63,896 bases of DNA, filler included, from Bonamia ostreae (GCA_040357525.1; 55 parts of 55 records of this genome joined end to end with filler, not necessarily neighbours in it), one strand, 5' to 3'. Shown: positions 1 through 63,896, counted from the whole stretch's first letter. Notes: generated by a model not told the origin, from the sequence alone. Made by a program: numbers and translations.

Positions 1-205
1 CCGACGACAGGTCCGATCCAGGATGCTCTCGAAGCGCGTCCGAAAACGTTGCGTTTTGTTTTTGTCTTTTTTAACGTTTTGTAAATGATAGACATTTATT
101 ATTATTATATGGTTTGGTATAAAACGGGATTTATGTCTGGACCTCCAATACATTTATTTGTCCGGTGCTAACTGGGCCTCCGCCCCTTATAGCACCATCC
201 TCCGT

Positions 206-1074
206 TTACGTCTTCGCAGCTTCTCTTCTCCTTATGGTCTCCCATATAAAGGAGTGTAGTCTTCGAGGATGTTCTTCGATCAGTTTCACTCTTTCGCCTA
301 GGTCGCTGATTATTTCTCTCCCTAGGTACCTTTTCCTTAGTGACCCTGATCTGCTGCATTCGAACACGCCGTGAACTGAGGTGCCTTTCACGTGACATGT
401 TCGGCAATTTTCATCTTGACTTTTTCGCAGACGGCTTTCGATTTTCTCAAATGGGAGTGTATCTAGAATTAAGTTAGAAATCGTCATTTCTAACTTTCTA
501 ACGCCATTCGTCTTGTAGAGTTTGTTTTTGCTGCTTGCCAATCTGCGCAATAGCTCGCGTTTGTTTTTCGAGGCTAGGTCTTCAATTGTATTTCGCCTCT
601 CTATCTCTGTCATCTGCTTCTCGCAAAATTCAGCGTTGTAATCTGACAGCTCTTCGTTGTATTGGTTGCCAGTCGCTTTCAGTACTATTTTTCTCGCGGC
701 TTCATTTGAGTCCTCCTTGCTGCAGTATTTCGCCCCTCTGTGTTTTTTGACCTCGTTGAAAATATTGGGGCTTCTATGGGCAAGTCCTGCAAGGAATTTG
801 AGAGTCTTCAGAGCCCATCTCTTCTTTAGGCTCGTAAACGAGGTTAGAATTTGACACTCGTTTCTTGCGCATGTTCTGGCAACACCAATAGCGTTTGTCA
901 AAGCTCTGTGTTCTGCCGCTTCGAGTTTTTTGAGGTTGTATGGTGAGCTTCCAATAAGAATTTCAGCTGCGTAATCTATCGCGGCGAGGCAATGAGATTT
1001 TGTTAAAGCTAGAATTATTCTGGTATTCAGCATTTCGTAGCTTCTGGCAAAGTAGTGCAAGCACGCTGTTTTTC
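206..1074 (-). mobile_element. 3' end of a non-LTR retrotransposon ORF2 (region after the RT core plus C-terminal CCHC zinc knuckle)
   Basis: Uninterrupted ORF of 284+ aa; IDYAAEIL..KKLEAAEHRALTNAIG resembles the post-RT region; C-terminal CRTC-x8-HGVFEC (C-x2-C-x8-H-x4-C) is typical of LINE ORF2. Confidence 0.75.
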
Positions 1075-1174
1075 NNNNNNNNNNNNNNNNNNNNNNNNNN
1101 NNNNNNNNNNNNNNNNNNTTAATTAATTAANNNNNNNNNNNNNNNNNNNNNNNNNNNNNNNNNNNNNNNNNNNN
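1075..1174. other. Artificial contig linker (first of 54): N44-TTAATTAATTAA-N44
   Basis: Identical 100-nt spacer about every 1.16 kb; TTAATTAATTAA puts a stop in all six frames; contig lengths fall from 1074 to 1055 nt. Confidence 0.99.
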
Positions 1175-1489
1175 CTGTTCCTTTCAATAGGATGTTCAGG
1201 ACAAACCAACAGGTGATTATATTTTATTATTTCTGTAAATGAACATGTTTACCGTCATTCAGATATCTTGGAATCTTTAACTGTAATCAGATGTAATTGG
1301 TCACTGATTTTTTAATTAATGTACAAATCAGTAGCAGTCATGAGAACAATTGGTTACTTGTAATTTCATTAATTCAATTAAAAATAGAAAATTAACTGTA
1401 ATCTTTATTATGTTCTTACTATCTTTCATTACGTATACAATCGCAATTTGATTATCAAAGAATCTGAATGTTTTGTTCGTTCCCACTTC

Positions 1490-1830
1490 TCTAAGATTTT
1501 GAAATCGTTATCCCATCCAGCTAAAATTTTGAAATTGTTACCCCATATAGCTAAAATTATAATACTTTTTTATTTCCACATAGCTACAATTCTGATATTG
1601 TTATCTCCACCTCGCTAAAGTTCTGAACTGGTTACTTCAATTTAGCTAAATTTCTCAATTTGTTATCCACAGAGCTAAACTTTTGCAATTGTTTTTTTCT
1701 TCACATAAACAAAAGTTATTTCCATTTACTTAAAATTCCGATTTCCTTATCACATATAGCTGATACTTTTTTTATTCCACATACCAACAATTCTGAAATT
1801 GATATTCTCCCTTATCAAATATTGTGATTT
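1490..1830. repeat. Degenerate ~40-bp minisatellite (host-type)
   Basis: Recurring gctaaaattttgaaattgttatccca-like units. Confidence 0.5.
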
Positions 1831-4089
1831 TTACCCCTGAGTGCATGGTCCTATTGAATTGTGTCAGTTTTACACTAAGTGTCCGTTATTACCAGCCGAG
1901 TCTTTGGAATATCAATAATATATATTTCATATTCCAATTTCATGAAGTAATCATTTCAAGATTATTGATATTAATTTTTGAAATTGTATAACTTTAATTT
2001 TGTTTTTGAGGTTATTACCTGTGGTTCTCACAGAAATTCCAACTAATTTCTAGTCTTCCTATTTTCATCCAATCAATATTTAGTTGATTCTACTTTCAGA
2101 AAATCAATGTTTATTCCATTTTACCTTCACCATATTTAATTGTAACAAACTACCAGCATTGTATCAAAGGACAGAATATACATTGTATGTCACCTGTAAT
2201 TAATTTTCATTGTTCTTTGACATCCGAACCTGTACGCTATTCCCATCNNNNNNNNNNNNNNNNNNNNNNNNNNNNNNNNNNNNNNNNNNNNTTAATTAAT
2301 TAANNNNNNNNNNNNNNNNNNNNNNNNNNNNNNNNNNNNNNNNNNNNTAATAAATGGCGATCTTCTAATAAATGGCGATTGTACATACATGTCTAAAAGT
2401 TTTTGCAAGTAATATGCATGAAGTAGGTGCTTAACAGAATGGAAAGGTTATACACTGTGTCTTAAATTTTCTCTGATACAGTACATATATATATATATAT
2501 ATACATGTTGGTCTGTTTGATCTCCCTCAATGCAGGTGAGCTATAACCAAGCAAATAGTCTTTTTACCTCCATCTAATTACTGTATACTGTCTAATACAT
2601 CTCCAGAGAGGAATAATACATAATCATTTTCATGTTCTTGTGATTTGCTTACTCTCCACAACAAATAAATATTACACATTCTTTCTAAGCATAATTCATT
2701 TAACAGTTGACACTGCTTCTCACTTTTGTAAAAAGTCAAAGCTTAAAAATATGACAATTTAACAACAAACCATTCTACACTTTCCCAACATGAAAAGGTT
2801 CTAAATACATATGTATCTTTTACAATATTACCGTTTTAGTAAAAAATAATCAGAAAATATTCAATGACAAATCTGTTTACAAATGATAAAGGACATATAC
2901 ACTTTGTCTGCTATCTAAAATTCAAAAAAATGTTTGTAGCATTACAAGTGCATAGAATTTTTATAAAATGCAATGAAAAGGTTATTGACTAAATATCAGA
3001 AAATATGCTCATCCTTGATTGCTACATGGAAATAGACCTTACAAGGTAAAGTGAGCATATTTCTTGACATTCATCATTAACCTATAAATAACCTTTAAAT
3101 AATATTGTAATCAATACAATGCAAAGGGATATACAGTGAGCCAATGCTCAAATGAATTGCATACATTCATACATAAACACCTTGCATACTGTTGACATGT
3201 AAAGCTTGAGAAGAGCAATGAGAAGATGGGATTTTATCAATCAAACATCACTCAGTGGTTTTGCATGCACATACACAAAATTTTGTACTTTTTCCAACCC
3301 CATTCATGCTGTTTTACCTGTACATTAATATTCAAACTGACTGTACAGATTTTCAGGTGTAGTACTATAAATTCAGTCTAACAGTCAATTCACTCCAATC
3401 ATAGTCCATATACAAAACACNNNNNNNNNNNNNNNNNNNNNNNNNNNNNNNNNNNNNNNNNNNNTTAATTAATTAANNNNNNNNNNNNNNNNNNNNNNNN
3501 NNNNNNNNNNNNNNNNNNNNAATCTATGATGAACCTAAACCTAGTCTGCGGAGAAATTGTTCGTTTAAATGTGTGATTTAAAACTTCGTAAATGTTTATT
3601 ATAAAAAAAGATATACAATCATTATCGTACAGTATTATTCTAAAGTTGAAAATTACATGTACTGACGTCAGTCTATGAATTTTAATAATAAGATATAAGA
3701 ACAACACTTTTAGAACCTATGTAACAAGAGTAATATGGTTATTTTTGTAATAAAGACACTGAATTCCTAGCAGTATCTAGGACGGAGGAATTAAACATGT
3801 ACTAGTACATGTGAACCTCGATCTGACCACAGCCTGCAATATTAAAGTTGAACCCCACTGGACTTCCAATATTTGAAATAAGTTTTCCATTGTCTTTAAA
3901 ACTGAAAATATTATGGTATAAATGAAATGCAACATTAACGCGAATATGGTGAATCCTGTACGAAAACATAAAAGCTGCACCAAGCATGTTCAGTTTGGTG
4001 TTGCGGCCACACACTACACACAACAAAGGTACGGTATATGTAAGTGACATCGATGTAGTTTTGATTTCATTTTTTTCTTTTAAATGCAG

Positions 4090-4197
4090 GAAATTGTTTG
4101 GAAGTTTCGGATAAAGGATTTCTGATTTACTCGAGCTGTCAGAACTTCACAGAAGGATGCCCTTCAGAAAAGTACAACACGTCTGATATGTATAATT
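4090..4197 (+). CDS. Animal (oyster-type) internal exon of a Cys-rich uncharacterised protein
   Basis: tttaaatgcag acceptor and gtaagt donor; GNCLEVSDKGFLIYSSCQNFTEGCPSEKYNTSDMYN resembles an expanded bivalve family (from recall, not searched). Confidence 0.5.
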
Positions 4198-4753
4198 GTA
4201 AGTTTATTAAATATTATCATAAACATGAGTGGTAGTTACATATTTGTAAACGTGTTTTCAAAAGCATTGATATTCACTCCTTTGAAATTGAAATTACTTC
4301 TAAACATCAATACATCAACCTGTCCTCTTAGCTTCTATTCAGTAACACATCAGTCACTTTCTGTCCTGAAACGATATAAATATTTTCAATTCAGACAGAA
4401 CGTATAATAAAATATCATCCATTTGCAACGTCGGTGAGAAATGTCATCTTTCATATGTCAATCATATAGTGATCCCATCATTCATGAAATAAATTGCGTT
4501 TATTTTTAAAAAGTGTTGTAAATGTTATCTAGAGGGTCTCAAATAGGGTGGAATGTATTAAACTTAAAATTCTTTCATATAATCCTAGACACANNNNNNN
4601 NNNNNNNNNNNNNNNNNNNNNNNNNNNNNNNNNNNNNTTAATTAATTAANNNNNNNNNNNNNNNNNNNNNNNNNNNNNNNNNNNNNNNNNNNNACTTATT
4701 ATTTGTTTTAGGTTTTATTTCTATAAAATATATAATAAACAAAATTATCAAAG

Positions 4754-5626
4754 ACACCGGAAAGAAAATTTAACGAAAAAGGACCTTTAGATTTAAGACT
4801 GGGGACATCGCTAAAAGCAAATTTGTGCACAACTTGCGGATTTGATTTGGCAGAATGTGTTGGTCATTTCGGTCATATCGATTTGCCATTACCAGTTTAT
4901 CACGTCGGATACTTTAAAACAGTTTTACCTTTTCACCAAAATCTGAAAAATGTAGACTCTTCGGATTTACTCCAGTATTTGCAAAACTTGCAGTCGAGTG
5001 CTTTTGACGCCGAAAGAAAAAGACAAATATAAAAAAGAGCTAAAGTTTTTCTGAATAAATATAAAAGGGAGAATAAGTTACTTGGAAAATATAAAGTGAG
5101 AAAACTGGTCAAGGAAATTTCTTCAAAATGCGCAAAAGTCGTTATTTGTTATTTTTGCGGTAACAAAAACGGTTCGGCCATAAAAGCGCCAAAATATTAT
5201 GGGATTCTGCATCGCAGAAACCGCCGCAAAAAACTTTCCGATAACGAAGTTAAAACATTTCAAACTTTTTAGATCGACTTGCAAGATTTCAAAAAATCAA
5301 TCGAAATGAATCCCGAGCTTCAAAAATATATTAAGAGTGGGACAGAAAATCCGAATCCGTTAGATATTTTAAATTTGTTTAAACGAGTGCCCTCTTACGA
5401 TTTGGAATATCTGAATATAGATGCGAACCGCCCGGAAGGTTTCGAGCTAAATTTTCGATTAGATTTGCTTATAAGAAAGCTCTTGGTGCCGCCGTCATGT
5501 ATGAGACCAACTGTGAATGTGGATGACTCAAGATCTCAAGAAGATGACTTGACTGTAAAGATTAGGGAGTTGGTCAAAATCAGCAATACAATAAAGCAAA
5601 ACATGATAAAAGGAAATATAACAGCT
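4754..5626 (+). CDS. RPC1: RNA polymerase III largest subunit, N-terminal fragment (protist)
   Basis: Spliced: [98 protein letters not shown] introns 4922-4955 (34 nt), 5045-5067 (23), 5249-5272 (24), 5439-5462 (24); the next intron opens near 5627. Confidence 0.92.
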
Positions 5627-5640
5627 GTTTTAACTTTTAG

Positions 5641-5766
5641 AAATTTTTTTGCGATTTTTTTAAATTGTCAAAACGATAAAATTGCAAATTTTTTTGCGAT
5701 TTTTTTAAAATGGTCAAAACGATAAAATTGCAAATTTTTGTAGTGATTTTTTAAAATTGCCAAAAC
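5641..5766. repeat. Intronic minisatellite, ~45-bp unit x ~2.8, truncated by contig end
   Basis: aaatttttttgcgatttttttaaattgtcaaaacgataaaattgc repeated right after the RPC1 donor. Confidence 0.85.
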
Positions 5767-5939
5767 NNNNNNNNNNNNNNNNNNNNNNNNNNNNNNNNNN
5801 NNNNNNNNNNTTAATTAATTAANNNNNNNNNNNNNNNNNNNNNNNNNNNNNNNNNNNNNNNNNNNNTTTTGACATCTTTAAAAATCTTGACATTTCATAA
5901 ATAAATTTTGGTTAAAAAAAGAACGAAATTCGAAAAAAA

Positions 5940-6938
5940 ATGAAGAACGCTGTAGAAATAATCCAAGGACCTCCCGGAACCGGCAAATCAACGATAATTT
6001 CAAGCATAATTAGAAACGATCTAGATTACAAAACATCGAGAAAAAAAGTCATTGTCACTTTTTTGAAAAACAAAGCGATGGAATCCATTATCGAAAAATT
6101 GACAAATCACAAAATTCTCGTTTTCGGAGCCCACAATAAACTTCCTCCGCTGTGTCTTCAACACGAGATTTATAGAAAAATCGATACTAATGAACAAATC
6201 AATAAACTCAGAAAAGAATTTAAACTTTTTCGGGAGAAAATTTTGGTCAAAATTTCAAATTTGGAAGAAAAGATGAACGAAGAAGAAACGGAACCACTAA
6301 AAAAAGAAATAAAGTCGACCAAAAAATCGTTGTCCGATCGAAAAGCAAATTTAGAAAGACGAGTCCAAATGGAAATTCGCCGCGAAATAGAGTCCGCGGA
6401 TGTCATTTTGTCAACCATTTCTTCCTTGGCAAAAATCATTAATGCCGCAAACAAATCCAGCGCCAATTTGAAAGTGCACACCGCGATTTTAGACGAAGCG
6501 GGATGTGTTGAAGAGATATCAACGTTCGCAATTTTCAACTTACTCCCCGATAATGTCATCTTGATCGGCGACCATTTGCAGTTGCGGCCGTTGTATTTTA
6601 ACCAAGAACAAAACTACGCGATGACATCGAAAAAGAGTTTAATGGAACGGGCCATTGAAGCAGGTTGCAAACATTCGACGTTGGACATTCAATACAGAAT
6701 GCACAAAGACATAATGACGTTAGTGTCAAATTTGTTTTATGGCGGGAAATTGAAGATGGGCGACATTGTGAGAGAAAGGAAAAATGGCGTGTTGTGGAAG
6801 GACGTGAACAGTATTGAAAAAGTTGAGAAAGATGGAATGTATTTCAACGATGGCGAGATTGAGGAGTGTGTTCGAATTTATGAAAGAGAAAGGAATTTTG
6901 ATTCGACGCAAACGATTATGATCATTGTTTTCGGATAA
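5940..6938 (+). CDS. Superfamily-1 helicase, Upf1/Sen1/DNA2-like family (partial)
   Basis: IQGPPGTGKS (Walker A), ILDEAG, IGDHLQL, SLMER, LDIQYRMH, FYGGKL and FNDGE motifs in the expected order. Confidence 0.9.
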   Translation: MKNAVEIIQGPPGTGKSTIISSIIRNDLDYKTSRKKVIVTFLKNKAMESIIEKLTNHKILVFGAHNKLPPLCLQHEIYRKIDTNEQINKLRKEFKLFREKILVKISNLEEKMNEEETEPLKKEIKSTKKSLSDRKANLERRVQMEIRREIESADVILSTISSLAKIINAANKSSANLKVHTAILDEAGCVEEISTFAIFNLLPDNVILIGDHLQLRPLYFNQEQNYAMTSKKSLMERAIEAGCKHSTLDIQYRMHKDIMTLVSNLFYGGKLKMGDIVRERKNGVLWKDVNSIEKVEKDGMYFNDGEIEECVRIYERERNFDSTQTIMIIVFG

Positions 6939-7040
6939 NNNNNNNNNNNNNNNNNNNNNNNNNNNNNNNNNNNNNNNNNNNNTTAATTAATTAANNNNNN
7001 NNNNNNNNNNNNNNNNNNNNNNNNNNNNNNNNNNNNNNTT

Positions 7041-7490
7041 TTGGTGCTCCTGTTTTTCTTCATCGTAAAAATATCTTTGCTGGCAGTTATTTTTATGGTC
7101 AGAAAGCGATATCAAAGAACTTATAACATCGTTATGATATATTTGTGCTCGTTTTATGTCGTTGGAATGTTTGTCAACGTAGTTTTTCGCATCCTAAAAA
7201 ATAAAAAAGTGGACGAGCACAGTTTTTTAGATTTCTTGTTGGATGTCATCGAAATGGTAGCTTTGTTGGTCCCTCTTTATATATCCTTTTACGCGTATTC
7301 AAAAAGCTTTAAAATATGTTTTGGAATGAAGAAAATATCGAACAATTTTGACGAAAAATTTTTCAAAAACGGTAAATTTTTCTAAATGTGTCAGTTTTGG
7401 CGTTAATTGTTATTTTTGTTTCTATTTCGAGATATTTACTGGATTTTAATGTTTTTTACAATTTTTGCATTTTTTTTAATGAAAAATTAA
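7041..7490 (+). CDS. Multi-pass membrane protein fragment (protist, hypothetical)
   Basis: Several hydrophobic segments; a 23-nt intron at 7372-7394 extends the frame into another hydrophobic segment. The 3' end is uncertain. Confidence 0.5.
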
Positions 7491-7793
7491 CCAAATTTGT
7501 CTTTTTTATTAAAATCTAATTATTTAGTTCTAATTTTTTTCATTAAATATTAAATTTTTATCCGTTAAAAATGATAATTTGTAATATTAAAATTTTAAAG
7601 AAAGGATTTGAATGTTTCATCTTGAAAGATCGAGTTGTTTACGCTTTAATCTCAATTTCTATAATCATTTTATATTATTCAATGATTTATTTTATAGTTT
7701 AAATAACTTTCATTTTTATGATGATTAAATCTGNNNNNNNNNNTCCAAATTTTTACGAAGAAAAAATCAACAAAAAGATTATTCTATTTAATC

Positions 7794-8110
7794 TTATTTT
7801 AGAGTTTTCAAGAAAGCTATAAGATCTCGTCTTTCAGCTGGTTTCTTCAGACCCGGAAAAACCATTTTAGTTCCCGGAACGACTTTTCTGGGATCTTTCA
7901 GATAAACGTTGAGCACTTTTGGTGTCCATTTTTTGTTATATTTCTTGTTGGCGTCTGTGTAAGAATAACCGGGCGATGTGCCACAGAGTCTGTCGACAAT
8001 ATTGAAAAGATTGGGACCGGTGGAATGGGGTTTTCCGTCTTCGTAAGTATGGCATTGTGCGCATCTTTTCGCATTTTTACAAACAAAACTTTTTTATAAA
8101 AATCTTTTTG
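7794..8110 (-). CDS. CYCS: Mitochondrial cytochrome c (5'-partial); missed by the ORF track
   Basis: KKIFIKK|CAQCHTYEDGKPHSTGPNLFNIVDRLCGTSPGYSYTDANKKYNKKWTPKVLNVYLKDPRKVVPGTKMVFPGLKKPAERRDLIAFLKTLK*. Has CXXCH, GPNL and GTKM; 25-nt intron at 8065-8089. Confidence 0.97.
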
Positions 8111-10552
8111 NNNNNNNNNNNNNNNNNNNNNNNNNNNNNNNNNNNNNNNNNNNNTTAATTAATTAANNNNNNNNNNNNNNNNNNNNNNNNNNNNNNNNNN
8201 NNNNNNNNNNAATTAGGTAAACCAGGTAGATGTACTTATATACACCTGTCTTTAGATATGTCTGTCTATACGTGATTCATCATTTTCGCGTTGTGGTCAT
8301 ATACTGTGGGGTCTTTGACTATCAATCTTGTCAGCTGATGCATCTTTCTCGGACAATTGCGTCGTGACCCGAGGATAGTGACCACCGTAGCCTCCTATGT
8401 CTACACATACTCAGATAGTGTTCATATTTTATATCGCATTCGGAGAGGCCTAGGATATCACACTTAATTGAGTGATGCATATTTGAGGGGAGGTGCATTG
8501 CGAACAAAAGAGGGTCGAAGTAGATTTATAGATATGCATAGTCAAAATGTGTCTGAATAATATCTTGCATACTAACTCAATCCAGCCTGGCCTGCTGATA
8601 AATCTTGCACATGTAGTTCAAGATGGGCATAGTATGTAATTAGTGAGCATTCTAGTAGCATTCCTTGTATGAATGATATTTTAATCAATATTCGTAGGAC
8701 CACTGATGCCCTTGCAAACCAGTCATATGTGTTGTTTGATTAAAAATGAAAAAAAAAATCTACACGTACATGTGATATTCCTTATTCATTTGATCAAATA
8801 TACTATATCAAGCATTACGATACTTTGATGCATGTGCTCTATTTGTATCATTTGAAATAATCTAAATAGTTACTTAAGAAGAAAACAATTACAGTCCTGT
8901 TTGTTATAATTTCTTCGATAACATTGTCATGAATGTTTGTTGAATAAAAAAATGTGTCAAAATGCGTCGATTTGGGCTAATATCAAAGATCTACTAATTC
9001 TATCGATAACAAAATGCATAGAACAGTCACTTCATGAATATGGTACATTGTGTAAATTAACGAAGTTTTATATACAAGAGAAATATTAAATGACAAGATA
9101 TCCATGGGCCTTAAAGCTCACCCAAGTCACCTTGTCCCTGCTATTGTTCACCTGCTGTGTTGTTAAACGATTTCTTTATCAGTCCTTATTCCCTATGAAA
9201 ATGTTGATCCAATTTTGTGCCCCCATCTTAGATCCCCAAAAATCTCACTGAAATGAACCCACATAACACAGAGATGCATCANNNNNNNNNNNNNNNNNNN
9301 NNNNNNNNNNNNNNNNNNNNNNNNNTTAATTAATTAANNNNNNNNNNNNNNNNNNNNNNNNNNNNNNNNNNNNNNNNNNNNAGTGTAATGAGGTACCTTA
9401 AATCGTCATGGGTGGAGCTGCCATGGCATAGCGCTAACACACTCCAATGCAATAATCCATATAAAAATTTTTTATTATAAGCTCGCTAATTCCTTCATTC
9501 GGACTCAAAGGATCGCAACTATTCGTGCTCAATTACATACAGTCGAAAGAACAATTTGAATGCAAATTCAAATCAAGTCGCCAATACCAATCCGTCTGAG
9601 AAAGACTATCTTAAAATGTTCCTAAAATCTATTATTATCTTAAAAATCTTTAGTTGTCATTTTGTGAATTCGCATCAACACCCATACACCCCGTGAATTA
9701 TATTTACATAGGATATCGAACATGGGTTGCATTCAATGTACAAAAAGGGTATGTCGTTTTACGATTTGGTGATATTTAGCCATATATCGGGGAAAGGTAT
9801 TCGAATCTGTAATCTTATCAATCTTATCATACATCCATTTACGATAGCTCCAAATTCTATTTGATGAAAAAGGGATATATCAGATTGATGGTTATGTTCC
9901 TATATAGTACCAAATACATAGAAATTTACAAAAACAGAGAATAATTTATCATACACCCCCGAAGGAGGTATATCAATCTTATTATTGAAGAGTTTGTTCG
10001 ACTTAAGAAAATTAAAACCTCCTAGCTGTAGAACTATATATATATAGCTCCCTGATTTAAAGAATCTTTCTGATGACCGCACCGAACCGTGACAAAGTTA
10101 TTATAACCTGTAAATGTCGAAAACAACACATTTTTCGCAATGTTTTGATCTAATATTTTGTATTTTGACACTCAACACTGCCTCAAGATTTATCGATTTT
10201 ACACAGAATTTCACAGCTTGCTTGTGTGGTAATTTGGGTTAAACGAATACCCTTTGACAACTTGGTCAAACAAATCAATGGAAATAAACCCAGTCTTCTT
10301 TGCTATGGTTGTTGTTACTACGAACTCGAACTTCTTTAATATATATACCGCCGCGGTAGTCTAGGCGCCGAGTAAATGCATAATTTTGAAACCCTCCACC
10401 GGCCTCGGTGACGTCTTTGTGTGTATGTGTGTGAAATTACATCGACTTAGATNNNNNNNNNNNNNNNNNNNNNNNNNNNNNNNNNNNNNNNNNNNNTTAA
10501 TTAATTAANNNNNNNNNNNNNNNNNNNNNNNNNNNNNNNNNNNNNNNNNNNN

Positions 10553-11623
10553 AATACTGCACAAGTTGAGTCGACACGATTAAATAAGGAATTAGAAGGC
10601 GCTAAGAGATCCAATGCAAATAGTGCTAGAGAATTACAGAAACGTAAAGATAAAGTGTCAGAATTGGAGAATCGCTCGGGGAAATTTATAGAACAAGCGG
10701 AAACTTTAAACAATAATTTAACTTCCACTAGAGAGGCATTAAACACTGAGCGTGGAAAAAATAAAACCCTTACAGAGGCATTGGATAAATTGAAAGCCGA
10801 TATTGAGCAACTTGATAACCATTATAATGAGTCGGAATGCAAATTGGGTATCGCTAATGAAAAACTGGCACTGTCGCATGCTGACATACTAAATCGTGAC
10901 GCGCAAATTATGCAAAAGGAGGGCGAATTAGCGGACGCTATAAGCCAATTTACACATAAAGATACCGAATATCAAGAGACTGTAAAGACACTTGGTACGA
11001 CGGAAAAAGCACTTACCGAATCTGAAAAGACTGTATCGGAATTGAAAGATGCATTACAAGCGACTAAACAAGAGCTGAGTACAACTACAAACATCATGAA
11101 TGAAATGGATGTCAATTTAAAATCTTTGCAAAAGACCATTGATGAGAAGACAGAACTAGCATCGATGACGAATGGCACCTTAACAGACCATGAAAAACGT
11201 ATCGCAATGTTACGCACCGAGTTGGATGGGGCTACCAAGACGAGTGATCGATTGAAAATTGAAAAGCAACAATTACAAGAAAGCAATGGGAAGCTATCTA
11301 CCCAAATAAAGAATTGCGAAAAAAATATTGAAAGACTTCAAGAGGAAAAAACTAAGTGTGAAGAAACTATTGGACGCTTGACGACGGATATTAAAGTACG
11401 GACTGATACGTTAGAGAAGCACAAAAATGAGTATCTTGCCAAATTCGATGCATTACAAAAAGAACTGGCTGCTATCCAACGACAATACACTACATCTCAA
11501 GAATCTGTTACTACATTAAATCAAAATATTGCACAACGTAACGAACAAATTAACAAATTGGATCAAGACAATGGTGCGTTAAAAACTCAACTTGACAATC
11601 TCCGAAATCAACTTTGTACATCG
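10553..11623 (+). CDS. Long coiled-coil protein fragment, origin unknown
   Basis: Frame open across the whole contig (about 357 codons), E/K/L/T/N-rich with heptad character, no introns. Confidence 0.7.
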
Positions 11624-12944
11624 NNNNNNNNNNNNNNNNNNNNNNNNNNNNNNNNNNNNNNNNNNNNTTAATTAATTAANNNNNNNNNNNNNNNNNNNNN
11701 NNNNNNNNNNNNNNNNNNNNNNNCAGATGGATAAATGGTACGTACTTTATACAAATCACCATTCAAGGAAAACGAAACCAATGCATAACTGACTGTTTTG
11801 TATCTTATAAATGCATTATGAAGAATTTGATACTTATTGATTGATTTAAACCTGATTATCTTCTGTGAAGAATATCTGACAAGGAATTATGAATTTCAAA
11901 AATTCAGTATTTACAAGTGGCATTGGACACAACTCCTTTTCTGTCCAGCTGCTTCTTATCGTTTTCTCTCGCCATCTTCTCCTCCTCTGGGGCATTTTTG
12001 TAGTGTGCTGATGTAGTTAGTTCTGTAAATTGAAAATCTTAATCATTTTCTATCGCAAATATCATTTACTTATGGTGCTACCATAGAAACGTTCAGAACA
12101 ATGCAATCAATGGTTTTTTGCATATTTATATCTAATAAACATAGATTATAAAACATTTGTTTATCTTAATATGACATACCTGTTTTAACTCCAATCTCAC
12201 TGACTTGGACTACAAACAGATATTAGGCTATATCTATTTATCTATCTGTGTATATTGATTGACGTCTTCATATGAGTAATTAATTCTCGAGAGGGNNNNN
12301 NNNNNAACAAGATACAATCAATCATGCAATCCTGTGCTACAACGTTCATCCGTGTCAAATATACATTGCGATTGTAGAGCTAACTATTGGTGCATTGCAC
12401 AACATGATTAACGATTTCGTATCAAGGTGATATTCATGTACATGTCTCATGATGACTATTTATAATTTTCAAAAGGTGGGGTGTATATGTTGTTGGAAAG
12501 AAAAATATATACAAAGACGTATTCAGAAAAATCTTTGATCATTTACGGTAAGCTCACTTTGTACCTCGTCACGATAAACCGATTTGTATCATATTAGAAA
12601 GTCCCCCGCAAATGATCAAAGGCGTAATGTGATTACCTTCGTCAAAATCAGTGTGACAAGAATGGCTGGAATTCAAATTTGCACGGCATATTGCGGACGT
12701 TGTCGAAATGTGCAACATATTTGTATGGAATATGAATGAATAGGTGAAAATAACAAATAGTGATCAATATGATAATTACTTTAAGGAATACAAANNNNNN
12801 NNNNNNNNNNNNNNNNNNNNNNNNNNNNNNNNNNNNNNTTAATTAATTAANNNNNNNNNNNNNNNNNNNNNNNNNNNNNNNNNNNNNNNNNNNNGTAAAT
12901 TTATCATTTGAACTAATAATTTTACTTTGATTTTACTATTCGCC

Positions 12945-13862
12945 TCAACGGTTAACCCACAGAATAAAGAACACCAACACAGATAAAAAGACCATTGTCA
13001 CCATGTTCGAATTGAAAAAACGGGTGCAATAGCAACTCTTAAGAGAACAATATTTTGCTAATTTGATGCCCTTTTTGGAATAGGGCGGATAACGGATACT
13101 CCAATCGAAACTACCATTATTCGACAAAACGCTTCTTTTGTTGCTAAACAGATCGAAACCGCTTTTCCCGTGATTCTTCCCGAAACCGCTATGGCCGACT
13201 CCGCCAAACGGTAAAGACATCACCGAAGCTTGCAACAAAGTGTCGTTAATCGCGACTCCGCCACTGCTGACACTCTCCAATATTTTCTTTTGCTTCTCCA
13301 CATCAAACGAAAAGACATATAGTGCGAGAGGTTTCTCGAACCTCTTAGCGATTAGAATCGATTGGTCGATGGAGTCCGTTTGAATGACGACCAGAACCGG
13401 TCCGAAGATCTCTTTTTCCATGAAGGGGGAGTTCAGATCTGTGACGATGACGGTCGGTTGTATAAACAGCTTTTCTTCGCAGCACGTTCCGCCGATGACA
13501 ATGTCGCCTTTTTCTCGTTGGAGCATATCTTTTATTCTGTCGAAATGGCGTTTGTTGACGATTCGGCCCAAATCTTTGCATTCACTCCATTTGCGCTCGT
13601 CTTTGCCGTAGAACTTTCGAAGATTTTCGGCCAAGCGCTTGCAGAGTTGCATTGTTTGTTTTTTGTTGACAAGGACGTAATCGGGTGCGACGCAAGCTTG
13701 GCCCATGTTCATCGATTTCCCCCATGCTATTCTCCGCGCAGCCAAAGAGATGTCAGCGTCGTCGCAGACGAAGACGGGGTTTTTGCCGCCCAGTTCCAAT
13801 GTTACAGGAGTGAGATTTTTTGCCGCAGCTGTCATGACTTTTTTAGCTATCTCACTGTTGCC
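12945..13862 (-). CDS. Aldehyde dehydrogenase family 3 (fatty aldehyde dehydrogenase-like), C-terminal exon
   Basis: VTLELGGKNP, GQACVAPDY (catalytic Cys), EIFGPVL, KPLALYVFS, LPFGGVGHSGFG, RYPPY, and a C-terminal hydrophobic tail anchor as in ALDH3A2/HFD1. Confidence 0.95.
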   Translation of the reverse strand, partial: GNSEIAKKVMTAAAKNLTPVTLELGGKNPVFVCDDADISLAARRIAWGKSMNMGQACVAPDYVLVNKKQTMQLCKRLAENLRKFYGKDERKWSECKDLGRIVNKRHFDRIKDMLQREKGDIVIGGTCCEEKLFIQPTVIVTDLNSPFMEKEIFGPVLVVIQTDSIDQSILIAKRFEKPLALYVFSFDVEKQKKILESVSSGGVAINDTLLQASVMSLPFGGVGHSGFGKNHGKSGFDLFSNKRSVLSNNGSFDWSIRYPPYSKKGIKLAKYCSLKSCYCTRFFNSNMVTMVFLSVLVFFILWVNR

Positions 13863-15479
13863 CTTCAAGATGACATAAAAAGTTACGTCGGCGACGCCAA
13901 TTTTTAAATCGAAGATTTTTTAGTTGATTTTATATTTGTGTTTAAAGGACGACGCTTCGTTTTNNNNNNNNNNNNNNNNNNNNNNNNNNNNNNNNNNNNN
14001 NNNNNNNTTAATTAATTAANNNNNNNNNNNNNNNNNNNNNNNNNNNNNNNNNNNNNNNNNNNNACACACACTCATAGAGGTCGCTTCTACTCAGTGGCGA
14101 ATCGCAAGATAAAGAAGGCGAAGTCTTCCTAAGGGAAGTATAGACATGGTAGAATTAGCATGATGAAAACAATCTTAGTAGAATTGTGGCCTACGAGAAG
14201 AGGGGTAAAGGAAAATATCGGGAGAGTTGAAAATACAATTGTACAAACATCATGGATATTTATAGTCGTAGTTCCGTCTGGAATCAATGTTACTAAACTA
14301 GAACGATTCGCTGTACAATTGAAATCATCGTCCTTGTGGTGAAATAATCGTGATGATCGTATCAAATGTTACCTTATCCTGAAGTCGTTCGATGCAATTG
14401 TGAGGATCTTCGATTNNNNNNNNNNAGTCCTCAAAATTGCATTTGGTCGTATTATATCTTACCAATGCTCAACATATCGCGTCTAATCGTGCTCCCATAT
14501 CGTAATGATTGCAATTACTCTTTCACTACATAAACACAACAATATGTTGCGATGTATCCTGATCTGTTCCATCCAGCACTATCTGACTGCAGCCTTTTGT
14601 GGTTGGGGTTTCAGCGAGTGTGACTGTTGCGCGTTTTTTCCACTCTATTAGTATTGCTTCAAAGGTAGTATTCTTATAAACCTCAACGTCTATCATCTTC
14701 AGTGTATGTATGTAGTTCATATTGTTCACTCTTTAGACGTTTAGGAAATAATGAAGTCAATGATCAGTCGAGCTATATATAGCTATACCCGTCGAGCCCC
14801 AATCGTGATCATTTTCGATTCCGATTGTGAGAAAACATCGCGATCACATTGGTATTTCATTGCAACATAGTATGTTAATTCGTGGTTAACGTACATGAAC
14901 ATATCTGCACGTATACAATTGTTCTAATTCGTGGACCTGCATCCCGATGATCTATGAGTTCGATTGCAGAGATGTTCCACGATCAGCTACGAGTGATCAA
15001 TCGATTATTCTGCAACACATCGCACGACGATGAGGAACTAGCAAATATAGTGGATTAGCATATTACAACGATTCATCTACGTTCATGTCATAAAAGAAGC
15101 GAAGTATAAACGTGATATGAACGGTAATAACGNNNNNNNNNNNNNNNNNNNNNNNNNNNNNNNNNNNNNNNNNNNNTTAATTAATTAANNNNNNNNNNNN
15201 NNNNNNNNNNNNNNNNNNNNNNNNNNNNNNNNAAAATTTCATCCCCTAAATCGAGATTAAAATTGTGTCAAACTTTTGATTACTTATATCTCAATATTAA
15301 TATAACAAAGCCGATTTGAAAAACTATCGGCTTATAAAAATATATGAAATATGTGCTGAAAAGTGTTTGCTTATGAAAACATATTTCAAGAATTAGTTGG
15401 ATTCGAAATTTAGATCGGCGTTTATTTGTTGTTTATTGTCTTGAGGCCTGATTTAGTCATTCTACACTGTATGAGGATG

Positions 15480-16190
15480 TTCCTGTTTAATATCCCCTTG
15501 GTAGCCTTTGGTCTATTCGTGTATCCCTACCCTACCCCGGATTATATATTGAACAAATTTAAATCTGCACTACCCAATGATACTTGAAAATGAATGGCTA
15601 ATTAAGGTCTTGCTATCTCAAAGAAGGACCATGTTTTCAAATAGTTTTTCATATACATCCTCTATTAACCTTCTATCCCCTATTTCCATGCCACCTTACT
15701 CGATCGTTTGGGGTAAGATAAAACTCAATTTCAATTACCTAAGGAAACTTACATATTTATATCTCTAACCATGATATTAATGTTCTTAAAAGAGAATCTT
15801 AAAAAGTATGTCCTATTTATCCTCTTGAAAATCTTTGATCCCCTATTTTGCCCTCGTCTTAAAATCCCCTCCCCCGGTGGTGATTTACCACATCTTAATT
15901 TGCAGTAACTGGGGGTGCTTTCAAATAAGTGTCGTCTTCTTGGTACTTGAGAAGAAATTCAAATGACCCTACCAAATTTTCACTATTTGTTAATTATTTC
16001 TTCTGTAATGAAGGTGTGGCTTTTCCTTCGAACAATATTGAATCCTCTTCATATAAGAATGCTATCCTGGAATTTTTATTCTGGGGAATAAGTCGAATAT
16101 GTTAAAAGTTAACAATGGAGGAACGGACGTACGCCAAACAAAGATGATCATATGAGCTCAATTGAGCTTTCAGATGAGTTGAGCTAAAAG
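15480..16190 (+). mobile_element. Decayed oyster-type non-autonomous Helentron/HINE-like element carrying satellite-like monomers
   Basis: gatcccctattttg..ccccgg..gaacaaatttaaatctgcactac monomers and terminal gacg..gatgatca..agctcaattgagctttcag..gagctaaaa; related pieces at about 9090-9281 and 62200-62470. Family assignment is from recall. Confidence 0.55.
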
Positions 16191-16439
16191 TACGGAATCA
16201 TTAACGGAAGGATAATGAACAATATATATTTAAATCTTGATAAATGTCCATTGTTGAATGACGAGGAAAGTAAAGTAGATGAAATTCACATGACTGGTAT
16301 NNNNNNNNNNNNNNNNNNNNNNNNNNNNNNNNNNNNNNNNNNNNTTAATTAATTAANNNNNNNNNNNNNNNNNNNNNNNNNNNNNNNNNNNNNNNNNNNN
16401 CAACGTGTTTGTTAGGACATTCTTTACACACTAATTCTG

Positions 16440-16620
16440 ACTACGTTTACCTGATAAAGATATAGGGTTCACAGCGGTTCTACCCATTTAACAGGGAATG
16501 ATTACTCCTCCTTGGCACTTGGCTTATGTCTGATTGTGGTTTGGGATCCGCGTTTGCCCTTCTCTTGTATTTTGCATAGATTTATGAAATTGGTCATTTT
16601 TCGTTATCGTCACTTTTCAT
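16440..16620 (-). repeat. Copy of an abundant ~180-bp host interspersed repeat
   Basis: Consensus gataacgaacagtgatcaatctcat..gggcaaacacggacccctggatataccagaggtgggatcaggtgcctaggaggagtaagcatcccctg recurs at about 12740-12794, 16950-17105 (-), 17340-17468, 21603-21720, 42005-42045, 52160-52336 and 53280-53435. Confidence 0.85.
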
Positions 16621-18249
16621 GTCACTAGCCAGTTTTGTTTTAAAAACTTAAGATACGCAGTATACGTATTGGGGTATCGAATCAGTTGAATATATCAATA
16701 ATATATGAGGAACTTCGACATTTTTTTTACCCATAAGCCTATACGAATCTAAACGATTTGATACAAATTTACAAATTATGATTGTTTATGATCTGCACTT
16801 AGTTCATGCCAGATAATGAACTTACATGGCATGCTTGTTTTGCAATGTGGCAACTAAACGTGTTGATTTGAATCCAATGGTTGAAAACCATGTTGTAAAG
16901 GAAAATATCTGAAATTCTTATTTTTAAACAAGTTATTAAAATTCACTTCTATGGGGCTCACAGGAGGTGTGCCCAGTTGACAGGGGATGCTAACTATTCT
17001 TAGGCCCTGATCCCATCTCGCGATTTTCCATGGATCTGTTCTTGCCTTACTCCTAGTTTTGAATTATTTATGGAAATAATGATTGCTCATTATCTTCACC
17101 TTTCCTCATATACTATAACACATGACTTTTGATTTTGTTGCTATCATTCAAATACTTTAATTATGGGTCGGCACGAGCCTGCCCATTATATGAAATAACA
17201 TTGGAGATATCACATGAGTTTCTGCGGGACAGATGTCTGTTACTGAAGCGCTCCATCCATAGTATGACGTCTTCGATTTAGAGACTCGTATTTTGTTTTT
17301 GTCAAAGTTTTTTTTCTTATGTATTTATGCTTTGTTAAAAAAACGAACAGTTATCACTCTCTTAAATCCTAAAAGAATTACTTATTAGATAGTTGGGCAA
17401 ACACGTACCGGTGGAAACTCCTGAGGTGGGATAAGGTGCATTGGAGGAGTTAGGTTGCCCTGTTGACCNNNNNNNNNNNNNNNNNNNNNNNNNNNNNNNN
17501 NNNNNNNNNNNNTTAATTAATTAANNNNNNNNNNNNNNNNNNNNNNNNNNNNNNNNNNNNNNNNNNNNCCACTTTTCGCTATTTTCACCTTTTCATGCCT
17601 CAGAAACAAATTAATCGATTCTCATCTAGGTTACTAATGGGGTTCAATCTATTTTCTTTTTCTCATTTTGAAATATATCTTATTTGATATGTTTCATATT
17701 GTATATTTTCTCATCCAGTCCGACCGTGTTCTAAGAAGTATGACAAATAGAGCCTTGATTATTTCAGTGGGATTAGAGCCCCAGAGCTTTTTTCTATCTA
17801 CATAAGATGGTTGAGTCCAAAGATTGCCACCCTGTAGAAAATATCGAGGAGTAAAATTTGAAAATGGCCACCTCGTGATTTGGGTAGGGCTAGGTGTGGT
17901 CAAAAGCGACTTGCTGTTGACTAAATTTTCTCAACATTTCTTTGGGGTTTTATTCCAAGCATAGTTTTGACTTACTTAAACAGAAGACAAGTTTGTTGCA
18001 ACAACAACAAATCGGTTTTTTTGTTTGAAAAATAATGTTCTGCTGTGTTTCAAAATATTTTTCTTTAGACTCCGAAGATTGGTGAGTGTTTGTTCCGCTT
18101 CTTGGCAACGGAAACGCTGAAAGACGTCTTCCCCTGCTCATTTTGTAGTACGTTTGACATTTAATGTACAGTGGATCATTTCTTATTCATAGTGATTTTT
18201 GGTTTTAATTTATCTCGATTGTATTTTGTATATCCCTTAATTTCCTTAA

Positions 18250-18633
18250 CTATAGAGAATGGCACTGTAGAGAAGGAAATAAAGATAAAGAAATATCCGG
18301 ACATTTTGGTGTTGCAACTTGGAATGGTATCAGAGGTATAATTAACATTTAGTAAACTCTTGTACACCGATGTTGATATGTAGCTATTGACCTGTCTATG
18401 AAAGCCTACAGAAATCATTGATCAAACATTTAATGAATTAAGACATATCATCAGCTATACAGACAATAGAATATGGACAAAAATTGGGGTTGTAATGTCC
18501 AATACGACCGATTAATTTGTATTGTATAATGATTATTTTACTGGATATTTTAGAAAACGGATCATTTCGAAAGAGTACATAAAACTCCAAAATTTTGGGA
18601 AGACTTTACTGGACTTGCAAACAATATTCATCA
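18250..18633 (+). pseudogene. Decayed Gypsy/Ginger-type integrase relic
   Basis: Frameshifted fragments WH..SGHFGV (H2C2-like), YTDVDM*LLTC, IWTKIGV and FVLYNDYFTGYF appear in integrase order. Confidence 0.45.
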
Positions 18634-18851
18634 ANNNNNNNNNNNNNNNNNNNNNNNNNNNNNNNNNNNNNNNNNNNNTTAATTAATTAANNNNNNNNNN
18701 NNNNNNNNNNNNNNNNNNNNNNNNNNNNNNNNNNCTAAAAACAATAAAATCGATTTTATTGTTAAAACTGCTTTGAATTTTCTCAATTTATTTACTTAAC
18801 ATTTCAAATCATAAATTTATTCCATTTAAAACAACAAAATCATAAACACTT

Positions 18852-19455
18852 TTACTCATCCGAAAACCCGTCAAACGAAGCGTTCCCGACACCGCCAATT
18901 TGGCACACGCCGCAAACATTATTTTCCCCGCTTTCGACGCCATACAAACTTTTGCAATATCCACAAATCCGCCGCTCTTCAGACGACTCCAACGGAACCA
19001 ACTTTTTCGCATCCAATTCCAATCTTTCTCTTAAATCCATTTTAAGCTTTTCTGCGGACTTTCTGCTATCTTGTACTTCACTCAAAACTTGACTAACCGA
19101 TTCTAATGTTTTCCGAGTCGTTTGGGGGAGTTCAATATCGACTCCGAGTTCCAAACATCGCCTGCAAAGCACCGCAGTGGTTTTGTCGAAGCCGAGAGCT
19201 TTTCCCATATTTACTGCGTATAAAAGTCCTAAGAATGTGTGGATTGGTTTGAGGCCAAGTTGTGTCCAATAACATGACAATTCGAACTTAATTTACAAAT
19301 TTAGTTTTTTTAGTAAAAAAATGAATTGAAAATATTGTGATCAAAAATTTTAGAAAAAAAACTGCTCTCTTTTGGCTCTTGCAATCAGCTCTTTCTTTGC
19401 TACATCTCAGTGCCAAAATGTATTCTCTGCAGAAATTCAAAATTTCATTCGCTTT
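18852..19455 (-). CDS. COPA: Coatomer alpha subunit, C-terminal fragment (protist)
   Basis: KANEILNFCREYILALR..QKRA|FELSCYWTQLGLKPIHTFLGL..KTTAVLCRRCLELG..CGYC..CGVCQIGGVG matches the alpha-COP C-terminus pattern; 76-nt intron at 19287-19362. Confidence 0.85.
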
Positions 19456-19524
19456 CTAAATTGTAAAATTTATTTTTTCGTAATAAAATTTTTTAAAATC
19501 GAATTTCAGAAGATTAATTTTTAT

Positions 19525-19800
19525 AAAACAAAAAATTTATTGTTTTAACATTTCAAAAACAAAAAATTTATTGTTTTAACATTTCAAAAAAACAAAATTC
19601 AGTTTTAACATTTCAAAAACAAAATTTATTGTATTAACATTTCAAAAACAAAATCAAAATTCAGTTTTAACATTTCAAAAACAAAATTTATTGTTTTAAC
19701 ATTTCAAAAACAAAATTTATTGTTTTAACATTTCAAAAACAAAAACAAAATTCAGTTTTAACATTTCAAAAACAAAAAATTTATTGTTTTAACATTTCAA
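19525..19800. repeat. Intronic minisatellite, ~30-bp unit x ~9, in the COPA upstream intron
   Basis: ttttaacatttcaaaaacaaaa(aa)tttattg / ..ttcag variants running to the contig end. Confidence 0.9.
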
Positions 19801-19900
19801 NNNNNNNNNNNNNNNNNNNNNNNNNNNNNNNNNNNNNNNNNNNNTTAATTAATTAANNNNNNNNNNNNNNNNNNNNNNNNNNNNNNNNNNNNNNNNNNNN

Positions 19901-20929
19901 TCTGTCATATGCAGTCTTCGCTTGTTTTCTCTGTTCTTTCCGCACTCTTTCAAAAGTGTCGTAATCTCCTTTATAATATTTTAGTTTTCTGTCCTCGATG
20001 TGGATAATATCTGTACAAACGTCGTTCAAAAATCTTTTACGCATTAAATTAAATTACTTTCTGACATGAGAAACAATGACCAGTGTTTTTTTGTATTCAT
20101 TCAAATAGTTTTTTAGCCATTCTACCGCAGGAAAATCCTTATTTTTTACATTTGTAACAACTTTTTTTAATATAAATCTGTAACATCGTTTTTAATATAA
20201 ATTTGTAACTTCGATTTTAATATAAATTTTTAACTTCGTTTTAATATAAATCTGTAACATTTCATTACACTAAAACAAAATTTCAAATTCTAAAAATTAA
20301 CGAGATGATTTGTAGGTTCGTCCAAGAGCAATAAGTCGGGTTCGGCAAAAAGCGCTAAATGGTAAAATAGAATGAACCGCAAGCCAACGAGACTCTCATC
20401 CTCCAACCTCCAGATAAATTGTTGGTTGGTTCTAATAATAAAAATCAGAAACCGTTCTGAGTTTCGGCGCTGAACTCCAAACCAGAAAGAATCGTCGCCG
20501 CTCTTGTAGTGGCTGAAGCGGCGTCAATGTATTCCAATCTGTCGTAGATTAGTCGGAGCCGTTCATTGATATCTTTTAACGACATTTCTGTTTTCGGACT
20601 TTCGCTGATGCCGCCGGAGATTCTTTTCTGTAAATCGATGAGCGACTTTTCTTCGCTGAGCAGATCTGTGCGCTCTTTGTCGGACAGCAAAACTGTTTCT
20701 AGAACGGTTTTGTCACTCGAGGGCATTTCTTGTTTAATGTGGAGAACGCGGAGGTGATTCGGGATTTCTGGTATTTTGTGGCTTGCTATGGTGCTCAGCA
20801 ATGTTGTTTTTCCGACTGAGTTGTTGTTTTAAAAACATCCGTTTTTGCCTACGAGGCCATATTTTCTTCCGTATGTTAATTGGATATCAGTTTCTGATAA
20901 TAATTCGGTACCTCCGCCAGGTCTAGCCA
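19901..20929 (-). CDS. ABCF3: ABC-F family ATPase (ABCF3/GCN20-like), first ABC domain (protist)
   Basis: [82 protein letters not shown]. Introns 20816-20836 (21), 20432-20452 (21), 20355-20377 (23), 20138-20301 (164, repeat-filled), 20034-20057 (24). Confidence 0.92.
20150..20262. repeat. ~25-bp minisatellite x ~4.5 inside a complete ABCF3 intron
   Basis: ttttaatataaatctgtaacatcg variants between defined donor and acceptor. Confidence 0.85.
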
Positions 20930-22439
20930 CTAATTTTTCGTTTTCAATTGCAAGTTTTTAGATTTTNNNNNNNNNNNNNNNNNNNNNNNNNNNNNNNNNN
21001 NNNNNNNNNNTTAATTAATTAANNNNNNNNNNNNNNNNNNNNNNNNNNNNNNNNNNNNNNNNNNNNGGTTTGGTATCTTCAGAAATGATGAAAGGAAGAT
21101 GATACCTAAAGTGACCCTGACCTCTGACCTTGAACACAACTATCTATATTTGAGATCAATAGAGACAAACTATTATGAAAATCAAATGACTCTTGTGACC
21201 TTGACCTTGATCATAAAACACTTTGAAACTGGGACCTATAGAGACAAGATCTTCAAAAATGATGAAAATATTATGCAATCCAAATTGATTCCATTCAACT
21301 TGACCGTTTACTTTCGTAGAGATATAAATGTAAATAAAGCATGGTCTTTAACGATTGAAAGGCATATTTTTCACTTTATCTTAATGTATCTCGTTGGGAT
21401 AGATTTCGTGGGAGGGAGTTATTAATGTGGGAGGAAATAGTAGTCTACAGAAAAAAGTCCACTTCTATACAACCAGTGCTATCTTTGGGAGACTATGCAA
21501 TCGGTATATCATAATCATATCTTCTTTTCTGCGGATCTGTCTCGATGAAAAGGGGAAGATACTGAATGGTGGGCAGTCGGGAGGCTCGTGGANNNNNNNN
21601 NNGCAAACCCGGACTTCTGGATATATCAGAGGTGAGACCAAGTGCCCAGGAGGGGTATGCATCTCCTGTCGACCGATCACATCCGTAGCGACTTCTATAT
21701 ATTGATGAGGTAAACGGAGATACTGTATTAAAAATGAATGTGCATTTTGTATTCTTTATAGGATTGATCATTGTTCATTAGCTTTGCTTATTCATACATT
21801 TATGTAAGTCGCATTTCTATTTTGAAAAGTGAGAGTTCATAATTTTGTAGCTGACACTCTCAATGACATCTTCCGCAAAAAGGGATCCACGATAAGATTT
21901 AACAACCTCCTACATCGTATCATTGACGAGGTTCCTGAGAAAGAGTTGAATACTTTAAAAAGGTCTATAGGAGGTAATCATTTACAGAATGAAGTATGAA
22001 CATTATATTTATTTTGATGCGGTTTTGGAACCGTTTGTTTAATGGTATCAACTACGAAAAAAATCAAACATTTCATTAGTGATTGACGCACAAATTGATT
22101 TACCAGTATACGAATATAATAATATGTGCTATNNNNNNNNNNNNNNNNNNNNNNNNNNNNNNNNNNNNNNNNNNNNTTAATTAATTAANNNNNNNNNNNN
22201 NNNNNNNNNNNNNNNNNNNNNNNNNNNNNNNNAATCCGCCTACGTGTTCCTCTTCTTCTTTCAGCGGGGCATGATATTAGTTGTGATGTCGGTATCATTG
22301 AAAATGAGGACTTGAAACCACGTATTTTAAAAGTTTTAATCCAGAGAACCTGTGTCCATCAATTGACGACATAACGTCTCTATTATAAATTCCATCGACA
22401 ATTATGACAGACGATGGGCTAAATAGGAGAATGTGTAGC

Positions 22440-23072
22440 AGAATGGCAACGTCAACGTCAAACATGACGCACTGAAAAGCCAAAAATGTTGCACGGAACT
22501 TGGCTTTACTTCAACGCAGACTAACACGAAATTAAAATTGATAGAATTGTTCAGAAAGGTTTCTCTTTCCCTCACATTCAAATGGTTTCGAAAGGACAGT
22601 ACGCCAGGAAAGAGGCCGTCCGACGGTAATAAAAAAAAAACACGTTAAATTTACTGGCTGACACTATTTAGGAAAACAGTTATCGAACAGTACTAGAGAT
22701 TGAAGGAGCTTTTGGAATCAGTAAATCGTCTGTTCGTCGCGTTTTATCGGATAATTCTAGAATGCATAGAGCATCTACACGTTGGGTACACGTGCCTTGG
22801 CTTTTCAAAATGAAACAAAAAGATGTTTTATGATTAAAGGATTTTCACAGAAGCGCGAACACCGGGCGAACATTTTGACGTCGCAAGTTGCGCCACCGAG
22901 TCCTACCTTGCATTTTCTCGAAAAAGCTAATTAAAGTACAAGGTTGAAATTTCGGGTGTTGATCAACAATGATATGATTGGTAATCCATAGCAGTTTTTA
23001 TTAAATCTAATCGATACTTTAAATATGCATGTATATAAGTCCAGTCCACGGAATTTCGGGATAACCCTCGTA
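22440..23072 (+). mobile_element. Internally deleted mariner element with right terminal inverted repeat
   Basis: GISKSSVRRVLSDNSRMHRASTRWV(H)VP resembles the mariner HTH2/WVPRLL region; the end ..gaatttcgggataaccctcgTA reverse-complements to TACGAGGG. Confidence 0.7.
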
Positions 23073-23899
23073 GTGTTTGATTTTAATTATATTGTGATCT
23101 CTTGAAATATATATATCAAGTAATTAATGATTCGTTGCCTTCAGATATTCAAACATATTAGGTAATCGGTTTTTCCTTCATTTTAGGCTTTTGAAAATCT
23201 TCAGCAAAATGTGGATGACTTTCTTGAAGAAACGACAAAAGCTCTCCATGGATACATACATAGCCCAGAGTTCAAAGCAGAGATTTTACAAGGCGTTNNN
23301 NNNNNNNNNNNNNNNNNNNNNNNNNNNNNNNNNNNNNNNNNTTAATTAATTAANNNNNNNNNNNNNNNNNNNNNNNNNNNNNNNNNNNNNNNNNNNNTCC
23401 CCCGACCTACGACAGACCTTCTTCTGCCAGCCCTCTCGACCCCTACCCCGTTGTTCTTGTCTTTGTATGTGCTTTTTACTCTTTTCTTGTTTTATTTCTT
23501 CTGAATTTGTCCCTAAAATCTACTCACTGGTTTTACCCAATTAAATATTCACTTTGAACAAGATAATGATTTCATGACAATTTTGAAACAAAACTAGGGC
23601 TATGCTGATTGGTGTGATTTGTACAAATCGTTATGATTGAACATTCCGGTTGTTCAAATTTATCAGATCTTGAACGTATACAGGCGATATTCAATACAGT
23701 ATTTTGAATACAGTTAGTAACAACTTTTACTGAGTTCGGTATTCCGATGTAGAGATTAGCACGTGGTGTATGGGATCATGCTTTTTATTCCTTGATCTTT
23801 TTTACCTCAGTGTTTTGATTCTTTGTAGTCTGGATAGGGAGCTTGCGCTCGATCTGTATGGGGGTGCATTTCCATAATACAATCTACGGTTGTTGTTTT

Positions 23900-24430
23900 T
23901 TTTGCAAACACGTGTTGTAAAAGTTGATATATGCGATCTACGTTTAGCAGTTGGTAAAGACCTTGCCTTAAAATTGCACTTATTTGGTCATCCACACTTA
24001 GAGATCGATCGAAAAATAAGGTCTTTTACATGAGACTATGCTTGATTACTTGACTGTCAAAATGTGATCTAAGGGAAACTGGGTTTTTTCTGCGCAGAGT
24101 TGATATGTTCCATACTGTCATGATTTTCATGTTTTCATCCCTGTGTTGACATCAGACAACACGTATCCTGCCAAGTTGTCGCGGAATCCAAGATCGTTAA
24201 AGCTGTTGGTTTAATAATTATGTACACTTGGTTGTCAGTAGAGCTTAAACCTTATTTCAGACCCTTATGGAACTCCGAATTCCAGACGAATATAAAACAA
24301 CAAAGATGACTTGACAGATGACTTAACCACATTTTGTTAATATATATCGCCCAGATAAGACTCTGTCCAATGTAGTGCATCACCGAAGATCACACAGGAA
24401 AATCCAAGGCGATTAGCGAAAATATCAGGG
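23900..24430 (-). pseudogene. Decayed L2/CR1-clade LINE reverse transcriptase
   Basis: Fragments DALHWTESYL, LEFGVP*GS (GVPQGS), VVSDVN and FDRSLSVDDQISAILRQGLYQL with stops and frameshifts. Confidence 0.6.
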
Positions 24431-24562
24431 TTATCCTCCTTCAATTTGACATTTAGATATATNNNNNNNNNNNNNNNNNNNNNNNNNNNNNNNNNNNNNN
24501 NNNNNNTTAATTAATTAANNNNNNNNNNNNNNNNNNNNNNNNNNNNNNNNNNNNNNNNNNNN

Positions 24563-24639
24563 GTTATTACAGAAGGTCCCTGACGTACAGTGTCCGCATG
24601 TTTCAGGACAACCCAGTCCGTAAAACCCGTCTCTACACA
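24563..24639 (-). CDS. Animal exon, multiple-EGF-like (MEGF10/scavenger-type) repeat
   Basis: ctag acceptor followed by CRDGFYGLGCPETCGHCTSGTFCNN. Confidence 0.8.
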
Positions 24640-25727
24640 CTAGATTATATAAACGATAAATATTAAGGAGATTTGTCCTTAAATTGTACACATAGTTTCT
24701 ATATATAGCTGAAGACATAAACATACAAAAAAAGGTGTAATTTTGTGTTTAAAGAAACCGAGCGTGCTTCTTTCATACAAGATATAGCACCTTCACAATG
24801 GTTATTTTCAAACATAATCAACGCTAGTTCAGCATTTTGTCGATTACTCTTTTGCAGCAAACTAGAGCTAATCGAATTTAACAGATTTATTAGATTGGTT
24901 TTAATATGTTGTATCATCAATCTCTTCAATATGGCAGTCATATATATTGTTTTTGTAATTCTATGATATGTACGTTATGCATGATGCATTTCCCTCAGTA
25001 ATATACTATAACGCATACTCTTTGCCCTCAATTAACTAATGTCCCAAGGCTTGAAATAATACATCTAACACCAACATTGAAAGATTCCTTGAACTCCAGA
25101 AATGGGCTGCTAAAAATATGCTTGACACAGCAACTGATAATCTATCAAACCCTCGTTTGAAAAGTTGGGAGGGTTAAATATATTTGAATCAATTATATTA
25201 CATCATTGTATGATATTGTTCAAAATGTGTAATGTATCAGCCCCGAATATATGTGTTTTACGAACTCATGATTCTATTTTCATTAAAATATAATCTTCAT
25301 TTACCAAAACATCGAAAAATCTGATTCGAAAACGCATTTTAATACTCAGGCGCACACATACGGGAATAAGCCACCATTAAAAAATCAAATTATCACCAGA
25401 AGAAACGCTATAAAATCCATGCTTAGCTCTCGTTAGTTTTAAAGTTATGTTCTTATCAATAGCCACATGTCTATGTGTGTGAATACAAATGTATATATTT
25501 CCCTATTGTACTACATGCATCTCTTCCATTCCATGGCTATCGAGCTTCCTATTTCTTTTAAATACCGCTGTGTTATATATTGTATATGCTCACGGAATTC
25601 ATCATTTTATCCTTATCTTTGATTATANNNNNNNNNNNNNNNNNNNNNNNNNNNNNNNNNNNNNNNNNNNNTTAATTAATTAANNNNNNNNNNNNNNNNN
25701 NNNNNNNNNNNNNNNNNNNNNNNNNNN

Positions 25728-26592
25728 GAACAACACAACAGGAAACGGCCATCCGGAGACCACTCCAATTGCGACACTTTTTCCGTGCCCTTTATTTCCA
25801 AAGCGGTCGTTTCGTTCTGAGACGTTTCCAATGTTTCGTTCGTGTTGAAGAAGCACACTTTGGCGCCATCGCCCGCAGCTGCAAGGATATCGCCTTGAGG
25901 ACAGAATCGGGCGTCCCAAACATCGAAATCCAATTTTTGTGATATCCATTCGCAGCGAACGGCGATTCTTTTCATCTGAACGGAGTTTGTTATTGTCGAA
26001 ATGTTCTGTATTTCTGTACTTGCGAGGAAGTCCGCTTTTATGTTTCTTCGGATTTCTAAAATCAAATTAAATTTATATGAGCGTTGGTCGAAATTTTATT
26101 TTCGGTTTTTAGATTAAAATTTGTTTGACAAAAATTTTTCTTCGGATTTTTAAATCAAATTCCCATAAAAAATTCCATTTTTGAAAACTTTTAAAAATTT
26201 CATTTTTAAGATTTTCGGCCAAATCCGTCAATCCATTTCTCTCAAAAAAATTTTGCGGCGAATGAATAGTCATAAAAGTCAAATTCGACAGATCTTCGAA
26301 CCCGATATCAAAATCGTCATTTTTTGTTCTAAAAGGAGCGAAGAGAAAAGAAGGTTCTTCCTTTTGCATTCTGAAACCGGCTCGAGCCAAAATAAAACGG
26401 CCATCTTTGTCAGTCGGAAGTTCCAACATGGCGTCGCGTGGCCTTAATTTGCGTTGCAATTCTTCGAAGAAAGTGGGATTGATCGGGTCTGTTGTGTTGA
26501 TGAAAGGTTGTGGTAGCCTAAAAGTATCGTTGTTTTTAAAGAGAGGAAGAATATTTTGTTGGAGGTAATTTATCGCGTCTTTTTTTCTGTTC
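25728..26592 (-). CDS. WD40 protein, WDR26/GID7-like fragment (protist)
   Basis: DAINYLQQNILPL (CTLH-like), then WD repeats DVWDARFCPQGDILAAAG..VSQLEWSPDGRFLLCC; inferred 133-nt intron at 26056-26188. Confidence 0.65.
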
Positions 26593-26619
26593 TTTTTTTT
26601 ATATTTTGATGCGATTTTT

Positions 26620-26791
26620 TGACTTTATTTTGTTGCAATTTTTGACGACTTTATTTTATTGCAATTTTTGACGACTTTATTTTGTTGCAATTTTTGACGA
26701 CTTTATTTTGTTGCAATTTTTGACGACTTTATTTTATTGCAATTTTTGACGACTTTATTTTATTGCAATTTTTGACGACTTTATTTTATTG
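26620..26791. repeat. 26-bp minisatellite x ~6.5, in the inferred upstream intron of the WD40 gene
   Basis: gcaatttttgacgactttatttt(a/g)tt running to the contig end. Confidence 0.9.
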
Positions 26792-27032
26792 NNNNNNNNN
26801 NNNNNNNNNNNNNNNNNNNNNNNNNNNNNNNNNNNTTAATTAATTAANNNNNNNNNNNNNNNNNNNNNNNNNNNNNNNNNNNNNNNNNNNNTAAAATTAT
26901 TATATCGGAATTGTTTATACAGTTGTTTTTGTGTTTGAAGCATTAACATCAATACGAAAATAAAAATTTAATTAAACTAAATTTAATAAGATATGTTTAA
27001 TCAAAGGAATCGAGACTAAAGTTAATCTCTTT

Positions 27033-27635
27033 TTACTTTTTATTATCTTTTTTACTGCTTTTAGACTGTAATTTCGACTTGCAAATGGCGACCACAAATA
27101 TTAAAGTGACTGTTAATCCACCGACACAAGCAAAAATGATAACATTGACAATTATCTTCTTTGAAACTTTCATGTTTCTACAATCGATCGGAGGTTCGAA
27201 CTTTAACACGCCTCCGATTTTTGTACATTTTGTTCTTAATTTGTTACCGCCCGCACATTTGAATTCGCATGCAGTCTCTTCTGTTTTCTCCAAACAGTTT
27301 CTTAAGTGGATCTGGGGATCATTTGGCACATCGCAAACTAATTTAAAACTAATTTAAACCTTTCGCGCAAATAGGGGTAAAATCCCATCTAGTTTCTCCT
27401 TGTAAAGTTAAGCACCAAAGACAAAAAAATAAAAATAAAACTCAAATGTCGACCGAGAATTTATGAAGCCGTCTTTACAGTCATATGTACATTTCCGGTT
27501 TTCATTGGTTTGCAAAGAACAGTTATTTAAATTAACACCTTCTCTCGCGTTTATAATACCGGGGCAGTAATTTGCATTGACTCCTAAATAAAATATTGAC
27601 GCAAAAAGAGATAAAAATTTTAACATCGAAGCCAT
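27033..27635 (-). CDS. Complete small type-I membrane protein: signal peptide, two 6-Cys sushi/CCP-like modules, TM segment, basic tail (protist)
   Basis: Two track ORFs are joined through a middle exon by introns 27422-27441 (20 nt, GT..TG) and 27338-27359 (22 nt). Cys spacing is 14-9-3-14-14 and 12-8-3-9-14. Confidence 0.7.
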
Positions 27636-27783
27636 GTTATTTTTAATTTTTTTGTATTCTTTTATTTTTTATTAACTTGTAAAATATATTCATCCTTTTT
27701 GAGTGATATAATTGTCACATATATTGTCACCAAGCATTGGCTCAAATTTTGATAATAAAAATTACAATTTAAGTTTTATTTTA

Positions 27784-27955
27784 TTTATCTTTCTCAATAT
27801 TATCTTTATTTTTTCTTTTCGCTTTATCTTTCTCAATATTATCTTTATTTTTTCTTTTCGCTTTATCTTTCTCAATATTATCTTTATTTTTTCTTTTCGC
27901 TTTATCTTTCTCAATATTATCTTTATTTTTTCTTTTCGCTTTATCTTTCTCAATA
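27784..27955. repeat. 39-bp perfect minisatellite x ~4.4
   Basis: tttatctttctcaatattatctttattttttcttttcgc; probably in the last intron of an upstream minus-strand gene (short terminal exon PMLGDNICDNYITQKG* at about 27690-27740). Confidence 0.9.
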
Positions 27956-28249
27956 NNNNNNNNNNNNNNNNNNNNNNNNNNNNNNNNNNNNNNNNNNNNT
28001 TAATTAATTAANNNNNNNNNNNNNNNNNNNNNNNNNNNNNNNNNNNNNNNNNNNNATACCGAGAAAGGCTACTGACAAATAACGTAAGGTAATGTTACAG
28101 GGTTTCTTTATTCTCGATCAAAGTCAGGGAATATTATTAAATATTGATGTGGGATTGATTGTGGGGAATCTGAAATCACGCTCCCTGTCGCGAAGTTGAG
28201 TTGTTAGTTGCCATTAACGACTATGTTCAATAAATATGAAACAGTTGTA

Positions 28250-28440
28250 GAAGACTCTGTGGTGTAAGTCATCGTCAAGAAGTGTTTGTCCTGTATGGTA
28301 ATGACTTTGGCTAGTTTGGCATCGTTGTTATTGAAAACCTGCATGTGTGTATTCAAAGTATTTATGTCAGAAGAGGTGGCAGGGCCGAAAAGAGATTTTG
28401 ATATCTGTCTCACGATGATTATTGATTTATTTAAAGAAAG
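28250..28440 (-). pseudogene. Possible decayed LTR-element envelope-like ORF
   Basis: RQISKSLFGPATSSDINTLNTHMQ resembles the LFGTAT fusion-peptide region of invertebrate Gypsy env / baculovirus-F-like proteins. Confidence 0.35.
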
Positions 28441-28943
28441 AGTGTATATATAACGATAATCAGGAATATTACGGAACTCGCTCAAAGATTTTAGAAACAC
28501 AAAATGATATACACCATGCCACCACCTTTCGTCTAAAATTAGAATTATTTAGTTCAACTCTGGTTCGTTTCATACCATATCAGTCTAGCACGCATTTGAA
28601 TGTCACCAATGAAATTCAATTATTGACTGAAAATGGAGGGATTTCAGAAACATTTCTGGTTTTAACAATTACAATTCTGCTCCAGATTATGCATAAATGA
28701 CACATTTAGCAAAATTAAGATAATCAGTATTGCATTTTCATTTCTATTATAGATAGGACCGTGTTTGGTTGTTTCTGGCTTCAGTCCTTCATCCATTGTC
28801 TAGATCTATTGTGGTTGCACTAATGCTAAGTTAGATTACCGTGGAGATCATTGTCCATGATTTCATAGAAATGTCCACTTGCAGTGTATAGCTGTCCATG
28901 TTATGATATGATGAATACTTCTAATTTGTACGTATATTCCTAG

Positions 28944-29099
28944 ATCAATTTGTGCAGTTTGAGAACTCTGAAAACAGAGACATGCATAAAAGTCAATTAG
29001 AGAGCAGTATCGCTGATATAAACGACTTAGAGAAGCAATTATTTCAAGCGCTTACAGCAGAAGTAGAAAAGCCATTACCACCTTCGGATATAGAATCCG
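28944..29099 (+). CDS. Animal internal exon, unknown protein
   Basis: cctag acceptor, open frame QFVQFENSENRDMHK..PPSDIES, gtaagt donor. Confidence 0.5.
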
Positions 29100-29767
29100 G
29101 TAAGTTTAAAACATCAACANNNNNNNNNNNNNNNNNNNNNNNNNNNNNNNNNNNNNNNNNNNNTTAATTAATTAANNNNNNNNNNNNNNNNNNNNNNNNN
29201 NNNNNNNNNNNNNNNNNNNTGAAAATTATAATTTATTACTTACCAAATGATGAAAGAGATATTCAACAGAAGATTAGATGGGAACTCAGCTATTTAAGTG
29301 TTCTTCTTGAGAACAATAAGTCTGGAAATAGTCACGCTGCTACGGAAGCATGTAATACATTTTAGTCTTTTTATACCATAGCCCTTGGGATGGTCTCAAA
29401 ATGAGCGCTTAGAATCTGGCTAAAGAACATTAGTACTGCTATAAAGGAAAGCAAATTTACAATCTCTATAAGACTGAAACAGTTTTCCTACTTTTGATTT
29501 GCCTTTTTTTTTTTACCAGATTCCATCAAATATATCTTCCTGATACAACCATATCTTAATGTACGTCTAATAATCCAAATGTATTTTACAATGATAATGA
29601 CGTACTACGGTCCACCTTAATCTACATTTTGATTATGTCTCCTAATTCACATTTGTATATCACTTTTTAATATTTACAAGTATTTATCTTGTAAAATGTT
29701 ATATTCTTGGACTAACTTATGTGCATGTAAGTACAATAGTTCACTATTTTGTATTATGATACTGTAG

Positions 29768-30107
29768 ATGCCTTGTGCGGAATCCACTACAACACAACAA
29801 ACAACAAAGACAACGTCCGAAAGCACACCCAATCCTGAAAATGACGGTAAGAAAATTGATTACAAGAAGAAAACGCTTATATTGATGTCTATAACCATAT
29901 ACTTATTGTATGTGAATATCATCTTTTGAAGTAATTCTAGTGCAAATAATGACTAATAACAATCTGAAACCTGGAAATGTTTAGCGATTTTTACATTACA
30001 ACAGATATATCCCCAGTGCTGATCATCATACCGTGTGTTATTGTCTTTTTCCTGGCTATTGCCATCGTCCTGCTCTACTTGAAACTGCGGTCAAAAACAA
30101 AACCAAG
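29768..30107 (+). CDS. Two animal exons (29768-29846, 30005-30107): S/T-rich stalk and transmembrane segment
   Basis: STTTQQTTKTTSES|DISPVLIIIPCVIVFFLAIAIVLLYLKLRSK with canonical splice sites. Confidence 0.6.
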
Positions 30108-31879
30108 GTAAATTTATCATCTACTTTTGTAGTTTATTTTTTTTCTTTCAAATGTCTTAAAAAATATACAATGCTATTCAGTGAACTTTGCGTTATGAAT
30201 AGCAATTGCTCTGTTGCCATTTTCCATGATGCACGTTAGCACATCATTGGAAATATGCCAACGCCATGTTCACTGAATAATCNNNNNNNNNNNNNNNNNN
30301 NNNNNNNNNNNNNNNNNNNNNNNNNNTTAATTAATTAANNNNNNNNNNNNNNNNNNNNNNNNNNNNNNNNNNNNNNNNNNNNATATGATCCACTTATTCA
30401 TTTAACGCGAGTAAGACAACTCCAGTTGACATAAACATTGCATCATGACGTCACATTTGGCTTCGATGTAACGCCAGTAAAATCCAATGTTCCGTTCTCA
30501 TACGTGGTTTTCTTACCTTCGGTGCGACCAAGTTTCGCTCGGTATAAAGTACTTGTAATAAATCGCTTCGGGGCGAGCAAATTGAAATATAAAAAGATAA
30601 AATGTACCTAGATTTCCTTGAAAAAAGCTTGGGAAATTTATAAACATTCCTAGCATCGTTGATACTTGACCAAAAAGCAGAGCCGTCAAATTCTGGGATT
30701 TTTTTGCACAATGATCGATTATACAACAGGAGAGTTCGTACTTTTCCCAAGCAATATTTACATATATTTGTATTTCCTCTCCTGGATTCACACAAAATGT
30801 TACTAAACGGTCCTCATCTTTCACTTGCACCACGATAAACTTTTAGACATAGGGACGATCATCCTATCAACATTATATCAGCACATAATACATGTGAAGA
30901 ATGTACACATGTATATAATATCAAAGAAAAATTAAAAAAAAATCACTTGACAAAATTTAACATATACAGCGTAACACAGTAGTAAATTTGTTTGAGAGAA
31001 AAATCGCTAATTCAAATTCCACATCACGTTGCACTTTTTAGATCATCTCCGTTAACATACTTCCGGAATTAAGTAAACGGCTGATCAGCTGTTTGAAATC
31101 GCTTTGCAAGATATAAAGAATCTTCACTCGTCTCATATTGTCATAACGTAAAATTTATCGATTAGGATGATCACTATCATAAAAATGAACTAGTATCATG
31201 GTTATTCTAATTATTAATAAAAATTTCCGTTTCATTGGAAGATCTTTACTGATTTAAAATAGACTTCTCTTAAAAAACAACATCATTTTTTTCGACAAAT
31301 TTACAAAATGCATCCATTGTGAAAATTTCGTCAAAATTTGACGATGCGTACTTACAAAAATGGAATAAATGCCAAAAAAAAAAAAAAAATAGGAATCTTC
31401 TTTCATTAACTGTTATATTTCTGTTTTAAGATCTTCCGTTTACATNNNNNNNNNNNNNNNNNNNNNNNNNNNNNNNNNNNNNNNNNNNNTTAATTAATTA
31501 ANNNNNNNNNNNNNNNNNNNNNNNNNNNNNNNNNNNNNNNNNNNNAAGATTTACAAAAACCTTCAATTTTCAAAATTCAATGGTAAGATATCGGGTACAT
31601 GTATATACATGTACATCTGTACAAATAATCAAATGAAAAACTTCTTCTGCTTCGATTAATATTGTGCTTTTTTGTGATTCAAATTTTTGTAACGATGTAC
31701 TAGAAATTGTTTATTGACACAACTGACCCAGAATTAAGCCTCGCGGGTTTCATAGTGTTCCATCTTCAAAAATGTTTTGGGAACTTTAATAAGTAACCTG
31801 TTTCTAAAATTGTAGAAAGAAACCCTAGAATTTCTTTTGGTAAAAGGAAATAGCNNNNNNNNNNTTTAACCACCAATTT

Positions 31880-32130
31880 AACAGTGTCCTGAACAGGTTT
31901 GTTCTAATGCGTTAATTCAGTGAATAAACAATCGACATTTTGCATAACAGTGTCCTGAACAGTGATAAGTCAGCTTAACAGTGAACAAACAATAGTCATT
32001 TCTATAACAGTCTCCTGAACAAACTTATTCTAGTATGTTAATTCAGTGAACAAACAATACACATTTTCTATATCAGTGTCCTGAACATTGTTAATTCAGC
32101 TTAGCAGTGAACAAACAATAGACATTTTTC
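31880..32130. repeat. Degenerate host minisatellite
   Basis: Recurring aacagtgtcctgaaca..gttaattcagtgaacaaacaat blocks. Confidence 0.65.
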
Positions 32131-33481
32131 CACGAAATTTCATTACTGCACGGTAGTGTTGATGTAATTTATTGTAAATAAATTGTTAAATCTTTTCATA
32201 GTCTATAATTCGATTTCGTTGGCATTTTGGGTCCCGAACGAGTCCCCAATTTTGTTATGGGTCCGGATTACCCTCGTACCAGCAAAGATCAATAACACAT
32301 TCAAAGACTATAAATGATATGCAAAAATGCCTTTATCTACATGTATTTTAGCATGTCAAATCAAATCTTTTAGTTATAGTAACAGCTGTAGATCGATCAA
32401 ATATTGGGACATAATTGTCATAATTAAACAAAACTGCCCAGTGCAAAATAGTTGATACACAAGCTATTATTTGATCAAGTTATCCCTTTAGAAGATCCCT
32501 TAAACCAAATACTCTGTGTGCAATGTGACCGGATGCTTTCACAGTGATCATTTAAGATTTGAAAATAACTGCATTAATTACTATGTAGGACAAGTTCTAT
32601 GGCTGAAANNNNNNNNNNNNNNNNNNNNNNNNNNNNNNNNNNNNNNNNNNNNTTAATTAATTAANNNNNNNNNNNNNNNNNNNNNNNNNNNNNNNNNNNN
32701 NNNNNNNNTTAAGATAAATAGAAACGCATACTATCCGAAAAACACATCTGTCTTAGGGTTTTTCCGTGATGTAAATCATTTGAAGATACACGAGATATAT
32801 ATTCATTTCATGGAAATACATAGGGAAGTCGTGGAGCTTTGATTACATTATGTAATTTCGTTGAAGTTTCAAAATACATTCAGTTCATAAGGTACGAGTG
32901 ACTATTAATGAATGGGAAAATTAATAATAAAAAGTGTTATAGGAATTCTGAACGTGAACAAACTGATTCACAAATGTGTTTAATATCCACTATTCACATT
33001 ACTATGAAATATAACATTGATATAAAATGCCTTTAGTTGATAAAAGATGAATACTGTAATGACATTTTTATTATCCTTAGTTGAAAATCATAAATTATTC
33101 AAACTTTACCGACGTATTATAATGTATATTATAAAGAATGCGTAATTAGGATTAATCATTACCGTTTTCATTAAAAAAAATCTAGCACGTCAAATGTTGC
33201 ATATGTAAAATTGAAAATGCATCTTTATTACTTTCCAAAAGATGAACTAAAACTGTAGAGATGCGCCGCGCATGAAAAATCACAGTTTATCCGATCCACG
33301 ACACTGTATATGTAAGAAATAAATTTCATTTTTGAAATAAAGCATTAGCTCTTCATTAAAGATGCAGGCGTGAAGCGTTGAAGTCCATACCTTCAGGTAT
33401 TTTCAAAGCTGACATTTATCTTTTATTTTTGCATTCTACTCCCATTTCTGTGAGATTTCCCAGCCATTAAAATAGACATAC

Positions 33482-33771
33482 TGTCGACTGGTGGTTGAGT
33501 CGATACCGCTGGGTCTGGCGTCTGATGTTGCGTAGATACCACGGGGTCTGGTGTCTGGTGTTGCGTAGATACCACGGGGTCTAACGTCTGGTGTTGGGTA
33601 GATACCACGGGGTCTGGCGTCTGGTGTTGCGTAGATACCACGGGGTTCTGTCGCCTTGTATTTGCGTAGATACCACGGGGTTTGGCGTCTGGTGTTGCGT
33701 AGATAAAAGTGGATTACTGTGTTCACTAGTCGAAGCTCGTCTGAGGAGTGGCGTCGAAATCTGACTAGGAC
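33482..33771 (-). CDS. Animal exon with a 33-bp coding tandem repeat (mucin-like PDPVVSTQHQT x ~6)
   Basis: 33-bp repeat at about 33505-33705; open S/T/P-rich frame ending at a gtatgt donor. Confidence 0.55.
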
Positions 33772-36700
33772 NNNNNNNNNNNNNNNNNNNNNNNNNNNNN
33801 NNNNNNNNNNNNNNNTTAATTAATTAANNNNNNNNNNNNNNNNNNNNNNNNNNNNNNNNNNNNNNNNNNNNACTAAATGTTATATGACTCGTGCAATCAA
33901 GCTCAACAGGTTTTAAGAGTTTGAATATGAAAACCGCATGTTTGTTACATGTAATTATGATGCAAATGCATTTAAATTTAGTAAATGAAGGTACGTACTT
34001 ATACGTTCGTATACATGTACATTGTAGTACTTTTTGATAACATTTGCTATGATGTTGTTGCTTAGCAATCAACATATATTCTATCCAAATATATGAAACT
34101 ATATTATTGACAATAAAAGATTTTTTTTCTTGTTGCAATATCTATTGTTTAATGACACATACTGGCAGAACATCATATTGTTTAAAAATGATGGAAATGT
34201 CGATAAAGTACAAATATTGCACTTAATGACCTTTGACCTTCATACTCTTCATTTTGTTCATCATAAGTTTTGTTAAAACCGCTATAAAATGATATAGATA
34301 TGTATAAATATTATACTTTTGAATCAATTTTACAGATACTAATCACCAATGTATATTGTTTTAATAGTAATATTTTGTAGAATTTAAAAAGAAACATCAG
34401 CCATATCCGTATAAATAAATTTCAAAAATATTAATTTTGACTGATTGTTTGCAATTTCAAATATTTTTCTTGGTACTCTCTGTCCTTTGATAGTTTTCCT
34501 TAATAACTGCTAGCTTCCATGATATTATAGACCTATGGTTAGTGTTTGCTAGCTTCATTTTAATGGAAAATGAAAGGCAAAAACCAACAGACAAAATTTA
34601 CCGCTGTTTTGATTATAGCGTATTCCCTATTAATTTACAGAGGTGTAAACTGGTGTCCCATCAGGTGGAGCTGGAAATACTTTATACATTCCTAATAATA
34701 ACAACGAATCTATGTAGTTAAACTCCAGACAATGTTCAGTTGTTGGTTTTAAAGTTACTAATTCTACATCTTATAGGTCAAGTTTGCAGCCTTATGTATG
34801 AAGATATATCAGGAGATATTTCGACAAAAGCATATAAATACATTTTTATTCTTAGATCTATATGAATCCCATGAAGATATGGATTAGAATAGGTTCTTAG
34901 TACCTCTTGAATGTCTTAAGAGGGAAATCGATGGNNNNNNNNNNNNNNNNNNNNNNNNNNNNNNNNNNNNNNNNNNNNTTAATTAATTAANNNNNNNNNN
35001 NNNNNNNNNNNNNNNNNNNNNNNNNNNNNNNNNNAACGCTCTAACAACATTGTCTAACAATTTGCGGAGAACGGTACGCGCATAATTTTGACGCAGGTGA
35101 TAACTTTTTTTGATAACACCCGGTATCAAGTACTGCTATCTGTTGCTAGATTCTGACACCCCGGAGTGTGTGCTTTCTGTTCCCAGAGAGAAACAATATA
35201 TTTTCAAATGCTTCTCGATTCAAGAATTGTAATAATAAATGAGAATGATTTGAGTTATTGAAATCAAAATTGTTTCTCTGTTCTAAGATTTTTTTTTTTA
35301 CAAGGAGTGACTTTGGTATTTCAATTCTTTCCTCATGTGTATATCATCCAATGAGTAAGTTTGAACAAACTTCATTTTCAATTACTATGTTAATTTATTG
35401 ATATAATTTATAATTTACATTCAATATTTCTATCAATAGGATATTTTGGCAAGAGCAGACTTTATTAAGTTGTTAATTCAATTCCGATGAATGTGCTTCT
35501 TGTTTCGCATGTTCGATGCGTGACAGTTCAAAGAAGTCTAATTTTGTAACCAATTATTTGTCATTTGGTGTACATTGTATATAAATTTTTAATTGAATAA
35601 ATATTTTGTATTTCATTCTGTTGTATCCATTCAACATTTAGTAATAGAAACATCGCATATTGCGCCAGAGCACGAATATTCTAAAGGTGAAATACTTGAG
35701 CCAGAAGTGGAAGTGTTTTCCTACATGACTGATAACTGAAAGTACAACTTGATTTCAACACCATAGAAACGTATTAGAGTTCTCCTAACAAATATACACC
35801 AAGAGTAAATCAAGATAGTGGTGATGTCCTAACGCATTCAAACATACATAAATACAAATGCACACATTGCAGTTTAAATTATCTACAAGAGATATACATA
35901 TCAGTGTTTGGTTGGCGGTGGGTAGTTTGAATCGCCAACAAATTGGCAAGTAACACTAGACAATCCAATGATATATGGGGGTACATACAAGTCCTTTCAT
36001 CTTTGCTATGAACTATTTATTACTCCTCCTGTGGTACAGACAGAAGATAGCTCTACAGCGGAACAGACACCAGGCACCACTACAGGGGAGCAGACATNNN
36101 NNNNNNNNNNNNNNNNNNNNNNNNNNNNNNNNNNNNNNNNNTTAATTAATTAANNNNNNNNNNNNNNNNNNNNNNNNNNNNNNNNNNNNNNNNNNNNTTA
36201 AAATAAGTGCCCCCAGGTCGTCGTGTTTAACTAAAATTATATCACCAGCAATAACATGTCTAGATAGACTGTAGTTGTAATAAGAAGTGAAAAATCCACA
36301 AAAACCAAAAACAAATTCGCAAAATTCTAAATTTAGGATGATTTTGTAAAAGGCGGTGAATATATAGTCACTTGAAAGTTTATCTTAATCAAAAGTTTTG
36401 ATTTAATAGTAAAAGTTCTTTTGTAGGAAATACATAGTGTAGACTTGAATTTGAAATATGATCAAATAGATGACTGTACTGTTTTGGACCAAGACTACCG
36501 TTGTTAGTCGGATGATTATCATCCGCGACCCGCGATGGTTAAAACAACCTATGATAATTACATTATTCAATCTATATTCTATAATTAAAAATTAAAATAA
36601 GAACTTTCGTTGGTTGGTGTCAGTAGTCTATTTAAAACTTTCTAAGGAACGGGGTATAGCTTAGTGCTAATATGACGTATATCTATTTGTTCAAGTTAGG

Positions 36701-37359
36701 CAAAGGTGAACCAAATAAGACATAGTGAATTAATTTTACGTTTTGGTGTATTATTAAACAAATTCCAACGAATTTCTTGGAAGGATTTAATGATTTATCA
36801 CATTTTCTACATCACTGCATCCATTTGGAAAAGCAGTGGATATCATCATAGTGCCTATATATATACTTTCGATTATCATTCCGTTTTACATACGTTGGTA
36901 TGTAATCAACTATATAATTTGAATAGTGCACTTACGATATAAAACAGATGTATATATACGTACATTATTCAATTTTCTGATTTCTATTAACCTGCAAATT
37001 TCTGGCCAATAAAGTATTGACATTCAATACAGGGAAACTATTCTACTTTGATATCTCCTCTAAAGACTTGATTTACACGGGCGAAGTATTGCCAACGTAT
37101 TTGCTGTTTGAATACAAATGGATTGTAGGATTTTAACTGTACATGTGGAATTATTAGACTAAAGAGAATACATGTACATTCAGATAAAAGCATAACGTCG
37201 TCTGTTATCTGAAATTGAAAATAGGTGTTCGGAGGGATGCGTATATTCATGTAAACAGCNNNNNNNNNNNNNNNNNNNNNNNNNNNNNNNNNNNNNNNNN
37301 NNNTTAATTAATTAANNNNNNNNNNNNNNNNNNNNNNNNNNNNNNNNNNNNNNNNNNNN

Positions 37360-37934
37360 ACTTCTTTTCAAACAACGTCTACTTTGCCTTTTTGCTTTCC
37401 AAATTTGGTAATTACTCCCCTTTTTCCAATAATAGTAAAATCTCACAATCTCAGCAACACTTTTCGTTTTGATCTAAAATTTAATTCCAAACCATTTTTT
37501 GTATTGTCGAAAAATTTTTTCTATTCAGAAAAATTCCTATTTCGAACAAAGCGATTTCTTTGACGCTCCAATCGTCTATTTTGCAAATTTACTTTTTTAA
37601 CAACCAACTGGTCCTTTTTTGCGCAAAGGAGATGTCAGAAATTCCAACTCGCTGTAAAAATTTGAATCGTGTGAGTGCGCGTTTACGTGATCGGTTTCGT
37701 TTGTGCCGAAGAACAAATGCGAAACTGAATTAAACAATCGATTTGCTATTTTTTAAATTATCCAAATAACGAAAATATAAAAATTTACATTTTATTCGGT
37801 CAGGAAGATCGCAAAGATATTGCGGTCCCTGCGTTCTTCGATAAAATTCTCTTGTTCGTCTCGGCTTAAAATTGCCATTTTTTTCAATTTTCTTTATTTT
37901 TATTTATTTTAAAAACTGTCGATAAATCGTCCAT
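37360..37934 (-). CDS. Small ELM2-SANT (MIER/RERE-like) chromatin protein (protist); missed by the ORF track
   Basis: GPQYLCDLP (ELM2-like) and DDWSVKEIALFEIGIFLNRKNFSTIQKM|IKTKSVAEIVRFYYYWKK (SANT). Introns 37892-37916 (25), 37746-37788 (43), 37576-37604 (29), 37474-37492 (19). Confidence 0.85.
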
Positions 37935-38604
37935 TTTTAAAATTTTTGTATATGACAAGTTTCTATCCGATTTATTAACGGAATTATATAATATGAAATT
38001 TAGTTTCGAAAATGGTTCTTTTTTTGTTATTTTGATTTTTATACAATTTTTAGACATTTAATTCTGATTTTTGTCTGTTTGAAATTGTTTAAATGGGCGA
38101 AGAGTTGAAATCAGACGAAGCTTTGATAAATTTTAGAAAGAAAAGATAATTAGTGTTAACAAAACATTTTAAATTTTAGAAAAACAAATTTTTGTGCAAA
38201 TTTCTTTTATCCAAATTGCTAAATTTAGATAATATTTTTATTGTACTTGGCAAAATGCCGAAAAATTAAAGAAATTTATTCAGAAAACACTTAAACACCG
38301 TTATTAATAAATCCATTTCCCCTTTTGAATTATTTTGAAAATAATATTTTTAGAAAAAGCAAAAAATATTATAACAAACAAAAACAACAAAAAAAATAAT
38401 AAAAAGCAAAAAATTATAACANNNNNNNNNNNNNNNNNNNNNNNNNNNNNNNNNNNNNNNNNNNNTTAATTAATTAANNNNNNNNNNNNNNNNNNNNNNN
38501 NNNNNNNNNNNNNNNNNNNNNTAAAACGCTTTCAACTATTCATGAATAATGTTTTATTTAAAGTGTTGATAAAACCGCTTTGTTTCGCTTCTTGGTGTAC
38601 AAAT

Positions 38605-39249
38605 CTAACCACTATTCATACAATGACAAATAAAACATTTATCTTTCAGTTCTGAAACTTCATGGTTCTCATAATAGCATTCTGGAAAAATCTTTACTTC
38701 CTCATGATTTAACAGTGTCAATGATTGATCTACATAATATTTTAGAACGCTATTTTCAGTGATTTCCGGAAGTATAAATTCAGGTCTTTTCTCGATCGTT
38801 TCAATAAGTGGAATAAACATATCTATTAATCCGCAGGCATCCCCCAGAAAATTAGCTTTATCGGAAGATTCAATTGCGACACATTTGACTATATTCAAAT
38901 AATTAAAACATTTTTCGTAGAAATTAGCGTAAAACATTTCTGCAGTTTGTTTTTTAAGATTCGGATCACGTGTGGGATGGTTATAAAATTCACTTTTTAA
39001 AAGATGTGTGAGCTTTTCGAAATCTTTTTTAAATGTAATAATTTCAATATCTTCCAATCTTCCTCCAACAGCCAAGTAATTTTGTGTGAAACGCAATAAG
39101 TCACAGAAATTTCGAGTTTCTGATGCATGAATTATGCCTTTTACTAATTTTTCTATATAAAAAACATACTAATTCGCGCACTTATTTCGTAAATTAAAAT
39201 AACCTCGTATTTCATCTTTTTCAAATTTATCTTTTAGTGTTGTGTTCAT
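38605..39249 (-). CDS. Hypothetical protein (protist), probably complete
   Basis: ATG at 39249; introns 39181-39203 (23) and 39144-39165 (22) link into the 163-aa track ORF, which ends KCFICHCMNSG*. Confidence 0.55.
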
Positions 39250-39683
39250 TTCTATTTTTTGTTTTTTATTTAATGATTTTAAAACTTTTCTAAACCGGTT
39301 AAACTATATAGTTTTTATTTACGTGTTTAGTTTTTTTAACCAGGTTTGTTTGTTTTATAAGAAAAAGTACCTTGAAAGTGTAATTCTCTGTTGAATAATC
39401 AAAAAAGAAAGATTTGCATTAAAAAAATTGGTTATAAATACTATAAAATTGAAAAATCGAAATCATATTTAAAAATTCAATGTGGAAAGTGCTTTCGGTT
39501 GCATCATAAAATCTTGTTTGAAAGACTACGAGATATTTCCAAGATGTAGAAAAAAGATAGAAAATCATGTAAAAAACTTAAANNNNNNNNNNNNNNNNNN
39601 NNNNNNNNNNNNNNNNNNNNNNNNNNTTAATTAATTAANNNNNNNNNNNNNNNNNNNNNNNNNNNNNNNNNNNNNNNNNNNNT

Positions 39684-40664
39684 AAGGAATATTTTACGAA
39701 ACGACTAGACAGATATTTCTTAATAAGATCCGTTTCGCTTTCCAACTACTGCCACCAATTCGTAAAGGCTCTCCAAACACTTTCCTTTAAGATAGATCCT
39801 TCATTCTTTGACCACAAAGCACTCAAATATTCTAAACTTTGTCTAAAACTTTCTTCCAAATCGCGTAGAATAGAATTTTGTAAAAAAATTGCCGATTTGA
39901 ACAAAGCCAAATTTAACAAAGCGATGTGTGATAAAGACAGTCTTGGCTCTGTTAAAATATCACCATTGATACAGTTTGCTCCATGCGGAATCTTTGACGA
40001 ACAAAAATTTATCTTAAAATTACTCAATTTTGCGGCGACTAAACTGCCCGTTAAACTAAAATTGGTGATTTCGTCTGGCTACTTAAACCCCCCAAAAGAG
40101 TATATTAACAAATTGAGAAAAATTGAAGCTGACACTAAAATTATTTTTCCGTCCAGAAAAGTTTTATTTCCAACTTTAGACAAACGCTTTTTCTAAAGGC
40201 AAAGGGCTATCACTTTTCATTCCTTCAATTTACAACGCAATTTCAAATGATCTAAGGACTCAACTGGGAAACAAAGGTTATTTTAGTAATTAAATCTGTC
40301 GAAAAAATCGCATTAAAAATATCTTAAAACTACAGTCGAATTGCTTGAATACGAAAGAAATGACAAATCGTTTCATTCGAAAGGAATTTGGTTGTTTAGA
40401 CCTGAAACCGGTTGCGTTATGACTGTGTTGGGGAGTTCGAACTACAACAAAAGATCAGTTCAAAGAGACATGGAGTTATCATTTTTGTTGGATTTGTCTG
40501 AAAACAACAATGATAAGTTACAAACAGAAATAAAAAAAGTTTTTATTTGTCTGAAATTAAAGGAAATCGAACAAGTGAAATATTTTTGCTCAAAATTTCG
40601 CAGAACTAACGAAAAATCAAAAACGGCAGCGTTGATTTTGCAGATTTTTGGATCTTTTCTTTAA
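39684..40664 (+). CDS. PGS1: Phosphatidylglycerophosphate synthase (PLD superfamily, cardiolipin pathway), C-terminal part
   Basis: EYFTKRLDRYFL, ISSGYLN, PSRK|TNAFSKGKGLS..IPSIY, EYER..FHSKGIWL, VLGSSNYNKRS..RDME. Introns 40161-40179 (19), 40277-40335 (59), and probably 40539-40562 (24). Confidence 0.9.
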
Positions 40665-43600
40665 AAAAATGATTTGTAATTATTGTAAAATTGAAAAGTC
40701 TCATTAATTTAATATACTCACTGTAAATACAGCGATAAGAATGNNNNNNNNNNNNNNNNNNNNNNNNNNNNNNNNNNNNNNNNNNNNTTAATTAATTAAN
40801 NNNNNNNNNNNNNNNNNNNNNNNNNNNNNNNNNNNNNNNNNNNTGTGTGAATGATTTTTCAACTTTGATTATTGTAAGTTAACATCTTTCATTGATGTAT
40901 TTTACTGTAAATCATTTGAGATAAATGGTCAAATCGTTAAATTGTGTGATAAATTCTTGCTTGTCGTGGGTTTATTCTGACCCATTACAGTTTCATTACA
41001 TTTTAGGTGCAATCCATTTCAAAATACCAAAGGAAACAATTTGATAGAGCACGTAGGGTATCTTTACGTGTAGTGGATCGATATGACATTGGGCCGATGT
41101 TTTAAAATTTACACAAAGGGTTCATAATGCCTTCAGTTTACCGTGATGATTGACTAAAGATATTGAGTAATGTGATAACTGCGTTTATTCGTACAGTACG
41201 CATACCATTTTACGGGCTCGTCCGAGTAAAGTATGGCATGGTTTGGAAGTTTAATTATACAATACATAATTTAAAAACACAATAGTAATATTACATGCGT
41301 TTAATTCAATGTTTCAGACTTTTCAACTACATGTAGTGCTAGTATACTTAATTACTTAACGTTTAAGCATGTCGAACATTAGAGGTAAAATATTAAACTA
41401 AAAAAACTGAAAATGTACTTAGAATACGAAATTGTTACGTGATGTATATTATTCGATATATGTACATGGATGCATTTTAATGCTTTTGAAATTTTCGATA
41501 AAATTTGGAAAGTAAAAATACGATACACGTTTGAAAAGTTGATATTTTGAATTTCTTAATTCAAATATCAAAATATTCAACTTTGAAACAACTTCACAAT
41601 CGTCGGAATTTGAATATCTAATGTAACAATGAATTGTTACAAATAAATGTTACACGGACTAGTTACCAATAGGAAAATTTAGATGCCTATTGTTGATCGA
41701 TATGATAGGCTACAACAGTCATTGCATGAAAATCAACAACATGTACACTGAAAGCTAAACTAGCCGCGCAGATAAGAAAATACATGTATGATTGTCATTA
41801 CACAATACGCCCAATCATCATATCAAATGAATCGGATATCACATGTATACATCAAATTCAACGAGTCTCTGGAGGATAGAGATAAAATGAAAAGACATTC
41901 ATTGNNNNNNNNNNNNNNNNNNNNNNNNNNNNNNNNNNNNNNNNNNNNTTAATTAATTAANNNNNNNNNNNNNNNNNNNNNNNNNNNNNNNNNNNNNNNN
42001 NNNNATACAAAATAAATAATTCGGCAAATACGGACCCCTGGACCCAGTAAATCAATCATGTATGTTTAAAACCAATTCCCTGTGTATTACATTTCTTAGA
42101 ATAAAAACTAGATAGAGATTCGGTCATTTGATGAAAAGATTTACATTGGAATTAATAAAGGAAAACATTTGTGAAAACCTTCTACATAAGAAAAACATCC
42201 TTGGGAATCGTTAATTTTATTTCATTCATAGTATGGCTCATGTATTCTAGATGAATTATACAGGACATTTAGTATTCAGATTTACCTTTGTTCCAAGGTC
42301 AAGGCCAGAAGAAGATTCAAAGTTGTAAAAATGAAGACATTTATATTTCAAATGCTTCTGTCTTCAAATTGTAATGATAACCAGTTTCTCATGAACGCGC
42401 TGCTGTTGTAAACAAGGTATGCATGAATCTTGATGAACATACCGCGTCTCTGCTAAGGGCTTGTAATTCCGACAGAAACAAAAGTATAAAAATAAATATC
42501 AAATTTGGAAATGCAGTAACTAGACATGAATAAAAAAATTAAGACTAGAAAAAATACAATACTTTTCCTATCCTTAAGACATAAATTACATTTCTGAAAA
42601 TGTTTGAGAATATGAACTATAACGATTCACAAAGGATGTCGGCATGAAGTGTTGTAGTTCATAACATCACGCATTTTGAATTTAATGATTCATTTTCTTA
42701 AGTATAGGAAAAGGGGTTGTAATTTTTTCCTATCCTTGAAATGTGTAGATTCAAGTATATTCTGGATGAATGCCATCGCCAATATAGGGGGTTTAAAATA
42801 TTGCACAGGAACACATATTACCACTCTATGAAAATCTCACATATCGCAATGATAATTGTTTCCAGTTTCGTTTCATTTACAGGGATCTCCAAGAAGGACA
42901 TAATAGATTTCATTATCCTCTTACATTAATTGTAGGCTTCAACAAAGGATCATAAGAGGAGATATCAATAAAATCAATGTTTATATGAGGAAAAAACAGT
43001 AGTTGACATGAGCTACATGACCCATGTACCTCTTCATTGGGATATGAAATGTGAAGATAACGAANNNNNNNNNNNNNNNNNNNNNNNNNNNNNNNNNNNN
43101 NNNNNNNNTTAATTAATTAANNNNNNNNNNNNNNNNNNNNNNNNNNNNNNNNNNNNNNNNNNNNATATGGTCAAGGGTCAATCCCCTCTGGAATAGGAAT
43201 TCTTGATAATGTCTTGGATTGTTTGGCACTACTATCAAGTAAATGATATATGCGCATAATCCTCTTGAAATTTTCACCACGGGGGCATATATGTTTTTGA
43301 AGCATTTCGTGTTAATCCTTCCTTATCCACCCAAGAATTTGAATTCAGGGAAGGGGGACTAATCACCTAAATGATTCAATGAATTCATTACTCCATTTTT
43401 CAAAATTAAAGAATATCTAATATCTATTATTTAGTAAAACCATTAGCAGTGGAGAAAATCTCAAGGCAAGGGAAGAATACTGATCAAATGCTAGAGGATC
43501 CTAGAAAGGAAAACTATTTGAAATATTATTTAGGATAGTCCAACGATGTCTACAATTTCATGGTGAACTATTGCTGCTCCATGTCTTCTATTGGTATTAC

Positions 43601-45484
43601 AATATAATAGTGACTCCTTCTTTTGTTCTAATTTGTCTCTAGGTAATCTCAACGATACTAGTTACATGTAAACATAATACTTTATCAACAAAAAAATTAT
43701 ATGCGCATTTGAGGTTGGAAAGAGAGACCATGATTACATGCAGCTACCTTTTACATAGCATCTTGTTGACAGACAGTTGCCGTAAGTTGACCACACATTG
43801 TACTTTACTGTAATTGGCAATAACATTTATCAATATGATGAAAAATGTTTCGCAGAAACTGCCTTAACCATACATATCAAGACGCTAGTATCCATAATTG
43901 TATATATCAAATATTTCTGCCCAATGATTATATAAATGCTGGTATTATTTCATACTTATCTGATTATCCCTATTTACTATCTCTCAATTCATTTTATGGA
44001 TTTCACTGGAAAATGTAAAGGACATGAAAAGAATCAACAAGAAGGCAAGGAAAGAGTAAGACATGGTTCGATAAACGGAAATGGAGATTAACCGCTTCAC
44101 GTTTTGGTGACATATCAAAGAGACACCCAAAAACTTAATTCTATGATTTAGCAACGAAATACAATTGCAATGTTTCCTAGAATTCATGGTATGCAGTATG
44201 AAAACAAAACACATTCCGTATTTGNNNNNNNNNNNNNNNNNNNNNNNNNNNNNNNNNNNNNNNNNNNNTTAATTAATTAANNNNNNNNNNNNNNNNNNNN
44301 NNNNNNNNNNNNNNNNNNNNNNNNTTATGTCAAATTATGACGTCACAAGAACTGGGAATATTACAATTTACACTGAATTCATCTAGCGGTTTAGAAATGG
44401 CTTTGGACTTTTTCAGTGATTTTCTTTCAACATGGAATTAAACATCGATGTCACTGCCGGTCTAAGTCAGCCCAGTGTCCTGTTCGATCATTCTTTTCAG
44501 AACATGTTACTGGTCTGTGTACTTTTTCGATTATAACACTTGAATTATTTGAATGATTATGGATGTAATAAACTGATATCATTTGAACAGCGACAACGAT
44601 ATTGATATTGTGTAGAAAATTCCTCATGCTAGCATTGTCTCAATTATTCAGTATATTTCTACCGCTGAAGTCATTTTGTTTACACGGTTTGTTTTCCTCC
44701 ACAGAGCAATACACAACGTCATAACGTGACGTCATAGACAAACCTACGCTGTAGCCTTAAATCGCGTTCAACGATGGTCAGACAAACAGACCTGTGATAG
44801 TAAAGGTTCATGAATATAGCGTGTCCTATGGTAGTAAAGGCGAAAATAGCATGCCCTGGGATAGTGACGGTGAATAGAGTGTACCCTGAAATAGGACAGT
44901 GGATATAGCGTGCCCTGATGTAGTAAAGTGAAACAGTATATCCTGTGTTAGTAAAGCGACAGAATCGTGGCCTTTAAAGCGGAAGGTTGTGTCATATAAA
45001 CTTTAATCGTGAAGCAAGCTTGCAAGATGTATACTAGAATAGTGATATAGTCATGGACACAATACAAATGAACATCCGTACTCTAATGGCGGATGATGTT
45101 AGTTCGAGAAATATAAATTGTACATAAAACATCTACACAATTCTGGGTAATTGTAACTTTTGGACTCACATTTCCCGTTTTTTTACCTGGTAATTTTACA
45201 TTTAACTAAGTTGTATCAGTAAAATGCCTATGTTTTCTCAATGCCTTTTTATCTGGAACATTATGTCCAAATTTTCCTAATCAGACTATACGGCATTTGT
45301 TTTGTCCTAAAGAATATAAGTCACAGATCTGCGTGACGCACACACACATTTTCATTTTATATATACAGTATAATTTGTCCAAACNNNNNNNNNNNNNNNN
45401 NNNNNNNNNNNNNNNNNNNNNNNNNNNNTTAATTAATTAANNNNNNNNNNNNNNNNNNNNNNNNNNNNNNNNNNNNNNNNNNNN

Positions 45485-45868
45485 GTCCATCGCCTGCAGT
45501 ATTTACAGCTGCTATGGTGATATTGTGGAAAGTTCCTGAAATATAAAGATAACTTTTAAGCCACATGACATTTTATGATAACCATATCTCTTAACCATTA
45601 TGCTAAAATTAATCATCTTAAGGAACCTATTTGAATATTAATTAAGGAACCTATTTGAATATTAATTTCTTACCTTTTTGAAAAGTTTGAAACGATAGGG
45701 TATTTTGAAAGGCATTTACTAAATATGTCTGAACCGATCCTTGATCTTGTGAGATTGTTAATTTGTAATGGAGTATATCTCCATTAGTACACATCGGTTC
45801 CACCCATTTAACATCAATGCTAACTGTGGTAACTTCTGTGACTGCAAAAGATCTTACTTTCCCAGGCT
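45485..45868 (-). CDS. Two animal exons encoding a fibronectin type III domain (45674-45868, 45485-45535)
   Basis: PGKVRSFAVTEVTTVSIDVKWVEPMCTNGDILHYKLTI..|GTFHNITIAAVNTAGDG with canonical sites. Confidence 0.8.
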
Positions 45869-47461
45869 CTGTAATTTAAAAAAATCATCTTATATATAGC
45901 TTAGACATGCTCTAAGAACAAGATAAACTCAACTACAGCACATTTAGATAGGTTATATTTTTTCAACAACGAAATCCAATCACCATGACCATGGGGGGCC
46001 CCCCCCCCCCCACCAGACAACATTGTGGTGGGGTGGGGGTGTGGGATGGTGGGGGGGTTGTGAGACAGGGGTGAGGGGGGGGGTGGTTGTTTGTGNNNNN
46101 NNNNNATAATCACCACATAACCACCAACACCCCACAATTTTTTAGGTTAATTTTTTTCCAAACCCCCATCCACACCCAACGAACATTACCCCCCCCCCCC
46201 CCCCAAAACAATAAAAATATGGTCGCATGAAAATTAATGACTGCTGCGAACTTAAATCAAACAATGAGAAGTCGCCTTATCTATTTAGTTACAGAGTGGA
46301 AAAACAGCATCTATGTCACCACTCATCTTGAAGAGTAACGTAATGTTTGATATCAACATTAATAAGGACCATTGAAGGAAGACAATTATTGTGTTTACTG
46401 ACTGAATGGAGCATGTTTAATAAAATTCAAATGTAAAAGTGAAAGTAGCCGATTTGGAGGATAAAAAAGTAAGAAGACTACAACATATTCTGAATTTTAC
46501 AGTGGCTGGTATAGGACAGGTGGAAGAAAAAAAATTCAAAATTCNNNNNNNNNNNNNNNNNNNNNNNNNNNNNNNNNNNNNNNNNNNNTTAATTAATTAA
46601 NNNNNNNNNNNNNNNNNNNNNNNNNNNNNNNNNNNNNNNNNNNNTCACGGGCACCTTACTCATCTGGAACTCTAGCAACTGTAGGTAATGTGTCAACACC
46701 TGACTGATCCTGCAAGATGTACTGGTAATTAACACATAGGAATTCCCACTTTTGTGGATAAATAAGGAACATGCTTGGGGGATTGAGGTTGGTCATTAAT
46801 ACTATTCGTAGGGCTAATATAAGAAGTGTTTCCCCCAATTAAGGTACCACCCCATTACTGCTGAAGGCTCTAGGGTATGGTGCACTAACCATGCTGGGAT
46901 AACTAACCTGCTTGTCCAATATAACTGGCCGTGTTGGCGTAGGGCAACTTTCTACTTCACCTACAGGCAAGATATCGATCCCAGTCTGAATTTATGTATG
47001 AAACCCTCAAGTCACCATGAGTTACCTACATTCTCAGAACATCCCGCTACATGCAACTGCTTATAGCCATATTATCAGCTACTTACAACAGATAACCGGT
47101 CAGCTCGATCTAGTTGGGCCTCTAAAATTGAGAATCTCTCCTCCAGTGACAGTCTGCTTATCCCGGTACCCTGGAATACCATTGCTACCTGGGGACCCCA
47201 CATCCCCTACTTGGGTCCCCGCCAAGCTCCCCTGTCTGACTGCCTTACCCCCCACCCCCTGGATGCCCGTCACCTAACCATCTTTTTCGAGTAGAATACC
47301 ACAACATTGGAATTCCTGCCTGGCCACAAACAAGCGTAAACAAGACAGTGTATCAACAATTACATCTAATCAACTAATTAAACTAATAGAAATTCCTACA
47401 TTTCAAAATAGTGGCCATGCAGTCCCCTCCAGTCAATGATTCTCGGTGCAGGTGGGCAAAA

Positions 47462-47703
47462 GAATCCTACTGACAATGCCAATTTTCTATACACTACATG
47501 AACAATACCAGAAAAACACTTTATAACCACAATTAACAAATAAACCAGACAACTTACACAGACTATACGAATACTATATAACCACAGTGCTGTGCTCGCT
47601 TTGAGAGTTCATGGGTAAAGAGACTGAGCAACATAAGCAATCATCCCTAGGTAGTGCAGTTTGAAGTTTGTTCTAATCATGGCTACTGAGGGTAGGATGG
47701 GGC
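47462..47703 (-). mobile_element. Possible LTR end plus decayed tRNA-Ser primer-binding site of a Gypsy-type element
   Basis: Minus-strand TGGCATTGTCAGTAGGATTC versus TGGCGTAGTCGGCAGGATTC (complement of the tRNA-Ser 3' end): 16/20 identical. Confidence 0.4.
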
Positions 47704-48429
47704 NNNNNNNNNNNNNNNNNNNNNNNNNNNNNNNNNNNNNNNNNNNNTTAATTAATTAANNNNNNNNNNNNNNNNNNNNNNNNNNNNNNNNNNNNNNNNN
47801 NNNATGCCATATCAACAGTCTTGATTATATCTCCCACCTACTCACATGTGTTGATCGTCGTCACGCGAGTCGTGTGGTAGTAAGCGGTATTATTTCCATC
47901 GGGTTGTAGTTTGTCTTGAAATATCAATGTTAATATACGTTCATTGAAATTTCACTTTCTGTGTAATATGTTCAAAAACATGTATTGTACTTAAAGGGAC
48001 TGGGTCACATTTAGTAAGTCATCTAATGTTGAGAGTCAATCTCTCTGTTATTTAAAGACAGACTCGAAGCGGTTTATGTTTGCAAAGAAACCAATGGAAT
48101 GTTCATGTTTTGTAATCTAAAGTAATTTGATTTTGCACAGTCACACAATCAACTTTTACATCAGACATGTTTAATTAGGAATATTTGAATTGTTTTATAT
48201 ATAATAAACTTNNNNNNNNNNAACAATAACATGCAGGAATCTTTGTTTACAAAACGAATTATAGATACGCTAAAATGATCTTCTGTCATGAAATATAACC
48301 CTAATGTTTGTGAAGCCTTTTTTATCAACAAAAACAACAACAAAATCATATCTATAAATTTGCTCCTATTAAATGCAGTGGTTGTATGTAAAAGGGTGTC
48401 TCGGAATGCAAAATGAAAGACTAATGACG

Positions 48430-48720
48430 AATATGACGCAATGCCTCATGAGCTCAATCAGTCATTGCACTACAGCCTGTGGTCTTCTAGCAATACAGCT
48501 ACATATAGTAACTGTTCCGTCGTTTCCGGTGGAGTAGATCGTCTGCACAATCGACTGTCAAGCTCATCAATTGCGGATAAGTCTGGAGATAACGTCAATG
48601 TTATTCTGTTTAAGACAGTCTATACAAATGTGCGCCACATAACATAACATCGAGCGTTGTCCTGCTGAAAGTTAGGAAATGTTTGAACTGCGTGAAAGGT
48701 TGTTTCAATACTAAAATGAT
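48430..48720 (-). pseudogene. Decayed Tc1-family transposase (DDE C-terminal half)
   Basis: FQQDNAR..VAHICIDCLKQNNIDV..SPDLSAI..DELDSRL..PPETTEQL..PQAVVQ*LI across frameshifts. Confidence 0.75.
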
Positions 48721-49003
48721 TAAATTGATTGTAATGTTGAGCTTGCGTAAGATACTTGTGAATGTTATCGGCTGTTTCGGATTGCAATGCATGATAGAAA
48801 AACGGAAATGTTAATAGTTGAATTAGGTTAGTTAAGGAGGATTGATAGTGTATAAATAAATANNNNNNNNNNNNNNNNNNNNNNNNNNNNNNNNNNNNNN
48901 NNNNNNTTAATTAATTAANNNNNNNNNNNNNNNNNNNNNNNNNNNNNNNNNNNNNNNNNNNNCAAATTTTAAAAATATTTTATAAATTTTAAAGCTGTTA
49001 AAC

Positions 49004-49214
49004 TTGTGTAATTTGGAACATGGATATCTTTTACACAGATTTTGATAGAATCTTGACCGTTTTTGACCAAATCGTTTTTTGTGTTCGCATCTTTTAACAA
49101 GATTTGCGAACTTTTTGCTTTTGAAGATTTCATTTGCATTTTTTTCTGTTTCAACGCAGATTTAGACATCTTTTTCTTTCCGCGTCCTTTGTTTCCATTT
49201 TGCTTTTCAGGCAT
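49004..49214 (-). CDS. First exon of an ABC-F gene, very probably the one continued at 19901-20929
   Basis: Basic N-terminus ending KDIHVPNYT+A at a phase-1 donor (gtttaac); the phase matches the TG GCT AGA acceptor at 20929. Confidence 0.75.
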
Positions 49215-49361
49215 TTAACTAAAAACGGCAAAATTTTACAATACAGATTTTCAAGTTTTATATGCTATCTCTTAATCAAATCGCTGCACATTTGATCAAA
49301 TTGCTAATTTCTAACATATCTTTTAATAAAATCCGTTATAAAAAGCTTAAGCTCGCGAAGA

Positions 49362-49815
49362 ATGGAATTTGTTTATTTTCCTAAAAAGTAGAAATTGCTC
49401 GATCTAAAAAAACATTCGCGTCCAATAACTTGTATAAAATTCAACCGAGAAGGCGATCTCCTCTTCAGCGCTTCAATGGATTTATTAGAAAACAACATCC
49501 TTCTGTGGAACCCCAAAAATGGCGAATTGGTTGGTGAGTATAAAGGCCATTTAGGTGTTGTAAAGAGCATCGACGTGAATTATTATTCGACTCTTTTGAT
49601 TTCGTCGGGTTCCGACAAAACCGTCCGTTTTTGGAAAGTGGAGACCGGCGAAGAAATATTGAGTATGGCGCATCTATCGATGATGACATGTTGCCGTTGG
49701 TCTAACAGCGAAAAATATATCGCCTGTGTTCAAGAATCGCTTAGTGATATCAAATCTTGCATTTTTGTGTATCGAATTAGCGATGAATTGAGACTTGATA
49801 GAAATCCAAAAAATC
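49362..49815 (+). CDS. EIF3I: Translation initiation factor 3 subunit i (WD40), N-terminal fragment
   Basis: MEF|KLLDLKKHSRPITCIKFNREGDLLFSAS..NGELVGEYKGHLGVV..SSGSDKTVRFWKVETG; 21-nt intron at 49371-49391; next donor inferred at 49816. Confidence 0.88.
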
Positions 49816-49844
49816 GTATTTATAATATCAAAAATATGTATTTC

Positions 49845-49990
49845 AATAAAAATAAAAATCTTTTTAAAAACAAAAAATGAAAAAATAAAAATCTTTTTTT
49901 CAAGAAATAAAAAATGAAAAAATAAAAATCTTTTTTCAAGAAACAAAAAATGAAAAAATAAAAATCATTTTTTCAAGAAACAAAAAATTA
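49845..49990. repeat. ~36-bp intronic minisatellite x ~4
   Basis: aaaaataaaaatcttttttcaagaaacaaaaaatg variants. Confidence 0.85.
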
Positions 49991-52159
49991 TATGATATAT
50001 ACAATTAATTAAAATTATAANNNNNNNNNNNNNNNNNNNNNNNNNNNNNNNNNNNNNNNNNNNNTTAATTAATTAANNNNNNNNNNNNNNNNNNNNNNNN
50101 NNNNNNNNNNNNNNNNNNNNACGACCATAACATTTCGAAAATTGCGACTTTAAAAGGAGCTGTTGAGACCCATGTAACATAAATTTTGTCGTCAGTAGCT
50201 AAAATATACATAATGCCTTTGCATGTCAAATGATGTAATATTTTCAACATCAAGTACTCGTAATGTCTCAGTCATTTCATTTCTTTTCAAAAGAAGCAAA
50301 CACGAACAAATCAAATCACTACAAACAGGGAATTATCTATTCCATAATAATAATTTATCTCGAAAAACAATTAAAATTGTATTTCATTCTTAGTGACCGG
50401 GTAGTTAGTACTTAAGCCAACATATTATAAACATTGTGTGATACACTGAAGGTAGAACGTTTTTTGATTTGAACATAAAACTGTTAATGTATTTTCCATT
50501 AAATGAAGTATGTTTTCAATCTGGTAATTAAGTTTTTTGGTTCAACCATTGTTACCAAGTTGCATTGGATTGTTTGTGACCTTTAGAAAATTTAGTGTAT
50601 GTCAGGCGTAGTCTAACCCCCTCATACATGTACGAATACACGAGAATATCGCTTTGCTTATTTTATCGCGAATGAAACTGTAATTGTCAATTGTGGACGT
50701 AAAAATAATTATGTGTTTATATCATATGTCAGCACTGTTCAGAAGTATTCATATATCCAACGCCATAAAAGACACACCAGCGACTTTGTTTTCTTTCTCA
50801 AAAAATGTTATGGAACTTGTGTATAACAATGCCCCAGAAAACATCGTATACGTAATATATTCATTTCATTTCTTGAGCTAGTGGAATATACTACTTTAAA
50901 TATTAGAAGTTTAGATTTTAGTTAGTGGGATCTAGCATAATATTTTACTCTTAATTACTTCAAATATTTACACGATTCAATTATTGTGTTTGTAGGATAG
51001 TAATTCCCTCCTTTTAGTCCCGAAGTCCACATGCCCATGGTCGGAATATTTTCCATTTCTCGCCGTCATGACGTACATTTAGATTGATGATATTACAGAA
51101 TATAGCATAATGGTTTCAGTACACTAGAATGTAAAACATATCAAGCTCCAATATTCGATGTATTGGTGTGGAAGTGCANNNNNNNNNNNNNNNNNNNNNN
51201 NNNNNNNNNNNNNNNNNNNNNNTTAATTAATTAANNNNNNNNNNNNNNNNNNNNNNNNNNNNNNNNNNNNNNNNNNNNCACGCAGAATTTTACTCAATAC
51301 TTATGTTACCCGTTTCCTCTGCCGATGAATAATTTCTCATTTATAAAGAATCACTGGACAATATGATCCTTCTTATTAAAAAAAATGAAAGACTAGTCAA
51401 ATATTAATAACATTACAGATGAAACCATATCATGGGGCTGTATATTTTGCTAATTCTGAGAAAAGAATATCTCATTTGTAAACAATCCCAGTGCACTAGT
51501 GCATAATTTGTTCTTTTGCTGATTTATGCATGATCTTCATCAGTGCTCAATAAAAGTATTCTACAATAAAACACAACATCCCACAGTCATGCCATTTTAG
51601 TAAAATGTTCAACCTTTTCCAGTTGTGTTCGGTGTAATGAAATAATTCATGAAGAAAAAAAAGAGTTAAAAATTAGAGGCACTTCAACACGCTAATAAAA
51701 CTTAATAGCCGACAGGGACATTGTAAGAAATATTCAATATAAAGTTCTTCTTTGTGAAATCATAATCATGTAGGCCTAGCACTCTGCATAACAAAATATA
51801 GCGAATATATTTTTGTTACATAAATATAATATAAAGATATACACTCGGGAAATTAATGTGCTTGTACATTAAATGTATCATATATGACTATAAAATCCCC
51901 ATCGAAACTAAATTCACATGTACTTGTTGAATGATATACGTAAAATGAATAATATTAAGTAATAGTACGTATTTTAAAAACAGATATGTGATATATAATA
52001 TAATAAACATGTCATCAAATGTATCCCCTCGATGAAAACTGGGTGCATGGTTTTTTTAAATTACTGTGGGCAGGAAAATCAAAGCATTTTGTGATGCCAT
52101 ATACATTCGCTAAACAGTGCGTCATGGTTACAATCTTACAGTACTTGACTGAATGACAA

Positions 52160-52336
52160 CGTGAAGATAACGAACGGTGATAGCAATTTAATCAATCCTA
52201 TAAAACTACAATATTAAAAGACGGACAACGTTTAACGCGAACCCATGGACATACCACATGTGGGAAGAAATACATCAGAGGGGGTAAGAATGCCCCGTGG
52301 ACCGGTCGCACCCGCCGTGGATCCTATATCTGGATC
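52160..52336 (+). repeat. Copy of the same ~180-bp host interspersed repeat
   Basis: gtgaagataacgaacggtga..gaacccatggacatacca..gtggga..accggtcgcacccgccgtg..cctatatc. Confidence 0.8.
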
Positions 52337-53279
52337 NNNNNNNNNNNNNNNNNNNNNNNNNNNNNNNNNNNNNNNNNNNNTTAATTAATTAANNNNNNNN
52401 NNNNNNNNNNNNNNNNNNNNNNNNNNNNNNNNNNNNGTTGAGTTGTTAGTTTGCCGTTGATACCATATGATAATGTTTCACACTCACCTAAACAATCTAA
52501 GTGCCACTGCTTATTAAAATAGAAATTGGATTTTGCAATGATTATTTTTAGTTCTGATAACTGTGTTGCACTGCAGTGTAGATAATACTGCATTGATACT
52601 TACGATCGTGTCAATTAGTGATTGGGGAAATATGGGCTTAGATATTTCAGATTAATGTCAGGTACATTCTTATACAGCAATCAGTCACAACCAGCATTTC
52701 CAATTGAAAAGGATATGGTAGGGTGATCATTTATAACAGAAACAATAAAAACTACTGTTGGAGAGGTTGATGTTAGTTGTCAGTTACAAATAAAGAAACT
52801 TGCTGATTTCATAGGAGGCAAGCTTATTTTGATCACAGTCGTAGAATAGATATTCGTTGTCAAAGATTATATTTGTGTGTTTCTTCACGAAGTCTGGGCG
52901 GGCCTCTTCAAAAAGTATGTTTGATGGTTCTAGACAGTTTCTGTACATGCAGAAGGAAAGGACGACAAGCATCATCTTCACTTCGTCTGTAAAAAAAAAA
53001 CCACTTCCTTAAATTAGTTACCACATCAATTATCCCAACTCAACACAACTATTGAATATTCTGGGAAAGTAAGGAATTTATAGCATTTTTTGGGATAAAC
53101 AATACTAGTTTATTTAAAGTATTTATCAGTAACAGCTACGCTTTGAAATCTATGATGATGTTCCTCTTCTGCATATCCTAGTTAAATTATGATGTTCAAC
53201 AGCAGTATCAATCGAGATGCTTTCCTAAAACACGAATGTCTCTAAAATTCCTGCATTGGGGAAACCTTTGCATAACATA

Positions 53280-53435
53280 TGAAAAGGTGAATATACGAAC
53301 AATCACCAATCTCTTAATTCCTATAAATAATACAAAATGAAGAGAAATACAAAGACGGAAGCCTGGATACTCCAGAGGCGGGATCAGATTCCTAGGATTA
53401 CTAAACATCCCCTGTTAACCGGAAACACCCGCTGC
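53280..53435 (+). repeat. Copy of the same ~180-bp host interspersed repeat
   Basis: acgaacaatcaccaatctc..cctggatactccagaggcgggatcagattcctagga..catcccctgttaaccgg. Confidence 0.8.
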
Positions 53436-54356
53436 CAGTCCTGTGTTATATTCCCACTATATGAATACTTTCAACCCGCCCTTGAGTCAAAACNNNNNNN
53501 NNNNNNNNNNNNNNNNNNNNNNNNNNNNNNNNNNNNNTTAATTAATTAANNNNNNNNNNNNNNNNNNNNNNNNNNNNNNNNNNNNNNNNNNNNATTTTTC
53601 ACTGCACGAAAATAATACCCAGAACTATATACGTTTTGTAATGAGAGTTTTTTCCTTCGACGTATGTAATGTTTTGTAGTTGGATAATTGATTTGTTTCC
53701 CTTTTCACTCATGTTTCATACTAAGACATTAGGCTTATAAAAATCCACCGATCCCACTCTAAAAATTAATTTCACATCAAATGTTGTAGGTATAGTACAA
53801 AAAGGAGCGGCTACAGACACATTATTAATAACGTACACTTGACATGTTTTAAACGAAATATGATTTACGAATATTTTGCAGATACAAATTCAAAACAATG
53901 TTAAAATGTTCTGATATACCCTATCGATAGGTATTTTGATGTTCAATAAAGGATAAATTACTATCATTATTCATTTGCAGAATACGTAAACGCGTAAAAG
54001 AATTCATGTTTTTTCACTTTTCGTTGTACCTATTTGTGGCATATTGCTTCATGTTTTTTTTTTTTTATATTTCGGGGGGTAATTGATAACGTAAATAATT
54101 GCTGTGTGTTTGCATGTACACGTTGTCAGACCCTTTATATGATTGTTCGTAATAATCAAATTTATAGATCGTCAGCAAAACATGTTTTAGAATATCATTA
54201 GTTATTGTATCATAATTGATCAATGTTTCGATCTAAACAATATCGGTAATGAATTCATGAATATATTCTTTCCTTTTTTATGTCTTGTGATGTATCTTCA
54301 TCTTGTGGTTTATATTTTTCTAAAGATGTGTGTTACATATGTAATATTGTTTTTAG

Positions 54357-54644
54357 GACCAGAGGACCCGACATGCTCTGATGGACTTGTATCATCCTCC
54401 TCTGTTAACAGCATAACACTTAATCTCACAAACGTGAAAACCGCTAACAGAACCCAGCAGCTCTGTATTTATTATGTTCCACCATCCACTTCTGGAAATG
54501 TATCATGTGTAAACAAAACCTCTACAAGAATCACGATACCAGGACTTGAATCAGGAATTCAATACTCATTTTCCATATATGCCTCAATCCAAGATGGTAG
54601 AATAGAGAGTTTGGATGGATGTCGAAACATAACTCAGTATACAT
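54357..54644 (+). CDS. Animal exon encoding one FN3 domain (receptor-phosphatase-like)
   Basis: SVNSITL..TRITIPGLESGIQYSFSIYA; symmetric phase-1 exon, ttttag acceptor and gtatgt donor. Confidence 0.75.
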
Positions 54645-55965
54645 GTATGTNNNNNNNNNNNNNNNNNNNNNNNNNNNNNNNNNNNNNNNNNNNNTTAATT
54701 AATTAANNNNNNNNNNNNNNNNNNNNNNNNNNNNNNNNNNNNNNNNNNNNTAAGTATCATCCAACAGTAATTCGAAGACTTCTTCAATCTGAGAAATGTT
54801 TTGAAATTCTTTTAAGGCCGTTTTAGGAAAACTACGAAAGCAGTGTTGATACATTTTTGTTCACTTCTAAGTCGTTAATCGCAAAAATTAGTATCAATGC
54901 CAGACTTTAAATGCTAAGTGGATTCTAACCTTCAGAGGAATTTGGATCCATGACACCATGGCTGTTAATGGTAGAATTTGCTACTCGCCGATACTCTTCC
55001 AGATGTACAGTCAACTAGATTTTTTTTAATATTCACATAATAATATTGATGATAGGTTGTATAGATGTTAGTGATGAGTCGATTTGCGACAAAGATTTTC
55101 AATCTTGTCTTGGTGTTATCGATGCAGTGGAATACCGTTATACTGAATGTTTTTTTTTTCTCTATAGGAAAGCCTAGTTGTTCATCTACTAGTCGACTTG
55201 ATTTCATGGCTAAGGTTGCAGCTTCGAGTTCCATCCTAAAATTGTCATTGCTTTCATTGGTGCCACTCTTGATTTCCCCATTACGAAAGAACGATGTGTG
55301 GTTTCGATGCTCATCATATAAAGGCAGATATATGACGGCTCCCATACCAAACCTGCTTACACTTGCAATACAACGCAACTAGTACAATAGAGAATGGTCA
55401 AGATACCCTGAGTTGACACATATTTTAATGTTTACATCATCTAAATGCTCACTTGCACAAACCATTTCATTAACAAAGTTCCGTCAATTTCATTATCCCA
55501 CCCTAAATCATTTTCACAACGCTGTTGGAGTAGAGATTTGGCCGTCGTAATAAACGGTACTTACAATGCTGAATGGGTCATAAATGGAATTTGTCACAGA
55601 AGTAGAATGCGTCGTGTTGTAGGTTGGTCCTTAATTGTTTTTTAATCATTTAGAAACATACGCCCTAATTACAAGGGCTTGTTTAATCATAGTTTTTCAT
55701 GCAGACTCAACATCTTGGCGCCCCCTGCTCTATCTATCTCTGGGATATAATCCAATACGCCTTTACAGTTACTTAGCCACTTTGTTAATACAAATCTTCC
55801 TTGTTTNNNNNNNNNNNNNNNNNNNNNNNNNNNNNNNNNNNNNNNNNNNNTTAATTAATTAANNNNNNNNNNNNNNNNNNNNNNNNNNNNNNNNNNNNNN
55901 NNNNNNTAACAATATATCAACAACACGTAAACTTTATACAGTCAGCTTATAATATCCGATAATTA

Positions 55966-56779
55966 ATGGCGACATATCCTTACTTTAATTTGATTGACGA
56001 GCACGGGAAAATAACGTTTCGCCTTATAAAATTTAAGCAAGCGAAAAGAAGATTTTGAACGCTTTCTGAAGGAATCCAACGCATTTTCAGAAGAAAATTT
56101 TTTCGTTGTATCCGTGATGGTTAAAAACTTAATTTTGTAAGGGCGGTCAAAGCGGAGGCAAAAGTACTTTGCTCAATATTCTGTTTGAAACCGAGTTCCC
56201 TGTATTGCAGATGGGACAAAGAAAAGCAACCACAAAAGGTGTAATGATCTCGTTTGCAAGAAATCGTTTCAACAATACATAAATAGTCGAAAAAAACCTG
56301 ATCGTTCTCGATCTAGAAGGTTCTGACAGTACGGAAAAAACCGAATCGGAAAGCGAAACTTTTTCGAGAAAAAGTGCCTTGTTCGCATTGGCCGTTTCCG
56401 AAATTCTCATCGTCAACATTTGGTCTCATGACGTCGGTTAGCCAAATTTTATAAATCAAGGAAAAAGATCGGCGATGAATCTTTCGATTTTGCGGTCCAT
56501 TTTCGAAGTCAATCTTAAACTTACGGCGTCGGAAACGGTAAACAAAACAACGATCCTCTTCGTTCTTAGAGATTACGATGCAAAGCTTTTCGGTCCGCTT
56601 TCTCAGATAGAAAAAATTGTAACTGGCAATTTAGAAAATATTTGGAAATTGCTCGATAAACCTTCGCAATACCAATCCACGGATTTGAACAAGTTGTTCA
56701 AATTCCGTTTTTTTGGGCTCCCTCACAAAGAATATAAATTAGACAACTTTTTAAAAAAAGCTTATCAATTAAAAGGACG
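55966..56779 (+). CDS. SEY1: SEY1/RHD3 ER-fusion GTPase, N-terminal GTPase domain (protist)
   Basis: [69 protein letters not shown]. Introns 56016-56037 (22), 56120-56141 (22), 56266-56286 (21), 56437-56460 (24). Confidence 0.95.
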
Positions 56780-56803
56780 GTTCGTTTTATTTGCATTTTT
56801 AAT

Positions 56804-56962
56804 GTTCAAAAATTAAAAATTTGCAAAACTTTTTATCGAAAAACAAAATTTTTCGTGTTCAAAAATTAAAAATTTGCAAAACTTTTTATCGAAAAACAAA
56901 ATTTTTCGTGTTCAAAAATTAAAAATTTGCAAAACTTTTTATCGAAAAACAAAATTTTTCGT
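56804..56962. repeat. 53-bp perfect minisatellite x3 in a SEY1 intron (donor at 56780)
   Basis: gttcaaaaattaaaaatttgcaaaactttttatcgaaaaacaaaatttttcgt x3 to the contig end. Confidence 0.92.
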
Positions 56963-57062
56963 NNNNNNNNNNNNNNNNNNNNNNNNNNNNNNNNNNNNNN
57001 NNNNNNTTAATTAATTAANNNNNNNNNNNNNNNNNNNNNNNNNNNNNNNNNNNNNNNNNNNN

Positions 57063-58118
57063 AAATCTGACAAGCAATTTTGTATCGATTTAAATTTAGC
57101 TAATTCTGTTGTTGTTTCGATTTCAACATCGTTTTGATCACTAACTGTTGTTTCGATTTCATCATCGTTTTGATCATAATCTGTTGTTTCGATTTCAATC
57201 AATAAATCGCAAATTTGTTGCTTCAAGTAAATGGGGCATTTTTCACCAATATTAAAGACTTTTTGTTCCAAAAGATGTCCCAGACTTTCCCTGACTCCAT
57301 CACCCGAAAGGGTTCTTGCATTTAAATTACGCAGTTCTTCTCTAATTTCCAAATCCTGTATTTTATCCAATTCAGTTTTAAGTTTCTCCTGTTGTTTAGT
57401 AAAATCTTCACTGACCGGATACAATGTCTCAAGTATGTAGTAAACCGTGCACATGTCTTTTTTGGGTGTAGTCTCGTCTGGTTCTAATTCTTCTAGAATA
57501 TTTCTGATGAGATTAAATGTATCTGTCGGGGAATATTTCTGATAAGAATATTTTCTACGTGCCATAAAAGTTATTTCTAAAGTTTTACATGCCATAATAG
57601 CTCTTGGGTCTTTACAATTCTTGGCATCAATTTCCTTTGAGGGCAACAGCGCAAATGCTAATTCATGCATTGTTTCAACGATTGTACGGTTTACCTTTTT
57701 ATCAATTTTTAAAAAGCGAAAAATAAAAATTAGTGAATCCGGTTCTCATATGAATAATGAGGCACTCGGAACGAAATTTATTATTTAGTTTGGACAAATT
57801 TAAAGTCTTTTGGTTTGATTAAAATATTGAACCGCGTTATATGCAACCATTCCTGGTCTTTTCATTCCTGACATATTAAATAGAATATCTATAGATTTCC
57901 GCAAGTGCAAATTACTAACATATTTTTTTAAAGTGATAGCTTTATCTCGACTTTCGTCACCATGTTTTAAACGACCCAAAGTAAAAAAATACAAAGCAGA
58001 TGTTGAATTAAAAAGGTCTCTGAAGATAGATATACACACTGATAATCCGAGAAATTCAATTTTTTGTAACAACGGTATTAATTTTTCTATCTCAAAATGT
58101 GAATTTTCTAGCATTTTA
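57063..58118 (-). CDS. Hypothetical protein fragment (protist); the two track ORFs are probably one gene
   Basis: A 26-nt intron at 57807-57832 and a putative 28-nt GTT..GAG intron restore one frame; contains a 36-bp coding duplication (DQNDxEIETT). Confidence 0.5.
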
Positions 58119-58904
58119 NNNNNNNNNNNNNNNNNNNNNNNNNNNNNNNNNNNNNNNNNNNNTTAATTAATTAANNNNNNNNNNNNNNNNNNNNNNNNNN
58201 NNNNNNNNNNNNNNNNNNATCGGACATTTTATTATCATATAAAAATCGGCGTAATCTTCTTTGGAATGAAACTCTTGTTTTAATCAGCGATAATTTTTGA
58301 TTTTCTATTGATGCTGCATTCTGTCTTCTGAGGAAATTGTTGTATTTTTTGAGTAGCCAATAATTTTGAATCATATTTTGCGTCAAAAACAAATTTTCGG
58401 TGGTCGAAATTTTAATTTTTTGGTTCAAAATTAAATATTTTAAAGCAATTTTTTCCATTTGCTTTCTTATTCGTCTATTTTAGTTTTGCTTAAATTCACA
58501 AATTTTTGATAACAAAATAAAAAAGACAGTGCGTTAATGAGCGATAATTGGTTCGAATTGTAGATGTTTAACAAGTTTTCTTTGTCAAAATAAAAAAATC
58601 CACAATTTTGGAAATGTTGAAAAGAAAGAGCACTTGTCATTTTAATATTGAAAAAGTCAAGAAAAAAGTAATGCACGTTAAATATCGTTCGCAAATTTGA
58701 CCTCATTGATTTATTTAGCAATAGTTTATTTATCGTTTATCAATATAACAACAAAATTAGCAAAAAATTTGTTGTCACTCACAAAACTTTAATGACATAA
58801 AATTAGCCTAGAAAGTTCGCCATTTTTAAAAAGTAAGCTTTAATGTTTATATCAAATATTAAGATTTTTTTATATAAAACAAAATTAGCAAATTTACAAA
58901 AATG

Positions 58905-59160
58905 TCAAATATTTCTGTCAAACAATTTTTTCATATAAGTTTGGAGAATTTTGTCGTCTGTAGAAAACGGGAGCGAATTTGTTGTGTTGATATTGCTGTT
59001 GTCGAACTGTTTCTGGATCATCGGATTGTCGTCATATTCAATTCTGTGCAACTGCTCTTTTATCGCTAAATTTTTAAATTAAAATTTTACCGTCGTAATT
59101 TTTCGAATGGTCAATAAAATCTGCGTTATAGCTTTTTGGAAGCTGATTTGATATTTCTCT
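58905..59160 (-). CDS. C-terminal exons of a hypothetical protist gene
   Basis: Open frame across a 25-nt intron at 59066-59090, ending KLFDRNI*. Confidence 0.5.
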
Positions 59161-59448
59161 ATTTTTTGATAAAATTGGACCGATATTTATTTTTTTAACG
59201 AAAAAAAATTTTGAAAAAAATCAAATTTTAAGAAAAATAAAATTTCGTCAAAATAAAAATTTTGGTCAAAAAAANNNNNNNNNNNNNNNNNNNNNNNNNN
59301 NNNNNNNNNNNNNNNNNNTTAATTAATTAANNNNNNNNNNNNNNNNNNNNNNNNNNNNNNNNNNNNNNNNNNNNCTCTATTGTGAGTGAGAATTCAATGA
59401 AAATTTTCTCGCCGTGTTTATTATTTTTAGGAATTCAAAGTGCTTTTA

Positions 59449-59931
59449 TTAATTGCATAAATTTACCATAAGATTGTTTAGAACAAATTTAGAGTTTTCT
59501 TTCAAAATGTTGAACATTAAATAAATTGCGCAATAATATTGGTTTTCATGATACATTTTCTCATCAAATAAAGAAACTAGGTATTTTAGAAAATTAGAGT
59601 TAGCAAAAGTTCCATTTTTTTTATAATTGATCATTATGATTAATTTTGTGGTAGTTTTCAGGATTTTTTTGCTTTTAAATAAAATAATGATCTTCAATAG
59701 TCCTATGTTTTCATAGTCTTTTATTTTATCCTTAAAATATGACACAGAAACTTTTTGTTCACACAGTAACAGATATTCGACAATACCGAGTAGTTCGTCA
59801 ACATACCTTTCTTTATCCGTGTTACTTTGAATTAATTCAATGTAGGACCCTAAATATATTTTTTTCTTTTTAATTTCTTTTAAAGGGTTAATCAAAATTT
59901 GCGATGAAAGAGATATTTTATAATTTATCAT
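59449..59931 (-). CDS. Hypothetical AT-rich ORF, origin unclear
   Basis: 160 codons open in very AT-rich DNA; no recognisable motif. Confidence 0.35.
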   Translation of the reverse strand: MINYKISLSSQILINPLKEIKKKKIYLGSYIELIQSNTDKERYVDELLGIVEYLLLCEQKVSVSYFKDKIKDYENIGLLKIIILFKSKKILKTTTKLIIMINYKKNGTFANSNFLKYLVSLFDEKMYHENQYYCAIYLMFNILKENSKFVLNNLMVNLCN

Positions 59932-60530
59932 TTAATGTGGTAGCTTAAATGAAAATATTTTATAAATAAATATTAATAAAATATATTAAACTTTTTGCAT
60001 AAAATGATAAAAAGAAGTAATAATTTGATAAATTTTACGTATATAATTCCACCCTGCAATTAGTAAGCAATATTTGATTGCCAATAAATTTATTGTCCAT
60101 TATTTAGAAGACTGGTCAGTGAGGGAAATCTCATGACTCTAATGGAGGCACGTTTCCATGGAGTGTGTGACTTAGATAGAGCGGTTTAAACTTTAATTCA
60201 GAAATTCAAAGGCATATACGAACCTTAAAATCAAAAAAAATAACCTATCTTTGAATGAAACTTAGGAGAAAATCTGTAGGAAAAATAACATATAAAGCGA
60301 GTAGGAAAATCGAGGAAGAGATATACAGTAAGGATGAAACACAAATTAGAATATTAATAGAAATGCGGGAATGAGTAATTTTAATTTTAGAAATTATATA
60401 AAAATTAATATTATAATTGATATCATGTATNNNNNNNNNNNNNNNNNNNNNNNNNNNNNNNNNNNNNNNNNNNNTTAATTAATTAANNNNNNNNNNNNNN
60501 NNNNNNNNNNNNNNNNNNNNNNNNNNNNNN

Positions 60531-60636
60531 CTACGTTTGGCACGTCTTGGCATGCAGAATAACCTGGTGATAGATTCATGAAATTCTGACACCATGTCTG
60601 TGCTTCTGGTCTGGTCATTATTACCGTAGTTGATCT
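60531..60636 (-). CDS. Animal exon, possibly a VWD/EGF-domain-containing protein
   Basis: ttttgcag acceptor; EAQTWCQNFMNLSPGYSACQDVPNV. Confidence 0.4.
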
Positions 60637-63069
60637 CTGCAAAATGAATTTGTTAATGCAAATAAAGTAACGTTCAGCATAGATGTTCATTATCAAATAT
60701 GTGTAGGAAGACATAGTTTACATCAAAGAACGACAATGTATACTTTAGAAAGCAAACGCTCGCCCCAAGAATGTTATAAGCATTGTCTTTTTAATTTCCT
60801 GTTTGGGCTTCATTTGATAAACAGAAGTTTATTGATAAAACAAAGTCATTTATGAATAAACTGATTTGGAAATGTTATAAAATATAAATATTATCAGAAC
60901 TGTCTTGGTGTTTTTCAAACATTATTGAATGTTAGAATATTGAATGCAGTAGCTTAACAAAATATGCATTTATGGACTGTTCCGCATGATTTACTCGGGT
61001 ATGTTAAGACAGGTCATACTTTATTAATACACGAAAATTACACAGTCTTTAGAATTTGCACTTCATAAAGGGAGGGAGCTACTAACATATTAAACATTTT
61101 TGGGTGTTTACCTTAGAATATTTTGTATCATAAGAACATGACAAATATTAGATCCCGTATAACGTCATTAAATGGCTGTTATAAAAGATCGAATATGAAA
61201 CGAAAAATATAACACTACCCCAGGATTTGATCAGTATTTTAATTGATTATATTGTTAAAACGATTCTAGCAACACTCATCTATATTACGTTAGTTTATTG
61301 CATTTCTTTTGTTGTATAAAAAGGCTACAAAAGTATGCGACATAGTGTTATATTTTGGCGTTTTATTTACAGTTGATGAAAGAGGAAAATCGGTCGACTG
61401 CGAAGAGGAATGTTCTTTGTTGAAATAATTGTCAGTGAGTGAAATCATTATGCTTTCACAATATTGATAAATTTCGAGTATATTCCTTATATATTTCTTG
61501 GCATCTATTTTACATATTGCTGAATCATAGTTGTTGATATTTACACAGCACAATCAACAAAATCTTCGCATGTGTCATCGTCAATCNNNNNNNNNNNNNN
61601 NNNNNNNNNNNNNNNNNNNNNNNNNNNNNNTTAATTAATTAANNNNNNNNNNNNNNNNNNNNNNNNNNNNNNNNNNNNNNNNNNNNTTTGTTTCAAATAT
61701 TAACTACTACTGTATCCATCCATCTATTTAACATCTTGTTTACTAGTGACCCATGCCATATGACATCGGCTAGGATTATGGTAGTCACCCGGGGTCGTGG
61801 ATAAGTGATATTTTTGTCAAGTATAATGATTTTTGTTCCCGTTTCCTTTTAGTTTTGTCACTGCGGCCTTCACCTGATTTTGCTTGAATGCGGACCTTTC
61901 CGCACTGTGAAGTAATTAGCTATCTTTATACCAAGCTTTCGCTTTTATTGTTTCTTGTTGATTTGAGCAAGATAAATAAATTGGATGTAAATGCAGAAGG
62001 TGAACTAAGGGCAGACAGGATGATTCCTACATGTTGCTAAATCTTTCTATCTGCAATGAGACACGTGAAAACTTTTAAATCATGCAATTTGCACAGCTGT
62101 TAAAAGATGCAACGAGAAACGGAAATCAGCATACAAAACATTCAAGGAATGAACAAGGACAATCAAACTGTACCGAGTAATGATGGAGAGAGAATTATTT
62201 AGAAAAAATTGTGAAATTATGACCCCTTGCGTCAGGGAATCTGGCGCTAGTACGGGAGTTGAAACCTTTATTAAAATCATGCAATTTTGAATATCTATTT
62301 ACTCAGAAGTCACTTGGGGATCTGGGATAGAATACGTCATATGTACTGAATGGGGCGGTCCTATGAATGAAACCGCAAAAAAGGAAATCCCGTGCCACAG
62401 CTGCAAGAATAGACAGATGACAGACAAAAAGATGACCAGAAAAGCTCAATTGAGGGATTCAACCTTGGTGTTTGGTCTTGTAGAATATATACTACTAAAA
62501 CGGATTCAACTCTGGGATTTACCGCTATACTAGGTATGTTGTCAATCAAGCAATGGTTTTGACCAACATGTGCACACTAAATTGATATCCCACCTCATAC
62601 AAGGTGTAAAGGGCAACATAATAACAAGAGCGGTACAGTATATTGTTTAAAATTCACCTTTGCCACCTGACTTTGCATGTATTCGAGCATGCACATGATC
62701 TATTGAGTATGTACTGATTCCAGAATTCATGTACATGATATNNNNNNNNNNNNNNNNNNNNNNNNNNNNNNNNNNNNNNNNNNNNTTAATTAATTAANNN
62801 NNNNNNNNNNNNNNNNNNNNNNNNNNNNNNNNNNNNNNNNNTTTCGTATCCAAAATATGCGAAATGTTCAATTCCACTCCCTTCTTCCTTTGTTAGTTGA
62901 TTTTTATCCCTTTTTGGAGATATTAAACTAAAAAATAATCAAACGCTCTGTTTTGTTATTTTTCTGCGGGAAATTTGTTAATTTTTTTTATTGGATTCTG
63001 TGAGCCCGCGCAAATATTAATTATTATGAGCTATTTTTATGAGCAATTTTAATTTGCGATATTTACATT

Positions 63070-63567
63070 TTTGAATGAAGAAGGTACGAAGAGTTCGGGA
63101 AGACAAGGCGATTTTTAACTCGTTTATTAATTAAAATTTGAAATGTCATTTATTTAAAATTTTTACATGTTGTTTGCCGTCGTCCAAATTGTTTAAGTAG
63201 ATTTTTATGTAGTGTACTTTGAACAAACCGATGAGTTTAAATGTGGCGAAAACATAAATTTTCTGTACAACTGTTTCGATGCCGTTTTCCGTTAAAATTA
63301 ATTTTGGTTTTCGATTTATTATTTTTAATGTCATTTTTATTTCCTTAAACGCGTTGAACCTTTTAAAATTAAGCGATTTGAAATTTTAGAGATCTTTTAA
63401 TTAAATCAACGTAACTAAAAATTCGTTATTTCTTTGCGGCTCAGTTTTAATACCAAAAGCAAGTTTTTTGTGAAGATAACTAACTGCTTCTGTGTTGTCT
63501 TTATTATTATTTTTCTTCAATCTTTCAACATCGGGTTCGTGCAATCTTTTTTTATTTTCAATTTGTT
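63070..63567 (-). CDS. Hypothetical protist gene fragment
   Basis: Track ORFs joined by a 22-nt intron at 63394-63415; the upstream acceptor at 63568 lies inside the repeat array. Confidence 0.5.
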
Positions 63568-63896
63568 CTTTAATTATTATTTTCAAATTTGACCAAAATT
63601 TGTTCTTTAATTATTATTATTCAAATTTGACCAAAATTTGATCTTTAATTATTATTTTCAAATTTGATCTTTAATTATTATTTTAAATTTGATCTTTAAT
63701 TATTATTCAAATTTGATCAAAATTTGTTCTTTAATTATTATTATTCAAATTTGACCAAAATTTGATCTTTAATTATTATTTTCAAATTTGATCTTTAATT
63801 ATTATTTTAAATTTGATCTTTAATTATTATTCAAATTTGATCAAAATTTGTTCTTTAATTATTATTATTCAAATTTGACCAAAATTTGATCTTTAA
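63560..63896. repeat. Compound intronic minisatellite with a 124-bp higher-order period
   Basis: Sub-units built on aatttg(t/a)tctttaattattatt; tgttctttaattattattattc recurs at 63601, 63725 and 63849. Confidence 0.9.

Follow-up and report, generated by a model that had tools for sequence, protein, structure and literature searches.

Introns filled with locus-specific tandem arrays beside introns of 21-24 nt in the protist-like contigs of a mixed record

Introners, known from some algae, fungi and dinoflagellates, are dispersed elements that generate introns and occur as near-identical copies at many loci. In the tiny-intron ciliates, introns measure 21-29 nt in Nyctotherus ovalis (PMC2633312) and about 25 nt in Paramecium (PMC5014332), and the cited parts of these accounts describe ultra-short introns only. 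Intron lengths can also be bimodal within a genome, a sharp minimal peak being followed by a flat tail of longer introns (cited part of PMC5014332). Tandem arrays fill the introns of mouse pseudoautosomal genes; there the cited sections of PMC13050634 credit unequal crossover and describe size variation between strains.

The window analysed here, 63,896 nt of a record filed under Bonamia ostreae (GCA_040357525.1), consists of 55 contigs of 1055-1074 bp each (about 1.06 kb) separated by spacers of N44 + 12 bases + N44. It contains at least two organisms, with about 18 contigs that are CpG-rich and protist-like and about 34 that are CpG-poor. About 18 of the 55 probably derive from an AT-rich, CpG-rich microbial eukaryote, a judgement made jointly with the rest of the explanation given below. 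The stop codon in the protist-like contigs is the standard TAA, and the closest protein matches, from mixed taxa, have 40-51% identity (best match 40% for eIF3i and 50-51% for ABCF). A Pfam scan covered 300 of the 412 ORFs of at least 45 aa, leaving out the 112 shortest, and gave matches for few of them and none for most; no Rfam family and no tRNA was found in the window. Gene models from a script scoring open frames only were over-fitted, their intron lengths scattering over 15-40 nt or reaching 192 nt, and were used just where homology or by-eye reading agreed. Putative introns of 133 and 138 nt occur only in such script-only models. As a practical matter, the analysis flags eukaryotic contigs and a CpG-poor second organism in a record for which prokaryotic rules were used to call ORFs.

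Six genes yielded 16 complete introns, of which 12 measure 21-24 nt, bearing out an earlier sequence-only reading in which tiny introns dominate; the others are 34, 51, 76 and 164 nt long. The N-terminal exons of RPC1 (4739-5626, + strand; Pfam RNA_pol_Rpb1_1 on two ORFs) contain four tiny introns at 4922-4955 (34 nt), 5045-5067 (23 nt), 5249-5272 (24 nt) and 5439-5462 (24 nt). The spliced frame is open over 261 aa, and the exons align with residues 200-306 of 1460 in yeast RPC1. The + strand SEY1 gene has four at 56016-56037 (22 nt), 56120-56141 (22 nt), 56266-56286 (21 nt) and 56437-56460 (24 nt), and splicing leaves the frame open and restores the P-loop. In eIF3i a 21-nt intron follows codon 3 (49371-49391, + strand), with the spliced frame open from the ATG at 49362. 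Excision of four ABCF introns on the - strand, at 20816-20836 (21 nt), 20432-20452 (21 nt), 20355-20377 (23 nt) and 20034-20057 (24 nt), likewise keeps the frame open and restores the Walker A, ABC signature and SH..FLN motifs. Removal of a 76-nt COPA intron (19287-19362, - strand) gives an open 175-aa frame; Tandem Repeats Finder detects no array in it, and the 51-nt intron of a DUF4833-domain gene (63360-63410, - strand) also has none. Seven of the eight tiny introns with a length divisible by three contain a stop codon. Acceptors are AAG in eight introns, TAG in seven and CAG in one.

The mode of 21-24 nt and the use of TAA as a stop resemble Nyctotherus and Paramecium (PMC2633312, PMC5014332, in the parts cited). 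In contrast to the GTA donors and GTA...TAG introns described there, GTT is the donor in 15 of the 16 introns here, and instead of ultra-short introns only there is a tail to >350 nt. A scan of GTA..TAG lengths gave no peak. Neither telomeres nor gene-sized chromosomes nor a ciliate affinity are seen in these contigs of about 1 kb with their mixed-taxa protein matches. In having a peak and a tail the lengths are like those of bimodal genomes, for which intron-definition and exon-definition splicing are distinguished, with a peak that is exceptionally short. The two intron classes that had been proposed do not hold up, as array-less introns of 34, 51 and 76 nt bridge the gap and leave one mode with a tail. 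Nor does it pose a new puzzle that one spliceosome handles both lengths, since it is already common knowledge that a genome can mix short introns with long ones (cited part of PMC5014332).

The few long introns, 164 nt in the one complete case and >140 to >350 nt in those running off their contigs, would consist mostly of AT-rich arrays with units unique to each locus. All eight arrays named in the sequence-only reading were recovered by Tandem Repeats Finder at the positions given there as minisatellite-like arrays, with head-to-tail units of 25-53 bp in 2.8-9 copies and 80-100% matches. Their GC is 11-21%, and higher-order periods of 62/91, 73 and 86/124 bp occur. Contig ends were scored as repetitive when the last 30-mer recurred at most 300 nt away with at least 25 of its 30 positions matching; interior 30-mers reach 21/30 at their 99th percentile. 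By this test six of 110 ends lie inside an array (c5, c17, c23, c24, c49 and c55), all of them in protist-like contigs (6/18 versus 0/34 of the CpG-poor ones; Fisher p=0.0009). Because array ends are so confined, the pattern is not purely an ascertainment effect of 1-kb contigs, as had been considered. These contigs probably end at arrays because short-read graph assembly cannot cross near-identical units and would stall there. The suggestion that arrays explain the fragmentation of the assembly is overstated, as they account for only 6/110 ends, or 6/36 ends of protist-like contigs. A weak 17-bp low-complexity array at a further contig end (59193-59274, - strand) did not pass the terminal-repeat test. 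Farther downstream of it on the same strand, by-eye reading finds a candidate 25-nt GT..AG element.

Fifteen arrays were compared with all contigs of the window by blastn-short. The only words in common are AT-rich and 11-21 nt long (lowest E 8e-4), and within the window it holds that no two units are alike. Introners, too, leave a genome with some introns that are longer and younger than the rest. Unlike introners, the loci here have nothing in common across the 19 kb of this organism open to comparison, all in contigs of about 1 kb, and within the window the introns of separate genes contain no near-identical copies. The pseudoautosomal genes of the mouse are similar in having introns occupied by tandem arrays, but there a small number of unit families (mo-2, mo-2-like) turn up repeatedly, both in introns and in intergenic DNA (cited sections of PMC13050634), whereas here every unit differs. 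The arrays here are also AT-rich and lie in a tiny-intron background, unlike the mouse case. We favour, with somewhat better than even confidence, the explanation that the repeat-filled long introns of this tiny-intron organism reflect array growth at each locus without a shared mobile element. The arrays probably stem from local tandem duplication: each would most likely have formed within its intron through replication slippage or unequal exchange, and not through a shared mobile element inserting there. Each whole long intron would then be spliced out via its outermost GT and AG, which for the incomplete introns is an extrapolation. Such repeat growth is of an ordinary kind; the pattern is real and is known from fragments alone. 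The observation made in the sequence-only reading is largely confirmed and its interpretation partly supported.

Five arrays, and perhaps a sixth, are intragenic (RPC1, COPA, ABCF, eIF3i and SEY1). For all of these except ABCF the assignment is made because protein homology breaks off part-way beside the array, and in these genes the far exon is not in the window. The long RPC1 intron (5627-5766, + strand) starts with the donor GTTTTA, its GT at 5627, and its array (5641-5766; 46 bp x 2.8) reaches the contig end; the gene must extend past it, because homology stops at about residue 306 of 1460. In SEY1/RHD3 the long intron (56784-56962, + strand) also has the donor GTTTTA, with GT at 56780 or 56784, and an array of 53 bp x 3.2 (56795-56962) that reaches the contig end; the exons match RHD3_GTPase positions 47-94 and 94-202 of 245. 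The long eIF3i intron (49816-50020, + strand) begins with GTATTT at 49816, a donor that recurs at 49838 within a 22-bp duplication (49807-49848). Its array (49848-49988; 37 bp x 3.9) stops 32 nt short of the contig end, and homology stops after exons covering Pfam EIF3I positions 4-142 of 324. At acceptors the fit is looser. The COPA array (19525-19800, - strand) has a 29-bp unit with 62/91-bp higher order and extends as far as the contig end, and 68 nt separate its edge at 19525 from the acceptor G at 19456, where TTTAG ends the 3' part of the long intron (19456-19800). The exons downstream cover COPI_C positions 266-393 of 405, with TAA as their last codon. On c55 a compound array (63552-63896, - strand; periods 26/38/86/124) lies at the contig end directly upstream of a putative acceptor at 63546 (63546-63896 in all) in the DUF4833-domain gene, whose two ORFs match profile positions 31-71 and 70-135, positions 1-30 being absent. 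The claim that arrays adjoin splice sites thus stands for the donors of RPC1, SEY1 and eIF3i, more loosely for the acceptors of COPA and c55, and is not supported for c24 and c23.

The last two arrays lend weight to a different account, in which generic non-coding minisatellites have no special tie to introns and look intronic through classification and 1-kb sampling bias, a set of such contigs over-representing loci that repeats have broken. The c24 array (27784-27955; 39 bp x 4.4, 100% matches, contig end) lies 149 nt upstream of the ATG at 27635, the start of an ORF on the minus strand whose product has a hydrophobic N-terminus. It is probably intergenic or 5' flank, and arrays are therefore not confined to introns. 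The c23 array (26600-26791, - strand; 26 bp x 6.6-6.8, contig end) fits no class and may be either an intron or 5' flank. Downstream of it come an orphan ORF and then a WD40 exon; the ORF protein, recorded from just one contig of 1064 bp, has no homologue in solved structures or among 1.84 billion representative proteins, itself excepted. In addition, only arrays beside conserved genes can be classified, few of the ORFs scanned (300/412) have a Pfam match, and 19 kb is too little sequence for an intergenic baseline. The account is nevertheless unlikely, if a serious contender, given the intragenic position of most arrays, the three that begin 11-32 nt past a donor of the genome's GTT/GTA type, and the lack of array ends among the same-size contigs of the other organism. 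Searches for longer contigs or relatives found none for the RPC1 exon in genome contigs or for the COPA exon in metagenome contigs, and the SEY1 repeat unit as an exact pattern had 0 matches in metagenome contigs. An avoidance of sense-strand AG by the arrays was considered and dropped, as COPA and SEY1 have 0 AG but ABCF, c55 and c23 have 8-11, in copies that are not independent.

The one array-bearing intron that is complete is that of ABCF (20138-20301, - strand, 164 nt, GTTAAT..ATAAG). Its array (20164-20260) is internal to the contig; the complete intron with a 25-bp array had been recognised correctly, with 3.9 copies rather than about 4.5. The intron separates LLLDEPTNHL from DFPAVEWL, and its removal gives an open 263-aa ABC-F frame, with ABC_tran_Xtn and ABC-F names among the protein matches. 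In the public run X3 a contig (depth 128) joins 20136 to 20301 and skips exactly the 164 nt of this intron; the joint reads CT..AC on the + strand, that is, GT..AG on the coding minus strand. The joined form occurs in X3 only and not in the DNA runs X1, X2 and X4. That X3 is RNA is a guess, no listed run with an ABCF contig being on record as RNA. In its listed contigs the two tiny introns at 20355-20377 and 20812-20832 have not been removed, and the run also contains an edge of the 164-nt intron in unjoined form. A pattern of 24 nt from an ABCF exon occurs at five loci in genome contigs, each matching just 28-41 nt at a conserved motif; they look like unrelated bacterial ABC genes. RNA structure pairing the ABCF splice sites was rejected (z-score -1.24; 26/200 shuffles fold equally well).

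The layout of this intron, a 43-nt leader, four units of 24-26 nt starting GTTA and a terminal 21-nt GTTAC..AAG with the real acceptor, would also suit growth by iteration of a tiny-intron-sized module with splice-site-like ends, which we regard as quite doubtful. The second copy of the eIF3i donor GTATTT, 22 nt downstream of the first, would suit it too. In that case a spliceosome tuned to about 21-24 nt would have to skip many internal donor- and acceptor-like sites. Loose ends in X3 imply two further skips on the + strand, at 20085-20108 and 19961-19984, both 24 nt, GT..AG and within ABCF exons; if X3 is RNA, chance GT-N20-AG stretches on antisense RNA seem to be cut by the same machinery.

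If, on the other hand, the assembler had unrolled graph loops at contig ends, the terminal arrays would not be real DNA. All six array-terminated ends are right-hand ends (binomial p=0.03), and three terminal arrays are 97-100% perfect over about 170 nt. This is very improbable, since an artefact would not pick one organism's contigs alone, in several terminal arrays the copies have diverged and a higher-order structure is present, and the internal ABCF array is found in contigs of two other studies (DNA runs X1 and X2) with variants of their own. The X2 contig steps back from 20208 to 20165 and X1 carries a 65-nt variant unit, with no full-length allele among these, which would fit samples differing in copy number or in units. 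Over the array, X1 and X2 have about 4-17 times the depth of the flanks; either extra copies there or copies at other places in the genome could account for this.

That the AT-rich inserts are germline-limited sequences eliminated from ciliate DNA is hardly credible: introns of 21-24 nt and TAA recall Nyctotherus (PMC2633312, part cited) and X3 may be DNA, but the inserts end in GT..AG with donors of the tiny-intron type, only one base at the ABCF joint fits both sides with no pointer repeat, X1 and X2 retain the insert without a joined form, and no contig of the window has telomere repeats.

Should array growth within introns prove genome-wide, the organism would be a natural test case of a 21-24-nt spliceosome facing introns ten times longer and full of donor-like motifs, and would show introns lengthening via local duplication rather than mobile elements. 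Loose ends in X3 imply two further skips on the + strand, at 20085-20108 and 19961-19984, both 24 nt, GT..AG and within ABCF exons; if X3 is RNA, chance GT-N20-AG stretches on antisense RNA seem to be cut by the same machinery.

The case for an array inside an intron is complete at the ABCF gene, on the minus strand, which contains five GT..AG introns of 21, 21, 23, 164 and 24 nt. Removing all five leaves an open 263-aa ABC-F frame with the P-loop, signature motif and Walker B intact, and the 164-nt intron (20138-20301, minus strand) encloses the 25-bp array (20164-20260). When contigs from four public sequencing runs were aligned to the ABCF contig, one from run X3, at a depth of 128, was found to connect 20136 directly with 20301; the 164 nt left out have CT..AC ends when read on the plus strand, and that X3 is RNA is a guess. 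X1 and X2, DNA runs that each come from another study, cover the intron, and the 164-nt joint is seen in neither. Among the X3 contigs listed, the tiny introns at 20355-20377 and 20812-20832 remain, and an unjoined edge of the 164-nt intron also occurs in that run. Loose ends of X3 contigs imply plus-strand GT..AG skips at 19956-19984 (29 nt), 19961-19984 (24 nt) and 20085-20108 (24 nt), antisense to the ABCF coding exons; the skipped pieces resemble typical tiny introns, and these loose ends may represent antisense RNA spliced at chance sites.

At four further loci (RPC1, 5641-5766; COPA, 19525-19800; eIF3i, 49848-49988; SEY1, 56795-56962) homology shows that the gene must run on past the array. 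The RPC1 homology covers residues 200-306 only, of 1460 in the yeast protein, the eIF3i match halts at profile position 142 of 324 and the SEY1/RHD3 match at position 202 of 245. In COPA the match to the C-terminal domain begins at position 266, and one further exon lies upstream. On the last contig (array 63552-63896) a DUF4833 match opens at profile position 31, directly past the array. The proposal that long introns are inflated by local minisatellites is supported at five or six loci. Specificity to introns is not established, because the arrays of two other contigs, c24 and c23, are exceptions. In c24, a minus-strand ORF that starts with a hydrophobic stretch has its first ATG 149 nt downstream of the array. 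The ORF adjoining the c23 array (26112-26429, minus strand) has no homologue beyond its sole database match in NCBI and UniRef, an identical 106-aa record known from a single 1064-bp contig, equal in length to c23; this eukaryotic contig appears to have been annotated by a simple ATG-to-stop call.

Sixteen complete introns in six homology-supported genes, with coordinates fixed and spliced frames checked to be open, give a census of size and splice sites. Twelve of them measure 21-24 nt and the rest 34, 51, 76 and 164 nt. Donors are GTT in 15 and GTA in one, and acceptors are AAG (8), TAG (7) and CAG (1). GTT donors in nearly all introns are unusual among eukaryotes; Entamoeba has a GTTTGT donor. 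Tandem Repeats Finder detects no array in the 51- and 76-nt introns, and gene models produced by script only add more putative repeat-free introns of 50-138 nt. The distribution has one narrow peak and a long tail that includes array-free members, so that a division into micro-introns and inflated introns as two classes is not established. Array-holding introns of the tail are visible in this slice mainly because contigs break at them. The tiny-intron pattern agrees with descriptions of Paramecium and Nyctotherus in passages of two papers (PMC2633312, PMC5014332). A full-text literature search found no paper describing array-filled long introns in a tiny-intron organism, although such a negative result counts for little. 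For the most part the observation is right, and its significance is modest, because mixtures of short and long introns and intronic tandem repeats are both already familiar.

Tandem Repeats Finder recovers each of the named arrays where the sequence-only reading had placed it, with nearly equal unit lengths. The claim that no two units are alike also holds: by blastn-short within the window, matches between an array and other contigs are AT-rich words of only 11-21 nt (lowest E 8e-4), and the units are mutually unrelated in that scope. Duplication in place, by slippage or unequal exchange, fits as the origin of the arrays, being consistent with three observations. The units are specific to their locus. 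Higher-order periods are found in COPA (29/62/91), eIF3i (37/73) and the DUF4833 contig (26/38/86/124). In the ABCF array an X2 contig returns to 20165 after reaching 20208, and a variant unit occurs in X1. The ABCF units all start with GTTA, the final 21-nt unit provides the acceptor, and the eIF3i donor region is present twice, 22 nt apart, which points to the copying of segments that bear splice sites. Minisatellite-filled introns of mouse pseudoautosomal genes are likewise ascribed to slippage or unequal exchange in place in passages of one paper (PMC13050634). In X1 and X2 the ABCF array is covered several-fold more deeply than its flanks, which could equally reflect extra copies there or copies elsewhere; on the latter reading, the arrays may have a dispersed component. 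An 81-nt contig present in both runs at a depth of about 4 links the array end at 20240 with 20740 across a gap of 499 nt whose ends are TT..TG, and may derive from a second locus or a variant.

The window comprises 55 contigs of 1055-1074 bp sorted by falling length, with joints of N44, a 12-base linker and N44, and an internal N10 in eight contigs; it is a thin length slice from a fragmented short-read assembly. When trinucleotide content is analysed by principal components, the eight contigs in which eukaryotic genes and tiny introns can be recognised all fall at one end of the first axis. A cut at a first-axis value above 0.2, chosen by eye and leaving out three contigs of GC 0.44, separates a CpG-rich, protist-like set A (n=18) from a CpG-poor set B (n=34), so that the presumed protist makes up roughly one third of the window. 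The CpG observed/expected ratio is 1.52 in set A (1.10-1.93 per contig), with TpA at 0.60, and 0.80 in set B, with TpG and CpA at 1.2. Set B, about two thirds of the contigs (e.g., 2348-3420, 31546-32608 and 45485-46544), is probably a different, CpG-depleted genome, and this depletion suggests that the record includes a second genome, which may be animal-like. Two set B contigs carry fn3 exon-like ORFs. The best protein identities for protist-like contigs are 40-51%, short of a taxonomic placement, and the metagenome and genome collections searched yielded no longer contig and no relative.

Contig ends were scored as array-terminated when the first or last 30 bases recurred within 300 nt with at least 25 of the 30 positions matching (interior 99th percentile, 21/30). 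Six of 110 ends qualify (c5, c17, c23, c24, c49 and c55, numbered by order), on 6 of 18 set A contigs versus 0 of 34 in set B (Fisher p=0.0009). Since this is only 6 of the 36 set A ends, arrays do not account for the whole fragmentation, and the idea that they explain it is not established. All six are right-hand ends (5766, 19800, 26791, 27955, 56962 and 63896; p=0.03) regardless of gene strand, a bias that probably stems from the assembler's way of orienting contigs that hit a loop. The eIF3i array stops 32 nt short of its contig end, and the terminal repeat of c51 is weak low complexity only.

Other repeats occur in the window. A 36-bp repeat of 2.5 copies at 57110-57198 (minus strand) lies within a long ORF as an acidic 12-residue repeat, coding and not intronic. 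On set B contigs, a 61/126-bp array (31879-32128) lies directly past an N10 gap with no ORF of more than 50 aa nearby, and a GC-rich 33-bp repeat of 6.7 copies (33481-33705), open in several minus-strand frames, is possibly an 11-residue coding repeat.
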